Shown: positions 1 through 64,000, numbered from the stretch's first letter. The stretch is 64,000 nt of DNA from an uncultured Verrucomicrobiota bacterium (GCA_964490935.1 CAZBEO010000002.1:12804-76803); one strand, 5' to 3'. The notes: generated from the letters alone by a model not told the origin. Numbers and translations: made by a program.

Positions 1-231
1 ATGCGCGTCAATCAGCTCCGCAAGGGCGTCGAGTCCGCTTTTCATGGGCATGTCAATATCCATGAGAACCAGATCGGGTTTGTAGCGTCGGTAGTAGGTA
101 ATCGCGGCGGCACCGGTGGCCGCCATGCCCACCAGCTTCATCCCTGCGCGTTCGACCACCATTTTAAGTAAAAAGCGGATGTTTGCTTCATCATCCACAA
201 TCAGTACGGTCGGCTTATCGGCTTCTTTCAT
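1..231 (-). CDS. CheY-like response regulator receiver domain (runs off the left edge)
   Basis: Manual translation: MKEADKPTVLIVDDEANIRFLL...KPDLVLMDIDMPMKSGLDAL, with the DD acidic pocket and the phospho-acceptor D in LMDIDMP. Not in the supplied ORF track. Confidence 0.9.
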   Translation of the reverse strand, partial: MKEADKPTVLIVDDEANIRFLLKMVVERAGMKLVGMAATGAAAITYYRRYKPDLVLMDIDMPMKSGLDALAELIDAH

Positions 232-233
232 GA

Positions 234-1016
234 TTACCTGATGGCTCCGCAGATCCCCCGATCTGATTTTTCAATAAACCGCCAGATTTCGCTGGCGGGC
301 CCCTCCGGAAATTCCTCCTTCATTTTATCGAGTGCCTGACTGGTGTTCAGGCCCGAGTGATAGAGCATCTCAAAGGCGCGTTTGATTTCCTTGCGTTCGG
401 GCGGTGTGAATCCGGCTCGTTTCAGGCCCACCAGATTCAGCCCGGCAATACGGTTTCGCTCGGAACTTTCGGTGGTGCAGAACGGTGGCACATCTTTGCC
501 GATACCGCTTTGGCCACCGAGCATGGCCAGCCGTCCGATTTTCACAAACTGATGAATCACCACGGTGCCGCTGATGAAGGCCCCCTCGCCCACCTCGACA
601 TACCCGGCCAGGAGCACGCCATTTGCCACAATCACGCGATCGCCAAGTTGTACGTTGTGCGCAACGTGCGAAAAAGCCATCAGGAAGCATTGATTGCCGA
701 TCACGGTACGCGTTTCCGGTTTGGTGCCCCGGTGTACGGTGACGCCTTCGCGGATCACGCAGTCGTCGCCGATATCGACATAGGTCGCGCCACCCGGGAA
801 GGAAAGGTCCTGTGGCAAATCGCCGAGCACGGCCATGGCGTGTACGCGGCAACGTTGTCCGATCGTTGTGTAGGGATGAATCACCACATGGGGACCGATC
901 ACGCAGGCATCCCCGATGCGGACGTTATCGCCGATTACCGAATAGGGCCCGACTTCCACATCCGCGCCAATTTCCGCCGTGGTTCCGATGATTGCCGTTG
1001 GATGAATCTTTGCCAT
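234..1016 (-). CDS. lpxA: Acyl-ACP:UDP-N-acetylglucosamine O-acyltransferase
   Basis: Hexapeptide repeats, IHPTAII start, PQDL, HVAH, IHQF and GLNLVGLKRAGF motifs. Confidence 0.93.
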   Translation of the reverse strand: MAKIHPTAIIGTTAEIGADVEVGPYSVIGDNVRIGDACVIGPHVVIHPYTTIGQRCRVHAMAVLGDLPQDLSFPGGATYVDIGDDCVIREGVTVHRGTKPETRTVIGNQCFLMAFSHVAHNVQLGDRVIVANGVLLAGYVEVGEGAFISGTVVIHQFVKIGRLAMLGGQSGIGKDVPPFCTTESSERNRIAGLNLVGLKRAGFTPPERKEIKRAFEMLYHSGLNTSQALDKMKEEFPEGPASEIWRFIEKSDRGICGAIR

Positions 1017-1024
1017 GTGCTCTC

Positions 1025-1786
1025 CTAAAAAGTTACCAGTCCGTCTTCGCGCAAACTCACAAATGAATAGGAATCCCGTTCCGGGTCACAGCCGAGGATT
1101 ATATGGTCCAGCAGCTTGATATCAATGATTTTGCCACTTTCAATTAATTTTCGGGTAATACGCAGATCTTCCTGCGATGGAGCCGGATCGCCCGAGGGAT
1201 GGTTGTGCGCCACAATCACGGCGGCGGCGGAGGTACGTATGGCCTCGCGGAAGACCTCGCGCGAATGAACCAGGCTCGCATCCAGGATGCCTCGGGTAAT
1301 CTCCCGTGGGCGTTGTTTGAGGCCGTTCTTCGCATCCAGAATCAGGAGCCAGAAGGTCTCGCCTTCGCGTCCTCGGAGTAGCGGGCGTATGACTTCGGCC
1401 ACATCCGCCGGAGCGGTCATGCGCTTTTTGGGAGCGTTTTCCTCATCCCGAATGCGCACGCCGATTTCGAGCGCGGCCTTCAGCACCTGAGCCCGCACCT
1501 GCCCCAGTCCCTTGAATTGCGCGAGTTCATCCACGGAAGCCAGGGAGAGCACCGGTAGAGAGCCGTAGTGCAGGATCAAATCCTGTGCGATACGCAGCAC
1601 GCTTCGCCCCTGAATACCGCTGCGCAGAATCAGCGCAATCAGCACCTGATCGGAAACGTTTTCCATGCCCACGCGCTCAGCCAATTCCCTTGGGCGCTCA
1701 TGCATCGGCAGATCACACACCCGAAACGTATCCGCCGGCAACGGATATTCATGTACAGCCGCAGGCTTTGGTTCACGTTTCGTCAT
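1025..1786 (-). CDS. radC: RadC family protein (JAB domain)
   Basis: ERPRE N-terminus, HhH motif KGLGQVRA, HSREVF and AHNHPSGDPAPSQED JAB motif, LLDHII. Confidence 0.93.
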   Translation of the reverse strand: MTKREPKPAAVHEYPLPADTFRVCDLPMHERPRELAERVGMENVSDQVLIALILRSGIQGRSVLRIAQDLILHYGSLPVLSLASVDELAQFKGLGQVRAQVLKAALEIGVRIRDEENAPKKRMTAPADVAEVIRPLLRGREGETFWLLILDAKNGLKQRPREITRGILDASLVHSREVFREAIRTSAAAVIVAHNHPSGDPAPSQEDLRITRKLIESGKIIDIKLLDHIILGCDPERDSYSFVSLREDGLVTF

Positions 1787-3120
1787 GCGTTTTGTTCTCC
1801 ATCGGCTTTCGATTTTTCCTCATCATACACGGCCTGAATGATTTCGTATGCGCCATATCTTCCGGCTTGTGCTTCCTGGAGGCGGACGCGCATCAGGATG
1901 CCCGAGAGGCCCGTTGCTTGTTCCAGCACAGTTCCATGCGTATGCAGGGCGGACTGAACCCGCGCCTCAGCAAAGGGAATCCGCAGATACACCTCGCGCA
2001 AGGAGGTGCGCAATTGATCGGCCAGCAGGGCGAGGAGATCCGGCAGGCCTTCACCGGTTTTGGCGGAGACGGGTACGGCCAGCCGATGCATTTTGCACAG
2101 GCCCTCGGCATGCAGAGCACCCGTTGGCGTGTCCATTTTGTTCACCGCCATGATGGTTTTCCGGCCGCCGATGCCGAGTTCATCCAGCACCCGATGCACC
2201 GCGCTGATTTGCTCCTCCACCTGCTCGCAGGAGGCATCCACCACATGAATGAGTACATCGGCCTCCATCACTTCTTCCAGCGTAGCGCGAAAGGCCTCGA
2301 TCAAATGATGCGGAAGTTTGTTGATAAAGCCGACGGTATCGCTGATGAGCGCGGGGAGATGATTGGGCAGTTCGACCTTCCGCACCGTGGTATCGAGCGT
2401 GACAAAGAGTGCGTCTTTGACCTCCACATTCGCTTCGGTCAGCGCGTTGAGCAGCGTGGATTTCCCGGCGTTGGTATAGCCGATCAGCGAGGCGGTGGCC
2501 CAGCCGTGGCGGCTTCGTCCCCGCCGCAACTCCTGCCGATGCCTGCGCACCTCTTTGAGATCTTTTTGAATGCGGGTGATTTTTTCTTTGATGCGTCGGC
2601 GGTCCACTTCCATCTGTTTTTCACCCGGTCCACCGCGTATGCCGATGCCACCGGTCTGGCGCTCGAGATGCGTCCAGAGTCGGCGCAGGCGGGGCAGTTG
2701 ATAATTCAACAGGGCCAGCTCGACTTGCAGCATGCCCTCCTTGGTTTTAGCGTGACGCGCAAAGATATCGAGAATGACCTGCGTACGGTCCACCACGCGG
2801 CATTTGAATGCCGCCTCGAGATTGCGGCCCTGCGCGGGAGAAATTTCATCATCGAAGATCGCGCAGTCACACTGCTTTTCCTCAATCAGGGCAGCCAGGT
2901 TTTCTGCGGTCCCCTTGCCGATGTAATGGCTCGGTTGTACGGCTTTATATTTAAGCACCTGTTGCTCCACCACGGTCCCGCCCAGTGCATGAACGAGCCG
3001 AGCCAGTTCCTGGAGCGAGTCGTTGACCAGGCATTCGTCATCGGTGTGCCGCCTCACGCTCAAGAGGAGGCATCGTTCGCCCGGCGGTGTGGTGGCCCAC
3101 CCGGTTGTTTTTTCTTTCAT
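1783..3120 (-). CDS. hflX: GTPase HflX
   Basis: DRTQVILDIFARHA, LQVELA, RGPGEKQMEVDRR, GYTNAGKSTL, DTVGF, NKMD. Confidence 0.96.
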   Translation of the reverse strand: MKEKTTGWATTPPGERCLLLSVRRHTDDECLVNDSLQELARLVHALGGTVVEQQVLKYKAVQPSHYIGKGTAENLAALIEEKQCDCAIFDDEISPAQGRNLEAAFKCRVVDRTQVILDIFARHAKTKEGMLQVELALLNYQLPRLRRLWTHLERQTGGIGIRGGPGEKQMEVDRRRIKEKITRIQKDLKEVRRHRQELRRGRSRHGWATASLIGYTNAGKSTLLNALTEANVEVKDALFVTLDTTVRKVELPNHLPALISDTVGFINKLPHHLIEAFRATLEEVMEADVLIHVVDASCEQVEEQISAVHRVLDELGIGGRKTIMAVNKMDTPTGALHAEGLCKMHRLAVPVSAKTGEGLPDLLALLADQLRTSLREVYLRIPFAEARVQSALHTHGTVLEQATGLSGILMRVRLQEAQAGRYGAYEIIQAVYDEEKSKADGEQNA

Positions 3121-4056
3121 TCAGTTTTCCGTTTCATGGAGATAAGCAGGAGGCATTTCCTGCCAACAGGTCCATACCCGATCGGCCAGCTCCTGCTCGT
3201 TTGATTCAGTATGCACATCCATCCACTGCATATCAAATTGATGATTGAACCAGGTCATCTGGCGTTTGGCCAGTTGCCGGGTTCGAACGACAGTTTGCGC
3301 CATCGCTTCTTCACGCGAAAATTCTCCGCGCAGCAGGGCAAACGCCTCGCGATAACCAATGGCTTGGGCGGCCGTTTCCGAAAGCGCGTCGCCGAGGCTC
3401 AGCAGGCGTTCCGCCTCTTCGAGCAGGCCTTCGGCATACATCGCACGAACCCGCGATTCGATGCGCGCAGTTAGCAGTGCCCGATCCCAGCGAAGCCCAA
3501 GCAGCGGATGCGGCCCGCCCGCCTGCCAGTCCGATGTACGTCCGGCATCCGGATGCCGACTTTTTTCCAGGGCCCGGATGATTCTTCGCGGGTTGGCCTG
3601 ATCGCTGATTTGCTCATAGGTTTCCGGGGAGGTTTTTCGTGCGTATTCCTGAAGGCCCAGAAGGCCGGACTCTTCCAGCAGTTGATTCATCTCGGCGCGA
3701 AAGGCCGGGTCTGCAGGCGGACTTTCATCGAGCCCAGCCAGCAGGCATTTGATGTAGAGCCCGGTGCCGCCGGTCACCAGGAAAGCCTCCTCATGCACGG
3801 TGTTCTTCACATAGGCCATGAAATCGCCCACGCTGAAAGCGGTGTTCGGGGGGGTCAGATTTACGCCGTGATAGGTCACCTCTTCGCGCTCGCGCCGGGC
3901 CGGTTTGGCCGTGCCGATGTCCAAACCCTGATAGACCGCCATAGAATCGGCTGATAGGACGGGGAGATTATGCTGAAGGGCCAGCCGATGAATCACAGCG
4001 GACTTGCCCGCTGCAGTCGGGCCGGCAAGAATATAGACACGTTGCTTATTCGTCAT
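3121..4056 (-). CDS. miaA: tRNA dimethylallyltransferase
   Basis: AGPTAAGKS P-loop, SADSMAVY, DIGTAKP, GGTGLY, TRQLAKRQMTWF. Start placed at MTNKQ, overlapping the lspA stop. Confidence 0.95.
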   Translation of the reverse strand: MTNKQRVYILAGPTAAGKSAVIHRLALQHNLPVLSADSMAVYQGLDIGTAKPARREREEVTYHGVNLTPPNTAFSVGDFMAYVKNTVHEEAFLVTGGTGLYIKCLLAGLDESPPADPAFRAEMNQLLEESGLLGLQEYARKTSPETYEQISDQANPRRIIRALEKSRHPDAGRTSDWQAGGPHPLLGLRWDRALLTARIESRVRAMYAEGLLEEAERLLSLGDALSETAAQAIGYREAFALLRGEFSREEAMAQTVVRTRQLAKRQMTWFNHQFDMQWMDVHTESNEQELADRVWTCWQEMPPAYLHETEN

Positions 4057-4516
4057 GAGGCGGTTCATGGCTGCCGCGCTCATCCAGATAGGAGGAGAGC
4101 AGATAAAGCCCCACTCCGGTGCAGATCGCGGCATCGGCCACATTGAACGACGGCCAGTGCCAATTGGCAACATAGAAATCCAGAAAATCGGTGACGGCGC
4201 CTTGCTTGACCCGATCAATCAGGTTGCCAATAATTCCACCCGCCAGTAGACCGAAGGCCGCCCGATGCACCCGCCCCCCGTTCAAAAAAGAGCGCCGGAA
4301 AACAACCATCAGGATCAGCATGACAATGGAAAGCAGCGAGAGAAACATATTCTGCTTCGCGAGCATACCCCACGCTGCACCGGTATTGCGCAGATGCGTC
4401 AGATTCATCAACCCGGGAATCACCGGAAGCACGCTGCCAAAAGCCAGATGTTCCCGGACGAGCATCTTGGATACCTGATCGAGCACCACAATCGCCAGGC
4501 AGATGTACAGACTCAT
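4046..4516 (-). CDS. lspA: Lipoprotein signal peptidase II
   Basis: DQVSK, NTGAAWG, GNLIDR, VTDFLDF, WPSFNVAD motifs. Start at MSLYICL. Confidence 0.96.
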   Translation of the reverse strand: MSLYICLAIVVLDQVSKMLVREHLAFGSVLPVIPGLMNLTHLRNTGAAWGMLAKQNMFLSLLSIVMLILMVVFRRSFLNGGRVHRAAFGLLAGGIIGNLIDRVKQGAVTDFLDFYVANWHWPSFNVADAAICTGVGLYLLSSYLDERGSHEPPHDE

Positions 4517-4542
4517 GAATCGGTCCCCGATCGGGTTGTAGT

Positions 4543-5409
4543 TCAATAGTGGGTAGAAAGCGTCGGCCCGAGCGGACGGTACTTCACGGAACCTTTTTCC
4601 TTGGCCGATTTGCACTTGATGCATAGTCGGGCAAACGGAAGCGCCTCCAGGCGCGCCTTTTCAATCTGACACTCACAGTCCTCACACGCCCCATACGTCC
4701 CCTCGTCAATACGGCGCAGCGCATCGTTGATCTCATACAATACGTCGTGTTCGGCACTCACCAGATTCAGAGAGAATTCACGATTGAAATTGTCGGTGCC
4801 GTGATCCGCCATGTGCATGCCGTGCATGGTCATGTCGCCCGCCGTATCCTTCATCGAGCGATTCAGACTATCATCGGTCAGAAATTCAATTTCGCCCAAC
4901 ACCCGGTCACGCAGATTCTCCAACTCCCTTCTCAGCATCTTCCGGTCGCTTTGCGACAACTTGGCCATGCCCCGCGTTTGGACTTCATTCAACTTCTTCT
5001 TGAAGGAATCCATCGCGTTTTTTGAGTTCATCTGCGCCTTTTTCTGCGTTGCAGGTGCTTTTTTGGACTTTACAGGCACTTTTTTTGCTGGCGCGGCTTT
5101 TTTCACAGAAACGGCTTTTTTCACCGTTTTTGCGATGGGTTTCAACTTGGCCACAGCCTTGACCACCTTTTTTACCGATGGAACCGCTTTTTTTGCTTTT
5201 TTTGCGATTATTACCGGTTTTTTCGCTTTTTTTGTCGTTTTTTTGTCGTTTTTGGCCGTTTTCACTACTTTTTTGTCGTTTTTTATGACTTTTTTAACGC
5301 TTTTAACGACTTTTTCGGTCTTTTTTCCAGTTTTCAGCGCGGCTTTTTTGGCCTTAACGGGGGTAGTTTTTTTCGTTTTTTTAACAGCGGTGATCGTCTT
5401 TTTTGCCAT
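4543..5409 (-). CDS. dksA: DksA/TraR C4 zinc-finger protein with a long Lys/Ala/Val-rich N-terminal tail
   Basis: C-terminal coiled coil with HMADHGTD tip and EINDALRRIDEGTYGACEDC...RLEALPFARLCIKC zinc finger; about 125 aa basic low-complexity N-terminus. Confidence 0.85.
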   Translation of the reverse strand: MAKKTITAVKKTKKTTPVKAKKAALKTGKKTEKVVKSVKKVIKNDKKVVKTAKNDKKTTKKAKKPVIIAKKAKKAVPSVKKVVKAVAKLKPIAKTVKKAVSVKKAAPAKKVPVKSKKAPATQKKAQMNSKNAMDSFKKKLNEVQTRGMAKLSQSDRKMLRRELENLRDRVLGEIEFLTDDSLNRSMKDTAGDMTMHGMHMADHGTDNFNREFSLNLVSAEHDVLYEINDALRRIDEGTYGACEDCECQIEKARLEALPFARLCIKCKSAKEKGSVKYRPLGPTLSTHY

Positions 5410-5521
5410 GAGGGTTACCCTGCTTTTAGTTAATGATTTTTCGACTACCATTTACTCTGAAACGTCCCCGTCCAGAAAAAGGTGGCCGTCTTTATCACAC
5501 GCCTATGTTCCTGTCAATGTG

Positions 5522-8500
5522 TTATGCGCATTCAAGGTGCAGGGTGCAGGGAATGCCGTTGATGTCCCACTGAACGCCCCCGGAAAGAGGCGTCTTTGCT
5601 TCGTGCCATTCCAAGGCCAGCGTTTCATTTTTTAGGTATTCTTCGTGGATTTTCAGGGCTTTGAGCAGGGCTTCTTCAGCATTCACATGGATGACAATGC
5701 GCTGCACCACGTCGTAATCAGCCTCTTTGCGCATGTTCTGGATCTTGTTGATCACCTCGCGGACGAGCCCTTCGGTGACGAGAGCCTCGGTCAGCTCGGT
5801 TTCAAGGGCCACCACGAGATGCCCTTCCGAGGCCACGGCGAGGTTTTCTTTCGGCAGGCGCTCGACGGCCAGGTCATCGCCGGTGAGGGTGAATGCCGCC
5901 CCGTCGATTTCAATGGTCACGCTCGCGCCATCCATCGCCTGCAGGAGTTCCTCCTGCGTAAGCCGGGCAATGGCCGGACCGGCCTTCTTCACGGAGGGGC
6001 CCAAGCGAGGCCCGAGCGTCTTGAAGTTCGGCTTGGCGCGCAGCGTGGCTAGTTCCGTTTCCCGGTCGCTAAACCGGACAGCCTTCACGTTTAGTTCATC
6101 GATGATGATGTGTTTGAGTTCCTCCAACTCATTGAGTGACTGAGCGTCGCGACTGACAATATGAATGCCCTTGAGGGGCTGGCGTACCTTTAGATTGTGC
6201 TCGGCGCGCACCTGGCGTCCCAGGCGCACCACCGTCATGACCAAGTCCATGCGCTGCTCGAGTTCGACATCGCGATGCGCGGAATCGCCCGCCGGGAAAT
6301 CACACAGGTGAATGGATTCGGGCAGGTCTTCCGTGCGCAGATTGCGGTAAATGGCCTCGCTGATGAAAGGCACGAAGGGGGCCGCCACCGTGCTCAGCCG
6401 CAGCAGTACGCGATAAAGCGTTTCATAGGCTTCCGACTTATCGCCATCGTCCGTGGATTTCCAGAAACGGCGTCGGCTGCGCCGGATGTACCAGTTGGTG
6501 AGGTCCTCGATGAACCGAACGAACGGTTTGACCGATTTCTGGAGGTCATATCCATCCATCGCCTCCATCACTTCGCGCGTGAGCCGCTCCATGGAGCTGA
6601 TGATCCAGCGATCGAGCAGATTGGCCGGTTTGCTCACCGTGCCGCCCGGCTTCCAGCCATCAATCCGCGCATAGGTGACAAAGAAGGAATAGGCATTCCA
6701 CCACGGAATCAAGAAGTGACGCAATGCGTGTTTAACGCCTTCTTCCGAAAAACACAAATCTTCGGCCCGCACCACCGGCGAGTTGATCATGTAGAGACGC
6801 AACGCATCTGCGCCATACGCCTCGATCACCGTTTTCGGGTCCGGATAATTTTTCAGGCGCTTGCTCATCTTGCGCCCGTCCTCCGCCAGGATCAACCCGT
6901 TCACCACCACATTACGAAAGGCAGGCTTGTCGAACAGCGCCGTGGAAAGCACCATCAGCGTGTAGAACCAGCCGCGCGTCTGATCAAGTCCTTCCGCAAT
7001 GAAATCGGCTGGGAAATGTTCTTCAAACTGTTCCTTGTTTTCAAACGGATAATGATTCTGCGCATAAGGCATGGCCCCGCTCTCGAACCAGCAGTCGAGC
7101 ACTTCCGGAATGCGTTTCAGCGGTGCGCCGCCCGTGGACGAAGGTATTTCCAGATCATCCACATAGTGCTTATGCAGGTCCGTCACTTTTTTGCCCGTAC
7201 GTTTTTCGAGTTCCTCCACCGACCCGATACACACCACTTCGCTTCCGTCCTCATTCTTCCAGATCGGCAGCGGCGTACCCCAGTAGCGGTTTCGGGAAAT
7301 CGCCCAGTCGCGCGCTCCTTCGAGCCACTTGCCGAAGCGACCTTCCTTCAGATGAGCTGGCAACCAAGTGACCTGCTTGTTCGCCTCGATGATGCGATCG
7401 CGAATCTGCTCCACGCGCACGAACCAGGTCGAAATGCCACGGTAAATCAATGGCGCATCGCATCGCCAGCAATGAGGATAACTATGCACGATCGTACTGC
7501 GGTGAACCAGAATGCCTTCCTCTTTCAACCTACGTATAATATCGGCGTCGCATTCCTTCACCCCGCGCCCCGCATAGTCCGTCACCTCCGGTGCGAAACG
7601 CCCCTCATCATCCACAGGGCACAACATCGGCAGGCCCATCTCTTTTCCCAGCGCGCAGTCGTCTTCGCCGAATCCCGGCGCGATGTGTACAATGCCCGTA
7701 CCATCTTCCGTGGAGACAAACGGTGCGCACCCCACCGTGAAAGCCCCCTCCTCCTCCAACTGCGCGAAATATGGGAACAGCGGCTCATAGCTCAGACCCG
7801 CCAACGACGCCCCCCGCACCTCTTCGATTAATTCATATTCCTCGGCGCTCTTATAATACGCGCCGAGACGTGCCTTCGCCAAAATGTACACCGACTCCCC
7901 GTCACGCACCTTGACATACTCCACCTCCGGCCCAACCGCTAGGGCCAGGTTCGAGGGCAGCGTCCAAGGCGTCGTCGTCCACGCCAGCAGAAAGGTATTC
8001 TCCACACCCTTCACCCGGAAACGAATCGTAATGGCGGGGTCCTGCACATCTTTGTAACCCTGATTCGTTTCAAAATTGGAAAGCGGCGTCGAACAGCGCG
8101 GGCAATACGGCAGAATCTTCTGCCCTTCATAAATCAGCCCCTTGTCCCACAGTGACTTGAACACCCACCAGATCGACTCCATATATTCAGGCGACATAGT
8201 TTTGTAGTCGTGATCAAAATCCACCCAGCGCCCCATCCGCGTAACAATCTGCCGCCATTCCTGCGTGTAGCGCAGCACAATGCTTCGGCATTTTTCATTG
8301 AAGACCCCCACCCCCATTTTTTCAATATCCTGCTTGCCGCTGATATGGAGTTCCTGCTCCATTTCATACTCCACGGGCAGGCCGTGGCAATCCCATCCGA
8401 AACGACGGCGGACATGGCAGCCACGCATCGCCTGATAACGCGGAACGATATCCTTGATTGTGCCCGCCAGCAAGTGGCCGTAATGCGGCAGACCCGTGGC

Positions 8501-8659
8501 AAACGGAGGACCGTCATAAAACAGATACTCCCGACATCCCTCACGCTGCTCCAGCGATTTCTCGAAAATGCGTTCCGCCTCCCAGAATTTCAGGATGGCT
8601 TCTTCCATTTCGGGAAAACTCACTTTATTCGACACGGGTTCCAGCATGACGGGCTCCAT
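5522..8659 (-). CDS. ileS: Isoleucine--tRNA ligase (type 2)
   Basis: FYDGPPFATGLPHYGH, GWDCHGLPVE, WTTTPWTLPSN, DWAISRNRYWGTP, EGLDQTRGWFY, KMSKR. Start at 8659 or 8647. Confidence 0.97.
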   Translation of the reverse strand: MEPVMLEPVSNKVSFPEMEEAILKFWEAERIFEKSLEQREGCREYLFYDGPPFATGLPHYGHLLAGTIKDIVPRYQAMRGCHVRRRFGWDCHGLPVEYEMEQELHISGKQDIEKMGVGVFNEKCRSIVLRYTQEWRQIVTRMGRWVDFDHDYKTMSPEYMESIWWVFKSLWDKGLIYEGQKILPYCPRCSTPLSNFETNQGYKDVQDPAITIRFRVKGVENTFLLAWTTTPWTLPSNLALAVGPEVEYVKVRDGESVYILAKARLGAYYKSAEEYELIEEVRGASLAGLSYEPLFPYFAQLEEEGAFTVGCAPFVSTEDGTGIVHIAPGFGEDDCALGKEMGLPMLCPVDDEGRFAPEVTDYAGRGVKECDADIIRRLKEEGILVHRSTIVHSYPHCWRCDAPLIYRGISTWFVRVEQIRDRIIEANKQVTWLPAHLKEGRFGKWLEGARDWAISRNRYWGTPLPIWKNEDGSEVVCIGSVEELEKRTGKKVTDLHKHYVDDLEIPSSTGGAPLKRIPEVLDCWFESGAMPYAQNHYPFENKEQFEEHFPADFIAEGLDQTRGWFYTLMVLSTALFDKPAFRNVVVNGLILAEDGRKMSKRLKNYPDPKTVIEAYGADALRLYMINSPVVRAEDLCFSEEGVKHALRHFLIPWWNAYSFFVTYARIDGWKPGGTVSKPANLLDRWIISSMERLTREVMEAMDGYDLQKSVKPFVRFIEDLTNWYIRRSRRRFWKSTDDGDKSEAYETLYRVLLRLSTVAAPFVPFISEAIYRNLRTEDLPESIHLCDFPAGDSAHRDVELEQRMDLVMTVVRLGRQVRAEHNLKVRQPLKGIHIVSRDAQSLNELEELKHIIIDELNVKAVRFSDRETELATLRAKPNFKTLGPRLGPSVKKAGPAIARLTQEELLQAMDGASVTIEIDGAAFTLTGDDLAVERLPKENLAVASEGHLVVALETELTEALVTEGLVREVINKIQNMRKEADYDVVQRIVIHVNAEEALLKALKIHEEYLKNETLALEWHEAKTPLSGGVQWDINGIPCTLHLECA

Positions 8660-8970
8660 GGATAGGGGTTCTTGATGGTGAGCGGCGATGGTATGGCAAT
8701 GCCGCCGCAGTTCAAGTTTTTGATAAAGATATTTTCTCTCGGGAGGGCCCGTGTCCCCACGGGCCAAGCGGAGAGTAAGCGCGCAGAGCAAGAGAAATAA
8801 GGAATGATCTGGAGAAAGATACAAGGACGCTGGGGACAGCATCCCTCCCAAAATTCGCAACACTTGCTTCGCTGCGTTCAGAGCCTCTTCAATCTATCGC
8901 CGCGCTGTTCCTCACGAAAAAGACGGAAGAACCGTTTCGTAGTGCAAAAAACGCCTTTCCCTCTCTCTCA

Positions 8971-9035
8971 CACAACAGCGTACCCGCTGTTGTTAACTGG
9001 CAGAACGGCGGGCCCTAAGCCCGCCGTTCTGCCAG
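8971..9035 (+). repeat. Double-hairpin REP/MITE-like element (97-bp family, partial copy)
   Basis: ACAACAGCG-TACC-CGCTGTTGT followed by the perfect 17-bp stem CTGGCAGAACGGCGGGC/GCCCGCCGTTCTGCCAG; related copies at 17947, 31284, 34483 and 42285. Confidence 0.85.
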
Positions 9036-10001
9036 CAGGATAAAGAGAAAAAACGGACCGCCCAGAACCGCCGTCACCACGCCCACCGGCAATTCCAATG
9101 GTGAAAACATCGACCGCGCAAAGGTGTCGCAAAGGGTCAACAACACCGCCCCGCAGCAGACCGTCGGAATCATGTTGTCCCCATGCCCAAATGAAAACAG
9201 ACGCCGACTCAGATGCGGCACAATAATTCCGATAAAGCCGATGGGCCCGCAGAAGGCCACCAGGATGCCGGTCAAAACCGATACCGAAAAATACAATGTC
9301 TTTCTCAACCGATGCACCTGCACGCCGCGGGTTTTGGCCAGGTCCTCCCCCGTCAGCAACTGATCGAGTTCGTGCCGACGCCTGTAAAAAAACCACAGCG
9401 ACGGGAGGAAAAACACCGCCAGCACCCACGCGCTGCGATAATCCGATGCGCTTAGCGACCCCATCAGCCAGCGCACCATCCGGTACGTGTCCTGATCATT
9501 ACTCAGAAATTGAATCAGCAAAATCAAACTCGCACAAAACAGATTCACCGAGACCCCCGCCAGCAGCAGGGTCTGATTCGAAAAGCGTTTACGAGACGAG
9601 GCAATGCGGTAGACCAGCGCAATCGTCAGCACCGCCCCGCCCAAGGCCATTGGAATCACCGGTGAAAAAAACAGAATGGTTCGGTTCAAGCCCAGCGCCA
9701 AACCAAGCACCGCCCCCAGCGCCGCACCACTCGATACGCCCAGGGTATACGGTGTGGCCAGCGGATTGCGAAAAAGCGTTTGAAAAATCAGACCGCAGAC
9801 CGCCAGCGATGCCCCCGCCAGCATGGCCGTCAACATGCGCGGCACCCGAAGCTGCAACAGAATCTGCCGCTCCAGCGCCGCACCGCTGCCATCCCCCCAA
9901 AGCGTCGCAGGGTTCGTCCATTGAACACCCATCAACGGCGTGATCAAGATCACCAGCAAAACCAAGAGATAGAGAGTCTTCTTCTTTTGGCTGAATGTCA
10001 T
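9015..10001 (-). CDS. FecCD/BtuC family iron-siderophore or cobalamin ABC transporter permease
   Basis: LRVPRM, FRNPLATPYTLGVSSGAALG, GEDLAKTRGV, GPIGFIGIIVPH, ELPVGVVTAVLGGPFF. Confidence 0.92.
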   Translation of the reverse strand: MTFSQKKKTLYLLVLLVILITPLMGVQWTNPATLWGDGSGAALERQILLQLRVPRMLTAMLAGASLAVCGLIFQTLFRNPLATPYTLGVSSGAALGAVLGLALGLNRTILFFSPVIPMALGGAVLTIALVYRIASSRKRFSNQTLLLAGVSVNLFCASLILLIQFLSNDQDTYRMVRWLMGSLSASDYRSAWVLAVFFLPSLWFFYRRRHELDQLLTGEDLAKTRGVQVHRLRKTLYFSVSVLTGILVAFCGPIGFIGIIVPHLSRRLFSFGHGDNMIPTVCCGAVLLTLCDTFARSMFSPLELPVGVVTAVLGGPFFLFILLAERRA

Positions 10002-10067
10002 ACGCCTTTCCTGTCCTAGCCGGTCCCGATCAACACACGGTGCTTCCACCCTTGAGCAGCAACCCGC

Positions 10068-11027
10068 CTACCCGCGTTTGATCTTCAATTCAGGGTGTTC
10101 ATTGGCCACAAAACTATTCGGAGGAACCGACTCCATCAAAAAGACGTTTCCGCCGATCGTACTGCCGTGCCCGATCACCGTCTCGCCGCCCAGAATCGTG
10201 GCATTTGCATAAATCACCACCTCATCCTCCACCGTCGGATGCCGCTGAATATGCTTGATCGGATTTCCGTTTTCATCCAGCGGGAAACTGCGCGCACCCA
10301 GCGTCACCCCTTGATACACCTTCACACGATTGCCTATATGACACGTCTCACCGATCACCACGCCCGTCGCATGGTCCATGAAAAAACCATGCCCGATCCG
10401 CGCGCCCGGATGAATGTCCACGCCCGTTTGCGAATGCGTCCACTCGCTCATGATGCGCGGTATGATCGGCACATCCAGCAGATACAGCTCATGCGCCAGC
10501 CGATGCGAACACATCGCCAACACCCCCGGATACGCCAACTGCACCTCCGCATACGTCAGCGCCGCAGGATCCCCCTCATATGCCGCACGCACATCCTCCA
10601 GCAGCAACCGGCGCACCTCCGGCATACGACGCAAATACACCTGAATGATCCGACTCGCCTCCGCCTTGTCCGTCGCCTCCGCCGGTGCACTCGCTCCGCT
10701 TCCCGCCGCCGCGCCCATTCTCCGAAAACGAAGCGCCTTCGCAATTTCAGGACGCAACAAACGCCACGCATGACTCAACCGGCGCATCAGATAAATCCCC
10801 AGCTCATCCGCTTCAATCCCGCCGCCCGGCGACATCCTTCCGGGGAAAAGCCCATCAATCAGGATGGTCAGCGCCTCGATCACCTGCACCGGATTCGGGC
10901 AACCGCCCAGCACGCTGTCCGGTCGGTCCGCCTCGTCCGTACAATACAACGGCAGCAATTCAGCCACCGTATCGCACAGCGCCCGTTCCTGTTCACCGCC
11001 CGTACATTCCGAAGCACAACGATTCAT
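10068..11027 (-). CDS. cysE: Serine O-acetyltransferase (CysE/EpsC type)
   Basis: DVRAAYEGDPAA, YPG, HRLAHELY, GVDIHPGARIG, DHATGVVIGET, QGVTLGA, RHPTVED. The ORF is open to 11057. Confidence 0.88.
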   Translation of the reverse strand: MNRCASECTGGEQERALCDTVAELLPLYCTDEADRPDSVLGGCPNPVQVIEALTILIDGLFPGRMSPGGGIEADELGIYLMRRLSHAWRLLRPEIAKALRFRRMGAAAGSGASAPAEATDKAEASRIIQVYLRRMPEVRRLLLEDVRAAYEGDPAALTYAEVQLAYPGVLAMCSHRLAHELYLLDVPIIPRIMSEWTHSQTGVDIHPGARIGHGFFMDHATGVVIGETCHIGNRVKVYQGVTLGARSFPLDENGNPIKHIQRHPTVEDEVVIYANATILGGETVIGHGSTIGGNVFLMESVPPNSFVANEHPELKIKRG

Positions 11028-11135
11028 AATCCGCCCGCCTTCTTCATTTATTTTCACAATTCACTCAACAAAACACGGCTGATTTGATACACACAACCCC
11101 CTGAAAAACCAAGCACAACATAAGGACATTCTCCC

Positions 11136-11924
11136 ATGAAAAAAATACTGATCGTTTTCGTTGCCCTACTTGCCGTGGCCTTTATCGCCCTCTTTTCCCT
11201 AAAAGACCCCCTCGTCAAATCCGTGGCGGAGTCCTTGGTCTACCGCACCACCGGCTTTCGCCTCACCATCCAATCACTTGAAGTCAGCCCTTTCTCGCAA
11301 AGCCTGACCATCAAAGGAGCGCACCTCCTGAATCCGCCGGGCTTTGAAGAAAAAGAAGCCCTCGAAATAAACGAGCTATCCATCGCCGTCAGCCTCGCGT
11401 CCATTTTCAGCAGCCAACTTCACATCCGCGAGGCCACCGTGGACATTGCCCGCATCACCATCGTTCAAAAACCCGATGGCACCAGCAATCTGGACCTCCT
11501 CACCGACCGGCTTGAAAGCTCCTCATCCAAAGAAAAAGCGCCCCCCGAAAAGCCGACCGACGAGACCCCCAAAACCGAAAAACCCACCCCGCAAACTCCC
11601 AAGACAGAAAAGCCCGCCAAGGCCTTCCTCATTGACCTGCTTACCCTGCGCATGGGCGAGGCCGACTACATCCAATACTCTGCCGACCAGCCCACCCCCA
11701 AAAAACAAACCATCGCCATCGACAAAGAGCGCACCTACAAAAACATCACCAGCATCGAACAGCTCACCAAAGATATTTTTGCCGACGTCGTCCTGGATGA
11801 GGGCGTGCGCGCACTCAACGACTGGGCCAAGGAAAACAGCGACAAACTCGGTGTCAAAAAAGAAGAAATTGACCAAGCCACCCAAGTCATTGGCGGCTTT
11901 CTAAACTCTTTGAAGTCAAAATAA
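11136..11924 (+). CDS. AsmA/DUF748-like membrane-anchored protein with an EKP/TPK-rich linker
   Basis: N-terminal TM/signal segment, beta-rich AsmA-like region, ITIVQKPDGTSNL. Confidence 0.6.
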   Translation: MKKILIVFVALLAVAFIALFSLKDPLVKSVAESLVYRTTGFRLTIQSLEVSPFSQSLTIKGAHLLNPPGFEEKEALEINELSIAVSLASIFSSQLHIREATVDIARITIVQKPDGTSNLDLLTDRLESSSSKEKAPPEKPTDETPKTEKPTPQTPKTEKPAKAFLIDLLTLRMGEADYIQYSADQPTPKKQTIAIDKERTYKNITSIEQLTKDIFADVVLDEGVRALNDWAKENSDKLGVKKEEIDQATQVIGGFLNSLKSK

Positions 11925-11980
11925 GAATAGGACTCGACACCTCCGAAAAATTCTGTACCTTGTGGCTCTTTATTGGTCGA

Positions 11981-12057
11981 CGGGGCGTAGCGCAGCCTGG
12001 TAGCGCGTTTGAATGGGGTTCAAAAGGTCGCGAGTTCGATTCTCGCCGCCCCGACCA
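11981..12057 (+). tRNA. tRNA-Pro (GGG), 77 nt, CCA encoded
   Basis: Acceptor CGGGGCG/CGCCCCG, D arm GCGC-AGCCTGGTA-GCGC, anticodon arm TTTGA-ATGGGGT-TCAAA, T arm GCGAG-TTCGATT-CTCGC, 3' ACCA. Confidence 0.97.
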
Positions 12058-12244
12058 ATTTGTTGTAGCGCGTCCCGACGAATGTCGGGAAGGTCGCGAG
12101 TTCGATTCTCGCCGCCCCGACCAATTTGTTGTAGCGCGTCCCGACGCATGTCGGGAAGGTCGCGAGTTCGATTCTCGCCGCCCCGACCAATTTGTTGTAG
12201 TGCGTCCCGACGCAGGTCGGGAAGGTCGCAAACCGCCCCGACCA
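12024..12244 (+). repeat. Tandem 66-bp array: 34-nt tRNA-Pro 3' end plus 32-nt hairpin linker; three units and a final T-arm-deleted tRNA end
   Basis: AAGGTCGCGAGTTCGATTCTCGCCGCCCCGACCA at 12024, 12090 and 12156, with a deleted copy at 12222-12244. Linkers ATTTGTTGTAGYGCGTCCCGACGMAKGTCGGG at 12058, 12124 and 12190. Confidence 0.95.
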
Positions 12245-12295
12245 ATTTAACTGAAAAGTGATATGTCTTACATAGGCCAACTTGATTGAAAAACG

Positions 12296-12562
12296 ATGTA
12301 CTTCGTTTACATTCTTCAAAGTCAGACAACCGGTCGTTTTTATATAGGGCAATGCGACCACCTGATTGAGCGTTTTCATGAACATCAGCGTGGCTATAAC
12401 AAGTCAACCAAACATCGCGGCCCCTGGTGGATGCCCTACTACGAAACCTATGCGACCCGCAGCGAAGCAGTGACGCGTGAAGTCGAAATCAAGCGCAAGA
12501 AAAGCGCCCGAAGCATTCGCGCCATTATCCAGCAGACCTATCCGCAAATCAATTTGTTATAG
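12296..12562 (+). CDS. Stand-alone GIY-YIG nuclease family protein
   Basis: YFVYIL...FYIG, RFHEH, EAVTREVEIK; 88 aa. Confidence 0.92.
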   Translation: MYFVYILQSQTTGRFYIGQCDHLIERFHEHQRGYNKSTKHRGPWWMPYYETYATRSEAVTREVEIKRKKSARSIRAIIQQTYPQINLL

Positions 12563-12571
12563 CGCTCCGAC
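12550..12571 (+). repeat. Degenerate copy of the array linker overlapping the GIY-YIG stop codon
   Basis: CAATTTGTTATAGCGCTCCGAC versus the array CAATTTGTTGTAGCGCGTCCCGAC (1 substitution, 2 single-nt gaps). Confidence 0.7.
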
Positions 12572-12616
12572 TCCATTCCAACGCTCGCCCTCCAAAAGTC
12601 AGTTCTCTGGATGCGG

Positions 12617-13483
12617 TTATGGCGCTTTAGGTTTCTTTTGACGCCCCACGGACGGGGAGGTGTTCTCTTTCAGCCAGTTCTGTGCTTCTGGGTGCGCCTG
12701 CCAAGCGGGTTTGAGTATCTCCCAGGCAATCATTGCTTCCTCTTTACTGCCCATGGAGTAGGAGCTGGGCGCGTTCTTTGGCAAGTTGCGATTTCCAAGA
12801 AAATAGGCCTTCGCATAACTGTTCTGTTGTTCCGCAGCAGCAAGCGCATTTTTCGCACCGGCCACATCCTCGGAAAGGAATCGGTCCAGTACATAGGCCC
12901 AGGCAAATATGGCGCCGTGTTTTACATCATCCGTGTGCGTCTCAAACAACTGCCGGGCAGCATCCAGTCGGTTGAGCTTCAGGTAGCAGGCCATCAGGCT
13001 GTAGCGAACGCCCTGATTATCGTTCGGGTTTAACTTCAGGATGGTTTCATATTCAGCCGTCGCCTCTTCAAAACGGCCTGCCTCCACAAGGTTTACTGCC
13101 AAGCACTGGCGCGCGCGCATGTACGGACGGGTTTCCAGGATACCCCAGAACGCACCGCTGTTGTCCCGAATAAATTCTTCTCCAAGGTTCTTTTCACCCA
13201 TTTCTACTAGGTTCCGAAGCATCTTTATATTTTCGTCCTTCTTAATCCGCGCAAACCGCATCAACCCCAACCAGGCGTCCACATTGGTTGGATCGAGTTT
13301 GGTTGCCTGCATCAGCAACTCTACGGCCTCATCCTGCGTTGAGCTTTCCCAGGCGTCGTAGACCAGCTCCTGTGCGGCGCATTCATTTTCACCGCTGTTT
13401 ACGGCACCACCCATCATACGCTCCATGCGCTGAAGCATGGAGCCTGGATCCACGGGAGCTTTTTCTTTTTTAAACTTGGCCAT
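12617..13483 (-). CDS. Tetratricopeptide-repeat protein of unknown function
   Basis: AQELVYDAWE, LDPTNVDAW, FWGILETRPYMRAR, LNPNDNQGVRY; helical TPR pattern. Confidence 0.75.
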   Translation of the reverse strand: MAKFKKEKAPVDPGSMLQRMERMMGGAVNSGENECAAQELVYDAWESSTQDEAVELLMQATKLDPTNVDAWLGLMRFARIKKDENIKMLRNLVEMGEKNLGEEFIRDNSGAFWGILETRPYMRARQCLAVNLVEAGRFEEATAEYETILKLNPNDNQGVRYSLMACYLKLNRLDAARQLFETHTDDVKHGAIFAWAYVLDRFLSEDVAGAKNALAAAEQQNSYAKAYFLGNRNLPKNAPSSYSMGSKEEAMIAWEILKPAWQAHPEAQNWLKENTSPSVGRQKKPKAP

Positions 13484-13718
13484 GATCCAGTCACCTTCTT
13501 TCTGCTTTGATTTACATTGCCCCGGATGTTATGCGCTTTGGCCCTGTTGCTTCAAGTCATGTTTTGGCATGATGGTCAATTCGTTAATTATTATCCCAAA
13601 GGCCCTTCCGCACCCAAAGGCCGCCGAGCCGGCGGCCCTCCAAAAAAACACCTTTAACTGGGTATGGAGGGACCCGACTGTCCGAAAAAGATATTGCCGA
13701 TCGATTCTGTTCAACTCG

Positions 13719-14828
13719 TCAATTTTTATAGACCCGCTTGATACCCGCATTGATGCAGGTGAGAATTTCATAAGGGATGGTTCGACAAAGGGCGGCGAGT
13801 TCGTTGGCCCAGATGGCTTCGTTGCCCTGCTCCCCGATGAAGACCACTTCGTCGCCGCGCTTCACGCCGCTCTTCGGGCCGAGGTCCACAGCCAGCCAGT
13901 TCATACTGACACGACCCACCACCGGACAACGCCGCCCCTGAATCAGGACATGGCCGCGGTTGCTCAAGGCCCGCAGATAGCCATCGGCATAGCCGCAGGC
14001 GATGATGCCGAGGTCGGTCGGACGTGAGGTGACGTAGGTGCAGTAATACCCAACCGGAAAGTTGGCGGGCACGGATTTTACCTGCATGACCACGCCTTTC
14101 CATTGCAGGAAGGGCCGCGTGTTGACGCGCATGTCTTCATCCTGCGCGCCGTAGCCATAGAGCATGATGCCCGGACGAATGCCGTCGAATTGCCACTCGG
14201 GGTGATAGAGTATGGCGCGGCTGCTGGAAAGGTGCTTGAAGAGAATGCGTCCGGTTTTTTTCTCGAAGTCGGAGGCGATGCGTTTGAACTGTTTGGCCTG
14301 AGTGCGTGCCGCATGTGGTTCGCTGTCTTCGACCTTCGCGAAATGGCTGCATAGACCGGTGATGTTCAGTCCGGTTTCTTTTTCAAGCAGGTTGAGTTGC
14401 TCCGGGGCCTTCTTCATGGGCAGGCCGATGCGGCCCATGCCGGTATCGATTTTAACGTGTACGGACAGGCGAATTCCCGCCTCCTGCGCGGCACGCGAAA
14501 GGGCAAGCCCGTGTTCAAGATCGGCCACGACAGGTATGATGTTGTTTTGGGCCATGAGCTGGGCCTGCTCGGGATCGGCCACTCCCAGAACGATAATAGT
14601 GCCTTCGGTCAGCGTTTCCCGGATTTTCATGGCTTCTTCGACATAGGCCACCGCGAACCAGCGCACGCCCGCCCGGAAGGCGCGTTTGGCCACCTCGGGC
14701 GCGCCGTGCCCATAGGCATCGGCCTTGACCACAAAGACCATTTCACTAGCTCCGTTGACAGTCTGTTTAAGACGCTCGATGTTATCCTCCAGAATTGAGA
14801 GATCAATTTCTACCCAGGATTTTTTCAT
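13719..14828 (-). CDS. alr: Alanine racemase
   Basis: VVKADAYGHG PLP-lysine motif, HVKIDTGMGRIG, SHF, RPGIMLYG, GYADG, VGRVSMN, TIPYEI. Confidence 0.97.
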   Translation of the reverse strand: MKKSWVEIDLSILEDNIERLKQTVNGASEMVFVVKADAYGHGAPEVAKRAFRAGVRWFAVAYVEEAMKIRETLTEGTIIVLGVADPEQAQLMAQNNIIPVVADLEHGLALSRAAQEAGIRLSVHVKIDTGMGRIGLPMKKAPEQLNLLEKETGLNITGLCSHFAKVEDSEPHAARTQAKQFKRIASDFEKKTGRILFKHLSSSRAILYHPEWQFDGIRPGIMLYGYGAQDEDMRVNTRPFLQWKGVVMQVKSVPANFPVGYYCTYVTSRPTDLGIIACGYADGYLRALSNRGHVLIQGRRCPVVGRVSMNWLAVDLGPKSGVKRGDEVVFIGEQGNEAIWANELAALCRTIPYEILTCINAGIKRVYKN

Positions 14829-14844
14829 CTATGATTATTTCCTT

Positions 14845-15513
14845 TCATGAGGCCACTGGCGGGTGCATGTAGATGGGTGTGGCCGGTTCGGATTCCAGAC
14901 CCAGGCTCAGCATGGTTTCCACCTGTGCAGCCAACATGGAGGCCTGCGGATATACATCGGCATCCACCCAGGCGCCGACATCCAGCAAAGCAAATGATTC
15001 CGAAGAGCGAATGGAACTCCAGGCAGAGGATACCCGCGGAATATCGACTGGCACCTGCGTATCGAAATCCGCCCAAGGGACGAGTTGCCAATCGGGAGGC
15101 TTGCCCGTTTCTCCGGCTTTCGGGCGATCAAACAACGCGTACCAGAGCATGCCGCGTCGGGCATCGCCCACGACGGCCACGCGGTCGCACGGGCGTTGTT
15201 CAAAAACGGTTTCGGCCACGGCCACGCCGCTGTTTAGAAAAAAGACAGGCTGTCGGGCAGGAAGTGCCAACGCCTGCATCACGGTGATGGCGATGCGCAG
15301 TCCCGAATAATTGCCCGGCCCGCGTCCAGCGCAGAAGCAATCCACGCCCTCCCACGTAAGCCCGGATTCGCGCAGCAGGGCATTAAGTGTGTCAAACAGA
15401 AGCGCCTCGCCTTTGCGCGGCTCGACCCATTGTTTTTGAAGCAGCGTTTTTCCATGACATTGAAGCGCTAGGTCCGCGCGCGGCGTGGACATATCCAAGG
15501 CAAGAATATTCAT
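14845..15513 (-). CDS. tsaB: t6A37 biosynthesis protein TsaB
   Basis: MNILALDMST, GRGPGNYSGLRI, DARRG, PIYMHPP; adjacent to tsaE. Confidence 0.88.
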   Translation of the reverse strand: MNILALDMSTPRADLALQCHGKTLLQKQWVEPRKGEALLFDTLNALLRESGLTWEGVDCFCAGRGPGNYSGLRIAITVMQALALPARQPVFFLNSGVAVAETVFEQRPCDRVAVVGDARRGMLWYALFDRPKAGETGKPPDWQLVPWADFDTQVPVDIPRVSSAWSSIRSSESFALLDVGAWVDADVYPQASMLAAQVETMLSLGLESEPATPIYMHPPVAS

Positions 15514-15950
15514 ATCGGTGTCTCCACTTCGATGAACCGTCCGGTTTCCGTAGCCGCCGGGGTGATGCGTACCTTCCAAGCCGATGACGGCAGGATGTTC
15601 ATGATGCGTTCCGACCATTCGATCACCGTAACACCTTCTCCATAAAGATACTCATCGAGTCCCAAGTCCAGCGCCTCGTCCTCCTGTTGAATCCGATAGA
15701 GATCCATGTGATAGATCGGAAAGATTCCGCGGTACTCGTTAACCAGGGTAAACGTTGGACTGTTCACCACGTCCTGTACCTGCAAGGCCTCGGCCAGCCC
15801 CTGAACAAAGCGCGTTTTACCCGCTCCCAGTTCACCGAAAAGCGCCACCACCGAACCCGGCTTCAATTGTTCCCCGAGCATTCGGGCCAAGCGCATCGTC
15901 TCTTCGCAGCTTTCAGACCTGTACGTGGTTATTTTCATGTCCTTTTTCAT
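15510..15950 (-). CDS. tsaE: t6A37 biosynthesis ATPase TsaE
   Basis: GELGAGKTRF, VNSPTFTLVNEY, HMDLYR, VIEWSER. Confidence 0.96.
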   Translation of the reverse strand: MKKDMKITTYRSESCEETMRLARMLGEQLKPGSVVALFGELGAGKTRFVQGLAEALQVQDVVNSPTFTLVNEYRGIFPIYHMDLYRIQQEDEALDLGLDEYLYGEGVTVIEWSERIMNILPSSAWKVRITPAATETGRFIEVETPI

Positions 15951-16083
15951 CGACCGTTGTTACGGCTCGGAAACGTCCTGCATACCAGCAAAAAAGTTTT
16001 TTGACTGCTTAGCGACTTCCCCCCGTTTTGTCAAAGTATGCCTGACAATATTCTCCAAAATTGAAGAAAAAATGGAGACTATT

Positions 16084-16198
16084 CCAAAGCGGGTTCCCCG
16101 CCGCCCAATTGACGTTGGTTGATTCTGCAATAGTCTGATTCCCGTTTGATCGCCGGGTGCCAACCCGCTTTGTCTAAAATCGCTATCGCGATTTGGAA
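16084..16198 (+). repeat. 115-bp element, copy 1 of an inverted pair
   Basis: About 104/115 identical to the reverse complement of 17832-17946; internal 11-bp inverted repeat CAAAGCGGGTT/AACCCGCTTTG. Confidence 0.92.
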
Positions 16199-16690
16199 AA
16201 GAAAAGGGCGAAAGGGCGTGAAAGCAGTGATTTTTTGGATGAGGCCTTTTAAGGCCCTAAAAGACGACATGAAAAACGTCTTTTAAATAGGAATGATGTC
16301 TTAAGGTAAGGATAGACCCCGCTCTATCAGTGGGTTCCATGGTCTGTTTCGGGCCGAAACAATGCCAGGGCTTTTCGTACCAGGACCGGGTCTAGGCGTT
16401 GGCCATCCGCACCTGCACTCAATAATTCGCGCAGGCAGGTCTTTTCGAGACGGTGCAGAACCGCGGAAGAAGGCGAAGAATACTTCGTATTATTCTGCTC
16501 CCCTTGCGGTTGGTCGTGCGGTTTCATACCCGCTTTACGTGCATAAACCGTGCCGAGTCGCGAAGATTGTTTTTATCAGGATCGAAAACACCATCGGGAT
16601 CGACCACCCAAAGCCATTGACTCCGCACGGGACGCCGGATAGCATACCGATGTTTTGTAGTTGATGTATAGCAGCAGGAAAGAGGAACTC

Positions 16691-17668
16691 ATGATTACCG
16701 CACTATATCCCTTGACCTTTCGTCCGATCTACAAGGATTACCTTTGGGGTGGGAATCGGATCATTGAAAAATATCATCGGGAAATCCCGATGGAATCCTG
16801 CGCGGAGTCCTGGGAGATAACCGACCGGGCTGATGGGGAAAGCGTCGTGGCTCAGGGTCCCCTGGAAGGGCGCACGCTCCATGAACTCATCGAGGAATAC
16901 GGGTCTGCTCTTTTGGGCGAGGCCGCGCCTGCGGGGAACTTCCCGCTGCTGATTAAATTGATCGACGCGAAGGAATCACTCAGCATTCAGGTGCATCCGA
17001 ATAACGATTCCGCACGCGAGGTGGGTGGCGAGGCTAAAACGGAAGCGTGGTACATTCTGGATGCCGATCCGGAAGCCTCCGTATATGCCGGGTTTCGGGA
17101 ACCCGTCACGCCCGAAGTCTTTTCCCAAAGCGTTCGGGAAGGCAAGCTGCCTGATTTACTCCAGCACATCCCGGTGAAAAAGGGCGATGTCATCTTTATT
17201 CCAGGCGGCAGAATTCACGCCATTGCTTGCGGATGCCTTCTCCTAGAAGTGCAGCAGAATTCCAATACAACGTTCCGGGTGTTCGATTGGAATCGGGTGG
17301 GCAAGGATGGCTTGCCGCGCGAGCTGCATCTCGAACAGGCCCTGCGGCACATCCATTGGCAGGATGCCGCTTTGGCACTGCAATCCCCCACCCTGCCTCA
17401 ACAACTCTCGGATACCTGTTTTTGCACCACGCTGTTGCAGACCGATTATTTCAATCTGAACCGTCTTGAATTGACCGGGTCACAACGGCTCCCGGCGGAT
17501 GCGTCACGGTTTCGTGTGTTGTTTGTGGAAAAGGGAACGATGGCGCTGCAACACGAACACACGCTGATACTGCAACCGGGCGACTTCTGTCTGCTCCCGG
17601 CGGCATTGGGTGATTGCGCACTCGCCCCGCTCACTGGCACGGGCACCTGCCTGACCATTACCCCCTGA
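16691..17668 (+). CDS. manA: Type I phosphomannose isomerase (cupin)
   Basis: YLWGG, AESWE, FPLLIKLIDA, LSIQVHP, KTEAWY, GRIHAI, EVQQNSNTTFRVFDW, RELH. Confidence 0.92.
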   Translation: MITALYPLTFRPIYKDYLWGGNRIIEKYHREIPMESCAESWEITDRADGESVVAQGPLEGRTLHELIEEYGSALLGEAAPAGNFPLLIKLIDAKESLSIQVHPNNDSAREVGGEAKTEAWYILDADPEASVYAGFREPVTPEVFSQSVREGKLPDLLQHIPVKKGDVIFIPGGRIHAIACGCLLLEVQQNSNTTFRVFDWNRVGKDGLPRELHLEQALRHIHWQDAALALQSPTLPQQLSDTCFCTTLLQTDYFNLNRLELTGSQRLPADASRFRVLFVEKGTMALQHEHTLILQPGDFCLLPAALGDCALAPLTGTGTCLTITP

Positions 17669-17831
17669 TTAAAAACAGCCAATCGGTACCACCACTGCGG
17701 CTCGCGTGGACCCTCGCGCTCCATGTAAAAAAATAATTTTCCAACGACTGAAGAGAGCAACGAATGGAAGCCGTAAGGAATAAGGCACCTCCAGAAATTC
17801 GCGGGGTTTTTTGCGTATTCGCCGTCTGATC

Positions 17832-17946
17832 TTCCAAATCGAGATAGCGATTTTAAGCAAAGCGGGTTGGTACCCTGCGATCAACCGGGAATCAGGCCAT
17901 TGCAGAATCAACCAACGTCAATTGGGTTGCGGAGAACCCGCTTTGG
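17832..17946 (-). repeat. 115-bp element, copy 2 of the inverted pair
   Basis: Reverse complement of 16084-16198 with about 11 substitutions. Confidence 0.92.
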
Positions 17947-17980
17947 CAGGATGTCGGGCCTAAAGCCCGACAGGCTGCTA
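17947..17980 (+). repeat. Hairpin of the 97-bp REP-like family
   Basis: CAGGATGTCGGGCCTAAAGCCCGACAGGCTGCTA; near match to 34541-34579; contains the GT2 stop codon. Confidence 0.8.
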
Positions 17981-18703
17981 AAGGTGCTGCTTGTCGCGCA
18001 GTTTCTCGCGCTCGCGGTGCTGCTTGCGGAAGAGATAGAGCATACGGAAGAAACGCACGGTATCGAGCAGGGGGTTGATCTTGCTCTGGTGTGAATCGTA
18101 GATCGTTTTGATGCGCACGGCATCGATGCGTATGCCACGTTCGGCCACGCGCAGGAGGACTTCCGATTCAGCAGCAAAGCGCTGTGATTTGGAGGAAAGA
18201 AAGGGAATCACGTCGCAGCGGAAGAGTCGGTAACCGCATTGGGTGTCCGGCACGTATTGTCCCATGGTGCTGCTGAGCATCCAGCTCATTACGCGGTTGG
18301 TGAGTTTGCGCACCAGCGGCATTCCCTCCACATCCGCCATGCGGTTTCCAATCAACACCGGAATGCCGGTGCGCCTATACGCTTCGACGAATTTTGGAAT
18401 CTCTGCCGGGTCGTGCTGTCCATCCGCATCCAAGGCAATAAGAAATTCGGCCTTCTGATCGCGTGCGGCTTGATAGCCCACATTGAGTGCCGCGCCCTTG
18501 CCTCGGTTTTCGGGCAGTGAAATCACGGTAGCCCCGGCGTCGCGTGCAACCTGTGCGGTGGCATCTTTTGAGCCATCGTCCACCACTAGGATGCGCGAAC
18601 AGTATTTTTTCACCTCGCGCACCACGTTGCCAATGCGCGGCTCTTCCTGATATGCAGGAATCACTACACAAAAATCACATCCCGTCACCTGTTTCTTATT
18701 CAT
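17978..18703 (-). CDS. Glycosyltransferase family 2 (polyprenol-phosphate sugar synthase-like)
   Basis: VVIPAYQEE, VVDDGSKD, NRGKGAAL, LDADGQHDP, DTQCGYR. Confidence 0.92.
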   Translation of the reverse strand: MNKKQVTGCDFCVVIPAYQEEPRIGNVVREVKKYCSRILVVDDGSKDATAQVARDAGATVISLPENRGKGAALNVGYQAARDQKAEFLIALDADGQHDPAEIPKFVEAYRRTGIPVLIGNRMADVEGMPLVRKLTNRVMSWMLSSTMGQYVPDTQCGYRLFRCDVIPFLSSKSQRFAAESEVLLRVAERGIRIDAVRIKTIYDSHQSKINPLLDTVRFFRMLYLFRKQHREREKLRDKQHL

Positions 18704-19578
18704 ATGGACTCCGTTTGCCCGTTATGATTCCAGAAGTCGTGAAAAATAAACCATTGATGGGGATTCTCCCCGATCTCTTTCTCCAGCACACGCCCAAGCT
18801 CGCACCGCATCTCGTATTCGTCGCCGATTTCCAGCGGGTCCAGCGGCTTATGAGCTCGCATTAAAAACGTATCATCCACCTGACGCAACAGAAATCCGGG
18901 CAAAATCGGCGCGCCGGTTTTCATGGAAAGTGCGGCAGGGCCACGTGGTAAGCGGGCGGGCTTTCCGAAGAAAGGGATGCGGTCATCCCGGTTGGAAAAG
19001 TCGCGATCGGCAAGCAGGGTCACCATTTCTCCCTGGCGAAGTAGGCGCAGCATATCCTTGGCAGCATGGCCGTAGGGTTTGAGGCTGAATCCGCGTTGGC
19101 GGCGTATTTCGAGAAAGAAGCGGTTTCGTTCCTGCATTTCTTCGGGCATGAATACGGTGTGTACATGGTAGCCTTTGGCGGTGATCACCGCCCCGCCGAG
19201 TTCCCAGTTTCCGAAATGCGCGGTGGCCAGAATGGTGCCCCTTCCGTTGCCCCGGCATTCGTGCAGATAATCCATATGTTCAGCACTGAAGAGGCGGTCC
19301 ATATCGCGTGGTTTCAATCGGGTGTAGCGAATGAAATCAGCAATATACTTTCCGAAATGCTGAAAGGTCTTCCGTGCGACGCCTTCCAACACGTCACGAC
19401 TGGGCTCTATGCCTTTGGCGCGGTATATCTGACGCAGGTTGGAGACGACCGCGTGTCGATCCGGTCCATTGCGCGCATAGCGCCGATCCGCTGCCCGCAG
19501 GCCCATCCAGTAGGCAAACGGACGCGGAACGGCCCGAATGAATGCGGCACCGCAACGGTAGAGCAGGTAGGCGCTCAT
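18700..19578 (-). CDS. LpxL/HtrB/PatA family lipid acyltransferase
   Basis: ATAHFGNWE, LLADRD, FFGKPARLPRGPA, NPHQWFIF. Confidence 0.88.
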   Translation of the reverse strand: MSAYLLYRCGAAFIRAVPRPFAYWMGLRAADRRYARNGPDRHAVVSNLRQIYRAKGIEPSRDVLEGVARKTFQHFGKYIADFIRYTRLKPRDMDRLFSAEHMDYLHECRGNGRGTILATAHFGNWELGGAVITAKGYHVHTVFMPEEMQERNRFFLEIRRQRGFSLKPYGHAAKDMLRLLRQGEMVTLLADRDFSNRDDRIPFFGKPARLPRGPAALSMKTGAPILPGFLLRQVDDTFLMRAHKPLDPLEIGDEYEMRCELGRVLEKEIGENPHQWFIFHDFWNHNGQTESI

Positions 19579-20429
19579 CCTTCGGCCTGCATCATCAGTT
19601 CAGCCGCCCGATAGGAAGAACGAACCAACGGCGCAGAGGCCACCGCACGAATGCCTGCCTTCAGCGCCTCTTCGCGATACAAATCGAAAACGTCCGGCGA
19701 AACGTAACGGTGAACCGGATAGTGATGTCTCTCCGGGGCCAGATACTGCCCCACCGTGAGTATGCGGCAACCGACCGATGCTAGATCGTGGATCGCTTCA
19801 ATCACCTCGTCATCCGTTTCACCCAGTCCGACCATGAGTCCTGATTTTACCAACATAGTGCCGCGCTCCGCCATGCGATGCAGCACGTCCAGCGAACAGC
19901 GATACGACGCCTGTGGGCGGATTTCCTGCTGCAACCGACGAACGGTTTCAAGATTGTGATTGAACACATCCGGCCCCGCCTCGGCCACGGTGGAAAGCGA
20001 CGCCTCCAAACCATTGAAATCCGGCGTGAGCACTTCCACACCGATCAAACCGGGCACGGCCCGCAGAGCCCGAATGACCTCCGCGAAATGGTGTGCACCA
20101 CCATCGGGAAGATCGTCGCGCGTCACGCTGGTCACCACGGCATAGCGTAGGTTCATGATCGCCAACGCTTCGGCCACGCGTTGCGGTTCCCGCGCATCCA
20201 GTTTCTCCGGCATTCCGCTTCGTATGCCGCAGAAACGACAGTTTCTGGTGCAGGTGTCGCCTAAAATCATGAAGGTGGCTGTTCCGGCATTCCAGCAGGT
20301 GTGACGGTTGGGGCATTTCGCACTCTTGCAAACAGTGTGCAGTCCTTTTTCACGCAATACATGCGAAACCTCCGCAAAGTGTTGGTCTGTGCGAAGGTCC
20401 ATACGAATCCAGGGGGGTAATCTTTTCAT
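19575..20429 (-). CDS. lipA: Lipoyl synthase
   Basis: TVCKSAKCPNRHTCW, CTRNCRFC radical SAM motif, VTRDDLPDGGA, HNLETV, KSGLMVGLGE, VRSSYRA. Confidence 0.97.
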   Translation of the reverse strand: MKRLPPWIRMDLRTDQHFAEVSHVLREKGLHTVCKSAKCPNRHTCWNAGTATFMILGDTCTRNCRFCGIRSGMPEKLDAREPQRVAEALAIMNLRYAVVTSVTRDDLPDGGAHHFAEVIRALRAVPGLIGVEVLTPDFNGLEASLSTVAEAGPDVFNHNLETVRRLQQEIRPQASYRCSLDVLHRMAERGTMLVKSGLMVGLGETDDEVIEAIHDLASVGCRILTVGQYLAPERHHYPVHRYVSPDVFDLYREEALKAGIRAVASAPLVRSSYRAAELMMQAEG

Positions 20430-20582
20430 GCGAGAGGAATGTAGGCATCCGGGCCCGCATGTCAACATAATGATCTGGAAACAAAACCCCTTTTCAGCGA
20501 ATCGTTGGGCATTTGCCCGTCATATGGAAAATATCTTCTTCAACTACAAAGCACAGGCATCCGGCGGATCGCAGAAGAATCA

Positions 20583-21137
20583 TCAGGGTTTAGCTTCTTC
20601 GAGAACAACATAGATCTCTCCGTTGGATCCATGTTCAAAGTAGAGCTTGCCATTTTTTTGCTTCACATATTTGTAGGTGCCCGAAATCTGACCCTTCAAG
20701 TCCAGCAGCAGCAAATTAGCTCCACGCTGCTCCCAACTGGTTTCATTGGGATTATTGGCACCGATAATCAGCCCGTCGGGTCGGAAATACAGCACCTTGA
20801 GCCATTTTTTATCCGGGGGATAAAACAGAAATGATCTTCCCACAACGGACTCGTTTTTCGCGTCATCCTTTTTTTCTACAACCGGACCCTCCCGGTCGAT
20901 ATGGCCTTTAACCGTTGCGACCTCTTGATCGACCGCCTCGGCACCGATATGGTCGTTTTTCTGAACGCATCGCCGCTTGATCAACATGAGATTGTTGACG
21001 TAACGCTCGGTAGCTGGCGTGATCTCACGATTATACTGCATACGCGCCATCTGAACCTCGCGAGGCTCCTCGCCCCATGCATAGCTCTGTGTGAGAAGCA
21101 GTATGACAACCAGCATTAGTTCCGATATTCTCTGCAT
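20583..21137 (-). CDS. Hypothetical exported protein
   Basis: Signal-peptide-like N-terminus, helical segment then beta-rich C-terminus; no recognised motif. Confidence 0.6.
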   Translation of the reverse strand: MQRISELMLVVILLLTQSYAWGEEPREVQMARMQYNREITPATERYVNNLMLIKRRCVQKNDHIGAEAVDQEVATVKGHIDREGPVVEKKDDAKNESVVGRSFLFYPPDKKWLKVLYFRPDGLIIGANNPNETSWEQRGANLLLLDLKGQISGTYKYVKQKNGKLYFEHGSNGEIYVVLEEAKP

Positions 21138-21471
21138 GTCTTCATCTCCTTGGGGTTTTCATAACTAGCTCCGCACCACCACAGCCCTTTGAATAAATCG
21201 TTGTCTATTCAACTCCCGACACCGGGCGATGTCAAGTTTGTCGTGCCCCAATTTCCAGGTCGGTTTTTGCGGGAACGGTTCACTATGCTCCTGAACGATG
21301 TCCAGCAGAAGTACTCAAAACCAGCTCTGTTTCCAGATTGACCACCCGGTGGGATGCGTCCCCTTTTCCCATTGCAACAAACATTACGTTCCAAATGAAG
21401 TTGCATCTCACCCGCCCGCCAAAGGAAGATGGGGGCGATCAAAAAACCGTGCACGAAGAAAGGAGCGCGCT

Positions 21472-24363
21472 ATGAGAACTGACCGAACCGAAAGGCGACC
21501 GTTCACCATATATGCCGAACGCTTCATTCTCCCGTGCCTACTGTTATTGAATATTCTTACCATGGAGGGCACCGGGATGAATAACGAGACAAGCATCCAT
21601 CAAGGTCAGGCCAACACAAACGCGATCCGACTAATGAATCCGCAGACCGTACCCGCAGGATGGACCACCCACGTCGGCCAGGGTGCCGTTCTGACGCTTT
21701 CATCCGGCGATGAGCCCGGCGCAGAGCCGTTGTTTCGCCTGAATTACAACACCGGCAAAACACACTCTTTCGCACTCGCCGCACACGAAATGCATCTGAC
21801 ACTGCCCGAGCGATTCGAACTGCGCGTACGCCTTCGATTTAGCGAGCCGCAAAATCATGTCGAATTTAAACTGATTGATCAGCGCGGTAACACGTTTATG
21901 AAAAAATGGTATCGCTTCGGTTCGGTTGGACTTTGGCAGGACCTGGTGATTGACCAAACCGAACTCATACGCGTGTGGGGACCCGATGCCGACGCCAACC
22001 TGAAAGAACTGAAAACCCTTGAATTCGGCGTGTCCGGCGCTGGTTATGTCGGCGAAATGCTTCTTTCCAACATGGAGATTGTTCCTCTGCCGCCCGATAC
22101 ACCGGTGCGCAAAACAAACAGTCCGGATCGTGGGTACACACCGCGCTGGCTGTTTGACCAGCAGGCCTACTGGACACTCGTCGGCATCGAACACGACGAC
22201 CAAGCGGCCCTCCTCTGCGAAGACGGCTCCATCGAACCACTAAAACGGGGGCCGTCCGTGCTGCCCGTCGTATCGCTTCATGATGCGCTCATCACGCGCA
22301 ATAACGTAACCATTCGCCAAGAACTGCTGGACGGGTCCCTGCCGCTTCCATCCGTCATCTGGGAGCATGAGTTGTTCTCTTTGCGGGTCAATCTGTTTGC
22401 TGAGGGCGAACCGGGCAACGCCTCCGCCTTTGCTCAATACACGCTGACCAACAAAAGCAGCCAACCCCTAGTTGGAAAACTGCTGCTGCTTGTTGAACCC
22501 TATCAGATCTATCCACCTTGGCAGGGCGGCGGCGGATTCTCCCCGATACGCAGCATGGCCTTTTCCAACAACACCCTCACCGTGAATGGAACCAACCTGC
22601 TGATCTGCACGCCGCCGCCGGACTCCATCTGCTTCAACAACGAAAACGGTGACATCGGCGGCATAGTCCGTGCCGCCGCCAATGCAAATCAAAACACATT
22701 GCAGGCATTCGAAGAGCCCGACGGATTCGCAGCCGGAGCGCTTCTCTTTAACTTCGTTCTGGAACCCGGCGCTTCCACCCACACGTATATGACCTTCCCA
22801 CTTCATCATGCCGCAACGCCCGAGCTGCTCAATCCCGACTCGCCAGCGGAGGACTATGCGCGCCGACGGAGCCAAGTAGCCGACCAATGGCGCAAAGAAG
22901 TCCACCGCGTGGGATTGGTCGTCCCTGAACCCGGACTTTCCGAAGCCTTTTTCGCGGGCATTGCCTACAACCTGATCACACAGAATGGACCCGCACTGCA
23001 ACCCGGCTCCCGCTCATATGACAAGTCATGGATGCGCGACGGGTCCATAGCCGCCATCGCCCTTCTCGAAGCAGGTCATACCCAAGCCGCGCGCGACTTC
23101 ATCGAATGGTACGCCCCCTACCAACTCGAGAGCGGCGAAATACCGCCCATCATCGATACCAAAGCCGAGGACCCGCTCTGGGAAGAAAAGGAAAAGGGAC
23201 TGGTTGAATACGACAGCCAGGGCGAATTTATCTGGCTCGTTATACAGTATTACCGCTTCACAAAAGACCGCTCTTTCCTGCAGACCATGTTTCCCCATGT
23301 CCTGAAGGCTCTTCATTTTCTGGAAACACTCCGTGCCCAGCGTCTGACCGAAGAATACCGCGATGAAACCTCCGAAAAACACCTCTATTACGGACTGCTT
23401 CCCGAATCGACCAGCCACGAAGGATATGACTTGAAGCACTCGTTCTGGGATGACTTCTGGGGCATCAAGGGCTGGGAAGACGGCATGGAAATGGCCGCCA
23501 TCCTCAACCGGGATGATCTGCTGGACTGGATGAAGCGCGAGCGGGATGACTTTAAAACCTGCGTGCTGGGCTCCATCCAGCGTATCGGAGAGAAACGCCA
23601 CATCGACTATATGCCCGGATGCGTGGAATTGGCCGATCTCGACCCCACCTCAACGGCGGCCGCCGTCATCTACTGCGACCTCCTGCACGACCTTCCATCC
23701 GACAAACTGAACGTCACCTACGACCGCCTCTTCGACGATATTTCCAACCGGCTCAAGCCCGGCGCCACCTATCGTTTCACACCTTATGAAATGCGTAACA
23801 TCGGCGCACTGCTTCGGATGGGCCGCAAGAGTGAAGCCCTGACGCTCCTGCGTTTTCAACTGAAACATATGCGGCCCTCCGCTTGGAGACACTTCGCGGA
23901 AGTCGCCCACAGCGATGAACGCTACCCGTGCTATATCGGCGACATGCCGCATACCTGGGTCTGCGCCGAATATATGCACGGCGTGCGCAATCTGTTCCTT
24001 TACGAGGAAAACGAAAAGCTGATCCTAGGCGCAGGAATCGATTCTGCCTGGCTGGCTGATGGAGAACCCGTTAAGTTTGAGAAATTCCCCACCTGGTACG
24101 GAACCCTCTCCGGGAAATGGCAAATGACGCCGGACGGCGTTCTGCACGTACGCTTCGATGGAGATGCCAAACCTCCGAAAGGATTCGTCCTTGTGCGCCC
24201 CGAGTTTCCGCCAGGCGGCACGCTGACCATCAACGGCGAAACACTGGAAAACAACACTTCAGAGCGGATAACCTTCGACACACTCCCCGTCGAAATCATC
24301 CTGACACCAGCAATCCGTCGGCTTTTAGATGCAGACCTACCCGATAGATGCTGTCCGCGATGA
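21472..24363 (+). CDS. Six-hairpin glycosidase-like protein with an N-terminal carbohydrate-binding-like domain
   Basis: RBS AAGGAG before ATG 21472; QPGSRSYDKSWMRDG, EYDSQGEF, GLLPESTSHEGY, HSFWDDFW, GDMPHTW motifs typical of (alpha/alpha)6 GH15/63-like enzymes. Confidence 0.7.
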   Translation: MRTDRTERRPFTIYAERFILPCLLLLNILTMEGTGMNNETSIHQGQANTNAIRLMNPQTVPAGWTTHVGQGAVLTLSSGDEPGAEPLFRLNYNTGKTHSFALAAHEMHLTLPERFELRVRLRFSEPQNHVEFKLIDQRGNTFMKKWYRFGSVGLWQDLVIDQTELIRVWGPDADANLKELKTLEFGVSGAGYVGEMLLSNMEIVPLPPDTPVRKTNSPDRGYTPRWLFDQQAYWTLVGIEHDDQAALLCEDGSIEPLKRGPSVLPVVSLHDALITRNNVTIRQELLDGSLPLPSVIWEHELFSLRVNLFAEGEPGNASAFAQYTLTNKSSQPLVGKLLLLVEPYQIYPPWQGGGGFSPIRSMAFSNNTLTVNGTNLLICTPPPDSICFNNENGDIGGIVRAAANANQNTLQAFEEPDGFAAGALLFNFVLEPGASTHTYMTFPLHHAATPELLNPDSPAEDYARRRSQVADQWRKEVHRVGLVVPEPGLSEAFFAGIAYNLITQNGPALQPGSRSYDKSWMRDGSIAAIALLEAGHTQAARDFIEWYAPYQLESGEIPPIIDTKAEDPLWEEKEKGLVEYDSQGEFIWLVIQYYRFTKDRSFLQTMFPHVLKALHFLETLRAQRLTEEYRDETSEKHLYYGLLPESTSHEGYDLKHSFWDDFWGIKGWEDGMEMAAILNRDDLLDWMKRERDDFKTCVLGSIQRIGEKRHIDYMPGCVELADLDPTSTAAAVIYCDLLHDLPSDKLNVTYDRLFDDISNRLKPGATYRFTPYEMRNIGALLRMGRKSEALTLLRFQLKHMRPSAWRHFAEVAHSDERYPCYIGDMPHTWVCAEYMHGVRNLFLYEENEKLILGAGIDSAWLADGEPVKFEKFPTWYGTLSGKWQMTPDGVLHVRFDGDAKPPKGFVLVRPEFPPGGTLTINGETLENNTSERITFDTLPVEIILTPAIRRLLDADLPDRCCPR

Positions 24364-24466
24364 CGGGTATGACCTACTCCTGGCCGACAGGACGGATTGC
24401 TTTATGCAAACTACGTTTGCTGTAAGCCATGCATCCATTCGATAGTCCGGAAATGGATTGCAAAAA

Positions 24467-25615
24467 CTACGGTCTATCTGCTGTCAATTCCCTCAACACA
24501 AGCTCAGCGGCCTGCGAGGAGTGTCCTGAAACGCTTAGCGCATCGCACACCTCATTCAAACCGTTCAGCATAGCCGCACGTTCAGGCGAATCATCGAGGA
24601 GCGGGATCATCTGAGCGGCCATGGCTTCGGGTTGTGCCTGATGTTGGATAAATTCAGGGCACACCAATCGTCCGGCGACCACGTTGACCATGCCGATGTG
24701 TTTCACGCCGCGAACCAGCCACCGCGCCATCAGATAGGTCGGCCAGGCGGTTTTATACACCACAATCATCGGGCAGTGCTGCAGCGTCGCCTCAATCGTA
24801 GCCGTGCCGGAGGCCACCATTGCGGCGCGGGCCTGGCGCAATACCTGGCGAGTCTGATCCACCACAATGGCGACCTGCGCTGGTCGAACGGTCTGACGCG
24901 CCATCACCTGTTCCGCCACGTCCCTAATTTCTTCCGAGGGGGCAGCCAAAATAAAGCACACATCTGGATTTTGCTTCTCCAAAAGCACCGCCGCTTCGAG
25001 CAGGCACGGCAGGATACGGCTCACTTCATGGCGACGGCTCCCCGGAAGCAACGCCACCCGCCGCCCACTCGTCCAGGGAAGCTCCAGAAGGGGTTCCCTC
25101 CGTGCTTTTTCCGCCTCTACCACCAACGGATGCCCCACAAAGTCAACTGCGAGCCCTGTGCCAGAAAACACGTCCACCTCGAACGGAAAAATCACCATCA
25201 GACGGTCCAAAATGGCCGCCAGTTTCGGGATGCGCGAACGATGCCATGCCCATACCTGAGGCGAAATGTAATACAACGTTTTGATCCCGCGCCGATGCAG
25301 TTGCTCCGCCAGGCGCACATTGAAGCCGGGATAATCCACCAACAACACCGCGTCCGGCTTTTTCTCCTCCGCCAACCGAATCATTTCATAAAATACACGT
25401 CGGAAAAAAAAGTAGCGGCGCAACACTTCGGACAGCCCCATGACCGCCATCTCGCGCACGTCGTAATAGGTCTGCATCCCGCAGGCACGCAGACGCGGCC
25501 CGCCAATCCCCCAGCACTCCACCTCCGGGGCCTGCTCCTTCAAAGCCGACACCAAGCGCGCGGCCAGCATATCGCCGGAAACTTCTCCGGCCACAATCAT
25601 TAGACTCTTCTTCAT
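24467..25615 (-). CDS. lpxB: Lipid A disaccharide synthase
   Basis: AGEVSGD, GIGG, DYPGFN, YYISPQVWAW, FPFE, FVGHPL, LPGSR, ASGTATIE. Confidence 0.96.
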   Translation of the reverse strand: MKKSLMIVAGEVSGDMLAARLVSALKEQAPEVECWGIGGPRLRACGMQTYYDVREMAVMGLSEVLRRYFFFRRVFYEMIRLAEEKKPDAVLLVDYPGFNVRLAEQLHRRGIKTLYYISPQVWAWHRSRIPKLAAILDRLMVIFPFEVDVFSGTGLAVDFVGHPLVVEAEKARREPLLELPWTSGRRVALLPGSRRHEVSRILPCLLEAAVLLEKQNPDVCFILAAPSEEIRDVAEQVMARQTVRPAQVAIVVDQTRQVLRQARAAMVASGTATIEATLQHCPMIVVYKTAWPTYLMARWLVRGVKHIGMVNVVAGRLVCPEFIQHQAQPEAMAAQMIPLLDDSPERAAMLNGLNEVCDALSVSGHSSQAAELVLRELTADRP

Positions 25616-26565
25616 GAACCGCCCTGCTGAATCACCCCGATGACGGCCACCGCCAGTTTCAGCGCTTCGGCGGCATGTTCACCGGACACCACCGGTTCAT
25701 CATGATGGCTCACTGCGTCCACAAAGGCACCCAATTCCAGCGCCAGCGGCTCGCCTTTTTCAATCGGCACCTCACACGGAACGATGCCCTCCGCCGTTTT
25801 GCGATACATCTCGCCCGCCTGATTTTGATAATCGAGCGAGACGTAGGCGTCTTCGTAGAAAAGGCGTATCTTGCGCATGCGCTCCGGGCTGATCCGGCTG
25901 GCCGTGATATTCGCCACGCAACCGTTGACAAACGCCAAGCGCACGTTGGCGATGTCCTCGGTGGAACTCAACACCGGCACTCCCACCGCGCGTATCTCTT
26001 TCACCGGCGAATGCACCAAATGCAGAATTGCCTCGAGATCGTGGATCATCAGGTCCAGCACCACGCTCACCTCGGTGCCACGAGGCGCTCGCCCCTCGCG
26101 TGGCGGCGGATACGATGCCAAGCGGTGCGCCTCAATGAATTTGGGCACGCCGGTCTGTTCCTCCAGAAACTGCATGACCGGATTAAACCGCTCCACATGC
26201 CCCACCTGCAGAATGCAATCCTCTTTCTGGGCAAGCGCCACCAGCTCCTCCGCCTCCTGCGTGGTGGCAGCAATCGGTTTTTCCACCAGCAGATGAATGC
26301 CACGCTCCAGCAGGTAGCCCGCGACTTCCCGATGCAGGTCCGTCGGCACCACCACACTGGCCGCTTCCACGGCCTTGGAAAATTCTTCCAATGATTGGAA
26401 AACCTTCAGCCCATGCCGATCGGCCACCACCTGCGCGGCAGCGGCATCCACGTCGTACACGCCAACCATTTCCGCCTGATCAAGCTCGGTGTAAATTCGT
26501 GCGTGATGCTGCCCAAGCGCGCCAACCCCGGCCACGCCTACTTTAATCTTTCGGTTGATCGTCAT
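25612..26565 (-). CDS. Gfo/Idh/MocA oxidoreductase (GnnA-like by position)
   Basis: GVGALGQHHAR, VEKPIA, QVGHVERFNP, DLMIHD, TASRIS; lies between lpxI and lpxB. Confidence 0.88.
   Translation of the reverse strand: MTINRKIKVGVAGVGALGQHHARIYTELDQAEMVGVYDVDAAAAQVVADRHGLKVFQSLEEFSKAVEAASVVVPTDLHREVAGYLLERGIHLLVEKPIAATTQEAEELVALAQKEDCILQVGHVERFNPVMQFLEEQTGVPKFIEAHRLASYPPPREGRAPRGTEVSVVLDLMIHDLEAILHLVHSPVKEIRAVGVPVLSSTEDIANVRLAFVNGCVANITASRISPERMRKIRLFYEDAYVSLDYQNQAGEMYRKTAEGIVPCEVPIEKGEPLALELGAFVDAVSHHDEPVVSGEHAAEALKLAVAVIGVIQQGGS
26386..26400. repeat. 15-bp palindrome TTCCAATGATTGGAA inside a CDS
   Basis: Exact match to the intergenic copies at 61477 and 61549; encodes FQSLE. Confidence 0.85.
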
Positions 26566-27406
26566 GACGGTTCACTTCCTCCTTGTTGAAAATTCGTATG
26601 GCGAGGTTTTGTCGGTCGGCCTGTTGAACCACGCGCTCTGTTTCGAGCACGATGGAACGTCCGGCCTCGAGTGCCAGCGCCGTGGCACCCGCCCGTTTCA
26701 GTATCTTCAGGGTCTTCATCCCGACCACCGGGATATCAAAGCGCATATCATGCCCAGGCTTGGCCAGCTTCACCACCACCAAGCCGCGCCCACCGAGCCG
26801 TCCGGCGCGCAGGATGGCTTTATCGGTTCCTTCAAGGGCTTCCACCGCCAGAACCACCCCGTTTTTCACCACCACGGTCTGACCTACTTCGTGATGACTT
26901 GACCAGCGTGCAATTTGCAGTCCAAGCGCAATATCTTTTTCTTCGGAAGAGGTCGGCCCACGTACCGTCAACACGCCGGGAGCGGGCATCGCGCTTTGCA
27001 TGTAAAGCCCTGCCGGCATGAGTTCCGCACCCACACCGCGCAGCTCTTCCGCCACCGCGCCAAAGATCGTGTGCGCATTCCATGCGGGCAGTGAGCGCAA
27101 AATGCCGAGCATTTTTTTATCCAGTCTGGCGTGAAACAGATTGCGCGGCGCTATCTGGCCTGCCATCACCACCTGCGAAAGGCCGTTCGCCTTCACTAGA
27201 TTCAATAGTTTCTCTAACTGCCCGACACGCAACCAGTGAGTGGCATCGGCATACGCCTCGATCGCCCGCGATGTTTCGCCCTTGAACGCAATCACCTCGA
27301 CCCGCTCGATCCCCTGCACACGGGCCGACTGCGCCAGAATGATTGGATACATTCCGCGCCCCGCTATGAGGCCAAGCCGCTCGTGGTTTGTTTTTGTTTC
27401 ATTCAT
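26543..27406 (-). CDS. lpxI: UDP-2,3-diacylglucosamine diphosphatase LpxI (DUF1009)
   Basis: GLIAGRG, VMAGQI, VGQTVVV, AVEALEGTDKAILR, DMRFDIPVVG, EAGRS. Confidence 0.94.
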   Translation of the reverse strand: MNETKTNHERLGLIAGRGMYPIILAQSARVQGIERVEVIAFKGETSRAIEAYADATHWLRVGQLEKLLNLVKANGLSQVVMAGQIAPRNLFHARLDKKMLGILRSLPAWNAHTIFGAVAEELRGVGAELMPAGLYMQSAMPAPGVLTVRGPTSSEEKDIALGLQIARWSSHHEVGQTVVVKNGVVLAVEALEGTDKAILRAGRLGGRGLVVVKLAKPGHDMRFDIPVVGMKTLKILKRAGATALALEAGRSIVLETERVVQQADRQNLAIRIFNKEEVNRHDDQPKD

Positions 27407-27893
27407 GGCTGGTCAATATCACCTGTTTCACGGCCAAGCTGAGGACGCGCGGATCGGCATCGGGCGAGTCCTTGTAACCTGCGCGGAGAATGATTGCATT
27501 GGTTCCTTGGCGAAATAATTTTTTCGGCAGTCTGGTCTCGAACCATTGGAAGCGCCCAAGATTTTCCAGTTCCCATTCCCGTACAAACTGATTGTTCACA
27601 TAGACGCCGAAGCCCTGTCTGCGCGCATGGACCACCAGCGGCATGACCTCCACCGCCAGTTGATAATCCATCGGCTCGGTGATTGGGATACTCATCTCCC
27701 CTTCCCGCTTTTCAATCCAGCGAAAGGTCGAGCCGTCACTCAGGCGTTCCGGATAACTCCAACCATAGCCCAGCTTTCCCGCGTCTGCTTCGTCGCCGGG
27801 ACGAACCGAGAGTATTTCCGCGCTCACTCCGGGCATGATCCAGGCGGCGCAGGCCATCAGCAGTCCAACCGTTAAGCATCTTCGTATATTCAT
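27399..27893 (-). CDS. Exported beta-sandwich hypothetical protein
   Basis: Signal peptide; GWSYPE, FRW, DPRVLSLAV pattern; ATGA overlap with the upstream gene. Confidence 0.65.
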   Translation of the reverse strand: MNIRRCLTVGLLMACAAWIMPGVSAEILSVRPGDEADAGKLGYGWSYPERLSDGSTFRWIEKREGEMSIPITEPMDYQLAVEVMPLVVHARRQGFGVYVNNQFVREWELENLGRFQWFETRLPKKLFRQGTNAIILRAGYKDSPDADPRVLSLAVKQVILTSHE

Positions 27894-29572
27894 GACAGCA
27901 CATGCTCCACGCCGAGGCGACGATACTCCTCCTCGACGCCCCGGATTTCTTCTTCCGTTTGTTCTGCATCCCATCCCAATTCAGTGGCCATCAGCGCCGC
28001 TGCGGCGGCGACCGCCTCGTGCCCGGGATAGCGGAAAGAGCCGAGGCCGGTTCGACGAAAAACCACATCCGTTAAGCGGCAGGCCTGTTCGTTCCGCACC
28101 GCGAAAATCACGTCCGCGCCAAGCACGGCGTCGGCTTTGTTCAGTCGTTCGGCCCAGTCCGGATTTTCCGAACAGAGCCCGAGTACATCGAGGGCCTGCG
28201 TGCCATATTGCTGCGCATGATAATCCAGCACGCGATCATCAAACGTCAGCCCCTCGAGCCGCGCATCGATCCAGCCTGGCGTCACCAGGTCTTCTCCGCC
28301 ATCCACCCTCAGATTTTTTCCCGGCTGATACGGCCTGCCCAGCATACGCGCTACCCGCCGCGCCACCTTTCCCGCCACCTGAATGCCCGTGGTGTATTTT
28401 ACGCCCTTGATCAGCAACATGCCGTCGATGCCAGCCAGTTGACGGTAGTCCAGCAGCTCGGTGTCCTTGGCTGGATCCGAGGGATGTGCCATCGTGCGTG
28501 AAGGACGCGCCGGCAGGATACCCGCGTGGGCAAACGTCACATCGTTCAACGCCAATTCTGCGGGTGGATACATTGCATTAATCTCATCCAGATACGCCTG
28601 AATTTCCTCCGTCGTCAATCCACACGTGCCCGGAGCGCCTCGGAAGGGAGCGTACATGGTTCCAATGATCGTACCCTCGCGCCACGGCGCAAAAAAGTAA
28701 TTCCGCTTGCCCCGCTGGAGCACCGCATCGGCATCCAGATACTCCGTGATGGACTCTAACCCCACGCCGTAGGAACCGAAATAACGCCGCCGCACGAGAA
28801 TATTATAGGCCCGCGTCCAGGGCCAGTTGTGATTCATCGATCCGAAACAACCCGGCAGCAGTTCATTCAACCAACCTCCGGTGGCATTGATCGTTACACG
28901 CGCACGCACCTCGACCTGCCCACCGGTCAGCGCATCACGCACCTCGGCCCCGATGATGCGCGAACCATCCAGAATCAGTCGCGATGCCTTGGCATAATTG
29001 CACGTCACGGCACCGAGACGCTGCGCGGTCATTAGAAAGGCGAGCGTGAAGCGTTCCGTATTTTCCGCGAAGCCATCGTGCCACACACCCGCGCCGGTTC
29101 CGAGTGCGCTCAGTCCTTCGGCCACCTCGTGAAGAAAGTCGCGTCCTTTGAGTGACCCATGCGGCAGGTGACGCGAAGGGTCCACCCCGAAGTTGCGGTC
29201 AAAGCTGATCACATCGTTCGCCATCATCGCCGCCAGCAAGGCCGCCTTGCTCCGCAGAAAAAAACCGGAAGTGGGTACGAGGAAGCGGGCCGGATGCGTC
29301 AGGTGCGGCAGATGAGTCAGGCTCATTCTGCGGGCCGTAATGGAGTCGCGCATTCGGAGCAGGTCCAACTGCTGTAAATAACGCAACCCGCCGTGAATAA
29401 TTTTCTGACTGTTAGCCGAAGCCGCTCCGCCGTAATCGCCCTGCTCCACCAGCGCGACGGAGTACCCCTGACGGGCCAAGGCCCACGAGGCGGTTGCCCC
29501 ATGGATGCCTCCACCAATCACCAATACGTCAAACGACTGATCGGCCAAGGTTTTCAATCTGTTCTCATTCAT
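27890..29572 (-). CDS. glpD: FAD-dependent glycerol-3-phosphate dehydrogenase/oxidase family protein
   Basis: IGGGIHG, SANSQKIIHGGLRYL, INATGGW, KYTT, DVVFRRTGLG. Confidence 0.8.
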   Translation of the reverse strand: MNENRLKTLADQSFDVLVIGGGIHGATASWALARQGYSVALVEQGDYGGAASANSQKIIHGGLRYLQQLDLLRMRDSITARRMSLTHLPHLTHPARFLVPTSGFFLRSKAALLAAMMANDVISFDRNFGVDPSRHLPHGSLKGRDFLHEVAEGLSALGTGAGVWHDGFAENTERFTLAFLMTAQRLGAVTCNYAKASRLILDGSRIIGAEVRDALTGGQVEVRARVTINATGGWLNELLPGCFGSMNHNWPWTRAYNILVRRRYFGSYGVGLESITEYLDADAVLQRGKRNYFFAPWREGTIIGTMYAPFRGAPGTCGLTTEEIQAYLDEINAMYPPAELALNDVTFAHAGILPARPSRTMAHPSDPAKDTELLDYRQLAGIDGMLLIKGVKYTTGIQVAGKVARRVARMLGRPYQPGKNLRVDGGEDLVTPGWIDARLEGLTFDDRVLDYHAQQYGTQALDVLGLCSENPDWAERLNKADAVLGADVIFAVRNEQACRLTDVVFRRTGLGSFRYPGHEAVAAAAALMATELGWDAEQTEEEIRGVEEEYRRLGVEHVLS

Positions 29573-30744
29573 TCCGCTGATTCCTCTGAAAGATCAATGA
29601 ACATATCAAATGAATAGGCTGATAAAAGGGTATTTTCGTAGGCTTTTCGCGAGTGACGTTTCAGCGCAAGCAGGCAGGCCTGCTCCCCGAGCAACGCCCC
29701 TTTTTTCGGGTGTCGAAGCAGGTTTTCCAGTGCATCCGTCCAGGCCTCGGGTTCCGCAGCGGTAAGGACGGCGCATTCCGCATTCAGCACCTGCGTGTGC
29801 GACGGAATATCCGTGGCCACGATAGGTTTCCCAGCCAGCATATAAGAGTAGATTTTGAGCGGGGTGTTTCCTCCCTTGATGCGCGGAGAGAGCAGCACAT
29901 CCGCTTGGGCCAGATATTGCTGCAACCGGCCCACCGGACGCGGCCCGGTGAATGTCACGCGGTCACGCAGATCGAGCCGTTCTGCCTCGCTTCGGTAATG
30001 CTTCACATCTCGTTCCCGTCCACCGATCACCGCCAGATGCCACGGATACTCCGTGGAGAGATGTGCGAATGCCGCAAGCAGCAAATCCATCCCCTGATAA
30101 TGCTCCAGATTGCCCACATACAGAAAAAGCGGCCCCATCACCTTCAGCAGAGCACGCAGATTCTCAATCGGTGCATCCGCCCCTTCGCTCTCCATCGCAC
30201 GGTCGTGCAGCACGCATACTCTGCCTCGCGGCTGATACGCCTCGACCTTCTCCCGCAAATAGTCGCACACCGGCAGAATCAAATCCGCCGAACGTACCGC
30301 CCACCCTTCGAAACGCGAGAAAAGAGGTGCCAACAGACGAAGACCCCGCCACTTCTCCATCAACTGGTCCGGCATCGAGGAATCCATGTCGTACACGAGC
30401 TTCTGATTTCGCGCGCGCAGGAGAATGGCCGGAAAGACCGCCTCTTCTACCGCATGCACCACATCATACCGTTCCGCACGAAGCAGCGAACGCATACGCA
30501 GCGCCAGAAAAAAATCACAAATCAGTTTCTTCCAGGAAAAACCAATGGGAATTTCGCCGATCCAGCGCGGAGCATGACAACGAATGATTCGAAGTCCAGC
30601 CTCTTCCACATCCCTACCGCCCGGAAAGCAAAGCAGGTCCACCCGATTACCCGCACGACACAGCGTCTCCGCAACCCAGCGAACGGCAATCGGCGTTCCC
30701 CGTTCCTGATAAAATGGCTGAGGGGCGACAAGTAGGATTCTCAT
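29569..30744 (-). CDS. Glycosyltransferase family 4
   Basis: APQPFYQERGTPI, YVGNLEHYQG, GNTPLKIYSYMLAGKPIVATDI. Confidence 0.92.
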   Translation of the reverse strand: MRILLVAPQPFYQERGTPIAVRWVAETLCRAGNRVDLLCFPGGRDVEEAGLRIIRCHAPRWIGEIPIGFSWKKLICDFFLALRMRSLLRAERYDVVHAVEEAVFPAILLRARNQKLVYDMDSSMPDQLMEKWRGLRLLAPLFSRFEGWAVRSADLILPVCDYLREKVEAYQPRGRVCVLHDRAMESEGADAPIENLRALLKVMGPLFLYVGNLEHYQGMDLLLAAFAHLSTEYPWHLAVIGGRERDVKHYRSEAERLDLRDRVTFTGPRPVGRLQQYLAQADVLLSPRIKGGNTPLKIYSYMLAGKPIVATDIPSHTQVLNAECAVLTAAEPEAWTDALENLLRHPKKGALLGEQACLLALKRHSRKAYENTLLSAYSFDMFIDLSEESAE

Positions 30745-30749
30745 GTCAC

Positions 30750-31175
30750 TCAGTGAAGTCCTGACCGCATCGTAATGACCAGTTGATTCTCGTCCGTCTC
30801 CCGGCGACGAAAGTAATGAGCTGATTTGGTCAGCTTGCGCACGACGTGCGCACCCAATTGCTGTTCTTCCAAGTCCTCCAGCGCCTCTTCTTCCGATTGG
30901 ATGGGAAGGATGGGATTGTAGGCCGTGCCATGCCAGGAGATGTCTAGAACAATTTCCCGGCCCCGCAGAGTGATAAACATACGGATCGCATGTTTCTTTT
31001 CCTTGTCATCCACTTGACAAATCACGCTTGAAAGCACCTCTTCCAGCACCAAGCTGGCCCGATAAGAAATTGAGGTGGAAATATAATTTACATCCAGAAA
31101 CCGGGTCACTTCCGCTTTCACGTAAATGAGTTCCTTCAGCTCTTTGGTGATGGTGAGTTTGATTTCTTTCTGCAT
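30750..31175 (-). CDS. RsbW-like anti-sigma factor / HATPase_c_2 protein (degenerate)
   Basis: LVLEEVLSSVI, YNP, LGAHVVRKL, NQLVITM. The upstream ORF extension runs through a repeat and is rejected. Confidence 0.75.
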   Translation of the reverse strand: MQKEIKLTITKELKELIYVKAEVTRFLDVNYISTSISYRASLVLEEVLSSVICQVDDKEKKHAIRMFITLRGREIVLDISWHGTAYNPILPIQSEEEALEDLEEQQLGAHVVRKLTKSAHYFRRRETDENQLVITMRSGLH

Positions 31176-31283
31176 TCCAAACCATTTGGTATTTTTTTCA
31201 CAGATAACAGGGCGAACGATACCCGCGCACAGGAAATCTATCAATAGTGTTTGCGTATTATTTCGCATTTTATATCTTGGCGC

Positions 31284-31380
31284 CCAGCAGGCTGTCAGGC
31301 TTTTGGCCCGCCATCCTGCTGGTAAACAACAGCGGGTACGCTGTTGTGCCTTGGCCTCATCGAATTGGACCGATATACTG
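31284..31380 (-). repeat. 97-bp double-hairpin element (full copy)
   Basis: Reverse complement aligns without gaps to 34483-34579. Confidence 0.9.
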
Positions 31381-31409
31381 AACACACAGATTCTTCATAA
31401 AGGAATATC

Positions 31410-33143
31410 ATGGCGGATCATCCTGTATTTTTATTGGGCAAAATGCCGCCGAACAACGGCTTTGCACGCCGTTTCGGACTCCTGATCATTGCCGCACTTG
31501 CCCTGCTCCTCCTACTGCCGGGCACCGGAGCCATTCCGCTGATCGATCGCGATGAACCCCGATTCACCGAGGCCACACGCGAAATGATCGAGGGCGGCGA
31601 ATGGTTCGTACCCTACTTCAACGGCGACTATCGTTTTGACAAACCCGTGCTGACCTACTGGCTTATGACGCCCGGCCTTCTTCTGACCAAACACCTGCCC
31701 TCCCTCACGCCCGAGCTGGGCGCTCGCCTCCATTCGATCCTTTTCACCATCCTGCTTGGCTGGGTGGTCTTTCTCATGGGGCAACGCTGGTTCTCATCGC
31801 GCACCGGACTTTTTGCCGGCATCGGAATCGTCTCCTGCGCCCAGATGATCATGCATGGGCGCAGCGCCGTCGCCGATATGCCCATGGTCCTCTGCGTCGC
31901 CCTCTCCATGTGGGCGCTCTACGAACTGCTTCACGCCGAGACGCCCCCCCGGCGCTATGGCGGCTGGTTCTTCATGCTCTACCTTTCCTTGGGCTTCGGG
32001 TTTCTGGCCAAAGGCCCCGTGGCCTGGTTGATTCCCCTGCTGAGCCTCCTCCTCTACCGCTTTCTTCTCGGACGCCGCAAACTCCCCTGGCGTCACCTCC
32101 AACTCCCCGACGGTCTCGCCATCGCCCTCGCCATCGTCGGAATCTGGGGAATCCCTGCCCTGATCAAAACCCAAGGCCTCTTCTGGCAGAAAGGCATGGG
32201 CGAACACGTCATGGAACGCGGATTCAGCACCATGGCCGGATTCGGTCACTTCTTTTTCTATTATCTTCTTTCCGCCTTCATCAGTCTCTTCCCGTGGATA
32301 GCCTGTGCCGGATTCGCCTTTGCCCATCTGCGCAAACACTGGAACGCCCACAACGCCTACCTCTGCTCCTGGGCCCTTTCCACCTACCTTTTCTTCTCCT
32401 TCTACTTCACCCAGCTTCCTCACTACGTCATGCCCGCCTTCGCAGCCCTCTTTCTTCTCCTCGGACAACTCGCCGAAGGAGAAAACCACTTCCCACGCTG
32501 GACGCACCGCTGGTTCCGCACCGTCCTACTTGTTCCCACCATCCTAGCCTCCGTGATTTTTCTCTTTGCCCTCCTCTATCCCTTTGAGCCGGTCTACCTC
32601 CCCATTCGTCACCTGCTCCTTGCCGCATCCCTCGGGCTCGCCGGACTCATCGTCATGGGCCTCACACCGAAGCGAGGAAAACACGCCCTTCTGATCTACG
32701 GCACCCTCCTCCTCGCCCTAGCCCTGACCCTCACAGGCCGAACCCTCCGCAACGCCTCCGTCACCGAAAAAGTCGGGGCCTTCGTCAAACTCCTACCCGA
32801 AGAAACCCGACTCTACGCCACCGGATTCAACGAGCCCGGCGTGGTCTTCTACAGTCACCGACGATGGAACTTCCGCCCCGACCCCGATGAAGTCATGCTC
32901 GAAGGCATGAACACCCCCGGCCCCTGCGCCATCCTGCTCCTCGAAAGTGAAAAAAAGCCCGACTACTTTTTCCGTCATCTCGCACGCACCCGCTTCGACT
33001 GGAACGCCCCGCAGCGCGAAAAGAATCACACCAAAGAAAACGAACAACTTCCCACCGACGGCTTTAACACCCTGTTTTTTGAAGGGTTCAATCCAGCCCG
33101 TACCAGTTGGGCCACCGTACGCCTCTACTACCGGGAGAACTGA
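31410..33143 (+). CDS. ArnT/PMT (GT-C fold) family glycosyltransferase
   Basis: DRDEPRF, RFDKPVLTYW, FLAKGP, QLPHYVMPAF; many TM helices. Confidence 0.9.
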   Translation: MADHPVFLLGKMPPNNGFARRFGLLIIAALALLLLLPGTGAIPLIDRDEPRFTEATREMIEGGEWFVPYFNGDYRFDKPVLTYWLMTPGLLLTKHLPSLTPELGARLHSILFTILLGWVVFLMGQRWFSSRTGLFAGIGIVSCAQMIMHGRSAVADMPMVLCVALSMWALYELLHAETPPRRYGGWFFMLYLSLGFGFLAKGPVAWLIPLLSLLLYRFLLGRRKLPWRHLQLPDGLAIALAIVGIWGIPALIKTQGLFWQKGMGEHVMERGFSTMAGFGHFFFYYLLSAFISLFPWIACAGFAFAHLRKHWNAHNAYLCSWALSTYLFFSFYFTQLPHYVMPAFAALFLLLGQLAEGENHFPRWTHRWFRTVLLVPTILASVIFLFALLYPFEPVYLPIRHLLLAASLGLAGLIVMGLTPKRGKHALLIYGTLLLALALTLTGRTLRNASVTEKVGAFVKLLPEETRLYATGFNEPGVVFYSHRRWNFRPDPDEVMLEGMNTPGPCAILLLESEKKPDYFFRHLARTRFDWNAPQREKNHTKENEQLPTDGFNTLFFEGFNPARTSWATVRLYYREN

Positions 33144-33189
33144 CTTTTTTCCATGCGTTGGTGCCACCGACAAAAGTCCGCGCAAGTTA

Positions 33190-33283
33190 TCACCCCGGAT
33201 GGGGTGAAGGCGTATAGCCCAGAGTCGGGAGACCCTGGGTTTCTGATTCTCCAACATCCCAAGCACCCCGGTGGGGCTTGGGA
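33190..33283. repeat. Cluster of three hairpins after the ArnT gene (REP-like or terminator)
   Basis: TCACCCC-GGAT-GGGGTGA; CCCAG...CTGGG; TCCCAAGC...GCTTGGGA. Confidence 0.45.
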
Positions 33284-33426
33284 GCCAACGCCCTATTCTT
33301 TCAGATTGACACCCACCCCTCCCATATCTAACCTGCACAATTGTATGGAGTGAAGCAGATGACGTGCCTATAGAGCCACAGGGCTAAAAAGCTATTTATT
33401 ATCGTGCAACTGCGGAGGGAGTTCAT

Positions 33427-34350
33427 ATGCGTATGCGTTTTGTGATGACGACAGGGTTGTTTTTGGCGGTTATGGGATGGTCAAGCGTTGTGCTTGGTTT
33501 GGATGCGCGTGCGCGGGCAGATGGCGAGGCCGTGCCTACGGTGATTGGCGAGATTGCCGGCTGGGGCATGTTTACGCATTCCGGCAAGGCTGATTTCAAG
33601 GACCCCGACAATCCCTCGGACAAGCCTTCCGCGAGTGCCACAGAAGTCTCCGTGTTGCTCCCCTTCCCTGTGTATCAAACAGAGAATTGGCAGTATTTTG
33701 CGGGGCCTCAATTGGATTGGTACCGCTATGAGTTTGATCATGTGCGCGACTTGGATGAGGTGGATGTGTACGATGTGGCTTTGCAACTGGGGGCGGCCTA
33801 TTCGGGCATCCAAAATTGGGAATTCATGGTGTTTGGGGCACCGGGTTTATACACCGATTTTCGCAAGATTGGGCGCGAGGATTTTAAGTTCTTTTCCAGC
33901 GCGGCGGCCTATTGGCAATGCACCAAAACCATTCAATTGGTGGGCGGCGCGGCGTATGACACAGCACTGGGTGATGATGAAATTTATCCGATGGGCGGGG
34001 TTCGCTGGGACCCTTCGCCGAATCTGAGCCTGCAGCTCATCTTCCCCGAGCCAATCGTTTTGTGGGCGCCCACGAAAGGGCTGTTGCTCTTCGCCCATCT
34101 GCTGCCTGCGGGAGGAAAGTGGAACACCTATGATAAAACTCAAGATCATGAACGCCATTCATTTAAGACCGAGGGCTGGCGCACGGGGTGTGGTATCGAG
34201 GTACAACTGACCGAGTTGCTTTGGTTTCATATAGCTGGCGGCATGGAGTTTGACCGGAATTATGAAATAGAAAATGAGGACGACGATTCCATGATGAAAT
34301 CGGATGTGGACGATACTTGGTATGCCCGCGTGGGCGTGGTGCTGCGCTGA
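33427..34350 (+). CDS. Outer-membrane beta-barrel protein (DUF6268-like)
   Basis: Signal peptide, alternating amphipathic beta strands, YPMGGVRW, C-terminal WYARVGVVLR. Confidence 0.75.
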   Translation: MRMRFVMTTGLFLAVMGWSSVVLGLDARARADGEAVPTVIGEIAGWGMFTHSGKADFKDPDNPSDKPSASATEVSVLLPFPVYQTENWQYFAGPQLDWYRYEFDHVRDLDEVDVYDVALQLGAAYSGIQNWEFMVFGAPGLYTDFRKIGREDFKFFSSAAAYWQCTKTIQLVGGAAYDTALGDDEIYPMGGVRWDPSPNLSLQLIFPEPIVLWAPTKGLLLFAHLLPAGGKWNTYDKTQDHERHSFKTEGWRTGCGIEVQLTELLWFHIAGGMEFDRNYEIENEDDDSMMKSDVDDTWYARVGVVLR

Positions 34351-34482
34351 CCGCAGCAGGGCTCCATCCAGTAATCCGTCGGGACTTTAGGTGTTTAAAA
34401 CCCGATCACGCAGATCAACTCTGATCGTTGCGACGTGCTCCAGTACATCAGGACAGATTGCTTTATGAAGAAGCTGCGCGCT

Positions 34483-34579
34483 CAGTATAGCTGTCCCATT
34501 CGATGAGGCCAAGACACAACAGCGTACTCGCTTTTGTTTACTAGCAGGCTGTCGGGCCTAAAGCCCGACAGCCTGCTAG
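34483..34579 (+). repeat. 97-bp double-hairpin element (full copy)
   Basis: Ends in the perfect 17-bp stem CTAGCAGGCTGTCGGGC-CTAAA-GCCCGACAGCCTGCTAG. Confidence 0.9.
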
Positions 34580-34715
34580 GCAACTACATGCTTTCCCGGA
34601 AAACCTCTTCACGTAATTGTTCCTGCCGGAAAAACAGGTGAATAATCACTGGAAACTAGGAGGCGGATTGGTTTAGTATGCTCCCCTCTTTAGCTGAAAA
34701 CAGAAGGGCTGAGTT

Positions 34716-35270
34716 ATGCAGGAAAAAATCAAAGAAATAGCCAGTCGGATTCGCGAGATGCGCGAGTTGTCAGACCTGCGTGTCGAAGAGGTGTCCGAGC
34801 GCCTTGGCATCTTCGCCGCTGAGTACAGCCAATATGAATCGGGCGATGCGGATATTCCTGCCAGCCGCCTTCTTGAACTGGCCTCGATATTCAACGTGGA
34901 CATGGGACTGCTCCTCACCGGCGAAGAACCCCGGATGCACTTCTATTCGGTCACCCGGCGGGACAAAGGCGTCAGCGTCGAGCGCCGCAAGGCCTATCGC
35001 TACCAAAACTTGGCGGCCAACTTCATCCACGCCAAAGCGGAGCCCTTTCTCGTCACGGTGGACCCCAAACCCGACGGCGAGACGCCTACAAAAAACGCCC
35101 ACCCCGGCCAGGAATTCAATTATCTGCTCGAAGGCCGCCTGCGCCTCTATATCCGCGACCAAGAAATCGACCTCGAACCGGGCGACAGCATTTATTTCGA
35201 CTCGGCCTGTCCGCATGCCATGTGCGCGCTCGATAACCAACCCGCCCGCTTCCTGGCGGTCATCCTTTAA
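34716..35270 (+). CDS. XRE-family HTH regulator with a cupin domain
   Basis: IREMRE...YSQYESG HTH; [20 protein letters not shown] cupin. Confidence 0.93.
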
Positions 35271-35292
35271 TCTTTATCGTTACGGGAGCCCC

Positions 35293-36972
35293 ATGAATCT
35301 AATGTCTCGTTTTCTGGATCGAACAGAATTCTCCTCCTACGAGGACTTCTTCGATCACTTTAAAATCAACACGCCGCCCGATTTTAATTTTGCATTCGAC
35401 GTGGTGGATGTCTACGCCACCGAGCAACCGGAAAAACGCGCGTTGGTCTGGTGTGATGATCACGGACACGACCGCCTCTTCACCTTTGCCGACCTGAGCT
35501 GCGAAAGCCGAAAGGCCGCCAACGCCTTCCAGCAACTCGGCATCAGAAAAGGCGACAATGTGATGCTGATCATGAAAGGGCATTATCAGTTTTGGATTTG
35601 CCTGCTCGCGCTCCACCGCATCGGCGCCGCCGCCGTACCGGCCACCCACATGCTGACCGCGAAGGACCTAATTTACCGCATCGAAAAATCACAACTCAAA
35701 ATGGCCGTTTGTGTAAATGATGCACGACTGATGGATGATCTCGACCAGGCCCAGGCCGCCACCGGAGGTATGCTCACCATCAAAGCATCCATCGGTGCCG
35801 AACGCCCCGGATGGCATTCCTTCGAGCAACTCATCGCCGACTCGCCCGATGTCTTTCCGCGCCCCTCCGGCGCGGACGCGCCCGCCCTGCACGATAACTC
35901 GCTGATCTATTTTTCCTCCGGCACCACCGGCATGCCGAAAATGGTCGCACTCGATTTCGCCTACCCCCTCGGTCACATCATCACCGCAGGCTATTGGCAG
36001 AACGTGCAAGACGATGGCCTCCACTGCACGGTGGCCGATACCGGATGGGCCAAATGCGTCTGGGGAAAAATCTATGGCCAGTGGATTTGCGGCAGCGCCG
36101 TCTTCGCCTATGACTATGACCAGTTCGACGCCGGGAACATGCTCGAAAAATGCGCGCAGTATCGCGTATCCACCTTCTGTGCGCCGCCCACCGTCTACCG
36201 CCTGCTCATTAAAAAGGATATGTCCCACTACGATCTAAGCCACCTGAAATACGTGGTGACGGCGGGTGAACCGCTGAACCCGGAAGTCTATGAAAAGTTT
36301 CTCGAATACACGGGCTTGAAACTGATGGAGGGCTTTGGCCAGACCGAACTCGTCGTCACCATTGCCACTTGGCCTTGGATGAAGCCCAAGCCCGGCTCGA
36401 TGGGCCGCCCCTCCCCCGGCTATCACGTCGAACTCCACGGCACTGATGGATGCCGCGTGGAAACCGGCGAAGAAGGCGAAATTGTCCTCCGCACCGACAT
36501 CCCGCCGCCCGGCATGTTTTCCGGCTATCATCACGACTCCGAAAAAACGGCGGGCGTCTGGCATGATGGCTTCTATCACACCGGCGACATGGCCTGGCAG
36601 GATGAAGACGGCTACTTCTGGTTTGTTGGACGTGATGACGACATCATCAAAAGCTCCGGTTACAAGGTCGGCCCCTTTGAGGTGGAGAGTGCCCTCATCG
36701 AACATCCTGCCGTACTCGAGTGCGCCATAACCGGCGTGCCCGACCGCATTCGCGGGCAGGCCATTAAGGCCAGCGTCGTACTCACGCCCGCCTACCAACC
36801 CTCGGAGGAACTTAAAATTGAACTTCAAAACCATGTCAAAAAAGTCACTGCGCCCTACAAATATCCGCGCGTGATTGATTTTGTGAAAGAACTCCCCAAA
36901 ACCATCAGCGGAAAAATCCGTCGCGTCGAGATTCGCACGCAGGACGCCGATGACGCTGAACGGAACGGATAG
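35293..36972 (+). CDS. AMP-forming acyl-CoA synthetase (acetyl-CoA synthetase-like)
   Basis: [41 protein letters not shown]. Confidence 0.93.
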
Positions 36973-36981
36973 GTCTGTGAT

Positions 36982-37230
36982 ATGAATACAAAAAAACCAA
37001 AACCGGTCATCACCATTGTGGAATGCAAGGGTTGCGGACGCTGCGTAGCCGCCTGCCCGAAACAAGTCCTACGCATGGGCGATCAACTCAACGAGCGCGG
37101 CTATGCCTATGTGGAGTATCTGGGCGAGGGTTGCATTGGATGCGCCAACTGCTTCTATTCCTGCCCTGAACCGCATGCCATCTCCATCCGCATTCCACTG
37201 CGCCCCACCGAAACCACCGAGGAAGAATAA
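36982..37230 (+). CDS. vorC: 2x[4Fe-4S] ferredoxin, 2-oxoacid oxidoreductase delta subunit
   Basis: [12 protein letters not shown] and [12 protein letters not shown]. Confidence 0.85.
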
Positions 37231-37234
37231 TGCC

Positions 37235-38284
37235 ATGGCCACTCAACTGATTAAAGGTAACACCGCCGTAGTCATCGGCGCGCTCTATGCCGGATGCGAT
37301 TGCTACTTCGGCTATCCGATCACCCCGGCCAGCGAAATTCTCCAGGAAGCCTCGCGATATTTCCCGCCGCTCGGACGCAAATTCGTGCAGGCCGAATCCG
37401 AGGAAGCCGCCATCAATATGACCTACGGCGCAAGCGCTGCAGGGCATCGCGTCATGACCGCCTCCTCCGGCCCCGGCATCAGCCTCAAACAGGAAGGCGT
37501 CTCCTACATGGCGGGCTCCGAACTGCCGTGCGTCATTGCCGATATTATGCGAGCAGGCCCAGGCCTCGGCAACATTGGCCCCGAGCAGGGCGACTACAAC
37601 CAGGTGGTCAAAGGCGGTGGCCACGGCAATTACCGCTGCATCGTCGTCGCCCCCAATTCCATTCAGGAAATGTGCGACCTGACCATTCTCGCCTTTGACC
37701 TCGCCTTCAAATACCGCACGCCGACCTACCTGCTCGCCGACGGCGTACTCGGCCAAATGATCGAGCCGCTCAATTTTCCCGAGCACGCCATCACCCCCGC
37801 GCTCGACAACACTTGGGCCGTCAGCGGAAACAAGGAAACAATGGGCAATCTCATTACCTCCATCTTCCTCGACTTCGATCAGCTCGAGACCTTTAACAAT
37901 CATCTACAGGAAAAATATCGACGCATCGAAGAATCCGAATGCCGACACGAGGCCTACCGTACCGACGATGCGGACCTTATTCTCGTGGCCTACGGTATTT
38001 GCAGCCGCATCGCAAAATCTGCCGTCGATCAGGCCCGCGCCGAGGGCTTCAAGGTGGGCCTCTTCCGTCCAATCACCCTCTTCCCCTGGCCCGCTCCTGC
38101 CCTGCGTGAACTCTGCGCCGCTCGCAACGTGCAGCTCATCTCCGTGGAAATGAGCAATGGCCAAATGCGCGACGACATCAAGCTCGCCATCGATTGTATG
38201 TGCCCTGTCCATCTCGTCTCGCGGCTCGGGGGAAATTTAATGACCATGGACCAGGTACTGGACTCCATAAGGGGATTGGCATGA
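37235..38284 (+). CDS. vorB: 2-oxoacid:ferredoxin oxidoreductase alpha subunit (VorB-like)
   Basis: [38 protein letters not shown]. Confidence 0.85.
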
Positions 38285-39726
38285 AAGAAAAAATTATTTC
38301 CAGCAAAGGCATCTACAGCACCTTCCCACGCAAAGGAGGCTCCGCGCCCACCGCCACGCACTACTGTCCCGGATGCGGTCACGGCATTATCCATAAACTG
38401 ATCGGCGAGGCGATGGTGGACCTTGGCATTCAGGAACGCTGCGTGGCCATCAGCCCCGTAGGATGCGCCGTCTTCGCCTACTACTATTTCGACTGCGGCA
38501 ACATTCAGGTGGCACACGGGCGCGCACCCGCCGTTGGAACCGGCATCTCGCGCGCGCGAAACGCCGCCGTCGTCCTCTCCTATCAGGGCGATGGCGACCT
38601 CGCATCCATCGGGCTGAATGAAACGCTTCAGGCCGCCAATCGGGGCGAAAAAATGGCGGTCTTTTTTGTGAACAACACCGTCTACGGCATGACTGGCGGC
38701 CAGATGGCGCCCACCACACTGATCGGCGAAAAAACCAGCACCTGCCCAGAAGGACGCGACCCACGGCAGGCCGGATACCCGCTCCATTTGTGCGAACTGA
38801 TCAGCACCCTACGCGCCCCCGTATTCGTCGAGCGCGTTTCCGTATCCGACATCAAACATATCCGCAAGGCCCGCCAGGCCATCCGCAAGGCTCTCGAAAT
38901 TCAGCGCGACGCCAAGGGCTATGCCTTTGTGGAAATCCTCTCGAATTGTCCCACCAATCTGAAGCAGGACGCCCTCTCCAGTGCCGATTTCATCAACGAC
39001 CAAATGGAAAAGGAATTTCCGCTGGGAAACTATAGAGACCAAACCGGCTCCACCGAGCCCCTTCAACGCGAAGACAGCCAATTTAATAAAAGCGCCATCG
39101 ACCATCTCTTCGATCTCGAAAATAATACGGCGGAAACCGCGCTCGACCGACCGGACTTCTCCCCCGTGCAAATCAAAGTGGCCGGGTTCGGTGGGCAGGG
39201 TGTGCTGAGTCTCGGTATCCTGCTTACGCAGGCTGCCTGCCACGATCGCTATTTCACCTCCTGGTATCCCTCTTACGGCCCCGAACAGCGCGGTGGCACC
39301 TCGAACTGCAGCGTGGTGATCAGTGGAACACCCGTTGGCTCCCCAGTGATCTCTCATCCCGACGTACTAATCGCCATGAACCGCCCGTCCCTCGAACGGT
39401 TCGCCGAGTCGGTCCGCCCGGGCGGCCTCATTCTGTATGACTCGGTCATGGGCGACTTCTCCGCGCCCAAGTCCGTCCGTGTCCTACCCGTTCCCGCCGG
39501 GCAACTGGCCACGGATAACGGCGCGCCCATGGCCGCCAACACCATCATGTTCGGCGTGCTTGCCGCACTGAACATCACCGGCCTTTCCATCGAAGGATTC
39601 CACGCAGCACTCGATCAATCCTTCGCCAAAAAACCAAAACTGATCCCGATCAACCGAAATATCATGGAACAGGGAACCGCCTGGGCGAAGTCCAACGCCC
39701 TCTCCACCCCATCAAATCAATCGTGA
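38281..39726 (+). CDS. vorA: 2-oxoacid:ferredoxin oxidoreductase fused beta-gamma subunit (VorA-like)
   Basis: [34 protein letters not shown] motifs, then AGFGGQG and [11 protein letters not shown] of the gamma subunit. Confidence 0.85.
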
Positions 39727-39735
39727 GGACCGGCA

Positions 39736-40317
39736 ATGATAAAAAAACAAAATGACCTCGGCGAAAAACTCAAACTTATTCGCGAGCAATACAAGCTCAC
39801 GGTAGAGCAACTCGCCGAACGCAGCCACTGCAGCGCCGCGTTAATTGAAAAACTCGAAGCAGGCGCCCTCATCCCCTCACTCACCCCGCTCCTCAAAATC
39901 GCACGCGGGCTCGGGGTACGTCTCGGTACGTTCCTCGATGACTCGCCTCACGCCGGACCCTCCCTCGTACGCCAGGGCCAGGCCGATCAGGTGCTCCGCT
40001 TCTCCGGCAACTCCGATGCCGAAAAAACAAGCGTCCTAGATTTTCACTCGCTCGCCGCCGGGAAAAGCGACCGTCACATGGAACCTTTTCTCATCGAAGT
40101 TCACCCACCCCAATCAGACAACGCCAAACTTTCTGGTCACGAGGGCGAAGAATTTCTCTATGTCCTCAAAGGTGGGATTGAAATTCTTTACGGCAAAGAA
40201 GTGTACCAGTTGGACGCGGGCGACAGCATCTACTACGACTCCGTTGTGCCGCACTCCGTACACGCCATGAATAACCAGGATGCCACCATCTTGGCCGTTG
40301 TCTATTCCCCAGCCTGA
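39736..40317 (+). CDS. XRE-family HTH regulator with a cupin domain
   Basis: LKLIREQ...LEAG HTH; [19 protein letters not shown]. Confidence 0.93.
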
Positions 40318-40345
40318 TGCCGGACACCCCTACGGAGATCATTCC

Positions 40346-42022
40346 ATGAAGTACGACGCCCTCTTTACCGATAAAACCATCGGCGATTTCCTGGAAGCCG
40401 AAACGCAGGCCCACCCCGACCGCGACTTCCTTGTCTATCCCGATCGCAATCTCCGCTGGTCTTATTCTTTGTTCAATCAGCGCGTGAATGAACTCGCCAA
40501 TGGCCTGATGGAAATAGGCCTCGGACCCGGCGATCACATCGGCATCTGGGCCAAAAACGTGCCCGACTGGCTCACCTTCTTCTTTGCCGCCACCAAAATC
40601 GGTGCCGTCCTCATCACCATCAACACCCTTTATAAAAAACACGAGATCGCCTATGTCCTGAAACAGTCCGACATGAAAATGCTCGCCCTGATCGACCGTT
40701 TTCAGGACTCGGATTATCTGGGCATCATGTATGAGCTTCTCCCCGAACTGCGCCACACCGCACGCGGTCATCTGCACTCGAAGGACTTTCCGCATCTGCA
40801 ACAGATTCTCTATGTCGGGCAGGAAAAACACCACGGCATGTACAATGTCAATGAACTCCTTCTCTTGGGACAACATGCCGATAGGTCCCGACTGCATGAA
40901 GGCATGAGAAGCCTGCGCTGCGACGACGTGGTCAACATGCAATACACCTCCGGCACCACCGGGTTCCCCAAGGGCGTCATGCTCACCCATCGCAATATTC
41001 TCAACAACGGCTATTACATCGGCGAGCGACAGAAATTCACCGGTGAAGACCGACTCTGCCTGCCCGTCCCACTATTTCACTGCTTCGGCATCGTGCTGGG
41101 CGTCATGGCCATTCTCTCGCATGGCGCCACCGTGGTTCCGCTCGAACAATTCGATCCGCTCATGGCCCTCGCCGCCATCCAAAAGGAACGCTGCACCGCC
41201 ATCTACGGCGTACCCACCATGTTCATCGCCGAAATGAATCATCCCATGTTTGATCTTTTCGAGCTGACCTCCCTGCGCACCGGCATCATGGCGGGATCGC
41301 CCTGCCCCATCGAGGCCATGAAAAACGTCATGACCAAAATGCACTGCACCGGCGTCACCATCGCCTACGGACTCACCGAGGCCTCCCCTGTCTTCACCCA
41401 GACCAGCACCGATGATCCCCCGGAAATAAAATCCTCCACCGTCGGCAAGGCACTCCCCTTCATCGACGTCAAAATCATCGACCCGGAAACCGGAAAAACC
41501 GTCGGTTGCAATCAGCCCGGAGAAATCTGTTGCCGAGGCTACAACGTGATGAAAGGCTACTACAACCTGCCCGAAGAAACCGCCCGCGCCCTCGATGCCG
41601 ATGGCTGGCTGCACAGCGGCGACATCGCCGAAGTCGATGAAACCGGCTACTACAAAATCACCGGACGAATCAAAGACATGATCATCCGTGGCGGCGAAAA
41701 CATCTACCCGCGTGAAGTCGAAGAATTTCTCTACACGCTGCCCGAAATCAGAGACGTACAGGTCGTCGGAATACCCGATGCCAAATACGGAGAAATCGTC
41801 GGCGCCTTCATCATTCTCAAAGAAGGTGCCGACCTTACGGCAGAAGACGTCCAATTCGCCTGCCGCAGCAGCATGGCCCGCTACAAGACCCCCAAACACG
41901 TCTTCTTCGTGAAGAGCTATCCGCAAACCGCCAGCGGAAAAATTCAGAAATTCAAACTGCGCGAGCAGGCCCGCGAACTACTCGGCATCCCTCAGACGTT
42001 GGATACAGACCTGCCCTGTTGA
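40346..42022 (+). CDS. AMP-binding acyl-CoA synthetase
   Basis: [43 protein letters not shown]. Confidence 0.93.
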
Positions 42023-42041
42023 CAAGGTAACCCGACGTCCA

Positions 42042-42230
42042 CGGCTCAGCCGGAGGCATTCGCCCTACCTAATGAGTAGCCGTCCGCTCGCCGAGCGGAC
42101 GGAGGTAAGGCGAACCGTCGCGGTGAGCCGTCTCGGGGTAATGCGAAACGACAGAGTGAACCGACATTCTCGGCTCCGCCGGAGACATTCGCCCTAATGA
42201 GTAGCCGCCCGCTCGCCGAGCGGACGGAGG
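42042..42230. repeat. BIME-like mosaic of GTAG-tagged REP palindromes
   Basis: Direct repeats 42042-42105 and 42171-42230, each with GTAG-CCGYCCGCTC-GCC-GAGCGGACGG; between them TAAGGCGAACCGTCGCGGTGAGCCG, inversely related to CGGCTCAGCCGGAGGCATTCGCCCTAC. Confidence 0.8.
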
Positions 42231-42284
42231 AAACACAGAATGCACCGAATCGCTCAGCTTGCATTCCCTTCTATTCTGCCTCAA

Positions 42285-42348
42285 CACAACAGCGTACCCG
42301 CTGTGGTTGACTAACAGGATGGAGGGCCAAAGCCCGACAGCCTGTTAG
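42285..42348 (+). repeat. 97-bp family element (partial copy)
   Basis: CACAACAGCGTACCCGCTGTGGTTGACTAACAGGATGGAGGGCCAAAGCCCGACAGCCTGTTAG; contains the response regulator stop. Confidence 0.85.
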
Positions 42349-42989
42349 CGATGTTCGTCCACCCAAAGAACCGCCTGCTGCATGAGTTGAGAGGCGGTAT
42401 CGGTGTTGAGTTTCTTTTTGATTCTCACCCGATGCGCCTCAATGGTCTTCACGCTCAACTCCAGGCGGTCGGCAATCTGCTGCGTGGAAAGCCCCTGTCC
42501 GATCAGTTCAAATACCTGCAACTCGCGGTCGCTCAGCGTTTCCACGCCGGAAAGTTCTTTCTGCCCACCAATGTACTGCTGAAGCATGCGCGACTGAACC
42601 TCGCGGCTCACAAAAAGCTCTCCCTTCAAGACCGTGCGGAGGCCATCCAGCACCGCTTCATCGGCCTGTTCTTTCATGATGTAGCCATTGGCACCGGCGC
42701 GCAGCGCCCGCTCGGCATACAGAGCCTCGTCGTGCATGGAGAGCACCAGAACCGGAAAGGCCCAGCTCCGCTCGCGTATGGCCTTGATCAAATCGAGGCC
42801 GCTTCCGCCCTTCAGCGAAAGATCAATCACCGCCACGTCCGGCAACCGCTCTGTCATGGCAGCCAGCGCCTCGGCCTCATCACCTGCACCGCCGACAACC
42901 TCCAAATCCTCTTCCTGATCGATAATCAGACCTAGTCCCTGACGTACGATCGAATGATCATCCACAATAAAAACCGTTGCCTTCTTCAT
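42345..42989 (-). CDS. NarL/FixJ family response regulator (REC-LuxR HTH)
   Basis: IVDDH, VIDLSL, LSMH, GYIMK, LSDRELQVF, KTIEAHR. Confidence 0.95.
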   Translation of the reverse strand: MKKATVFIVDDHSIVRQGLGLIIDQEEDLEVVGGAGDEAEALAAMTERLPDVAVIDLSLKGGSGLDLIKAIRERSWAFPVLVLSMHDEALYAERALRAGANGYIMKEQADEAVLDGLRTVLKGELFVSREVQSRMLQQYIGGQKELSGVETLSDRELQVFELIGQGLSTQQIADRLELSVKTIEAHRVRIKKKLNTDTASQLMQQAVLWVDEHR

Positions 42990-44770
42990 GCCCAGCCTTC
43001 TTCCTGTTTCCTGTTCGGTTCCACATCATCCAGTGTGCAAACCACCATGACGCCTCCGTCCGGAAGCGACTCCACCGACAGTTGTCCACCCGCCGTTTCC
43101 GCCCGATACTGCATAATCTTCAAGCCGAGTCCCTGTCCGGCCTGCCGGTCTTCTTCACTCGGCAGGCCCGAGCCGTCATCACTGATCTTCAGTAGTCGCG
43201 TGCCCAGCTCCACCCGTATATTTTTTGCGCCTGCATGGCGCACGGCATTGTTCAGCGCTTCCTGGGCGATATGATAAAGATTCACCACCTGATCGTTGTT
43301 CAGGCCTTCGAGACGACCCCACCATTCAAAAGCGCAGGATATGCCGGAGGAAGATTGTATTTCCGCTGTGAGTTTTTCGAGTGCTTCAGGCAGCGCTTCC
43401 ACATCCAATTCGACGGGTGTGAGGCCGTGCGCCATGCGCCGCGTGGCCACGCGTGCCTCTTTGAGCAGCTCGACAATCTGTCGCGCCTGCCCGGCCACTT
43501 CTTCCTGCTTCGTTTGGTCCAGACGCTTGGCCAACGCGCTGGTGAGGAGGCCGATTCCGGTCAACTGCTGGCCGAGGGAATCGTGCAAATCCCGTCCAAC
43601 CCGCTTTTTTTCCTGGGTGCTGATGTCGATAATCTGTCGCTGCAATTCGTGACGTTGTCTGATTTCCCGCTCGAGTTCCCGGTTAGCCTGTTCCAATTCG
43701 CCGGTACGCTCCGCCACGAGACGACGTATGCGTGCGGTGCGTCCGGCCAGTTGCGCGATTTGTCCGGCCACCACCAGCGTGAGCAGCAATCCACCCGCGA
43801 GATAGATCCAAGGCATACGCGTTTTCCGTTGTTCGATAAACGCCCGCGACGCCCGGCAAACCACCGTCCAGTCCAGTCCGTTGATCTGCAGCGCCCGCTC
43901 CACCCGCAGCGAGCCGGTTGACTCCACGCCTTTCGATTCGGGCAGATAAAGGCGGATGGCGTCTTGTCCTTTCCCCTCGAAGACTTCCACGTCCAGCCCT
44001 TCCGGCGTGTGATTGCGCAAAATGCGATCGATCACTTCAGCGGGGTAGATCACCGCAAAGGCATAACCGAAGGCGTACCCTCCGCCCGCCCCGCCGTTGT
44101 GTAGGCCTGGCATCAAGCTCTGGATGGGTGAAAAAACGAGACGTCCCGTGCCCCGTCTTCCGCGCACGACACCGCCCGCACGCCCACGCCCCTGCTCAAC
44201 CGCCTCGATCATAGCGCGTGCATTCTCCGCATCCGAATGCAGATCGTAGCCAACTGGTATATCCTGAAACGCATTTGGCGCAAGATAGGAAACGGGGAAA
44301 TAGAGTTCCTGCTGACTGGCCGGAACCCAGCCGGCATCCTTCCATTCCACGAGACTGAAATCCGGACGTACCTGACGGCGCATCGCCGCCTCATAAGGCG
44401 CACGGTCTGGCCCGTCGATACGCGGAGCCAATCCGAAGACGCCCAGAATCCGTTGCTGATAGAGCATGCCCTTCTGAACGAATTCGTTGAATACATCCGC
44501 ACTGACATCCGGCGAAAGACTGTGCAGATGCCCCACGGATTCCAGCACATCGAAATACTGATTCAATTCGCGGCGTATGCTCACGATCACATTGTCCGAT
44601 TCCACTCGGAACGCGACGGCCAGCCCCGCCTCTTCACTGCGTTGCCTCGTGTTCCAGAGATAGAAACTCCCCGCGAGGCCGATCAAGGCAACAAACACGG
44701 CCAACCAGTAGCCGCCCCGGTACGCACCGGCTTTTTGTCCATCTGGATGTGGCTCGTTCTTGTTTTCCAT
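42986..44770 (-). CDS. CHASE-domain sensor histidine kinase (HisKA_3/NarX type)
   Basis: Two TM segments around a CHASE region, DLHDSLGQQL, QEALNNAVRHA, DDGSG, GLGLKIM. Confidence 0.9.
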   Translation of the reverse strand: MENKNEPHPDGQKAGAYRGGYWLAVFVALIGLAGSFYLWNTRQRSEEAGLAVAFRVESDNVIVSIRRELNQYFDVLESVGHLHSLSPDVSADVFNEFVQKGMLYQQRILGVFGLAPRIDGPDRAPYEAAMRRQVRPDFSLVEWKDAGWVPASQQELYFPVSYLAPNAFQDIPVGYDLHSDAENARAMIEAVEQGRGRAGGVVRGRRGTGRLVFSPIQSLMPGLHNGGAGGGYAFGYAFAVIYPAEVIDRILRNHTPEGLDVEVFEGKGQDAIRLYLPESKGVESTGSLRVERALQINGLDWTVVCRASRAFIEQRKTRMPWIYLAGGLLLTLVVAGQIAQLAGRTARIRRLVAERTGELEQANRELEREIRQRHELQRQIIDISTQEKKRVGRDLHDSLGQQLTGIGLLTSALAKRLDQTKQEEVAGQARQIVELLKEARVATRRMAHGLTPVELDVEALPEALEKLTAEIQSSSGISCAFEWWGRLEGLNNDQVVNLYHIAQEALNNAVRHAGAKNIRVELGTRLLKISDDGSGLPSEEDRQAGQGLGLKIMQYRAETAGGQLSVESLPDGGVMVVCTLDDVEPNRKQEEGWA

Positions 44771-44772
44771 CG

Positions 44773-46395
44773 TCAGACATTCCGCTGTGTTCGTATCATT
44801 CGTAAAAAGCGATCCAGCAACCCGGATTTTCCGAGCGGGCGTGGAGAGATTCCATTCGCATCCTTCATCCGTTCCAGTTCCGACTGGAGGTCCGCCGTCC
44901 GTTCGGCGGCCAACTCGGCAAGTCGTTCGGGTATTTCCGGCTTCATGCCAAGCAAGAAGGTGAAGGCGTCGGCATCCAGCTCGATTAATTCGCATTCCTC
45001 CACAACCCGCACGGTGGCGGTTCGAGGCAACCCGGTGAGCAAACTCATTTCGCCCAGCAGCGCACCCGGCTTGATTTCAAAGACATGGCGACTCGCTGTG
45101 CTGTCACGGCTTTCCACCTCACCGCTCAGCAAACCGCGCACCACAATGTAACAACGGTCGCCCTCTTCACGCTGATGAAACAACACCTCGCCCGTGGTAT
45201 AAAAGACGCGGCGCGCATGACAGGCCAACGCCACATACTCCTCACGGCCCAGCAGGCCGGCCCCATTCCCTCCGGTCAGCAGATCCCTGGAAAACCGGCT
45301 CCGCTCCAGATCATCCGCCATACGAAGAACCTCTTTTTCCTCCGGCGGTTCCCGACGCTGACGATATACCACGGCCATAAAATCATTCAGCAGCTTGTCG
45401 CTCATCGGGAAGGGAATTTCGATGCCCTGGCGCTTGAAGCGGTACCAAATCATTCGCCCCACTTCTCCATCCAATTCCTTGCGATCGTAATATCGCCGGG
45501 TCCAATAGCGCACCATATAATTGATGCCGAAATCTTTGTATTCCGTGATGAAGGCACGCGGCGCGGGTTCGTCCAACACATCGGGCACCGCCTTGGCCGC
45601 TTCAATCAATTCCCGAATCACGTCGCCCGGCGCATCGGAATAACTCGCACCCACCTCAAAGCGGTGCCGACGCAAGGTGTTCGGCCACGACATGTGATTC
45701 AGCACGGCCGAAGAAACGGTACTGTTCGGCACAATCATCACATGCCCGTCATGCGTCCTAAGCCGGGTTTCCCGCCAGTTTGTTTCAATCACTTCGCCTT
45801 CGATTTCCTGCACCCGAATCCAGTCGCCTGGCACCAGCGAACGCACCAGATGCAGCGACATCCCGCCGAGCAGATTGCCCAGCACCCCCTGCAAGGCAAA
45901 ACCGATGACCGCCGTAACCAGCGCCGTCGAGGCCAGCAGCGGTGCAATATCAACCCCCGCCACTTCCTTGAGCACCAGAAAAGCCGCCAGCAGCGCAATC
46001 ACCGTACGCACAATGGAAACAAGGAGAGATGGAACCGGAAACGCCTTTCCGCGAAACCAGAAAAAGGACACGCCGATTCCTTCCAACGCACGCATCCCCA
46101 GGATCACCCACCAAAAAGTCTGCCAAGCCTGGAAGTGCAGACGGCAATGCTCCATCCACGCGGCGCACGCCCCTGGAAGATGAGCGGCCAGCCAAGCCGC
46201 AGCGTAAGAAAAGACCAGCACCAAGGCTGGCAGCGACACCGGATACAAAAAACCCCGAAACCAAACTTTCTTCCGAACATTCGCAGAGAGCCGTTCGCCT
46301 GATTTCAAACGTATCCGACGCGAAATAAATAGTGCCAGCGAAACCAGCACAATCGCCAGCGCGCCCTCCACCAGATAAAACGTCATACTATTCAT
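44773..46395 (-). CDS. MscS-family channel with a C-terminal cyclic-nucleotide-binding domain
   Basis: GFALQGVLGN, PGDWI, NWRET, VPNS, PFP; CNBD with LFHQREEGD and GEMSLLTGLPRTATV. Confidence 0.92.
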   Translation of the reverse strand: MNSMTFYLVEGALAIVLVSLALFISRRIRLKSGERLSANVRKKVWFRGFLYPVSLPALVLVFSYAAAWLAAHLPGACAAWMEHCRLHFQAWQTFWWVILGMRALEGIGVSFFWFRGKAFPVPSLLVSIVRTVIALLAAFLVLKEVAGVDIAPLLASTALVTAVIGFALQGVLGNLLGGMSLHLVRSLVPGDWIRVQEIEGEVIETNWRETRLRTHDGHVMIVPNSTVSSAVLNHMSWPNTLRRHRFEVGASYSDAPGDVIRELIEAAKAVPDVLDEPAPRAFITEYKDFGINYMVRYWTRRYYDRKELDGEVGRMIWYRFKRQGIEIPFPMSDKLLNDFMAVVYRQRREPPEEKEVLRMADDLERSRFSRDLLTGGNGAGLLGREEYVALACHARRVFYTTGEVLFHQREEGDRCYIVVRGLLSGEVESRDSTASRHVFEIKPGALLGEMSLLTGLPRTATVRVVEECELIELDADAFTFLLGMKPEIPERLAELAAERTADLQSELERMKDANGISPRPLGKSGLLDRFLRMIRTQRNV

Positions 46396-47249
46396 CGCGT
46401 CACCTTCTCCGCTCCTTCATACCGTTCGCCCTGCCGACCCAACACCGCCCCCGTGCATTCCTTCTGCATCTGCCGTTCCAATTCGATCAGCGCGGCATCA
46501 TCCAATTCCGGGGCATGATGAATGATCACGAGCTGCTGAATGCCCGTCTCTTTCGCAATCGCCACCCCATCCTGCCAAGTGCTGTGTCCCCAGTTCACAT
46601 GCGCCGGATAATTCTCCGGCGTAAAATGTCCATCAAAGGCCATCCAGTTTACGGGATTCGGCGTATGGCACAAATGCAAAAAGGCCTCGCGCTCCTCCCT
46701 TGTGGAAAGCGACCACTCGATGTCGGTCGCGACGAGCAGGCTGTGCCCCGTCGCTGGCTCATCCACGCGGTACGCCACGCACCCGCCCGGATGATGCACC
46801 GGACACCAGCGAATCTCCAATCCGCCACACCTCAGCACGCCATCCCGAGAATACGCCCCCAACGCCTCGAACGTCAGTTCGCCACGTAACATTTCAATTT
46901 GTTGAGGCCAAAATGGGGCCGCCATGATTTGTGCGAAGACCTCCTTCACGTCCTGGCCGTTCAATGACGGCCCGACAATGCGCAGCGGAGCACCCGGACG
47001 GTATATCCTCGGAAACGCCGGAAATCCCGCAAGATGATCCAGATGATAATGTGTCATCAACGCCAGCATCGGTTTATCGGATTGGCTCAGGCGGGCGCGC
47101 ATGCCATTGAGACCCGATCCGAAATCGATCAGGACCTCTTCGCCACCGCATCCTTCAATATAGAAGCAGGTGGTATCGCCTCCGAACTCGCGAAAGGCCG
47201 GATTCGTTACCACCGCCGTACCACGCACGCCGCCCAATGTGATTTGCAT
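46392..47249 (-). CDS. MBL-fold metallo-hydrolase (putative cyclic nucleotide phosphodiesterase)
   Basis: LGGVRGT, FGGDTTC, DFGSG, THYHLDH, HHPGG, WGHS, HHAP. Confidence 0.85.
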   Translation of the reverse strand: MQITLGGVRGTAVVTNPAFREFGGDTTCFYIEGCGGEEVLIDFGSGLNGMRARLSQSDKPMLALMTHYHLDHLAGFPAFPRIYRPGAPLRIVGPSLNGQDVKEVFAQIMAAPFWPQQIEMLRGELTFEALGAYSRDGVLRCGGLEIRWCPVHHPGGCVAYRVDEPATGHSLLVATDIEWSLSTREEREAFLHLCHTPNPVNWMAFDGHFTPENYPAHVNWGHSTWQDGVAIAKETGIQQLVIIHHAPELDDAALIELERQMQKECTGAVLGRQGERYEGAEKVTR

Positions 47250-49376
47250 TTACTTCTCCGTCAGATTCCACACACCGTCCCAATCGGCACCGTTCAATGC
47301 CTCGCGGCAGCGCGCTAGGTACTTCGCGGCTAGCGGATCTTTTTCCAATGATTGGAACTTTTCCACCGCATTTTTCCAATCATTGGAAAAAACGAACCCG
47401 AGCCCTTCTTCGAAGGTCCGCACCCAGTCCGGGCGCTCGTTCGCATCCAGCGTCAGTAGTTCATACACGCTCACCGGGGACTTGCGCCCGACCACCCGGA
47501 TTTTTCCGATTTGCCGCGCACCGAGTTGCCCCTCCACCGCCGACCAAGTTTCACCGGAAACCATACTATACGTTCCGAAGGCTTTGTTCGCGCCCTCGAG
47601 GCGCGAGGCCAAGTTGGCCGCATCGCCCAGTACCGTATAATCGAAACGCTCTTTCGATCCCATATTGCCCACCACCACCTCGCCCGTATGCATACCGATC
47701 CGCGCGTAGAGTGGCGAGCCGTAGCGCTCCGCGAGATCATCGCGCAGCTCTTCGAGCCGCTTGGCGCAACGCAGCGCCGCGCGGCATCCACGCAGGGCGT
47801 GATCGTGCTGATCCATCGGCGCATTCCAAAAAGCGATAATGGCATCGCCCTCGTATTTATCCAGCGTGCCGCCCTCATCAAAAATAATATCGGTCATTTC
47901 CGAAAGATACTCATTCAGAAAGGAGGTCAGTTCCTGTGGGTTCATCCGTTCTGAAATCGTGGAAAATCCCTGGATGTCGGAAAAGAAAATCGTGAGCACC
48001 TTGCGCTCGCCGCCGAGCTTCAAGCGCCCCGGATCGTTGAGAATATTTTCAATCACATCACGACTCAAATAGTGCTGAAAGGCGCGCTTGATAAACTGTT
48101 TCTGTCGCCCCTCCGTAGCATAATTCACCAGCACCGCCGAGGTCAGCGCCAACAGCAGCGACAGCACCTGCACCACCAGCGGATACCAGAAACCCAGCGG
48201 ATAAAACAGCAACGCCACCCCCACGCCGGGAAGCAGAAACAACACGTAAAAAAGCGCACTGCGCCACGCCGACCGACTGAACAAGCCCGCGAGCGCCGCC
48301 AGCAGGGAAAGCAACAGCACCACCAACACCACTGCATGGCGCGGAACATCCCGCAGCGCATCCGCATCGAGCAGATTGTCGAGTAGCGTGGCGTGAATGA
48401 ACACACCCGGGGAAACGCGCGAAACCGGTGTGGCCCGCTGATCCATCAACCCCGGCGCGCTGAATCCAAACAGGACGTGACAATCCTTAAACACCTTTGG
48501 ATCCAGTTCAGCCTCCATCCCCGCCTGCAAATTCATTTCCGACAGAATCACCGCCGCCGCACGAATTCGCTCATAGGGATCATCCACTCCCCGGTAATGC
48601 AGCAGCACATCGCCATGGGCATCCAGCGGAACGCTCACCGGCCCGAGTTTCAGGCGTTGTGCCTCCAGGCTGGTTTCCCACGCATCCGGATGCGTGAGCA
48701 GATACGCCGCCACCCCGAGCGAAGGCACGTAGCGCCCGTCAAACCGATTCAGCGGAGAGGCGCGACGGAACACACCGTCGGAATCCGGCATATCGCGTAC
48801 ATTGCCCAACACTGCGGCGTTGGTGGCCACTTCGGGAATCGGAAACGTGGCTCGACTCTTGTTCAAACGTCGCTCCCGCCGGGGCGGAAGGTCCGACACC
48901 TGCACCTTCCAGTCTTGTTGCAAAATGTCCGTCGGCCAGGTCTCGCTCCCGCCCGAACGATCACCGAGAAACACCGCCGCCACCAAGTTGGTGGTGGTCC
49001 GCATCGCCTCTCCAAGCGCTTCGTCGTCGCTCACCGAATAGGCCGAAGGCTCGGTATAGAGTACGTCAAACGACACGCTTGCCGCGCCAGCCCGCTGCAT
49101 GAATTGAAGCAGTGGAACATACATCTCACGCGGCCAGGGCCACGACACGCTTAATTCTTTCGCCGCCCAATCCAGCGACGCCTGATCCAGCAGCACCAAT
49201 TTAATTTTCGCCGCCGACTCCGAGTTGCGCGCGAACAGTCGTACACGCCACGCCCAGGTCACATTCTCGACCGCATCCAGCGCCCCGAAAAACCAGAGCG
49301 ACAGACTGATCAGCGCCGCACCGCCTCCGCAGAGCACCCCGTACAGCCACTTTTTTTTGGTCTCTGCCTTCATCAT
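47250..49376 (-). CDS. CHASE2-domain class III adenylate cyclase
   Basis: FSDIQGFSTISE, DKYEGDAI, GMHTGEVVVGN, DYTVLGDAANLASRLE; CHASE2 with DGVFRR and PGVFIHA. Confidence 0.93.
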   Translation of the reverse strand: MMKAETKKKWLYGVLCGGGAALISLSLWFFGALDAVENVTWAWRVRLFARNSESAAKIKLVLLDQASLDWAAKELSVSWPWPREMYVPLLQFMQRAGAASVSFDVLYTEPSAYSVSDDEALGEAMRTTTNLVAAVFLGDRSGGSETWPTDILQQDWKVQVSDLPPRRERRLNKSRATFPIPEVATNAAVLGNVRDMPDSDGVFRRASPLNRFDGRYVPSLGVAAYLLTHPDAWETSLEAQRLKLGPVSVPLDAHGDVLLHYRGVDDPYERIRAAAVILSEMNLQAGMEAELDPKVFKDCHVLFGFSAPGLMDQRATPVSRVSPGVFIHATLLDNLLDADALRDVPRHAVVLVVLLLSLLAALAGLFSRSAWRSALFYVLFLLPGVGVALLFYPLGFWYPLVVQVLSLLLALTSAVLVNYATEGRQKQFIKRAFQHYLSRDVIENILNDPGRLKLGGERKVLTIFFSDIQGFSTISERMNPQELTSFLNEYLSEMTDIIFDEGGTLDKYEGDAIIAFWNAPMDQHDHALRGCRAALRCAKRLEELRDDLAERYGSPLYARIGMHTGEVVVGNMGSKERFDYTVLGDAANLASRLEGANKAFGTYSMVSGETWSAVEGQLGARQIGKIRVVGRKSPVSVYELLTLDANERPDWVRTFEEGLGFVFSNDWKNAVEKFQSLEKDPLAAKYLARCREALNGADWDGVWNLTEK
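47343..47388. repeat. Two TTCCAATNATTGGAA palindromes inside the cyclase 3' end
   Basis: 47343-47357 TTCCAATGATTGGAA and 47374-47388 TTCCAATCATTGGAA; encode FSNDWK and FQSLEK. Confidence 0.85.
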
Positions 49377-49393
49377 GGTGTTTCAATCGTGAT

Positions 49394-50314
49394 TTATCGC
49401 AGGCTGGCCGTAGCCGTCTCAAAGCGTTGCTGCCGCTCTTTCGGTTCAGGACGCGGCTGCACCTTGATCTGTGAGCGCACTGCTTCGATCCGGTCGTCCG
49501 GCGAGGGATGCGTCTTGGCAAATCCCGGGCTATCGCCGTGAATCTGCTTTTTCATCTCCGAGAGCATGCCAATCAGCGCATTCGGATCATACCCCACGGA
49601 CTCCATAATTTGAACGGCGGCTGAATCCGCCTGATATTCCTGCCGCCGCGAATAGCCGTTCACCACCAGTGTTTGCGTGACATCGTTAATCGACCCTTCA
49701 AATGCCTTGGTCACTTCCGCGAGCTGCCCGCCGCCGAGTCCCTTCGCACTTTCGGTGGCCAGAATGGTCAGGGCCGAGGTTAGGCGGCTCTTGCTGATGG
49801 CGCGCAGGCCATCCTCATTCTGCACATGGCCCACCTCATGCGCCAACACCGACGCCAGTTCATCCTCCGTTTTGCAGCATTTCAACAAGCCACGCGAAAC
49901 CAGAATCAGGCCGCCAGGCGCAGCAAAGGCATTGACCTCATCGGCATCCAGCACCAGAAAATGATATCCGCCGAAGGTTTCCGGTTTGCCGGATGCACGC
50001 GAGAGGGTCTGCCCGAGCACGTTGACATAATGCGTGAGCACCCGGTCGTCATAGGGTTTGTACTGCCCAAGCAGCGACGCCGCCACCGAACGCCCGATGT
50101 AATACTCCTGCTCCGGCGTGATGTCCTCGAAGGTTTTCCCCACTGCACTGACGGATTTATTGATCGACTTGGCATCTTCCTCCTTGATCGCACCCGATGC
50201 CACCGCAATGGAGGTTCCCATTTCCGTCACTTGATTCAGCGTTTCACACGCCGTGAAGAGCAGTAACGAAAACGTCGTCAATCCAAACAAAATGATGGGT
50301 ATGTGCTTTTTCAC
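49394..50314 (-). CDS. M48 family metalloprotease, probable lipoprotein
   Basis: FTAC lipobox, VNAFAAPGG, LAHEVGH, YSRRQEYQAD, THPSPDDRI. Confidence 0.92.
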   Translation of the reverse strand: MKKHIPIILFGLTTFSLLLFTACETLNQVTEMGTSIAVASGAIKEEDAKSINKSVSAVGKTFEDITPEQEYYIGRSVAASLLGQYKPYDDRVLTHYVNVLGQTLSRASGKPETFGGYHFLVLDADEVNAFAAPGGLILVSRGLLKCCKTEDELASVLAHEVGHVQNEDGLRAISKSRLTSALTILATESAKGLGGGQLAEVTKAFEGSINDVTQTLVVNGYSRRQEYQADSAAVQIMESVGYDPNALIGMLSEMKKQIHGDSPGFAKTHPSPDDRIEAVRSQIKVQPRPEPKERQQRFETATASLR

Positions 50315-50796
50315 ATCGCACCTCCTTTGCCTGCCGCGACACTGCCTTCCGTGAGAAACTGCCGCATCTCCTGCTCGGGAATTACAATTTTTTCCATGAC
50401 ATCCACTTCGGTGAAATCCACTTCCTTGTTTTGGGCCTTGTATTCGGCTTCCACTTCCTTGCTGAAGCCCTTGCCCGCCAGCGCCAGTTCATCGCCCGAG
50501 GCCACCGTACCGACCTGCCCGCCACCCGCCACCGGAGTGATTTTTTTCCGGGTCAATGCCGAGGTGTGCACCCACCCTTGAACCCCGCCCGCGCCCGCCT
50601 GACTCCATCCGGATTGCTCATCGCTGACCACTACCTGATCTCCGTATGAAAGTTTCGCCACGGTCGCACCCAGAAAAGAGGGTTTGTCACGCAGCACAGT
50701 TTCCTTCACCTGCACGCTCATCGACTGCCCAGACGCATAAACGCCGCACACCGATAGCGCCAGCACACTCGCCGAAACCATCCACTTATTCATCAC
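50311..50796 (-). CDS. Exported SH3-domain protein
   Basis: Signal peptide; LRDKPSFLG...LSYGDQV...GWVH SH3b pattern; ALAGKGF tail. Confidence 0.8.
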   Translation of the reverse strand: MMNKWMVSASVLALSVCGVYASGQSMSVQVKETVLRDKPSFLGATVAKLSYGDQVVVSDEQSGWSQAGAGGVQGWVHTSALTRKKITPVAGGGQVGTVASGDELALAGKGFSKEVEAEYKAQNKEVDFTEVDVMEKIVIPEQEMRQFLTEGSVAAGKGGAM

Positions 50797-51734
50797 TGCT
50801 CCTCCTTTGTTTCAGGAACTTCTTGTTTAATCAACTCGAACAGGGTTTTGGCACTGCGCTCCAGTTCCGCGTCCCCGCTCTTCTTTGCCACCTGCAAGCT
50901 CTGCTCAATCGCCTTCAGCGCGTCCACATAGCGATGCTGGCCATAAAAAACCAACGCCGCACGCAGGGCGTACTCCCCGGCCTCGTTCCAAACGCCCGCT
51001 TGACCATAGGCTGTTGCTGCCTGGCTCATGGCATCGGCCATGTCTCCATAGTCACCCGCCGTTTTATAAAGTGTCACCGCCTTCGCATAATCATCGGCGG
51101 CATCGCGGTTCATCCCCTTGGAAGAGCCCTGGTCGGCACGAAGCCGATAACAACCCGCGCTCAGGCGAGCATTTCCATTCAGGTTTTTTTTCATCAATTC
51201 GTTCAGAATCCGTTCACTCTCTTCGGCCCCGCCCAACTTCCACTCAAGTTGCGCACGGCAGAGAGCGAGCTGCTCGCGTACGCCCGACGCATCGCTCCCA
51301 GGTGCCGACTCCGCGCGCTCCAGCGCCTGCAGCGCCTCCGCATTCCGACCCAGCGCCGAAAGAATTTTTGCCTCCAGCAATCCCATGTCCCAACCTACTG
51401 CACCGCCGTCTGATTGCACACACGCCATGCCCGAAACCAATACCTGTAGGGCCTTTTCATAATCGGCGTTCCGCGCCTGAATCAGAGCCAGATTGTACGC
51501 GGCATCTCCTGCCGAACGCGCATCACCAATTCCCAGGGCCCGCTGAAAGGCGGCTTCATATTCCGCCCCCGCGGTATCGCCTCGCCCAGCCGCATACGCC
51601 TTCCCGCCCCGCTCCATCAGGGTCAGGTAGCGCTCATCGCCCGCTGGTCGCGTCGTCCCGCATCCGCAGAGCATCAGTCCGAAGGCCCATAACATCAATC
51701 CGCTCAACCACTGTTTTGCCTGTTCGCTCTTCAT
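50793..51734 (-). CDS. TPR-repeat lipoprotein
   Basis: LCGC lipobox; repeated Ala-rich TPR helices. Confidence 0.75.
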   Translation of the reverse strand: MKSEQAKQWLSGLMLWAFGLMLCGCGTTRPAGDERYLTLMERGGKAYAAGRGDTAGAEYEAAFQRALGIGDARSAGDAAYNLALIQARNADYEKALQVLVSGMACVQSDGGAVGWDMGLLEAKILSALGRNAEALQALERAESAPGSDASGVREQLALCRAQLEWKLGGAEESERILNELMKKNLNGNARLSAGCYRLRADQGSSKGMNRDAADDYAKAVTLYKTAGDYGDMADAMSQAATAYGQAGVWNEAGEYALRAALVFYGQHRYVDALKAIEQSLQVAKKSGDAELERSAKTLFELIKQEVPETKEEQ

Positions 51735-52666
51735 TGCACTGCTCCCGTGGAATAGTCGTTGAATTCGTCCGGGGCGAGTCGCTCCGGCGCGGCAATTTTC
51801 TCCATACTGCCTCGAAGCAGCCAATGGCGCTGAATGCCCTCGATCAGCTTGCGCGATTCTTCGATGGTATCCGTGGTTTCCCGCATCAGTTGCGGCAGTT
51901 GTTCCTGCGCGGTGGCATTGGCCGTCGCGGTGATGGCCTTCACATCCTCACCAACCTTCACCAAATCATTCGCGAGTTTCTGCAACGAACCAACAGTCTC
52001 CTGCAACTGCGCCGACATTTCCGGATCGCGCAGCAGCAGGCCCGCCGGGCCTTTCCCCGCCTCGAGGTCCGTCATAATGCGTTGCACCGAGAGGAGCGAC
52101 TGCTGTATCGGGCCTGCCGGATTGTTCACATTCGTTGCCACCGCTTCATACGCGGCCAAGATCGCCTCCACCTTCTCCACAAACGGAATCACGGCATCCT
52201 GCACCTGCTGCATGATTTCCTGAACCATCTCGGTCAAATCTTCATCCTTGCGACACGGGATGTACACTTTGCTTTCCGTGGGCACTTGATTGGTTCCGCG
52301 CGTGATCTCGATGAAGGAATCTCCCGCCACCGCAAAACGTTTTTTGATGATCGCCTCGGAATCGGTGCGGATGTAATTCACAAAATTTCCGGTGATAAGA
52401 ATTTTGCCTTCCATGCTGCCGTCTTCGTTAATGATAATGCGTTCGAGCCGTCCTGCCTGTGTTTCCATGATTTCCACATCCGCGCCCTTTTTCAGACCTG
52501 CGCTGCCACGTGTCGGAAAGCGGATATACACCTCGTGCCGGGGCACAAACCATTCCTGTGCATTGCCAATCAGTACCACGGCGGCAATCAATACCACCAC
52601 AATAAGCAGGACAAACGAGCCCACAATTTCATTCACATATCTGAACTTGAACGGTTTTTTACTCAT
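51731..52666 (-). CDS. MlaD/MCE family protein
   Basis: IVGSFV TM segment, GLKKGADV, IRTDSEA, GDSFIEI, coiled coil, HWLLRG. Confidence 0.88.
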   Translation of the reverse strand: MSKKPFKFRYVNEIVGSFVLLIVVVLIAAVVLIGNAQEWFVPRHEVYIRFPTRGSAGLKKGADVEIMETQAGRLERIIINEDGSMEGKILITGNFVNYIRTDSEAIIKKRFAVAGDSFIEITRGTNQVPTESKVYIPCRKDEDLTEMVQEIMQQVQDAVIPFVEKVEAILAAYEAVATNVNNPAGPIQQSLLSVQRIMTDLEAGKGPAGLLLRDPEMSAQLQETVGSLQKLANDLVKVGEDVKAITATANATAQEQLPQLMRETTDTIEESRKLIEGIQRHWLLRGSMEKIAAPERLAPDEFNDYSTGAVQ

Positions 52667-53352
52667 ACCCTACTCCTGATTTCCTTCAGCATGCCGTCTT
52701 CATAACAAAAACAGACCGCATCGTTTCCAAAAAGTTCCCGCTCACGCGCATCAGCCGTAAGCCATATCAGGGCCAACCCCGCGTCGACCCGTTTACGCAG
52801 AATGCGTATGAACCGCTCCTGCGCCTCCGCGTGCATCGAATGCAGAGCGCTTTCCGCCAACAGCAGCTTCGGCTCATCCAACAGAGCCCGCACACACTGA
52901 CTGATCTTCAGCACCTCCCTCGAATAATGAGGCGGGCGTTTGCCCGGCAGTTCATCGAGTCCCAATTCCAACGCCAGCGCACGCGCCTCCTCATAGATAT
53001 CCTCATCCGTCCGGCGCGTAGCGTGGCGCACTCGCAACGTGATGTTTTCATCCATATCCAGATTACTCAGCCAAGGGAACAGCATTCCATAAATTCGGCC
53101 CATCCCTGCGCGCCGAGCCGCCTGCTCATCCGGCGGCATGGCCTGCCAATTCGTACCGCCGTACAGCACCTCTCCCGAGTCCGGCACAGCCAGCCCCTGC
53201 GCCACATCAAACAGGGGAAGATTCACCTGCCGTGTATCCGCCAGAACAAGCATCATCTCGCCGGGATTCAGCGCGAACGAAACGTCCGTCAACCCGCCGT
53301 CGTACTCCTCCGGCGAAATCGTTACCTTGTTGAATTCAAGCAAAGCGTTCAT
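52663..53352 (-). CDS. MlaF-like ABC ATPase fold with degenerate catalytic motifs
   Basis: ABC scaffold (PDSGEVL, ENITL, RALLDEPKLLL), but no Walker A and no LSGGQ. Confidence 0.75.
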   Translation of the reverse strand: MNALLEFNKVTISPEEYDGGLTDVSFALNPGEMMLVLADTRQVNLPLFDVAQGLAVPDSGEVLYGGTNWQAMPPDEQAARRAGMGRIYGMLFPWLSNLDMDENITLRVRHATRRTDEDIYEEARALALELGLDELPGKRPPHYSREVLKISQCVRALLDEPKLLLAESALHSMHAEAQERFIRILRKRVDAGLALIWLTADARERELFGNDAVCFCYEDGMLKEIRSRV

Positions 53353-53355
53353 ACG

Positions 53356-54144
53356 TCACACATACACCATCACCGAAACCACTAAAAAAGCCACAAAAAC
53401 AGCCATCAACGAGCGGACCTGACCCAGCGTGGTCGCCTGCGGAATTTCCGCCAGATCGTGACTGACCGAAAGCCCAGCCTCACAGCAGATCACCCCCATC
53501 AGAATGCCCGGCACCAGGGTTTTTCCCAGAATCACCAACACATCCACGGGTTCTAACGCCTGTGCCACCTGCTGAATGAACTGCATCGGCCCCGCCTGCC
53601 CCGAGCCCGCCAGCACCGCCGTTAAAAAACCAGTGACCAAACTCACCGTAATAAAAACAATCGTCAGACAAAAAACAGAAATGGCCAAACCAATCGCACG
53701 CGGAAGGACTAAATAAATAAATGGGTCCACCCCCTGCGAATCCAGCAGACGAATCTGCTGGCTGACCCGCATACTCGCTAATTCCGACGCCACCGCCGTG
53801 CCGCTGCGTCCCAACACAATCAGATTCGTCAGCAGCGGTGCGAGCTCACGCACCACCAACGCCACCAGGATTGGACCCAGCATACGGGTCTGCCCAAGGC
53901 GCGTCAGCCAAACCTGCGCCTGCATCACCACCGTGATACCGCAGATCATACCGGAAAGTGCGATGAACCGTGTGGCATCCACCCCCGTAAACAGCACCTG
54001 CCGGGCCAGTACATTGCGTACCGTGCCCGGCCAATAGCGCGGATGAACCGCCGCCCAGACCACCGCGCCCGCCAAACTCAGGACGTGACTGATCTGCCGG
54101 GCACTGCCCGTCACCCGCGCTCCGATGCCACCAAGAATTTTCAC
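53356..54144 (-). CDS. MlaE family ABC permease
   Basis: VRELAPLL, GRSGTAVASELASMR, PRAIG, QATT. Confidence 0.9.
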   Translation of the reverse strand: MKILGGIGARVTGSARQISHVLSLAGAVVWAAVHPRYWPGTVRNVLARQVLFTGVDATRFIALSGMICGITVVMQAQVWLTRLGQTRMLGPILVALVVRELAPLLTNLIVLGRSGTAVASELASMRVSQQIRLLDSQGVDPFIYLVLPRAIGLAISVFCLTIVFITVSLVTGFLTAVLAGSGQAGPMQFIQQVAQALEPVDVLVILGKTLVPGILMGVICCEAGLSVSHDLAEIPQATTLGQVRSLMAVFVAFLVVSVMVYV

Positions 54145-54152
54145 AAATCGGT

Positions 54153-54719
54153 TCAGAACGTAACCTCCGGCGCCTGCTCTGCGCCCTGCTGCGCTTCAAA
54201 CGGCGTCCGCTTTTCCAACCCCATAAAGCCTGCCAGAATCACATTCGGGAACGAGCGGATGGACGTATTGTACGACTGCACCGCCTCGTTGTAGCGCTGC
54301 CGTTCCACCGAGATACGATTTTCCGTACCCGCCAATTCATCCTGAAGCGCGATGAAATTCTGATTGGCCTTCAAGTCCGGATAATTTTCCATCACCACCA
54401 TCAGTTTGCCAAGCGCCCCATCCAGCAGCGAGCCGGCCTGTGCTTTCTGATTCTGTGTTTTTGCTTCGCCCCACTGGCTGCGCAGGCGCGTCACTTCTTC
54501 CAGCAATTCTTTTTCATGCGAAGCATAGCCCTTGACCGTATTCACCAGATTTGGAATCAGATCAAAGCGCCGCTGCAACACCGTTTCCACATTCGCCCAG
54601 GCCTTGTTGCAGTTTTCATCCTGCCCGATCAGCCCGTTATACATACCCATCAGCGAGGACCCAATGATCAACCCAATCACCACCACCACACCACCTGCAA
54701 TCAAACATCCTTTACCCAT
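54153..54719 (-). CDS. lemA: LemA family protein
   Basis: LQRRFDLIPNLVNTVKGYASHE, ENYPDLKANQNF, TENRISVERQRYN. Confidence 0.96.
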   Translation of the reverse strand: MGKGCLIAGGVVVVIGLIIGSSLMGMYNGLIGQDENCNKAWANVETVLQRRFDLIPNLVNTVKGYASHEKELLEEVTRLRSQWGEAKTQNQKAQAGSLLDGALGKLMVVMENYPDLKANQNFIALQDELAGTENRISVERQRYNEAVQSYNTSIRSFPNVILAGFMGLEKRTPFEAQQGAEQAPEVTF

Positions 54720-54775
54720 TTTGATTCTCCTTTCGTTCGTTCTTTCAATCCTTCATGGACCCACCATGAAAACAC

Positions 54776-55567
54776 TCACCAACTTCCGCTTGCGCCGCCG
54801 CCCCCTGACCTGCCACCCCCACCGCCACTGAATCCCGAAGAACCCGACGACCCGCCGCTGCGGCTACCACCCGATGAGGAGCTGCCGCCCCCCGAAGCCC
54901 CGCTCGTGCGCCCTCCGGCTTTATTGCCCACCCGAATAATCACCACAATCAGGCCCACGAAAAAAAGAACGATCAGGAGTTTCGCCACGCCGGATATGGG
55001 CCGAACCTCGATCGGCACCCCGACATCGGCTTCCGTACCTTCCGCATCCGTTCCACCGATGGCCCGAATGAAGGCATCCGCGGCATCGTTCAGCCCCTTG
55101 GCATAATTTCCCTCGCGAAATGCCGGCGCCAGATACTCATCGCGAATCCGTCCGCACGCCGCATCAGGCAGTACTCCTTCCAGACCGTATCCCACTTCGA
55201 TGCGCATCTTGCGGTCTTCAATGGCCGCCAACACCAGCAGGCCATTGTCTTTATCGGCATCGCCCAGCTCCCATTTTGCAAACAGCTTGTTACCAAAATC
55301 ATCAATCTGGCCGCCCTGCAACGAAGAGATAAGCACCACGGCCACCTCGTTGCCGCTCTCCAGCCGATAGTCGGTCAACTTCTTTTCGAGTGCGGCACGG
55401 TCCTCTGCGGAAAGGACGCCCGCCTGGTCCGTGACCAGCGCCTCATACTGAAGAGAATCAAGAAGCCGGTCAAAGTCCGTTTGATTCTGAGCCGACGCCT
55501 GCCAGGCCAACGCCCAAACCGCCAGCACCCCGATCAATAAGCCCATTCGTCCAATGGATACACGCAT
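54776..55567 (-). CDS. TPM domain (YgcG-like) membrane protein with a Gly/Ser-rich tail
   Basis: VTDQAGVL, DNGLLVL, RIEVGYGLEGVLPD, FSGGGGGRSGGGGASGSW. Confidence 0.92.
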   Translation of the reverse strand: MRVSIGRMGLLIGVLAVWALAWQASAQNQTDFDRLLDSLQYEALVTDQAGVLSAEDRAALEKKLTDYRLESGNEVAVVLISSLQGGQIDDFGNKLFAKWELGDADKDNGLLVLAAIEDRKMRIEVGYGLEGVLPDAACGRIRDEYLAPAFREGNYAKGLNDAADAFIRAIGGTDAEGTEADVGVPIEVRPISGVAKLLIVLFFVGLIVVIIRVGNKAGGRTSGASGGGSSSSGGSRSGGSSGSSGFSGGGGGRSGGGGASGSW

Positions 55568-55677
55568 AAATCCGTCCTCCTTTTGACGTGAAAATATATC
55601 GCTTCACGCCGCGCAAATCAATCTTTCCAAGGAGTATTGTTTAGTTCCGCCCTACCTATCGCGAGGCGGTCTTGGTC

Positions 55678-56313
55678 TTATTGCTCTTCAGGACCCAGTT
55701 CGCCGATGCGGCGCATGATGTGGTCTCCGGCCAAGGCGTATACTTCTTTCCCGTCGCCGAGTTTCTTGATCTCTTCGGGTTGGACCGGCTTGCCGAAGAT
55801 CACCCGGATTTTACGTGGCCGGATGAAACGCGCACCGCGCGGATACGCCTCAAAGCTACCTTCGATTCGCGTGGGCACCACCGGTACGCCCGCCTTGACA
55901 ATCATAAATCCGATCCCTGCCTTGGCCTGCTGAAGTTGTCCGTCTTCCGAACGGGTTCCTTCGGGGAAAAGCGCCACGACTTCTCCCTGCGCCAGATGAC
56001 CGAGTACCGTGCGCATCGCCTTCAAATCGCCTTTGGTGCGGTCGAGCGGAATCGTCAGCAGGTGATCATACACCCAGTGCGCCAGCTGGCTCTTCCGCAG
56101 CGTGGCGCGGGCCACAAACCGGACAATCCGACGTGCCGACACGCCGGTGCCGATCAGCGGCGGGTCCAGAAAGCTCGCATGATTAGCGGCAATGATGCAG
56201 CCGCCTTTTTCGGGTATATTTCCGCGCCCGATATATTCAATCCGAAACCAGACCGCCGCCCACAGACGTACCGAATAAACCGCGAACCAGTAAAATAGAT
56301 GCAGATTTTTCAT
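55678..56313 (-). CDS. plsC: 1-acyl-sn-glycerol-3-phosphate acyltransferase
   Basis: NHASFLD, FPEGTRS, VPVVP. Confidence 0.9.
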   Translation of the reverse strand: MKNLHLFYWFAVYSVRLWAAVWFRIEYIGRGNIPEKGGCIIAANHASFLDPPLIGTGVSARRIVRFVARATLRKSQLAHWVYDHLLTIPLDRTKGDLKAMRTVLGHLAQGEVVALFPEGTRSEDGQLQQAKAGIGFMIVKAGVPVVPTRIEGSFEAYPRGARFIRPRKIRVIFGKPVQPEEIKKLGDGKEVYALAGDHIMRRIGELGPEEQ

Positions 56314-56314
56314 T

Positions 56315-56995
56315 TCATCCGTTAGAGCTGGACACTTCCGACACAATCAGTTTGACCACATCATCAATGCCCATGTGGGTGGTGTTGACCACTTTGGCAC
56401 CCAAGGCGATTTGCAGCGGTGCCGTGGCGCGGGTGGTATCCTTGTGATCCCGCCGAGCCAGCGAATCTTTCACGCTTTGCACGCAAGCGGTGCTCTCCGA
56501 GACCTGCAATTCCTTAAAACGCCGCCGCGCGCGCTCTTCCGGATCCGCATCCAGATAGTACTTCCAATTCGTTTCGGGAAAAACCACCGACCCAATATCA
56601 CGGCCTTCCATCACAATCGAACCGAAGTCCCGCATATCACGCAGGCGTGCCACGATAAAGCTGCGCACCTCGGGAATGGCCGCCACATCCGAAACCCGCT
56701 CGCGCACCGCCTCCTTGCGAATGAAGTCACGCGGGTCCACGCCGTCAATGTGAAAAAAGAGTGTGCGCTCTTCGATGAAAAAATCCCACGTCGAGTCGTT
56801 CATCATCCGAACGACCGCCTCGGCATCGCGTACATCCACACCGCTATGCACGGCCTTCCACGTCATCCCGCGATAGAGCGAGCCCGAGTCCACATAAATA
56901 AATGCCAACGCCTTGGCCACCTGACGCGATACCGTCGATTTACCCGAAGCCGACGGCCCGTCAATGGCGATTACCAACCCTTCATTCGGTTTCAT
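56315..56995 (-). CDS. cmk: Cytidylate kinase
   Basis: IAIDGPSASGKST, DSGSLYR, MEGRDIGSVVFP, RDHKD. Confidence 0.96.
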   Translation of the reverse strand: MKPNEGLVIAIDGPSASGKSTVSRQVAKALAFIYVDSGSLYRGMTWKAVHSGVDVRDAEAVVRMMNDSTWDFFIEERTLFFHIDGVDPRDFIRKEAVRERVSDVAAIPEVRSFIVARLRDMRDFGSIVMEGRDIGSVVFPETNWKYYLDADPEERARRRFKELQVSESTACVQSVKDSLARRDHKDTTRATAPLQIALGAKVVNTTHMGIDDVVKLIVSEVSSSNG

Positions 56996-58310
56996 GCACC
57001 TGCGCTCCCAATCGTTTTAAATCATTCCAGAATGCCGGGTACGAGGTACTCACGCATTCCACGTTTCTAAGCGTCACCGGTTTCGCCGCGAACAACGCCA
57101 TAATCGCCATCGACATCGCGATGCGATGGTCGCCATGCGCATCGAGTTCCACCCCGCCGCGAATCGGTCCGCCACCCTCGATCACCATGCCATCCGGCGT
57201 TTCGCTCACCTGCGCGCCCATAGCCGTCAGATGCCGCACCATCACCGCAATCCGATCCGACTCCTTGAACCGCAACTCGCTGGCATCTCGAATCACCGTC
57301 CGCCCGGTCGCCAGCACGCCAGCCACCGCCAGAATCGGCAACTCATCTATCACAGACGGGATTTCCGGTCCACCTATTTCCACCCCTTTGAGCGTGCCGC
57401 CTTCCACCGTCAGATCGCCCATCGGCTCCTCGCCCGCACCGGCGCGCGGCGTACTCTCCACCGAAGCGCCCATTCGCCGCAGTACCGAAAGAATGGCCTC
57501 GCGTCCGGGATTCAATCCCACCCCCTCGATCGTCAGCCGAAGCCCCGGCGTACAGGCCGCCGCCACCAGACAAAACGCCGCCGACGAAATATCCCCCGGA
57601 ATGCGAATTGAGAAGCCCCGCAAGTCCGGGCCTTTCGGGCCGAAGCCCTCCAATTCCAAACGGCCTTCCGCCATTTCCAACGGCACCCCCAGCGTACGAA
57701 AAAGCCGTTCGGTATGATCACGGCTTTTTGCCGGTTCGAGCAGCACCGTCCGCCCCTCCGCAAAGAGACCGGCCAGCAACACGCAGGATTTCACCTGAGC
57801 CGACGGCATCGGCATTCGGTACGTGATTCCCTTGAGCCCGCCCCCGCGAATGGTCATCGGCGCGGTGCCTTTTTCGCCCGTCAGCCGCACCGTCGCGCCC
57901 ATCTGTTCCAGCGGCTCCTGAATGCGCCGCATGGGACGCGAGCAGAGCGAGGCATCACCCGTCAGCGTGACCGAGAGCGGGAATCCCGCTAGCAATCCGG
58001 CCAGCAGGCGAGTGCCCGTACCCGAATTGCCCAGGTCCAGCGGGCTGTCCGGCTGAACCAGTGCGTTGCCCGTGCCTTCGATGATCAGTGTGTCGCCGGC
58101 ATCGCACACGCGCGCGCCGAGTCGTTCCATCGCCCGCAGGGTATTCAGACAATCCTCTCCGCGCAGATAGCCGGTCACCACCGATTCGCCACGCGCCAGA
58201 CCAGCCAGCAACGCCACCCGCTGCGAGACGCTTTTATCTCCCGGAACCGTCATGCGATAGGCTCCACACGTCAAACCGGGCTCCACCCGTATGGCCTGCG
58301 GATTATTCAT
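56982..58310 (-). CDS. aroA: 3-phosphoshikimate 1-carboxyvinyltransferase
   Basis: PGDKSVSQR, GNSGTGTR, SAQVKS, SRDHTE, IDELP, KESDR, DHRIAM. Confidence 0.97.
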   Translation of the reverse strand: MNNPQAIRVEPGLTCGAYRMTVPGDKSVSQRVALLAGLARGESVVTGYLRGEDCLNTLRAMERLGARVCDAGDTLIIEGTGNALVQPDSPLDLGNSGTGTRLLAGLLAGFPLSVTLTGDASLCSRPMRRIQEPLEQMGATVRLTGEKGTAPMTIRGGGLKGITYRMPMPSAQVKSCVLLAGLFAEGRTVLLEPAKSRDHTERLFRTLGVPLEMAEGRLELEGFGPKGPDLRGFSIRIPGDISSAAFCLVAAACTPGLRLTIEGVGLNPGREAILSVLRRMGASVESTPRAGAGEEPMGDLTVEGGTLKGVEIGGPEIPSVIDELPILAVAGVLATGRTVIRDASELRFKESDRIAVMVRHLTAMGAQVSETPDGMVIEGGGPIRGGVELDAHGDHRIAMSMAIMALFAAKPVTLRNVECVSTSYPAFWNDLKRLGAQVHETE

Positions 58311-59193
58311 CGCCGCTTTCGGCCTCCTGCTCCGGTGCTAGTTCACGCCGAAAGTTTCCCGCCTGGCGCAAGTACCGCGCCAGCGCGTCCATATCGTTCC
58401 GCTCGAGCAACCCGCGCAGCCGCTCCAGTTCCGATTGAACCGCCTTCACTTCATCCAGCACGTTGGAACGGTTGCTCTCGAAAACATCCTTCCACATCGC
58501 GGGTGAGCCGCAGGCCAGGCGCGTCATGCTGCGATAGCCCGGCCCGCAGAAATCCGCTTCTGGAGCCCCACCATCCGGACGCGACACCGCCACGGCCAAC
58601 GCCGAGGAAAGCAGATGCGGCAAATGACTCGTCCGTGCCAAAACCCGATCGTGCACTTCCGGGCTCATCACCGAGACCCGGCAACCAACAAAATTCCAGA
58701 GTGTAGCCACCCGCAGCACCGCCATTTCCGGGGTGGTCCCGCTTTCGGTCAAGATACAGCGGGCACCCGCATAGAGATCTGAACGCGCGGCTTCCACCCC
58801 GCTTTTCTCCGACCCGGCCACCGGATGGCTTCCCACAAACGAAACCTTCGATCCATCCAAGATCGTTTCCACTTCCGCATGAAGCCAGGCCTTGGTGCTG
58901 CCCACGTCCGTAATCACCGCCCCCGGCTTCAGTGCCCCGCGCACCTCGCGTATCAGCGATGGAATGGAAAGCACGGGTACACACACCACCACCAAATCCG
59001 CATCCGTTACCGCCTCGGACGCATCCGTTACCGCCTGATCACACAGGCCGTGTTCCAGCGCATGGCGTACCGTTTCAGCACGTCGAGCATATCCCTGCAC
59101 ACAGCCGCCGTAGCCTCGCGCTTTCAGGGCCAGACCCAGCGAGCCGCCCATCAATCCGAGTCCCAATAGGACTATCTTTTTTTCTGCGTGCAT
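58303..59193 (-). CDS. tyrA: Prephenate/arogenate dehydrogenase
   Basis: [35 protein letters not shown]. Confidence 0.92.
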
Positions 59194-59226
59194 GATTCCA
59201 CCTTCGGCCAAAGGCTTCCGCCCTGC

Positions 59227-60258
59227 CTACATCGTTTTACCCACCGCGCCTGCAATCGCCCGCATCTGTTCCATCATCAGTCGGAACTTCGCGGGAACCA
59301 GCGACTGCGATCCATCCGAGAACGCCTCTTCCGGGCGCGGATGCACTTCCACCATCACTCCATCGGCCCCCGCCGCCACCGCCGCGCACGCCATCGGGCG
59401 CACCAGATCCCAGTGCCCCGTACCGTGACTCGGGTCCACAATCACCGGCAAATGAGTCTCGCGGTTCAGCACCGGCACGGCACTCAAATCCAGCGTATTG
59501 CGCGTCATCGGCTCAAACGTCCGAATGCCGCGCTCACACAGAATCACCCGCTGATTGCCCTGACTCATCACATACTCCGCGCTCATCAGCAGTTCCTGAA
59601 TCGTACTCGAAAGCCCGCGCTTGATCATCACCGGCTTGTCGCAACGTCCCACCACCTTCAGCAAATTAAAATTCTGCATATTGCGCGCACCGATCTGAAT
59701 GATGTCGCACATCTCCTCAATCATCTCCACATCCCGCGTGTCCATCACTTCCGACACAATATACAACCCGTACTTCTCACGTGCCTCCGCCAGAATCGAA
59801 AGCCCCTTCACGCCCATGCCCTGAAAAGCATACGGCGAGGTTCGCGGCTTGAACGCACCCGCGCGAAGTACCGTCGCACCCGCCTCTTTCACGCACTGTG
59901 CCACTTCCAAGAGGCCTTCACGACTCTCCACCGCGCACGGACCCGCCATCACCACCAGCTCATTCCCGCCGATGCGTACCGGCGCTGCCCCGTTCAGCGA
60001 CGGCAGTTCAATCACGGTACGGGCCGGATGAAACGCCGCATTCGCCAGCTTGTACGGCTTGACCACGTTCATCGTGTAATCCACACCCGGAAACACATCC
60101 ACCGGTTTCACGCGAAGAATCGACTCATTGCCGATCACACCGATAATCGAGCGCTCCTCGCCCCGACTCAGGCTCGGCGTCAGCCCCCATTCCCGTATCT
60201 TTTCCAGGATGTGCTCGATCTGCGCCTCGGTGGCGTCCCGCTTCAATACAATAATCAT
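59227..60258 (-). CDS. aroF: DAHP synthase type I-beta with an N-terminal regulatory domain
   Basis: [40 protein letters not shown]. Confidence 0.95.
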
Positions 60259-61364
60259 GACAAAATAACCCCTTCCTGCATCAATTCCTTCATCGCATGA
60301 ATCAATCGTTTATTTTCATGCGCCGTACCCACCGTCACCCGAATCCATTCCGGCATCGCATAACCCGCCACCGGACGCACAATCACCTTCTTGCGCTGCA
60401 ACGCCTCAAACACGCGCCGCCCCTCGCCCACCTTCACCAGCATGAAATTCGCACGCGATGGAACAATCTCCAGCTTCATCTCCCCGAAACTCTGCTCCAG
60501 AAAAGCCAGTCCTTCCTTCACCATGAGCCGCGTCTTTTCCACATGCGCCTCATCATCCAGAGCCGCCAGTGCTGCTATCTGTCCCATTGCATTCACATTA
60601 AACGGCTGGCGCACCCGGTTCAACAACTCGATCTCCCGCTTTCCGGCAATGCCATAGCCCACCCGCAGGCCCGCCAAGCCATACGCCTTCGAAAACGTAC
60701 GCAGCACATACACATGCGGACGCGATCGCACATACTGAATCAGATCCGGCTGATCCTCAGGCTCCATCATCTCGATATACGCCTCGTCAAACACCACGGC
60801 CACATGATCCGGCACCCGCCGCATGAATCCATCGATCTCCTCCGGCTCAAGAACCGTACCCGTCGGATTGTTCGGATTCGCAATAAACACAATACGCGTC
60901 TGCTCATCAATCGCCTCGAGCATCGCATCCAGATCATGCCGATACGCCTTCATCGGCACCGCCTTCACACCTGCCTGACGCGCCGCCGCCGCCAGCCGAT
61001 ACACCACAAACGCACGATCCGCCATCACGATATTCTTGCCCTTGCTCAGATAAAGCGTCGCGATCATTTCCAGCAGCTCATTGCTGCCATTGCCCACGAT
61101 CACTTCCTCCAGATGAACCCGCAGCCGCGTCGCCAATTTTTCCCGCAGATAATGTGAACCCCCGTCCGGATAAAAATGCATCTTTTCCGCCGCCTGCTTC
61201 ATCGCCTTCACCGCCAGCGGAGAAGGCCCAAGCGAATTCTCGTTCGACGCCAACTTGCAGATTTCATCCACACAATCAAAACCCAGTTCCCGCGCCACCT
61301 CCTCGATCGGTTTGCCCGGCTCATAATATCCCAAATCCGCAATCCACTCATTTTCTATCTGCAT
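60255..61364 (-). CDS. hisC: Histidinol-phosphate/aromatic aminotransferase
   Basis: YEPGK, KLASNEN, NPNNPTG, DEAY, RTFSKAYGLAGLRVG. Confidence 0.93.
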   Translation of the reverse strand: MQIENEWIADLGYYEPGKPIEEVARELGFDCVDEICKLASNENSLGPSPLAVKAMKQAAEKMHFYPDGGSHYLREKLATRLRVHLEEVIVGNGSNELLEMIATLYLSKGKNIVMADRAFVVYRLAAAARQAGVKAVPMKAYRHDLDAMLEAIDEQTRIVFIANPNNPTGTVLEPEEIDGFMRRVPDHVAVVFDEAYIEMMEPEDQPDLIQYVRSRPHVYVLRTFSKAYGLAGLRVGYGIAGKREIELLNRVRQPFNVNAMGQIAALAALDDEAHVEKTRLMVKEGLAFLEQSFGEMKLEIVPSRANFMLVKVGEGRRVFEALQRKKVIVRPVAGYAMPEWIRVTVGTAHENKRLIHAMKELMQEGVILS

Positions 61365-61476
61365 GATGTCATCCCTCGTTTAAACGTGAAAAATCGACCG
61401 CTTTTTACACTGTATCCCCCAACGTTGTCTGTAAAATATGACGATCAAAAGCGCCGTCCCGGCCCATGATCTATTT

Positions 61477-61563
61477 TTCCAATGATTGGAAAAGTGCCCT
61501 GAGGGCACCTTCAACTTTTCCAATGGTTGGAAAAATCGTCAAAAAAGTTTCCAATGATTGGAA
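61477..61563. repeat. Three TTCCAATGRTTGGAA palindromes in the divergent intergenic region
   Basis: Copies at 61477-61491, 61518-61532 and 61549-61563, plus GTGCCC-TGA-GGGCAC between the first two. Confidence 0.9.
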
Positions 61564-61622
61564 AAATCCTCCCGGATTAAAACTGTACAATCCGGCTCTA
61601 ATCGCACTATCGTAAATACGCA

Positions 61623-62666
61623 ATGAACGCCTTGGCCATTCAATCTGAAACAATCCTGCGCCTCACTCGGACGCTCCGCCGGATAGTGGCGATTCTGCTC
61701 TTTCTGCCGCTTCTTTCCACCTCCACTAACGCCGAACCGCTCACCGCCATGACCACCCGTGAAACACCCTACTACGTCACCGCCGAAGAAGAAACACCCT
61801 TGGGCACTCTGCCGCCCTATGTCACCCTTTCCATCCTCGAATTGCGCGAATCCTCCTCCCGAATGACTATCACCTTTGAGGCCGCCTCCGGCTCCTGGAT
61901 CACCGCCTTCGTGGATAAAGAGCTGATTGATGCCTCCTTCTACGCCACCCCGGAACCGTACTACCCGACCCTGGTCGAACCAACACCCGAATCCACCTCC
62001 ACCCCCGTACCAACGCCCACTCCGCTCCCACCCGACGCCCAGCGCATCACTCTGACCCGCCGAACCCCCGCCTACGACCCCGCAAACGCCTTTCGAGTGA
62101 TCGGATACTTCCCGCAGGGCGTCGAAATCCTCGTACTGAGCAATGCCGACGCCCAGGCATTCAGTCATGTGCTGTATGTTACCGGGGATGGACGCGAAAT
62201 CCGCGCCATCTGTCGCCAAGCCGACATTCTCCCGCCCGCGCTTCTTCAGGCAAGCGCACCAACCTCGCCGGGACGCGGCGGTGAAGTGGATCCGCTGAAA
62301 TGGTTCGAAAATCAGGAAGGCTACAAAGAAGCACTCAGCCTGCAACGAAGTACCAAGCGCAAAATACTCCTCTACTTCCACACCTCTTGGAACAACGACT
62401 GCAAGACCCTTTCCGATGAATTGCTCATGACCTCCGACTTCCTTCAGGCAACCAAGGAAATCATCAAGGTCTCCATCAATCCCGAGGAGGGGAAAAAGGA
62501 CGCCGCTCTCGCTGCAAAATATGATGTCTCCATCCTGCCCACCACCCTGGTTCTGGATGCCCCCGGCAGCGAACCGCGCAAAATCAAGCTGCTGAAAAAA
62601 ATGTACGGAAAAGCCCGTGTGGTGGATGTGCCCAAAGCCGTCGCCATCATTGAGACCACCCAGTGA
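61623..62666 (+). CDS. Exported protein with two SH3-like segments, a Pro/Thr linker and a thioredoxin-like domain
   Basis: Signal/TM segment; PT-rich linker; KILLYFHTSWNNDCK and YDVSILPTTLVL thioredoxin-fold pattern. Confidence 0.7.
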   Translation: MNALAIQSETILRLTRTLRRIVAILLFLPLLSTSTNAEPLTAMTTRETPYYVTAEEETPLGTLPPYVTLSILELRESSSRMTITFEAASGSWITAFVDKELIDASFYATPEPYYPTLVEPTPESTSTPVPTPTPLPPDAQRITLTRRTPAYDPANAFRVIGYFPQGVEILVLSNADAQAFSHVLYVTGDGREIRAICRQADILPPALLQASAPTSPGRGGEVDPLKWFENQEGYKEALSLQRSTKRKILLYFHTSWNNDCKTLSDELLMTSDFLQATKEIIKVSINPEEGKKDAALAAKYDVSILPTTLVLDAPGSEPRKIKLLKKMYGKARVVDVPKAVAIIETTQ

Positions 62667-62720
62667 AATTTGATAGTTGAAATCTGATATCTGACATTTG
62701 AAATCTGATATCTGAAATCG
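62665..62720. repeat. Eight tandem heptamers (consensus GAWATYT)
   Basis: GAAATTT GATAGTT GAAATCT GATATCT GACATTT GAAATCT GATATCT GAAATCG between convergent genes. Confidence 0.8.
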
Positions 62721-62724
62721 ATTG

Positions 62725-64000
62725 TCAGCCAGCGAGCCCCGCCGCAGCCTCCCGGCGCTGCTGGATCGTCTTCTGCGCCTTGCGCAGGGCCCCGTAGAGA
62801 AATGCTGGACGGACGGGCTTCGGAATATAATCATCCATTCCCACTTCAATACAATGGTTCCGGTCCTCGGGCAGAACATGGGCCGTCATTCCCGCGATAT
62901 ACACCGTCTTGCCCATTTTTCGAATATCGCCCGTGGTCTCGAGCCCATCTTTGCCCGGCATTTGAACATCCATCAGAATGATGTCGTACTCTTTCGACTG
63001 AATCATCCTAATCACTTCGTTTCCATCGGACGCTAAATCCGCCTTTAGGCCCACTTTTTCCAGCATCTTCAGAGCCACCTTCTGGTTCACCAGATTATCT
63101 TCCGCCAGCAGAATATTCACCGGCACATCCAACACGCCCGTTTTTGTGTCCCGGTCCTCTTCCAGATTTTCCAGCGCCGTATCGCCCAGAAGAATGCGCA
63201 CCAGCGTCGCGCGCAGTTTTCGGAACGGCACGGGCTTCACTAGCCAGGCATCCATCTCCACATCCGCCTTCTCCGCACCCAAACTCGCCAGATGAACAAA
63301 GGGGCATGCGCCAGCTGAAAGCCGCTCATCCAACCGATCCGTCCAGTGGGGAATGCGGTCCACGATGGTATTGTCCACCAGGCACACCTCCACCGAGGAG
63401 CACTCCGATTCCGTGAGTTGCTGAAGCTCCTTCTCGCTGCAGCAACTCACCACCTGCATACCCCATTTCTCAAGCACCCGTGCGAGCACCTCATACAGTG
63501 CCCGATTCCCCACGCTCAACAATACCCCGTGCCCCGTCAGCGGAATGCGAAAGGCCACCGGGACTGTTGGATTCGTAGATTTCTTTACCCGGATATGAAA
63601 ATCAAATTTCGATCCAACCCCCACCTGACTTTGCACGCTCAACGCTCCACCCATCATGCCGCACAACTCGCGACAGATCGAGAGCCCTAGCCCCGTGCCA
63701 CCATATTTGCGCGTCATCGAAGAATCGGCCTGCTTGAATGGATCGAATATCCGATGAATGTTTTCCGGCTCTACACCGATCCCCGTATCCACCACCGAAA
63801 AATAGATGAGGCAGCCATCACCGTCGTATTCCCCCGCTCTAGCCGACAGAATCACTTCGCCTTTATCCGTGAATTTGAGCGCATTATTCAGCAGATTGAC
63901 CAGAATCTGACGCACGCGTCCCAAATCGCCAACCACTGAATAGGGCACCTTAGGGTCCACTTCATAAATCAGTTCCACGCCCTTTTCCACCGCCTTCGGC
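62725..64000 (-). CDS. Hybrid histidine kinase (HATPase + degenerate REC + REC), 5' part outside the window
   Basis: RVRQILVNLLNNALKFT, DTGIG, FKQADSSMTRKYGGTGLGL, AEDNLVN, LMDVQMP. Confidence 0.93.
   Translation of the reverse strand, partial: PKAVEKGVELIYEVDPKVPYSVVGDLGRVRQILVNLLNNALKFTDKGEVILSARAGEYDGDGCLIYFSVVDTGIGVEPENIHRIFDPFKQADSSMTRKYGGTGLGLSICRELCGMMGGALSVQSQVGVGSKFDFHIRVKKSTNPTVPVAFRIPLTGHGVLLSVGNRALYEVLARVLEKWGMQVVSCCSEKELQQLTESECSSVEVCLVDNTIVDRIPHWTDRLDERLSAGACPFVHLASLGAEKADVEMDAWLVKPVPFRKLRATLVRILLGDTALENLEEDRDTKTGVLDVPVNILLAEDNLVNQKVALKMLEKVGLKADLASDGNEVIRMIQSKEYDIILMDVQMPGKDGLETTGDIRKMGKTVYIAGMTAHVLPEDRNHCIEVGMDDYIPKPVRPAFLYGALRKAQKTIQQRREAAAGLAG

Follow-up and report, generated by a model that had tools for sequence, protein, structure and literature searches.

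By the window we mean the whole stretch of DNA that was analysed, 64 kb in length. A motif search returned the six copies of a short palindrome that the first-pass annotation had described, five of them exact copies of TTCCAATSATTGGAA (at 26386, 47343, 47374, 61477 and 61549) and one, TTCCAATGGTTGGAA at 61518, with a single mismatch. These six sites make up three loci in the 64 kb:

26386..26400, single site TTCCAATGATTGGAA, inside a Gfo/Idh/MocA gene (25612-26565, minus strand)
47343..47357, the distal of two sites that form a doublet, read as FQSLE, inside a CHASE2-adenylate/guanylate cyclase gene (47250-49376, minus strand), with a C centre on the coding strand
47374..47388, its proximal partner, read as (F)SNDWK, 31 bp from the distal site and in a different reading frame
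61477..61491, first of three sites in the divergent intergenic region 61365-61622
61518..61532, middle site, 41 bp after the first, with the TTCCAATGGTTGGAA variant (A9 to G)
61549..61563, last of the three, 31 bp beyond the middle site

The Gfo/Idh/MocA gene sits between lpxI and lpxB, and on its coding strand the site reads GTT TTC CAA TCA TTG GAA, that is V F Q S L E. The cyclase doublet falls within the last 45 codons of its gene; the gene that follows (MBL-fold, 46392-47249, minus strand) starts 93-138 nt downstream of it. The intergenic array is bordered on the left by an aminotransferase-aroF-tyrA-aroA-cmk operon (60255-61364 and downstream, minus strand) and on the right by a thioredoxin-like gene (61623-62666, plus strand). 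All three coding copies are read in the frames previously claimed, as FQSLE and FSNDWK. Overlooked in the first-pass annotation were the T/A flanks that extend TTCCAATSATTGGAA to a 19-mer and the 31/41-bp register between neighbouring copies in the window. The full site is a 19-bp palindrome of 9-1-9 layout, TTTTCCAAT-S-ATTGGAAAA, with the 15-mer as its core, and it appears not to have been described before.

That TTCCAATSATTGGAA is present beyond chance, as had been proposed, was borne out by dinucleotide shuffles of the window, in which 0.00 exact matches were obtained as compared to the 5 observed, and 0.29 with 2 mismatches or fewer (at most 3 in any shuffle). With an order-3 Markov control there were 0 matches at 0-1 mismatch, and 3-5 mismatches corresponded to background. 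A codon-preserving shuffle, the control that had been suggested for a genome-wide check, was run on the coding sequence of the window and yielded a mean of 0.275 sites and a maximum of 1 in 200 shuffles, as compared to 3 sites in the real sequence. In 838 kb of Kiritimatiellota loci, 246, 144 and 79 sites were found at 0, 1 and 2 mismatches, respectively, where 0, 0.3 and 4 were expected. Since the excess in the same 838 kb is only roughly twofold at 3 mismatches and 4-5 mismatches are at background, the 19-mer has no long degenerate tail. Its information content is very high, about 30 bits. Both half-sites are conserved equally and the centre is G:C in 99% of the sites. The TGG variant (A9 to G, as in TTCCAATGGTTGGAA) amounts to about 20% of sites throughout the phylum and, in rumen genomes, is a fixed member of doublet modules. 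Near-exact sites of this kind are unlike those of regulators and nucleoid proteins, which are usually degenerate, and they would fit copy-and-paste or molecular drive too.

When 185,579 species genomes were scanned, one genome per species, at least 116 stretches contained the 19-mer, which, among the matches listed, was almost confined to Kiritimatiellota. Nearly all of the 80 listed records were Kiritimatiellota or more vaguely labelled metagenome-assembled genomes with arrays, and two were unrelated AT-rich records; by our estimate, about 4 matches would be expected by chance. The genomes among the matches listed came from rumen, soda-lake, marine and freshwater sources, and in IMG/VR the 19-mer was present in only 2 contigs. 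The element had been taken for a lineage-specific, highly iterated palindrome, and this description holds, as the 19-mer is found almost only in Kiritimatiellota among the matches listed and is vastly over-represented in their loci. No site was present in 84 kb from four other Kiritimatiellota genomes, so the system is patchy or much sparser in some lineages. Related genomes were read as fragments of up to about 22 kb, and the protein-ascertained fragments L253-L255 and L257 contained 7 loci in about 81 kb. Array density is roughly one locus per 10-20 kb.

Arrays contain 2-7 sites at spacings of 22 (20-23), 31 (30-32), 42 or 52 bp, which correspond to whole turns of the DNA helix (2, 3, 4 or 5); 62-63 bp was also observed. 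Neighbour spacings peak at 31 and 22 bp and the values between the classes are empty, the spacers between 19-bp sites being 3 or 12 bp. Tandem duplication can hand down a constant spacing within an array, so that a phasing constraint is supported by independent doublets only. Independent intragenic doublets have spacings of 21, 22, 31, 32 and 42 bp, with their two sites in different frames. Loci with 1, 2, 3, 4, 5, 6 and 7 sites were counted 96, 52, 17, 20, 8, 14 and 2 times, respectively, and array sizes favour even numbers. Arrays are direct, the centre base being the same in 78-86% of adjacent site pairs. Rumen-type arrays are stereotyped mosaics of polar modules with partly conserved spacers, as would be expected of a dispersed repeat family.

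As judged from alignments, the coding copies arose by substitution and not by insertion. Among 120 homologues aligned for each coding locus there was no indel at the Gfo or the cyclase site, and distant homologues carry other residues at the motif positions without a gap. Gfo orthologues show F-x-S-[LMI]-[ED] at the site, and wherever the peptides occur, the DNA behind them is almost always the exact motif. For the coding copies, which arose by substitution, this excludes the suggested role as a selfish insert shaping proteins; nor do unrelated orthologues have the same peptides for reasons of protein function, as distant homologues differ there. A Rickettsia palindromic element, an in-frame insertion that adds residues, was likewise rejected for want of an indel at either coding locus in 120 homologues each. 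The intragenic motif is used in all three frames, giving the peptides FQSLE, SN(D/H)WK and P(M/I)IGK, and a G centre is shunned in the frame where TGA would result. Intragenic singles and doublets lie within Pfam-supported genes, some doublets in the middle of long genes.

The coding copies are under purifying selection on the DNA itself, for which the cyclase doublet is the case in point. In four genomes, whose orthologues share 60-75% protein identity, the doublet is 89-97% identical (third positions 83-100%), whereas the coding sequence flanking it is 52-67% identical (third positions 32-46%), its third codon positions being saturated. Orthologues of 75%, 61% and 60% protein identity retain the DNA sequence of the distal site, and in L253, L254 and L255 the two sites are 31 bp apart, just as in the window. 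At the Gfo locus the 19-mer is perfect in relatives of 94% and 87% protein identity, amid synonymous changes, and is missing (5 differences) in another relative of 87% identity. Relatives of 88% and 66% protein identity also have an intergenic array at this place, but with another number of sites and another spacing: upstream of the aminotransferase-aroF-tyrA-aroA-cmk operon there are 3 sites in the window, 2 or more in L256 and 4 in L257. The distance of the array to a conserved promoter-like block drifts between 41 and 125 nt.

Whether an intergenic region is tandem, divergent or convergent makes little difference to the presence of arrays, which occur in 11% of ++, 12% of --, 6% of -+ and 10.5% of +- regions, and in convergent arrays both flanking genes had Pfam matches in two cases and one of them in two more. 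A gene start lies within about 350 bp in 72 of 112 arrays, the distance to the start codon ranging from 3 to 366 nt, and arrays have no consistent orientation relative to genes. The 84 flanking genes showed no functional enrichment (112 different Pfam families, none in more than 2), and no neighbour recurred among the 692 ORFs of 117 loci; in both sets there was neither a recurring transposase or recombinase nor a linked DNA-binding gene. A regulon-specific operator, for example a Fur-family 7-1-7 box, does not fit the incoherent flanking families and the arrays in convergent gaps and mid-gene. In a sigma-70 promoter reading, the 31-bp register would give TTGGAA-N17-TCCAAT, which lacks the A at -10 position 2, and the arrays between convergent genes also speak against promoters. 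At the two window loci examined there was no promoter-like match at either and no terminator architecture.

The explanation that we favour, and to which we give about an even chance, is that the 19-bp site is the target of a conserved, dimeric, cooperatively binding candidate protein with an architectural or global role. The analysis shows the motif, its range among taxa, its exactness, its phasing, its origin by substitution and its deep conservation; we infer binding, its cooperativity and the role of the complex. A putative sequence-specific dimeric protein of the Kiritimatiellota would bind TTTTCCAAT-S-ATTGGAAAA, and dimers on neighbouring sites would touch on one helix face because the sites are 2, 3, 4 or 5 turns apart. 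Such contacts might assemble nucleoprotein complexes of higher order, with a density of roughly one locus per 10-20 kb, and selection on the DNA sequence itself maintains the sites. Intergenic sites multiply via tandem duplication of 31-, 52- or 62-bp units, and genic ones arise by point substitution wherever the protein tolerates FQSLE, SN(D/H)WK or P(M/I)IGK. As placement is blind to the direction of transcription and to what the genes do, the role seems likelier to be architectural or global than one in gene-specific control, examples being nucleoid organisation or anchoring, or an activity like that of Lrp, Noc or SlmA. Among the options raised earlier, a nucleoid-protein site is the best supported, in view of the helical phasing and the purifying selection at the DNA level; a recombination target may also be considered, given L142 and L156 versus L184 (below); a partition site in the narrow sense is unlikely because copies are present at many scattered loci.

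Known binding proteins offer partial parallels. Lrp-type regulators recognise groups of palindromic dimer sites that lie 2 or 3 turns apart on one face of the helix, and their oligomers bind cooperatively and wrap the DNA (PMC2995911). The two boxes of NrdR are 16-bp palindromes with a centre-to-centre distance of 31-32 bp (PMC13584703). Spacings of the 19-bp site resemble Lrp/AsnC clusters, with peaks at 22 and 31 bp that include independent genic doublets. In contrast to Lrp and NrdR sites, however, which are degenerate and lie in the promoters of defined regulons, the 19-bp sites are near-exact and blind to gene function and orientation. The sites of Noc (NBS), SlmA (SBS) and ParB (parS) are chromosomal palindromes of 12-16 bp, many of them genic, that nucleate architectural complexes (PMC8429893, PMC4331003). 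Like these, the 19-bp palindrome is scattered over the chromosome, genes included, but Noc, SlmA and ParB sites are mostly single, number tens per genome and have even symmetry, whereas the 19-bp site has an odd 9-1-9 layout and forms arrays.

The arrays might instead be recombination-prone mosaic repeats of the NIME/dRS3 or BIME kind, substrates of a recombinase or of homologous recombination that persist and grow by promoting exchange of neighbouring DNA or as selfish DNA; we consider this unlikely. NIME/dRS3 units (ATTCCC-N8-GGGAAT) form syntenic intergenic arrays of variable copy number and are connected with recombination and gene-cassette exchange (PMC1797815), and the inverted-repeat units studied here are similarly iterated in syntenic intergenic arrays whose copy number and spacing vary. 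NIMEs, however, have RS families of 50-150 bp as separators, are genus-specific and are absent inside genes, whereas the 19-bp site has spacers of 3 or 12 bp, is found phylum-wide and is also embedded in coding sequence by substitution. REP/BIME elements comprise hundreds of palindromic units per genome in mosaic tandem arrays that grow by duplication. The 19-bp site shares the mosaic tandem arrays of palindromic units, but REPs are strictly extragenic, imperfect, species-specific, alternating in orientation and RAYT-linked, whereas the 19-bp site is also genic, near-perfect and in the same orientation. Among 692 ORFs of 117 loci no transposase was found nearby. The near-exact sites and the modular, polar rumen arrays with partly conserved spacers would suit mosaic repeats. 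So would two particular loci. In L142, inverted 170-bp copies (a 4-site array plus CCCCTGCACAATCTGCTGGC) bracket a 2.9-kb R-M-like cassette encoding a D12 methyltransferase, the sole methyltransferase seen, and a DUF6996/6997/7226 protein. Between L156 and L184, DNA identity jumps from 76-94% to 96-100% precisely where a doublet lies, which a 66-bp indel adjoins. Yet the recombination case amounts to this one cassette and a single breakpoint, genes for transposases or recombinases do not recur around arrays (84 flanking genes; 692 ORFs), and copy-and-paste fails to explain substitution-derived coding copies in conserved protein segments or the strong purifying selection on them across 60% protein identity.

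It is rather improbable that the site is the operator of an oligomerising global transcription factor, whether activator or repressor, with arrays tuning adjacent promoters. Such a role would agree with the 72 of 112 arrays near a gene start, with the window array in a divergent promoter region and its conserved place upstream of an aromatic amino-acid operon, with the location of the cyclase doublet 93-138 nt ahead of a conserved next gene, and with the phasing that resembles Lrp and NrdR sites. The 7-1-7 and 9-1-9 layout also recalls Fur- and DtxR-family boxes. However, convergent regions are as rich in arrays as others and divergent ones are not enriched, doublets occur mid-gene in long genes, distances to the start codon (3-366 nt) and to the promoter-like block (41-125 nt) vary widely, the 84 flanking genes share no functional theme, and the sites themselves are not sigma-70 promoters and have no promoter-like match.

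Quite improbable, too, is molecular drive of the DUS/USS or HIP1 kind, in which fixation linked to uptake, repair or methylation would spread the word genome-wide with no local function. HIP1 (GCGATCGC) of cyanobacteria is a palindrome conserved across the phylum for which a role in nucleoid structure has been proposed (PMC5861425, PMC4390886). The 19-bp site is like HIP1 in its phylum-level conservation, its occurrence in and between genes, its conservation at orthologous positions and between genomes beyond neutral expectation, its selection at the DNA level and its lack of an evident peptide, RNA or gene-regulatory role. HIP1, however, has 8 bp, occurs about once per gene, is read by orphan methyltransferases and has no phased tandem arrays, whereas the 19-bp site forms helix-phased arrays at about one locus per 10-20 kb and is not hyper-abundant. 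DUS of Neisseria and USS of Pasteurellaceae are exact lineage-wide words substituted into genes in tolerant frames. The 19-bp site, too, is an exact lineage-wide word written into genes by substitution, in all three frames where the peptide is tolerated, with exact copies and, apart from the slight excess at 3 mismatches, hardly any degenerate ones, all of which would agree with drive. DUS and USS are non-palindromic, though, number about one per kb, stand alone or in inverted pairs at terminators, and form no helically phased direct arrays, whereas the 19-bp site is sparse and stands in direct arrays. Its density is 10-20 times below that of DUS, USS or HIP1 (3 loci in the 64-kb window), its 14 or more specified positions are far more than a methyltransferase or known uptake receptor reads, and drive leaves unexplained both the helical register of independent doublets and the existence of 4-7-copy arrays.

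Highly improbable is a REP-like element acting in RNA, in which neighbouring copies form hairpins that stabilise, process or terminate transcripts: strong predicted RNA folding of the cyclase doublet (-24.7 kcal/mol, z = -6.1) and of the intergenic array (-36.7 and -40.9 kcal/mol) and the arrays between convergent genes would suit it, but the same centre base in 78-86% of pairs leaves hairpins with a central mismatch, so that perfect pairing is unselected, neither a GC-rich stem with a trailing U-run nor an Rfam match was found, array orientation to genes is inconsistent, a hairpin loop needs no spacing quantised in helical turns, and arrays occur in divergent promoter regions too.

Lineage-wide iterated words such as HIP1, DUS/USS, REP and NIME are known and their function is mostly unresolved. 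Unusual in the present case is the combination of high information, phylum-wide conservation, quantised helical spacing and strong purifying selection inside genes. The motif provides a clean signature for assigning metagenomic contigs to Kiritimatiellota, explains odd conserved peptides such as FQSLE, SNDWK and PMIGK, and accounts for annotated ORFs that are wrongly extended through arrays. Should the connection with recombination at L142 and L156/L184 hold, arrays would also mark gene-exchange hotspots. With regard to the favoured cooperative dimer, the spacing points to a cooperative DNA-binding protein, and the question of binding becomes testable. More tentatively, and with a possibility that we rate well short of even, one conserved candidate protein, the 19-bp palindrome and phased arrays at hundreds of loci might constitute a dedicated chromosome-architecture system of the Kiritimatiellota, under selection strong enough to place sites in coding sequences and to retain them over deep divergence. 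If true, bacteria would have an analogue of anchors or insulators, and the nucleoid would be organised by a system of a new type with sites that could be read directly from sequence.

A pattern search of the window located the exact 15-mer TTCCAATNATTGGAA at 26386, 47343, 47374, 61477 and 61549 and a copy with a single mismatch, TTCCAATGGTTGGAA, at 61518, confirming all six positions (five exact, one variant) claimed in the first-pass annotation. With its flanks, the 15-mer becomes a 19-bp 9-1-9 palindrome, TTTTCCAAT-S-ATTGGAAAA, where S is G or C. The sites are distributed in the window as follows.

26386: one site within the gene of a Gfo/Idh/MocA oxidoreductase, with lpxI on one side and lpxB on the other; reads V-F-Q-S-L-E
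47343 and 47374: two sites 31 bp apart within the last 45 codons of a CHASE2-cyclase gene; read in two frames, as FSNDWK and FQSLE
61477, 61518 and 61549: three sites with spacings of 41 and 31 bp in a divergent intergenic region

The three coding copies are thus in frame, as had been claimed. The cyclase doublet lies 93-138 nt upstream of an abutting MBL-fold gene, and the divergent region with the three-site array separates an aminotransferase-DAHP synthase-prephenate dehydrogenase-EPSP synthase-cytidylate kinase operon from a thioredoxin-like gene. The earlier statement that such a word is not expected by chance also stands: in a window of 52-62% G+C, 100 dinucleotide-preserving shuffles gave 0 exact matches to TTCCAATNATTGGAA, and an order-3 Markov control predicted 0 sites at 0-1 mismatch. 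At 3, 4 and 5 mismatches, 3, 19 and 77 sites were observed versus 2.7, 19.5 and 107 expected, and since these counts match expectation the copies form an all-or-none class. Enrichment was likewise obtained against codon-preserving shuffles of the called coding sequences of the window, where 3 sites were observed, whereas 200 shuffles averaged 0.275 and never exceeded 1.

Metagenome matches of the window came from salt lakes, and the closest named relatives of its proteins are Kiritimatiellae MAGs. When the 19-mer was scanned against one genome per species (185,579 species, 596 Gb), at least 116 stretches matched. Among the 80 records listed, most were named Kiritimatiellae, Kiritimatiellales, Pontiellaceae, Pontiella or Tichowtungia, the others being MAGs labelled Verrucomicrobiota, Lentisphaerae, Spartobacteria or 'uncultured bacterium', many of them with arrays, that is, groups of neighbouring sites. 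The named hosts fall into two classes of the phylum Kiritimatiellota (NCBI taxonomy), and the listed hosts came from rumen, soda-lake sediment, marine sand, lakes and groundwater. Also among the matches listed were two single copies in AT-rich contigs of Methylophilaceae and Flavobacteriales (35% and 42% G+C), consistent with our own estimate of about 4 chance matches for a 19-mer in 596 Gb. Host loci have G+C contents of 52% to 70%, so that an AT-rich word is kept against composition. A phage origin was rejected, as the 19-mer occurred in only 2 IMG/VR contigs and the 15-mer alone gave only single chance matches there.

The motif is non-uniform across the phylum: 84 kb from four loci, which were reached via Gfo orthologues of 68-76% identity, contained 0 sites, and lineages such as those of L244, L246 and L248 appear to lack it. 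A metagenome scan with EPSP synthase yielded 6 site-free loci, without clear synteny in any of them. The idea of motif 'dialects' in motif-free relatives was rejected, as only apparently unrelated local repeats turned up. In L248, a Kiritimatiellota locus without the 19-mer, (CCAATGA)n clusters at about 4557-4582 and 7563-7650 are built of CCAATGA/CCAATGT units in tandem, which together form a long inverted repeat, and share the CCAAT/ATTGG word with the 19-bp motif. In L250, another such locus, GAATTTCAC repeats with units GAATTTCACGAATTTCACGAA and the inverse TTCGTGAAATTCGTG occupy two intergenic places 700 bp apart (about 15040-15130 and 15748-15790); they are a local repeat family with no relation to the motif.

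The anatomy of the sites was studied in 838 kb from 116 motif-bearing loci, which were ascertained by the motif itself and read as fragments no longer than about 22 kb. For core sites at 0, 1 and 2 mismatches the counts were 246, 144 and 79 versus 0, 0.3 and 4 expected; at 3 mismatches the excess was only about twofold (65 versus 30), and 4 and 5 mismatches were at background. Both arms are equally conserved, 99% of sites have G or C as the centre base, and the sole common variants are transitions beside the centre (TGG, about 20% of sites; CGA, about 9%). Arrays of 1, 2, 3, 4, 5, 6 and 7 sites were found 96, 52, 17, 20, 8, 14 and 2 times, respectively, with even numbers being favoured. Spacings between neighbours with at most 1 core mismatch were 31 bp (n = 91), 30 bp (n = 35), 32 bp (n = 25) or 22 bp (n = 50), with almost none between these values, and further classes lay at 42, 52 (22 + 30) and 62-63 bp; every class corresponds to a whole number of helical turns. 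Neighbouring sites share the centre base in 78-86% of pairs, making arrays homogeneous in polarity. Spacers vary from unit to unit, yet show traces of tandem duplication in 31-, 52- or 62-bp units. Rumen arrays are mosaics in which singles at 31 bp are combined with a two-site module (a TGA site and, 22 bp on, a TGG site), with spacers conserved in part. In another lineage, G-centre sites at 31-bp spacing come after a single C-centre site.

Sites within genes use all three frames, reading FQSLE, SN(D/H)WK or P(M/I)IGK. The G-centre form in the frame where it creates a TGA was found in 2 cases versus 19, and both of the 2 were TGG variants. These peptides are seldom encoded by anything but motif DNA, which accounts, for example, for 21 of 26 occurrences of FQSLE and all 20 of PIIGK, despite GC-rich genomes. 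Doublets within genes are spaced by 21, 22, 31, 32 or 42 bp, each site being in another frame, so that neither protein periodicity nor common descent of a duplicated unit can be the source of this register. In alignments of 120 homologues each of Gfo and cyclase, the sites proved to have arisen by substitution. The Gfo orthologues read F-x-S-[LMI]-[ED] at the site with no gap, FQSLE being limited to the clade of the query, and the cyclase doublet falls in a conserved C-terminal segment with no indel, where distant homologues read roughly CY..G.W.EAL..FE.LPDDP. The earlier suggestion of a selfish insert that shapes protein sequence is therefore excluded for these coding copies. Two relatives, at 94% and 87% protein identity, have the Gfo 19-mer unaltered although adjacent codons show synonymous changes; a third relative (87%) has FKSLE, its 15-mer differing at five positions. 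Every cyclase orthologue of at least 60% identity has FSNDWK and FQSLE unchanged, with variable residues between and around the two peptides, and three orthologues (75%, 61% and 60% identity) carry both sites in their DNA at an unchanged spacing of 31 bp. Identity within the two cyclase 19-mers is 89-97%, and 83-100% at third codon positions, compared with 52-67% and 32-46%, respectively, in the 193 flanking coding bases. As judged from these alignments, purifying selection at coding sites acts on the DNA and not on the peptide. In one of the loci with a cyclase orthologue (L253), a third in-frame site lies 19 bp past the doublet (12042-12056) and changes D-P-x-A-A-x-Y to F-P-T-V-G-K-Y; this new FPTVGK site indicates an array growing within coding sequence.

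Upstream of the aminotransferase operon, L256 and L257, the relatives at 88% and 66% protein identity, likewise carry the array. It has three sites in the window (31 and 41 bp), and at least two (42 bp) and four (31, 33 and 19 bp), respectively, in these relatives, and the divergent neighbour gene is not the same. Two blocks upstream of the operon, TTTTACAGACAA and AGTGTAAAAAGCGGTCGATTTTTCACG (61425-61436 and 61385-61411, minus strand), are kept in both relatives, while the stretch from the blocks to the array has diverged and the distance ranges from 41 to about 125 nt. These blocks are probably the operon promoter or leader; a sigma-70 consensus scan gave no match at them. Within the 41-bp spacer that separates sites 61477 and 61518 lies another palindrome, GTGCCCTGAGGGCAC (61494-61508), which is GC-rich and likewise of 7-1-7 form. 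It is replaced in L256 (about 35-49) by GTGCGCTCAGCGCAC, in which both arms have changed and the palindrome is intact, and may serve as a further protein site or form a small hairpin.

The arrays resemble NIMEs (PMC1797815) in being modular mosaics and in varying in copy number where their positions are syntenic, and a recombinogenic or selfish repeat of the NIME/BIME kind was considered. Two single cases of possible recombination fit this reading. In motif-bearing locus L142, two inverted copies of about 170 bp, each with CCCCTGCACAATCTGCTGGC and a four-site array (1826-1960 and 4802-4933), bracket a 2.9-kb cassette, and between L156 (1-4593) and L184 (2221-6886), which belong to two related genomes, DNA identity steps from 76-94% to 96-100% exactly at a two-site array, in what looks like a recombination breakpoint. 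This reading does not account for the coding sites, which are born by substitution and under strong selection, and no recombinase was seen near arrays. A MITE, a transposon end or a RAYT-linked REP was set aside as unlikely in the absence of a recurrent neighbour gene and of insertion within genes; an all-against-all comparison of 692 ORFs of 117 loci revealed no recurrent neighbour, transposase or regulator. The L142 cassette encodes a D12-class adenine methyltransferase and a DUF6996/DUF6997/DUF7226 protein and is probably a restriction-modification module. The 15-mer TGCACAATCTGCTRG occurs again, exactly, beside the array in L147, a shorter related word, CACAATC, was noticed by eye near arrays of L149, L160 and L172, and a 66-bp indel adjoins the array at the L156/L184 step. 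An uptake-type or HIP1-type drive would account for the coding copies and their exactness, but leaves the phasing, the arrays and the low density unexplained.

A global transcription factor would fit the two upstream positions in the window, but not the placement of arrays elsewhere, with convergent gaps, mid-gene doublets, variable distances and no regulon theme. With genes called by a codon-usage model trained on the loci, so that calls are approximate, arrays of at least two sites occupied 11%, 12%, 6% and 10.5% of ++, --, -+ and +- intergenic regions, respectively; arrays are thus as common in convergent gaps as elsewhere and not enriched in divergent ones. A Pfam check of four convergent cases matched both flanks in two (ilvD/SASA esterase and glycosyltransferase/Fic) and one flank only in the other two (PEPCK, YidC). 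Distances from array to next start codon ranged from 3 to 366 nt, and 84 flanking genes matched 112 Pfam families, each in at most 2 genes. A Fur/Zur/PerR-like regulon, suggested by the 7-1-7 layout with AAT-N-ATT, was rejected because the flanking genes have no common function. A sigma-70 promoter in the 31-bp register (TTGGAA-N17-TCCAAT) was ruled out by a -10 hexamer without A at position 2, by the arrays in convergent gaps and by empty promoter scans, and a KOPS- or Chi-like orientation signal by a centre base that correlates with neither GC skew nor gene direction. GC skew is negative throughout the window (1-64000, cumulative -4.5) and the minus strand has most genes, which places the window within one replichore, with no origin or terminus; its only RNA gene, tRNA-Pro(GGG) at 11981-12057, is followed about 240 bp downstream by an 88-aa ORF with a GIY-YIG nuclease domain (12296-12562).

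RNA hairpins, though the sites fold well as RNA, are opposed by perfect pairing being unselected and by the lack of terminator architecture; Rfam gave no match at any site, and selection for perfect hairpins between adjacent sites is ruled out by the centre base that most such pairs share. Rumen metatranscriptome contigs over L155 showed only assembly breaks at the array. Some arrays have frames free of stop codons (L121, L128, L139, L155, L220 and L221 among others, and protein P0244), so that long ORFs cross them and public gene calls can be extended at the N-terminus, giving predicted proteins with spurious FQSLE, SNDWK or PMIGK repeats; the aminotransferase in its 399-aa form is a possible case.

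In the literature searched, neither the 15-mer nor any such motif in Kiritimatiellota was found. The phenomenon is of a known kind, a lineage-wide iterated DNA word or interspersed palindromic repeat, but the motif stands apart from each described example in its length, phylum-level constancy, helical register and depth of conservation within genes. The symmetric 19-bp site, the near-exact copies, the helical spacing (also in independently arisen in-gene doublets), the preference for even numbers and the purifying selection at the DNA level are best explained by a putative dimeric, sequence-specific protein binding double-stranded DNA. Such a dimer would occupy each 19-bp palindrome, and bound dimers would touch their neighbours along one helical face, given the whole-turn spacing; the protein, its cooperativity and the function of the site are all what we infer. 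Comparable helical-turn spacing of palindromes is found for Lrp-type proteins, whose palindromic sites cluster two or three turns apart and wrap around oligomers (PMC2995911), and for NrdR, with paired 16-bp palindromes 31-32 bp centre to centre (PMC13584703). Comparable cases of scattered placement or a nucleoid role are the Noc or SlmA sites dispersed over chromosomes (PMC8429893, PMC4331003) and HIP1, for which a nucleoid role was proposed (PMC5861425). As placement is blind to gene function and transcription direction, including mid-gene positions, the role of the motif in these bacteria is more likely architectural or global than gene-specific.

Follow-up and report, generated by a model that had tools for sequence, protein, structure and literature searches.

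Can a secreted protein, a protease, a cyclase, a hydrolase, and a membrane channel make up a single signaling circuit? The question is raised by five abutting genes in the window, that is, the whole 64,000-nucleotide stretch of DNA from an uncultured Verrucomicrobiota bacterium that was analysed here. A sequence-only reading of this DNA had described the five genes as a self-contained putative cAMP module in which a periplasmic SH3 protein and M48 protease control a CHASE2 cyclase, whose cAMP gates an MscS channel with a CNBD and is removed by an MBL-fold hydrolase. It appears that the proposed identities of the enzymes and the channel stand, as does their synteny, but the self-containment does not. 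In other words, the five genes on balance probably form a co-transcribed cAMP circuit with an envelope input and a membrane channel output, and they sit inside a longer array whose composition varies between lineages.

The gene array and its context

The open reading frames lie exactly at the limits that had been given for the five genes (44773-50796), and the SH3/M48/cyclase/MBL/channel junctions are -4, +17, 0, and -4 bp (Table 1). All motifs that had been quoted were also found, namely DKYEGD and NLASR in the cyclase, HxHxDH (as THYHLDH) in the MBL protein, and the GE...PRTA cassette in the channel. Pfam matches were judged against gathering scores, and all matches of the module lie above them. 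No other cyclase, CNBD, MscS, M48, MBL, or SH3 gene of such types is present in the 64-kb window. The module is flanked by housekeeping genes (aro genes, cytidylate kinase, Mla), and only salt-lake DNA runs contain the window sequence.

The five genes belong to a tight array of 11 genes with gaps of -4 to +17 bp, which extends from MlaE (54144) to a response regulator (42345). Upstream of the five are MlaE, an MlaF-like gene, MlaD, and a TPR lipoprotein. The TPR lipoprotein is a lineage-specific upstream partner that accompanies the module in Verrucomicrobiota and Kiritimatiellia loci. Likewise, MlaD lies upstream in 9 of 12 Verrucomicrobiota and 4 of 6 Kiritimatiellia loci, and in none of the 11 Planctomycetota or 17 Desulfobacterota loci. 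On the other side of the module, a histidine kinase and a response regulator are probably co-transcribed with it. They were seen next to the channel only in the window and in a 94%-identical relative (L166), and gave zero tblastn matches in 80 genome loci; they are not a conserved part of the module.

Table 1. Genes and sequence features of the array (positions in the window)
Feature	Position	Strand	Remarks
MlaE permease gene	53356-54144	minus	
MlaF-position gene	52663-53352	minus	no detectable ABC ATPase domain
MlaD gene	51731-52666	minus	MlaE/MlaF-position/MlaD set translationally coupled to TPR gene
TPR lipoprotein gene	50793-51734	minus	313 aa; 4-bp overlap with SH3 gene
SH3 protein gene	50311-50796	minus	161 aa, secreted
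Motif ELALAGKGFSKEVE in SH3 protein	50449-50490	minus	family pattern E-[LVI]-[AS]-LAGKGF-xx-VE
M48 zinc-metalloprotease lipoprotein gene	49394-50314	minus	306 aa
CHASE2 adenylate cyclase gene (predicted product)	47250-49376	minus	708 aa
CHASE2 Pfam span	48297-49313	minus	within cyclase gene
Class IIIb catalytic domain	47463-47996	minus	within cyclase gene
MBL-fold hydrolase gene	46392-47249	minus	285 aa, cytoplasmic
THYHLDH, MBL residues 66-72	47034-47054	minus	THxHLDH signature, full binuclear metal site
MscS-CNBD channel gene	44773-46395	minus	540 aa
Channel pore helix ALQGVLGNLLGG	45862-45897	minus	
Channel CNBD	44950-45207	minus	
Channel phosphate-binding cassette (PBC) GEMSLLTGLPRTA	45016-45054	minus	residues 448-460
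CHASE histidine kinase gene	42986-44770	minus	starts 2 bp after channel gene
NarL-type response regulator gene	42345-42989	minus	

Conservation of the gene order

Conservation of the neighbourhood, which the sequence-only reading had set as its own refutation test, proved to be strong across phyla. In a cyclase-centred survey, M48 and SH3 genes were upstream in 64 of 72 genome loci from at least eight phylum-level groups. In an SH3-centred survey of metagenome loci, M48 followed SH3 in every case (62/62) and a CHASE2 gene was adjacent in 35 of 44. The SH3-M48-cyclase triad is kept where the flanking genes differ completely, and the order and sequence of the module are conserved with ~50% identity across phyla. 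Such recurrence in different phyla puts the adjacency of the genes far beyond chance. The link between the SH3-M48 pair and the cyclase is not obligate, since 9 of the 44 pairs and 8 of the 72 cyclases have no adjacent partner; in two of these eight loci M48 lies 2.8-3.5 kb upstream.

After the cyclase, MBL is found in 27, the channel in 26, and both in 22 of 55 loci, with both present in all 12 Planctomycetota loci. The two genes are found behind the cyclase chiefly in Planctomycetota, Verrucomicrobiota, and relatives; all Methylococcales loci and the majority of Desulfobacterota loci lack them. When MBL or the channel was itself taken as the starting point, MBL was directly after the cyclase in 4/4 look-ups and the channel directly downstream of a CHASE2 cyclase in 4/4. 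In other gene orders the triad occurs together with divergent MscS-CNBD paralogues (28-30% identity), and elsewhere the place of the channel is taken by other CNBD effectors, a CNBD-patatin or a CNBD-DUF1003 protein. SH3-M48-cyclase forms the conserved core, and the putative phosphodiesterase and the channel form an output that is enriched in certain lineages. Literature searches turned up no account of the gene set, in line with the earlier remark that no characterised system was known to have it in full. The set is undescribed in the literature found, consists of parts of known kinds, and recurs in many bacterial phyla.

The CHASE2 cyclase

The cyclase matches CHASE2 (PF05226; 159.5 vs 26.3) and Guanylate_cyc (70.8 vs 21.9). 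It consists of TM1 (residues 11-29), a periplasmic CHASE2 domain (~30-340), a bundle of three TM helices (341-359, 373-391, and 399-417), a class IIIb domain, and a helical tail of ~60 aa, with the topology up to the third helix of the bundle also supported by an AF2 model. DKYEGD occupies residues 506-511 and NLASR residues 588-592. Across 26 homologues, D467, D511, K507, T581, N588, and R592 do not vary. The metal Asp residues (D467, D511) and the transition-state residues (N588/R592) align with those of CyaB and CyaC, and K507/T581 align with the K/T pair of Pseudomonas aeruginosa CyaB and S. platensis CyaC, as opposed to the E/G of the guanylate cyclase Cya2. Judged by these residues, the protein is an adenylate-type class IIIb enzyme with the full catalytic set expected of a homodimer, which agrees with the earlier assignment of an adenine-specifying lysine. 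Since the class IIIb adenylate set is complete, the predicted product is cAMP. The catalytic domain is ~35% identical to that of Synechocystis Cya2 (PDB 2w01), a class III cyclase that has a Glu/Gly specificity pair and makes cGMP, whereas the window cyclase has Lys/Thr. Full-length Cya2 carries a CHASE2 domain as well.

The MscS-CNBD channel

What would the cAMP act on? The channel matches MS_channel_2nd (54.2), MS_channel_3rd (54.6), and cNMP_binding (64.5 vs 27.5), has about 4-5 TM helices, and matched structures of both MscS and CNBD. Such a polypeptide, with an MscS pore and cage and then a CNBD at its C terminus, has the architecture of bCNG, the bacterial cyclic-nucleotide-gated MscS-like channels (Caldwell 2010, Malcolm 2012, as cited in PMC13591265). 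The cassette of the CNBD is intact, as had been claimed: G448, E449, R457, T458, and A459 are present and conserved, and the pattern GEMSL..PR[TSM]A is kept in 25 of the 26 orthologues that cover the PBC, the other (L010) reading ARQA. For the published bCNG channels, mostly cyanobacterial proteins studied as orphan genes, neither a physiological role nor a gating structure has been established (PMC13591265). In contrast, the window-type channel, likened to them by architecture, lies in a conserved operon with its presumed cyclase and phosphodiesterase, and is found in the PVC group (Planctomycetota, Verrucomicrobiota, relatives), Fibrobacterota, and some Desulfobacterota.

One possibility is that the channel is primarily a tension-gated osmotic safety valve that cAMP does not open but only tunes or inhibits, so that the module would set the readiness of the cell for osmotic shock instead of giving a ligand-gated response. 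Its canonical, conserved pore and cage domains, the salt-lake origin of the window, and the gating by tension of one published bCNG member, as cited in PMC13591265, speak for such a valve. However, bCNG channels overexpressed in E. coli gave no protection from hypo-osmotic shock (PMC13591265). A channel of this kind is possible, if somewhat unlikely, and would refine the cAMP circuit instead of replacing it.

The MBL-fold hydrolase

The MBL protein matches Lactamase_B_2 (PF12706; 39.4 vs 27), and its AF2 model has a pLDDT of 94. Eight residues are invariant (H67, H69, D71, H72, H153, D176, H244, and H245). The best Foldseek matches are RNase Z, YhfI, BA1088, PhnP, PDE1, and Apyc1. Its signature belongs to the type [T/S]HxHxDH, which was defined for Rv1339, YhfI, and CpdA (PMC9293780). 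The phosphodiesterase branch of the MBL fold includes proven cAMP phosphodiesterases (PMC9293780, PMC9117128); YhfI prefers cAMP/cGMP, and these atypical class-II enzymes are related to phage Apyc1 (PMC9117128). Motif and structure place the window protein in this branch, which bears out its earlier assignment to a cyclic-nucleotide-degrading fold. It shares the motif, the binuclear site, and the fold with Rv1339, Bacillus subtilis YhfI, and C. glutamicum CpdA (PF12706), and is a putative cAMP phosphodiesterase of the atypical class-II type. However, it is only 17-19% identical to these enzymes, scores 32.1 against a cut-off of 400 for the cNMP-phosphodiesterase equivalog (NF041851), exceeds the threshold of the broad PF12706 profile only, and has family-specific invariants such as P112, W114, P115, and W220-G-H-S-x-W225.

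Could the protein instead be an RNase Z/ElaC-like nuclease, or some other phosphoesterase, whose place after the cyclase is incidental? RNase Z/ElaC is among its best profile and Foldseek matches, its sequence profile is marginally nearer to RNase Z than to YhfI, and it lies below every NCBIfam equivalog cut-off. Relatives are annotated at source as 'ribonuclease BN' or 'phosphoribosyl 1,2-cyclic phosphodiesterase'. Against an RNase Z, it falls short of the RNase Z models themselves (46.9 vs 292.95 for TIGR02651, 48 vs 252 for NF000801), and judged by its secondary structure, the 285-aa model has no evident long protrusion that might be the flexible tRNA-binding arm (exosite) of RNase Z; the protein also bears the THxHLDH signature of the atypical class-II enzymes (PMC9293780), and its orthologues give weak Apyc1-family matches. 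Nor does its position look incidental. The gene starts 0-14 bp after the cyclase in most loci (14/14 in Planctomycetota, 13/15 in Verrucomicrobiota), and it co-occurs with the CNBD channel (both in 22 loci, MBL only in 5, channel only in 4, neither in 24). Such a nuclease or other phosphoesterase is rather unlikely.

The SH3 protein and the M48 protease

The SH3 protein comprises a signal peptide, an SH3b domain (30-85), a Gly-rich linker, and a conserved C-terminal region. It matches SH3_3 (29.2 vs 27) and also SH3_4, and represents a stand-alone family of ~160 aa with 840 representatives at E<=1e-10. In its motif (Table 1), E103, L106, A107, K109, G110, F111, V115, and E116 are invariant; the motif is conserved in 66 orthologues, and as sole query it retrieved at least 583 confirmed relatives in metagenomes. 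It is a candidate recognition or cleavage site.

The M48 protein (Peptidase_M48; 123.8 vs 20.3) has the lipobox LFTAC (Cys23), HEVGH at 159-163, E226xxAD, and THP at 268-270; its active-site columns, including HEVGH and E226, are conserved in 66 orthologues. The closest solved structures are 3c37 and the protease domain of E. coli BepA. E. coli also has the M48 lipoproteins LoiP and YcaL, and BepA is a protease of outer-membrane protein assembly and degradation. The window protein has a homologous protease domain with HExxH, ExxAD, and the THP segment, and is a lipoprotein as LoiP and YcaL are. It is of the BepA type in its protease domain and has no TPR domain. It is not a full BepA (M48 plus TPR), as it ends after the protease domain and reaches 107 against 570 for the BepA equivalog NF052400, matching only profile positions 34-262 of 483. 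Unlike in BepA, TPR repeats are encoded separately, in the lipoprotein gene two genes upstream, and unlike BepA, LoiP, and YcaL, the window-type M48 always has a dedicated SH3 partner and, in most cases, a cyclase as well.

From the Sec signal peptide of the SH3 protein and the lipoprotein signal of M48, both are predicted to be exported and to share the periplasm with the CHASE2 domain. This shared location and the conserved adjacency are the basis for suggesting that SH3 and M48 may control the cyclase. There is precedent for envelope partners of CHASE2. Sinorhizobium meliloti CyaD1/CyaD2/CyaK, in which CHASE2 is joined to a class III adenylate cyclase as in the window, need an envelope accessory, the outer-membrane NsrA, and respond to a protein-type signal (PMC13001267). 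Their accessory is a beta-barrel and their output the transcription factor Clr (PMC13001267), whereas the window has SH3 and M48 accessories and a linked output of channel and putative phosphodiesterase. The Burkholderia BiofilmReg operon encodes a response regulator, a LysM-FecR periplasmic protein, and a CHASE2 histidine kinase (PMC5192318). It resembles the window in placing a CHASE2 sensor beside a secreted protein with a domain of a typically peptidoglycan-binding class, and differs in its two-component kinase output, in having LysM-FecR instead of SH3, and in the lack of a protease.

Alternatively, SH3 and M48 would be an autonomous envelope quality control unit, a BepA-like protease with its adaptor, and the cyclase would be co-expressed or just co-located and respond to a different stimulus, with no signal reaching CHASE2 from the pair. 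Consistent with this, the pair is the tightest unit of the module and can occur apart from the cyclase; BepA is the nearest match of its protease domain, Mla genes and the gene of a separate TPR lipoprotein are found upstream, and no SH3-M48, SH3-CHASE2, or M48-CHASE2 fusion was found among the top 150 SH3 relatives. Three observations argue otherwise: the cyclase follows SH3-M48 in ~80-90% of loci whatever the flanks, other CHASE2 sensors need envelope partners as described above, and, in a mirror-tree comparison uncorrected for shared phylogeny, CHASE2 distances track those of SH3 (r 0.76) and M48 (0.73) better than those of the cyclase's own catalytic domain (0.58). An autonomous unit is quite unlikely.

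A Pycsar-like anti-phage system, in which infection triggers a cyclic nucleotide and a CNBD membrane effector kills the cell, is very improbable: the logic of a cyclase with a CNBD membrane protein is similar, and PADLOC PycC and Pyc-effector models match the cyclase and CNBD domains, but these matches are domain-level only, the cyclase has a purine/adenine-type K/T pair and an extracytoplasmic CHASE2 sensor where Pycsar has a pyrimidine-specific, sensor-less cyclase, the module encodes its own putative degrading enzyme and lies among housekeeping genes instead of in a defence island, and its identity and kept order across phyla are unlike the patchy spread of defence systems.

The proposed circuit

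How would the cAMP circuit work? M48 and its dedicated SH3 partner would set the activity of the CHASE2 cyclase through a signal, a protein or a peptide, that they produce, remove, or present. This signal may lie in a cut of the SH3 protein, within or close to the invariant ELALAGKGF motif, or may be a product of BepA-like turnover of envelope proteins. The cAMP would bind the CNBD of the channel and shift its gating, so that the flux of ions or osmolytes would change fast and without transcription. The pulse would end when cAMP is hydrolysed by the MBL enzyme, whose gene directly adjoins the stop codon of the cyclase. Both its phosphodiesterase activity and the gating of the channel by cAMP are predictions from sequence. 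The Mla-type genes for outer-membrane lipid transport, the TPR lipoprotein, and the salt-lake origin point to envelope or osmotic stress as the stimulus.

A broader reading, which is tentative and somewhat doubtful, is that the module represents a widespread, unrecognised form of envelope surveillance, in which M48 and SH3 make or consume the long-sought ligand of CHASE2, and an MscS-type channel is gated directly by a cAMP pulse that a co-translated phosphodiesterase shapes. If true, this would be the first ligand-generating mechanism for CHASE2, and it would give bCNG channels their first physiological role, that of a second-messenger-operated osmotic or ionic valve.

Organization of the locus

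The five genes proposed as a cAMP module are abutting open reading frames, as had been read from the sequence alone. The limits of the module are exact and all Pfam assignments lie above the gathering scores. They encode an SH3 protein, an M48 peptidase, a CHASE2 cyclase, a metallo-beta-lactamase-fold (MBL) protein, and an MscS-like channel with a cyclic-nucleotide-binding domain (CNBD). The motifs quoted for them are present: DKYEGD (residues 506-511) and NLASR (588-592) in the cyclase, THYHLDH (66-72) in the MBL protein, and GEMSLLTGLPRTA (448-460) in the channel. The junctions, in order of transcription, measure -4, +17, 0, and -4 bp, and at the 0-bp junction the cyclase stop codon is followed immediately by the MBL start codon. 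Within the 64-kb window, no further cyclase, CNBD, MscS, SH3, M48, or MBL gene of these types was found.

The description of the module as self-contained does not stand, because the same close packing runs on both sides of the five genes. Eleven genes spaced by -4 to +17 bp form one array. On the 5' side of the SH3 gene it starts with MlaE and continues with a gene in the MlaF position, MlaD, and a TPR lipoprotein gene; on the 3' side of the channel gene it ends with genes for a CHASE histidine kinase and a NarL-type response regulator. The array is probably a single long operon. A promoter and terminator scan gave no clear boundary inside it, with 6 promoter-like sites versus 6.0 expected. 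The sequence was matched in four salt-lake metagenome DNA runs only, and no RNA run carries it. The nearest cyclase homologue (94% identity) comes from a Kiritimatiellae MAG.

The kinase, which has a cytokinin-receptor-type CHASE sensor domain and HisKA_3, begins 2 bp past the channel gene. The kinase-regulator pair was rejected as a module member because it is shared only with the closest relative of the window (L166). The gene in the MlaF position has no ABC_tran Pfam match, and visual inspection suggests that its Walker A, Walker B, and signature motifs are degenerate. Its relatives (29-45% identity) occupy the same place in loci of Verrucomicrobiota and Kiritimatiellia; of these relatives, at least L081 and L165 score as ABC_tran. 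The genes may encode an Mla-like system whose ATPase subunit is inactive.

Features of the window and of homologous loci (L-numbers); coordinates refer to the sequence in the first column
Sequence	Feature	Coordinates	Strand	Place	Length
Window	Five-gene module	44773-50796	-		
Window	SH3 protein		-	first in transcription order	161 aa
Window	M48 peptidase		-	second	306 aa
Window	CHASE2 class III cyclase		-	third	708 aa
Window	Three-helix tail of cyclase	47250-47450	-	residues ~645-708	
Window	MBL-fold protein		-	fourth	285 aa
Window	MscS-CNBD channel		-	last of five	540 aa
Window	Eleven-gene array	42345-54144	-		
Window	MlaF-position gene	52663-53352	-	between MlaE and MlaD	
Window	CHASE histidine kinase and NarL-type regulator	42345-44770	-	3' of channel	
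Window	LemA gene	54153-54719		just upstream of array	
Window	TPM-domain gene	54776-55567		just upstream of array	
L166	Histidine kinase-NarL regulator pair	14607-17035			
L169	HepT/MNT-type toxin-antitoxin pair and small ORFs	1709-3831		between M48 and cyclase	
L056 (Methylococcaceae)	CNBD-patatin protein	6050-8287	+	after cyclase	
L029 (Kiritimatiellia)	CNBD-DUF1003 membrane protein	12978-14108	-	after MBL	
L165	CorA and Ion_trans-type channel	6916-8702		after MBL	
L036	Peptidoglycan enzymes	9306-11108		directly 3' of cyclase	
L061	Peptidoglycan enzymes	12102-12626		directly 3' of cyclase	
L043	Peptidoglycan enzymes	12474-14678		directly 3' of cyclase	
L049 (Desulfobacterota)	MscS ORF and separate CNBD ORF	11916-13537		in place of MscS-CNBD gene	

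Conservation of the gene set

The gene neighborhood is conserved when approached from four independent starting points, and chance adjacency is excluded by these synteny surveys. The cyclase-centered survey covered 80 genome loci at 44-52% identity from Verrucomicrobiota, Kiritimatiellia, Lentisphaerota, Planctomycetota, Fibrobacterota, Desulfobacterota, Acidobacteriota, and Methylococcales. In 64 of the 72 loci that could be evaluated, the M48 gene lay no more than 400 bp upstream of the cyclase gene and was preceded in turn by the SH3 gene. Downstream of the cyclase, the MBL gene was found in 27, the channel gene in 26, and both in 22 of 55 loci. Both were present in all 12 Planctomycetota loci. 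The MBL and channel genes were present in 11 and 7 of 13 loci in Verrucomicrobiota, in 0 and 3 of 17 in Desulfobacterota, and in none of 4 in Methylococcales. The SH3-centered survey covered 80 metagenome loci fetched via the LAGKGF motif; the SH3 gene was followed by M48 in 62/62, by a CHASE2 domain in 35/44, and by a catalytic domain in 30/37. Four of four MBL-centered look-ups placed the MBL gene directly after a CHASE2 cyclase gene with SH3-M48 upstream. Likewise, the channel gene lay downstream of the cyclase in four of four channel-centered look-ups, two with the MBL gene and two without. In one of these (L169), a toxin-antitoxin insertion parts M48 from the cyclase and the remaining module is whole.

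Is this arrangement simply inherited synteny? The genes flanking the module are wholly different between lineages. Divergent MscS-CNBD paralogues (28-30% identity) join the SH3-M48-cyclase triad in other gene orders, either divergently upstream of SH3 (L008, L090, L094, L096) or immediately 3' of the cyclase with no MBL gene (L070, L049, L001, L018). Other CNBD effectors, CNBD-patatin in a Methylococcaceae locus and CNBD-DUF1003 in a Kiritimatiellia locus, stand in the channel's place. Together, these observations favor selection for the gene set as such over inheritance of gene order. Matrices of pairwise identity are correlated for all parts (SH3-M48 0.80, CHASE2-SH3 0.76, CHASE2-M48 0.73, MBL-channel 0.96), which is consistent with inheritance as a unit but is weak evidence because the matrices are uncorrected for phylogeny. 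The triad is found in Planctomycetota, Verrucomicrobiota, and their relatives (PVC bacteria), Fibrobacterota, Desulfobacterota, Acidobacteriota, and methanotrophic Gammaproteobacteria, with more than 580 confirmed matches listed in each of two scans.

Several loci carry other genes after the triad. The Methylococcaceae protein, a different cAMP-binding output of the same triad, consists of two CNBDs, an NTE P-loop domain, and a patatin phospholipase domain. In L165, two other genes replace MscS-CNBD. The peptidoglycan enzymes that follow the cyclase in some Desulfobacterota and Methylobacter loci are YkuD L,D-transpeptidases and a class A PBP. The division of MscS and CNBD in L049 could be a frameshift or a genuine split.

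The enzymes and the channel

Hydropathy and an AlphaFold model (pLDDT 87) give the cyclase a first transmembrane helix, a periplasmic CHASE2 domain (~residues 30-340), three transmembrane helices, a catalytic domain, and a helical tail of ~60 residues. In alignments, K507 and T581 fall on the Lys/Thr pair of the solved adenylate cyclases CyaB of P. aeruginosa and CyaC of S. platensis, whereas the guanylate cyclase Cya2 has Glu/Gly at these positions. D467, D511, N588, and R592 are invariant among 26 homologues. The K/T pair supports the adenine specificity that had been proposed and rules out a guanylate or pyrimidine cyclase; the protein is predicted to be a class IIIb adenylate cyclase. Foldseek matches to the full-length model were mainly to the catalytic domain and were uninformative on the CHASE2 fold. 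The three-helix tail is conserved, with W699, L705, and K708 invariant (WDGVWNLTEK).

The MBL protein has a confident structure model (pLDDT 94). Foldseek, in concordance with a profile search, assigns it to the phosphodiesterase branch of this fold, alongside RNase Z, YhfI (6kns), BA1088 (1zkp), PhnP, yeast PDE1, and phage Apyc1. Its THYHLDH motif agrees with [T/S]HxHxDH, a signature put forward for Rv1339, YhfI, and CpdA, which are atypical class-II phosphodiesterases (PMC9293780); of these, YhfI strongly prefers cAMP/cGMP (PMC9117128). Every metal ligand is invariant. The protein falls below both the curated NCBIfam phosphodiesterase and RNase Z thresholds and belongs to a distinct family. 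The best reading is a putative cAMP phosphodiesterase, which we regard as probable. That it is a nuclease or another esterase is unlikely, though it carries some weight; RNase Z is among its structural neighbors, and the secondary structure of the model shows no evident long protrusion comparable to the RNase Z arm.

The M48 protein is a lipoprotein (LFTAC) whose HEVGH, ExxAD, and THP segments are conserved in 66 orthologues. The nearest solved structures are 3c37 and the protease domain of BepA, but the M48 protein lacks the TPR domain of BepA. The SH3 protein, from a family of 840 representatives, has a signal peptide, an SH3b domain, and a C-terminal region with a motif of invariant residues (E103, L106, A107, K109, G110, F111, V115, and E116; ELALAGKGF..VE). 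In the channel, residues 122-333 match MscS structures and residues 385-504 match the CNBDs of SthK, PKA, and MloK1, an architecture that makes it a bCNG channel. The pore helix and the phosphate-binding cassette are both conserved among orthologues.

A model for cAMP signaling at the membrane

Three components are extracytoplasmic or have extracytoplasmic domains, and the cyclase is of the adenylate type. A metal-dependent enzyme of phosphodiesterase fold lies in the cytoplasm, and the membrane contains an MscS pore carrying a cAMP site that looks competent. The most likely model, in line with the sequence-only reading, which is partly supported, is that the M48/SH3 pair sets CHASE2 activity, cAMP shifts channel gating, and the MBL enzyme ends the signal. 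How might the pair act? One possibility is cleavage of the SH3 protein, for which the invariant motif is the obvious candidate. Another is that the pair generates or removes peptides from envelope proteins in a BepA-like manner. By analogy, a protein signal acting through a partner protein is plausible, since NsrA, an outer-membrane protein, mediates the sensing of a protein signal by CHASE2 cyclases of S. meliloti (PMC13001267) and Burkholderia CHASE2 kinases have a LysM-FecR periplasmic protein encoded alongside (PMC5192318). The Mla and TPR lipoprotein genes, which lie upstream of the module in Verrucomicrobiota and Kiritimatiellia, the peptidoglycan-enzyme neighbors, and the salt-lake origin hint, speculatively, at envelope integrity or osmotic state as the stimulus.

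Alternatively, SH3-M48 may be an autonomous quality-control pair with no signaling link to the cyclase, given that the two genes can be found on their own and that SH3 was fused to neither M48 nor CHASE2 in the best 150 of 1441 relatives. The long matches among these relatives align with the query in several stretches, all within its SH3 part. In the SH3-centered survey, nine SH3-M48 pairs had no CHASE2 gene in the expected downstream window, and eight of the nine had no cyclase match at all; the neighbors of those sampled were unrelated genes. Set beside the surveys in which the cyclase usually follows the pair, we consider an autonomous pair rather improbable. A Pycsar-like defense system is unlikely, since PADLOC matches are domain-level only, the cyclase, which carries a sensor domain, is of the purine type, and the genomic context is housekeeping.

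Significance

All parts are of known kinds: a class III cyclase, CHASE2, an MBL phosphodiesterase-like enzyme, a bCNG, and a BepA-like M48 protease. As the sequence-only reading had anticipated for the full set, we found, among the papers listed by full-text searches, no description of CHASE2 linked with an M48 protease or SH3 partner, of an SH3-M48-cyclase set, of a cyclase-phosphodiesterase-bCNG operon, or of a cyclase-MBL-MscS-CNBD set. Pfam text quoted in PMC5192318 still lists the signals that CHASE2 domains recognize as unknown, and a September 2026 review describes bCNG channels as having no known physiological role and no structural data (PMC13591265). The module ties both to defined partners: the secreted SH3 protein and the M48 protease are candidates for CHASE2 input, and the cyclase and phosphodiesterase are candidates for supply of the channel ligand. 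What CHASE2 senses and the purpose of bCNG channels become directly testable with a compact parts list, and the locus holds all components for reconstitution. Because the triad is abundant and spread over phyla, a mechanism solved once would annotate thousands of genes. If the mechanism holds, bacterial cAMP would act here directly on membrane transport, not via a CRP-type regulator.
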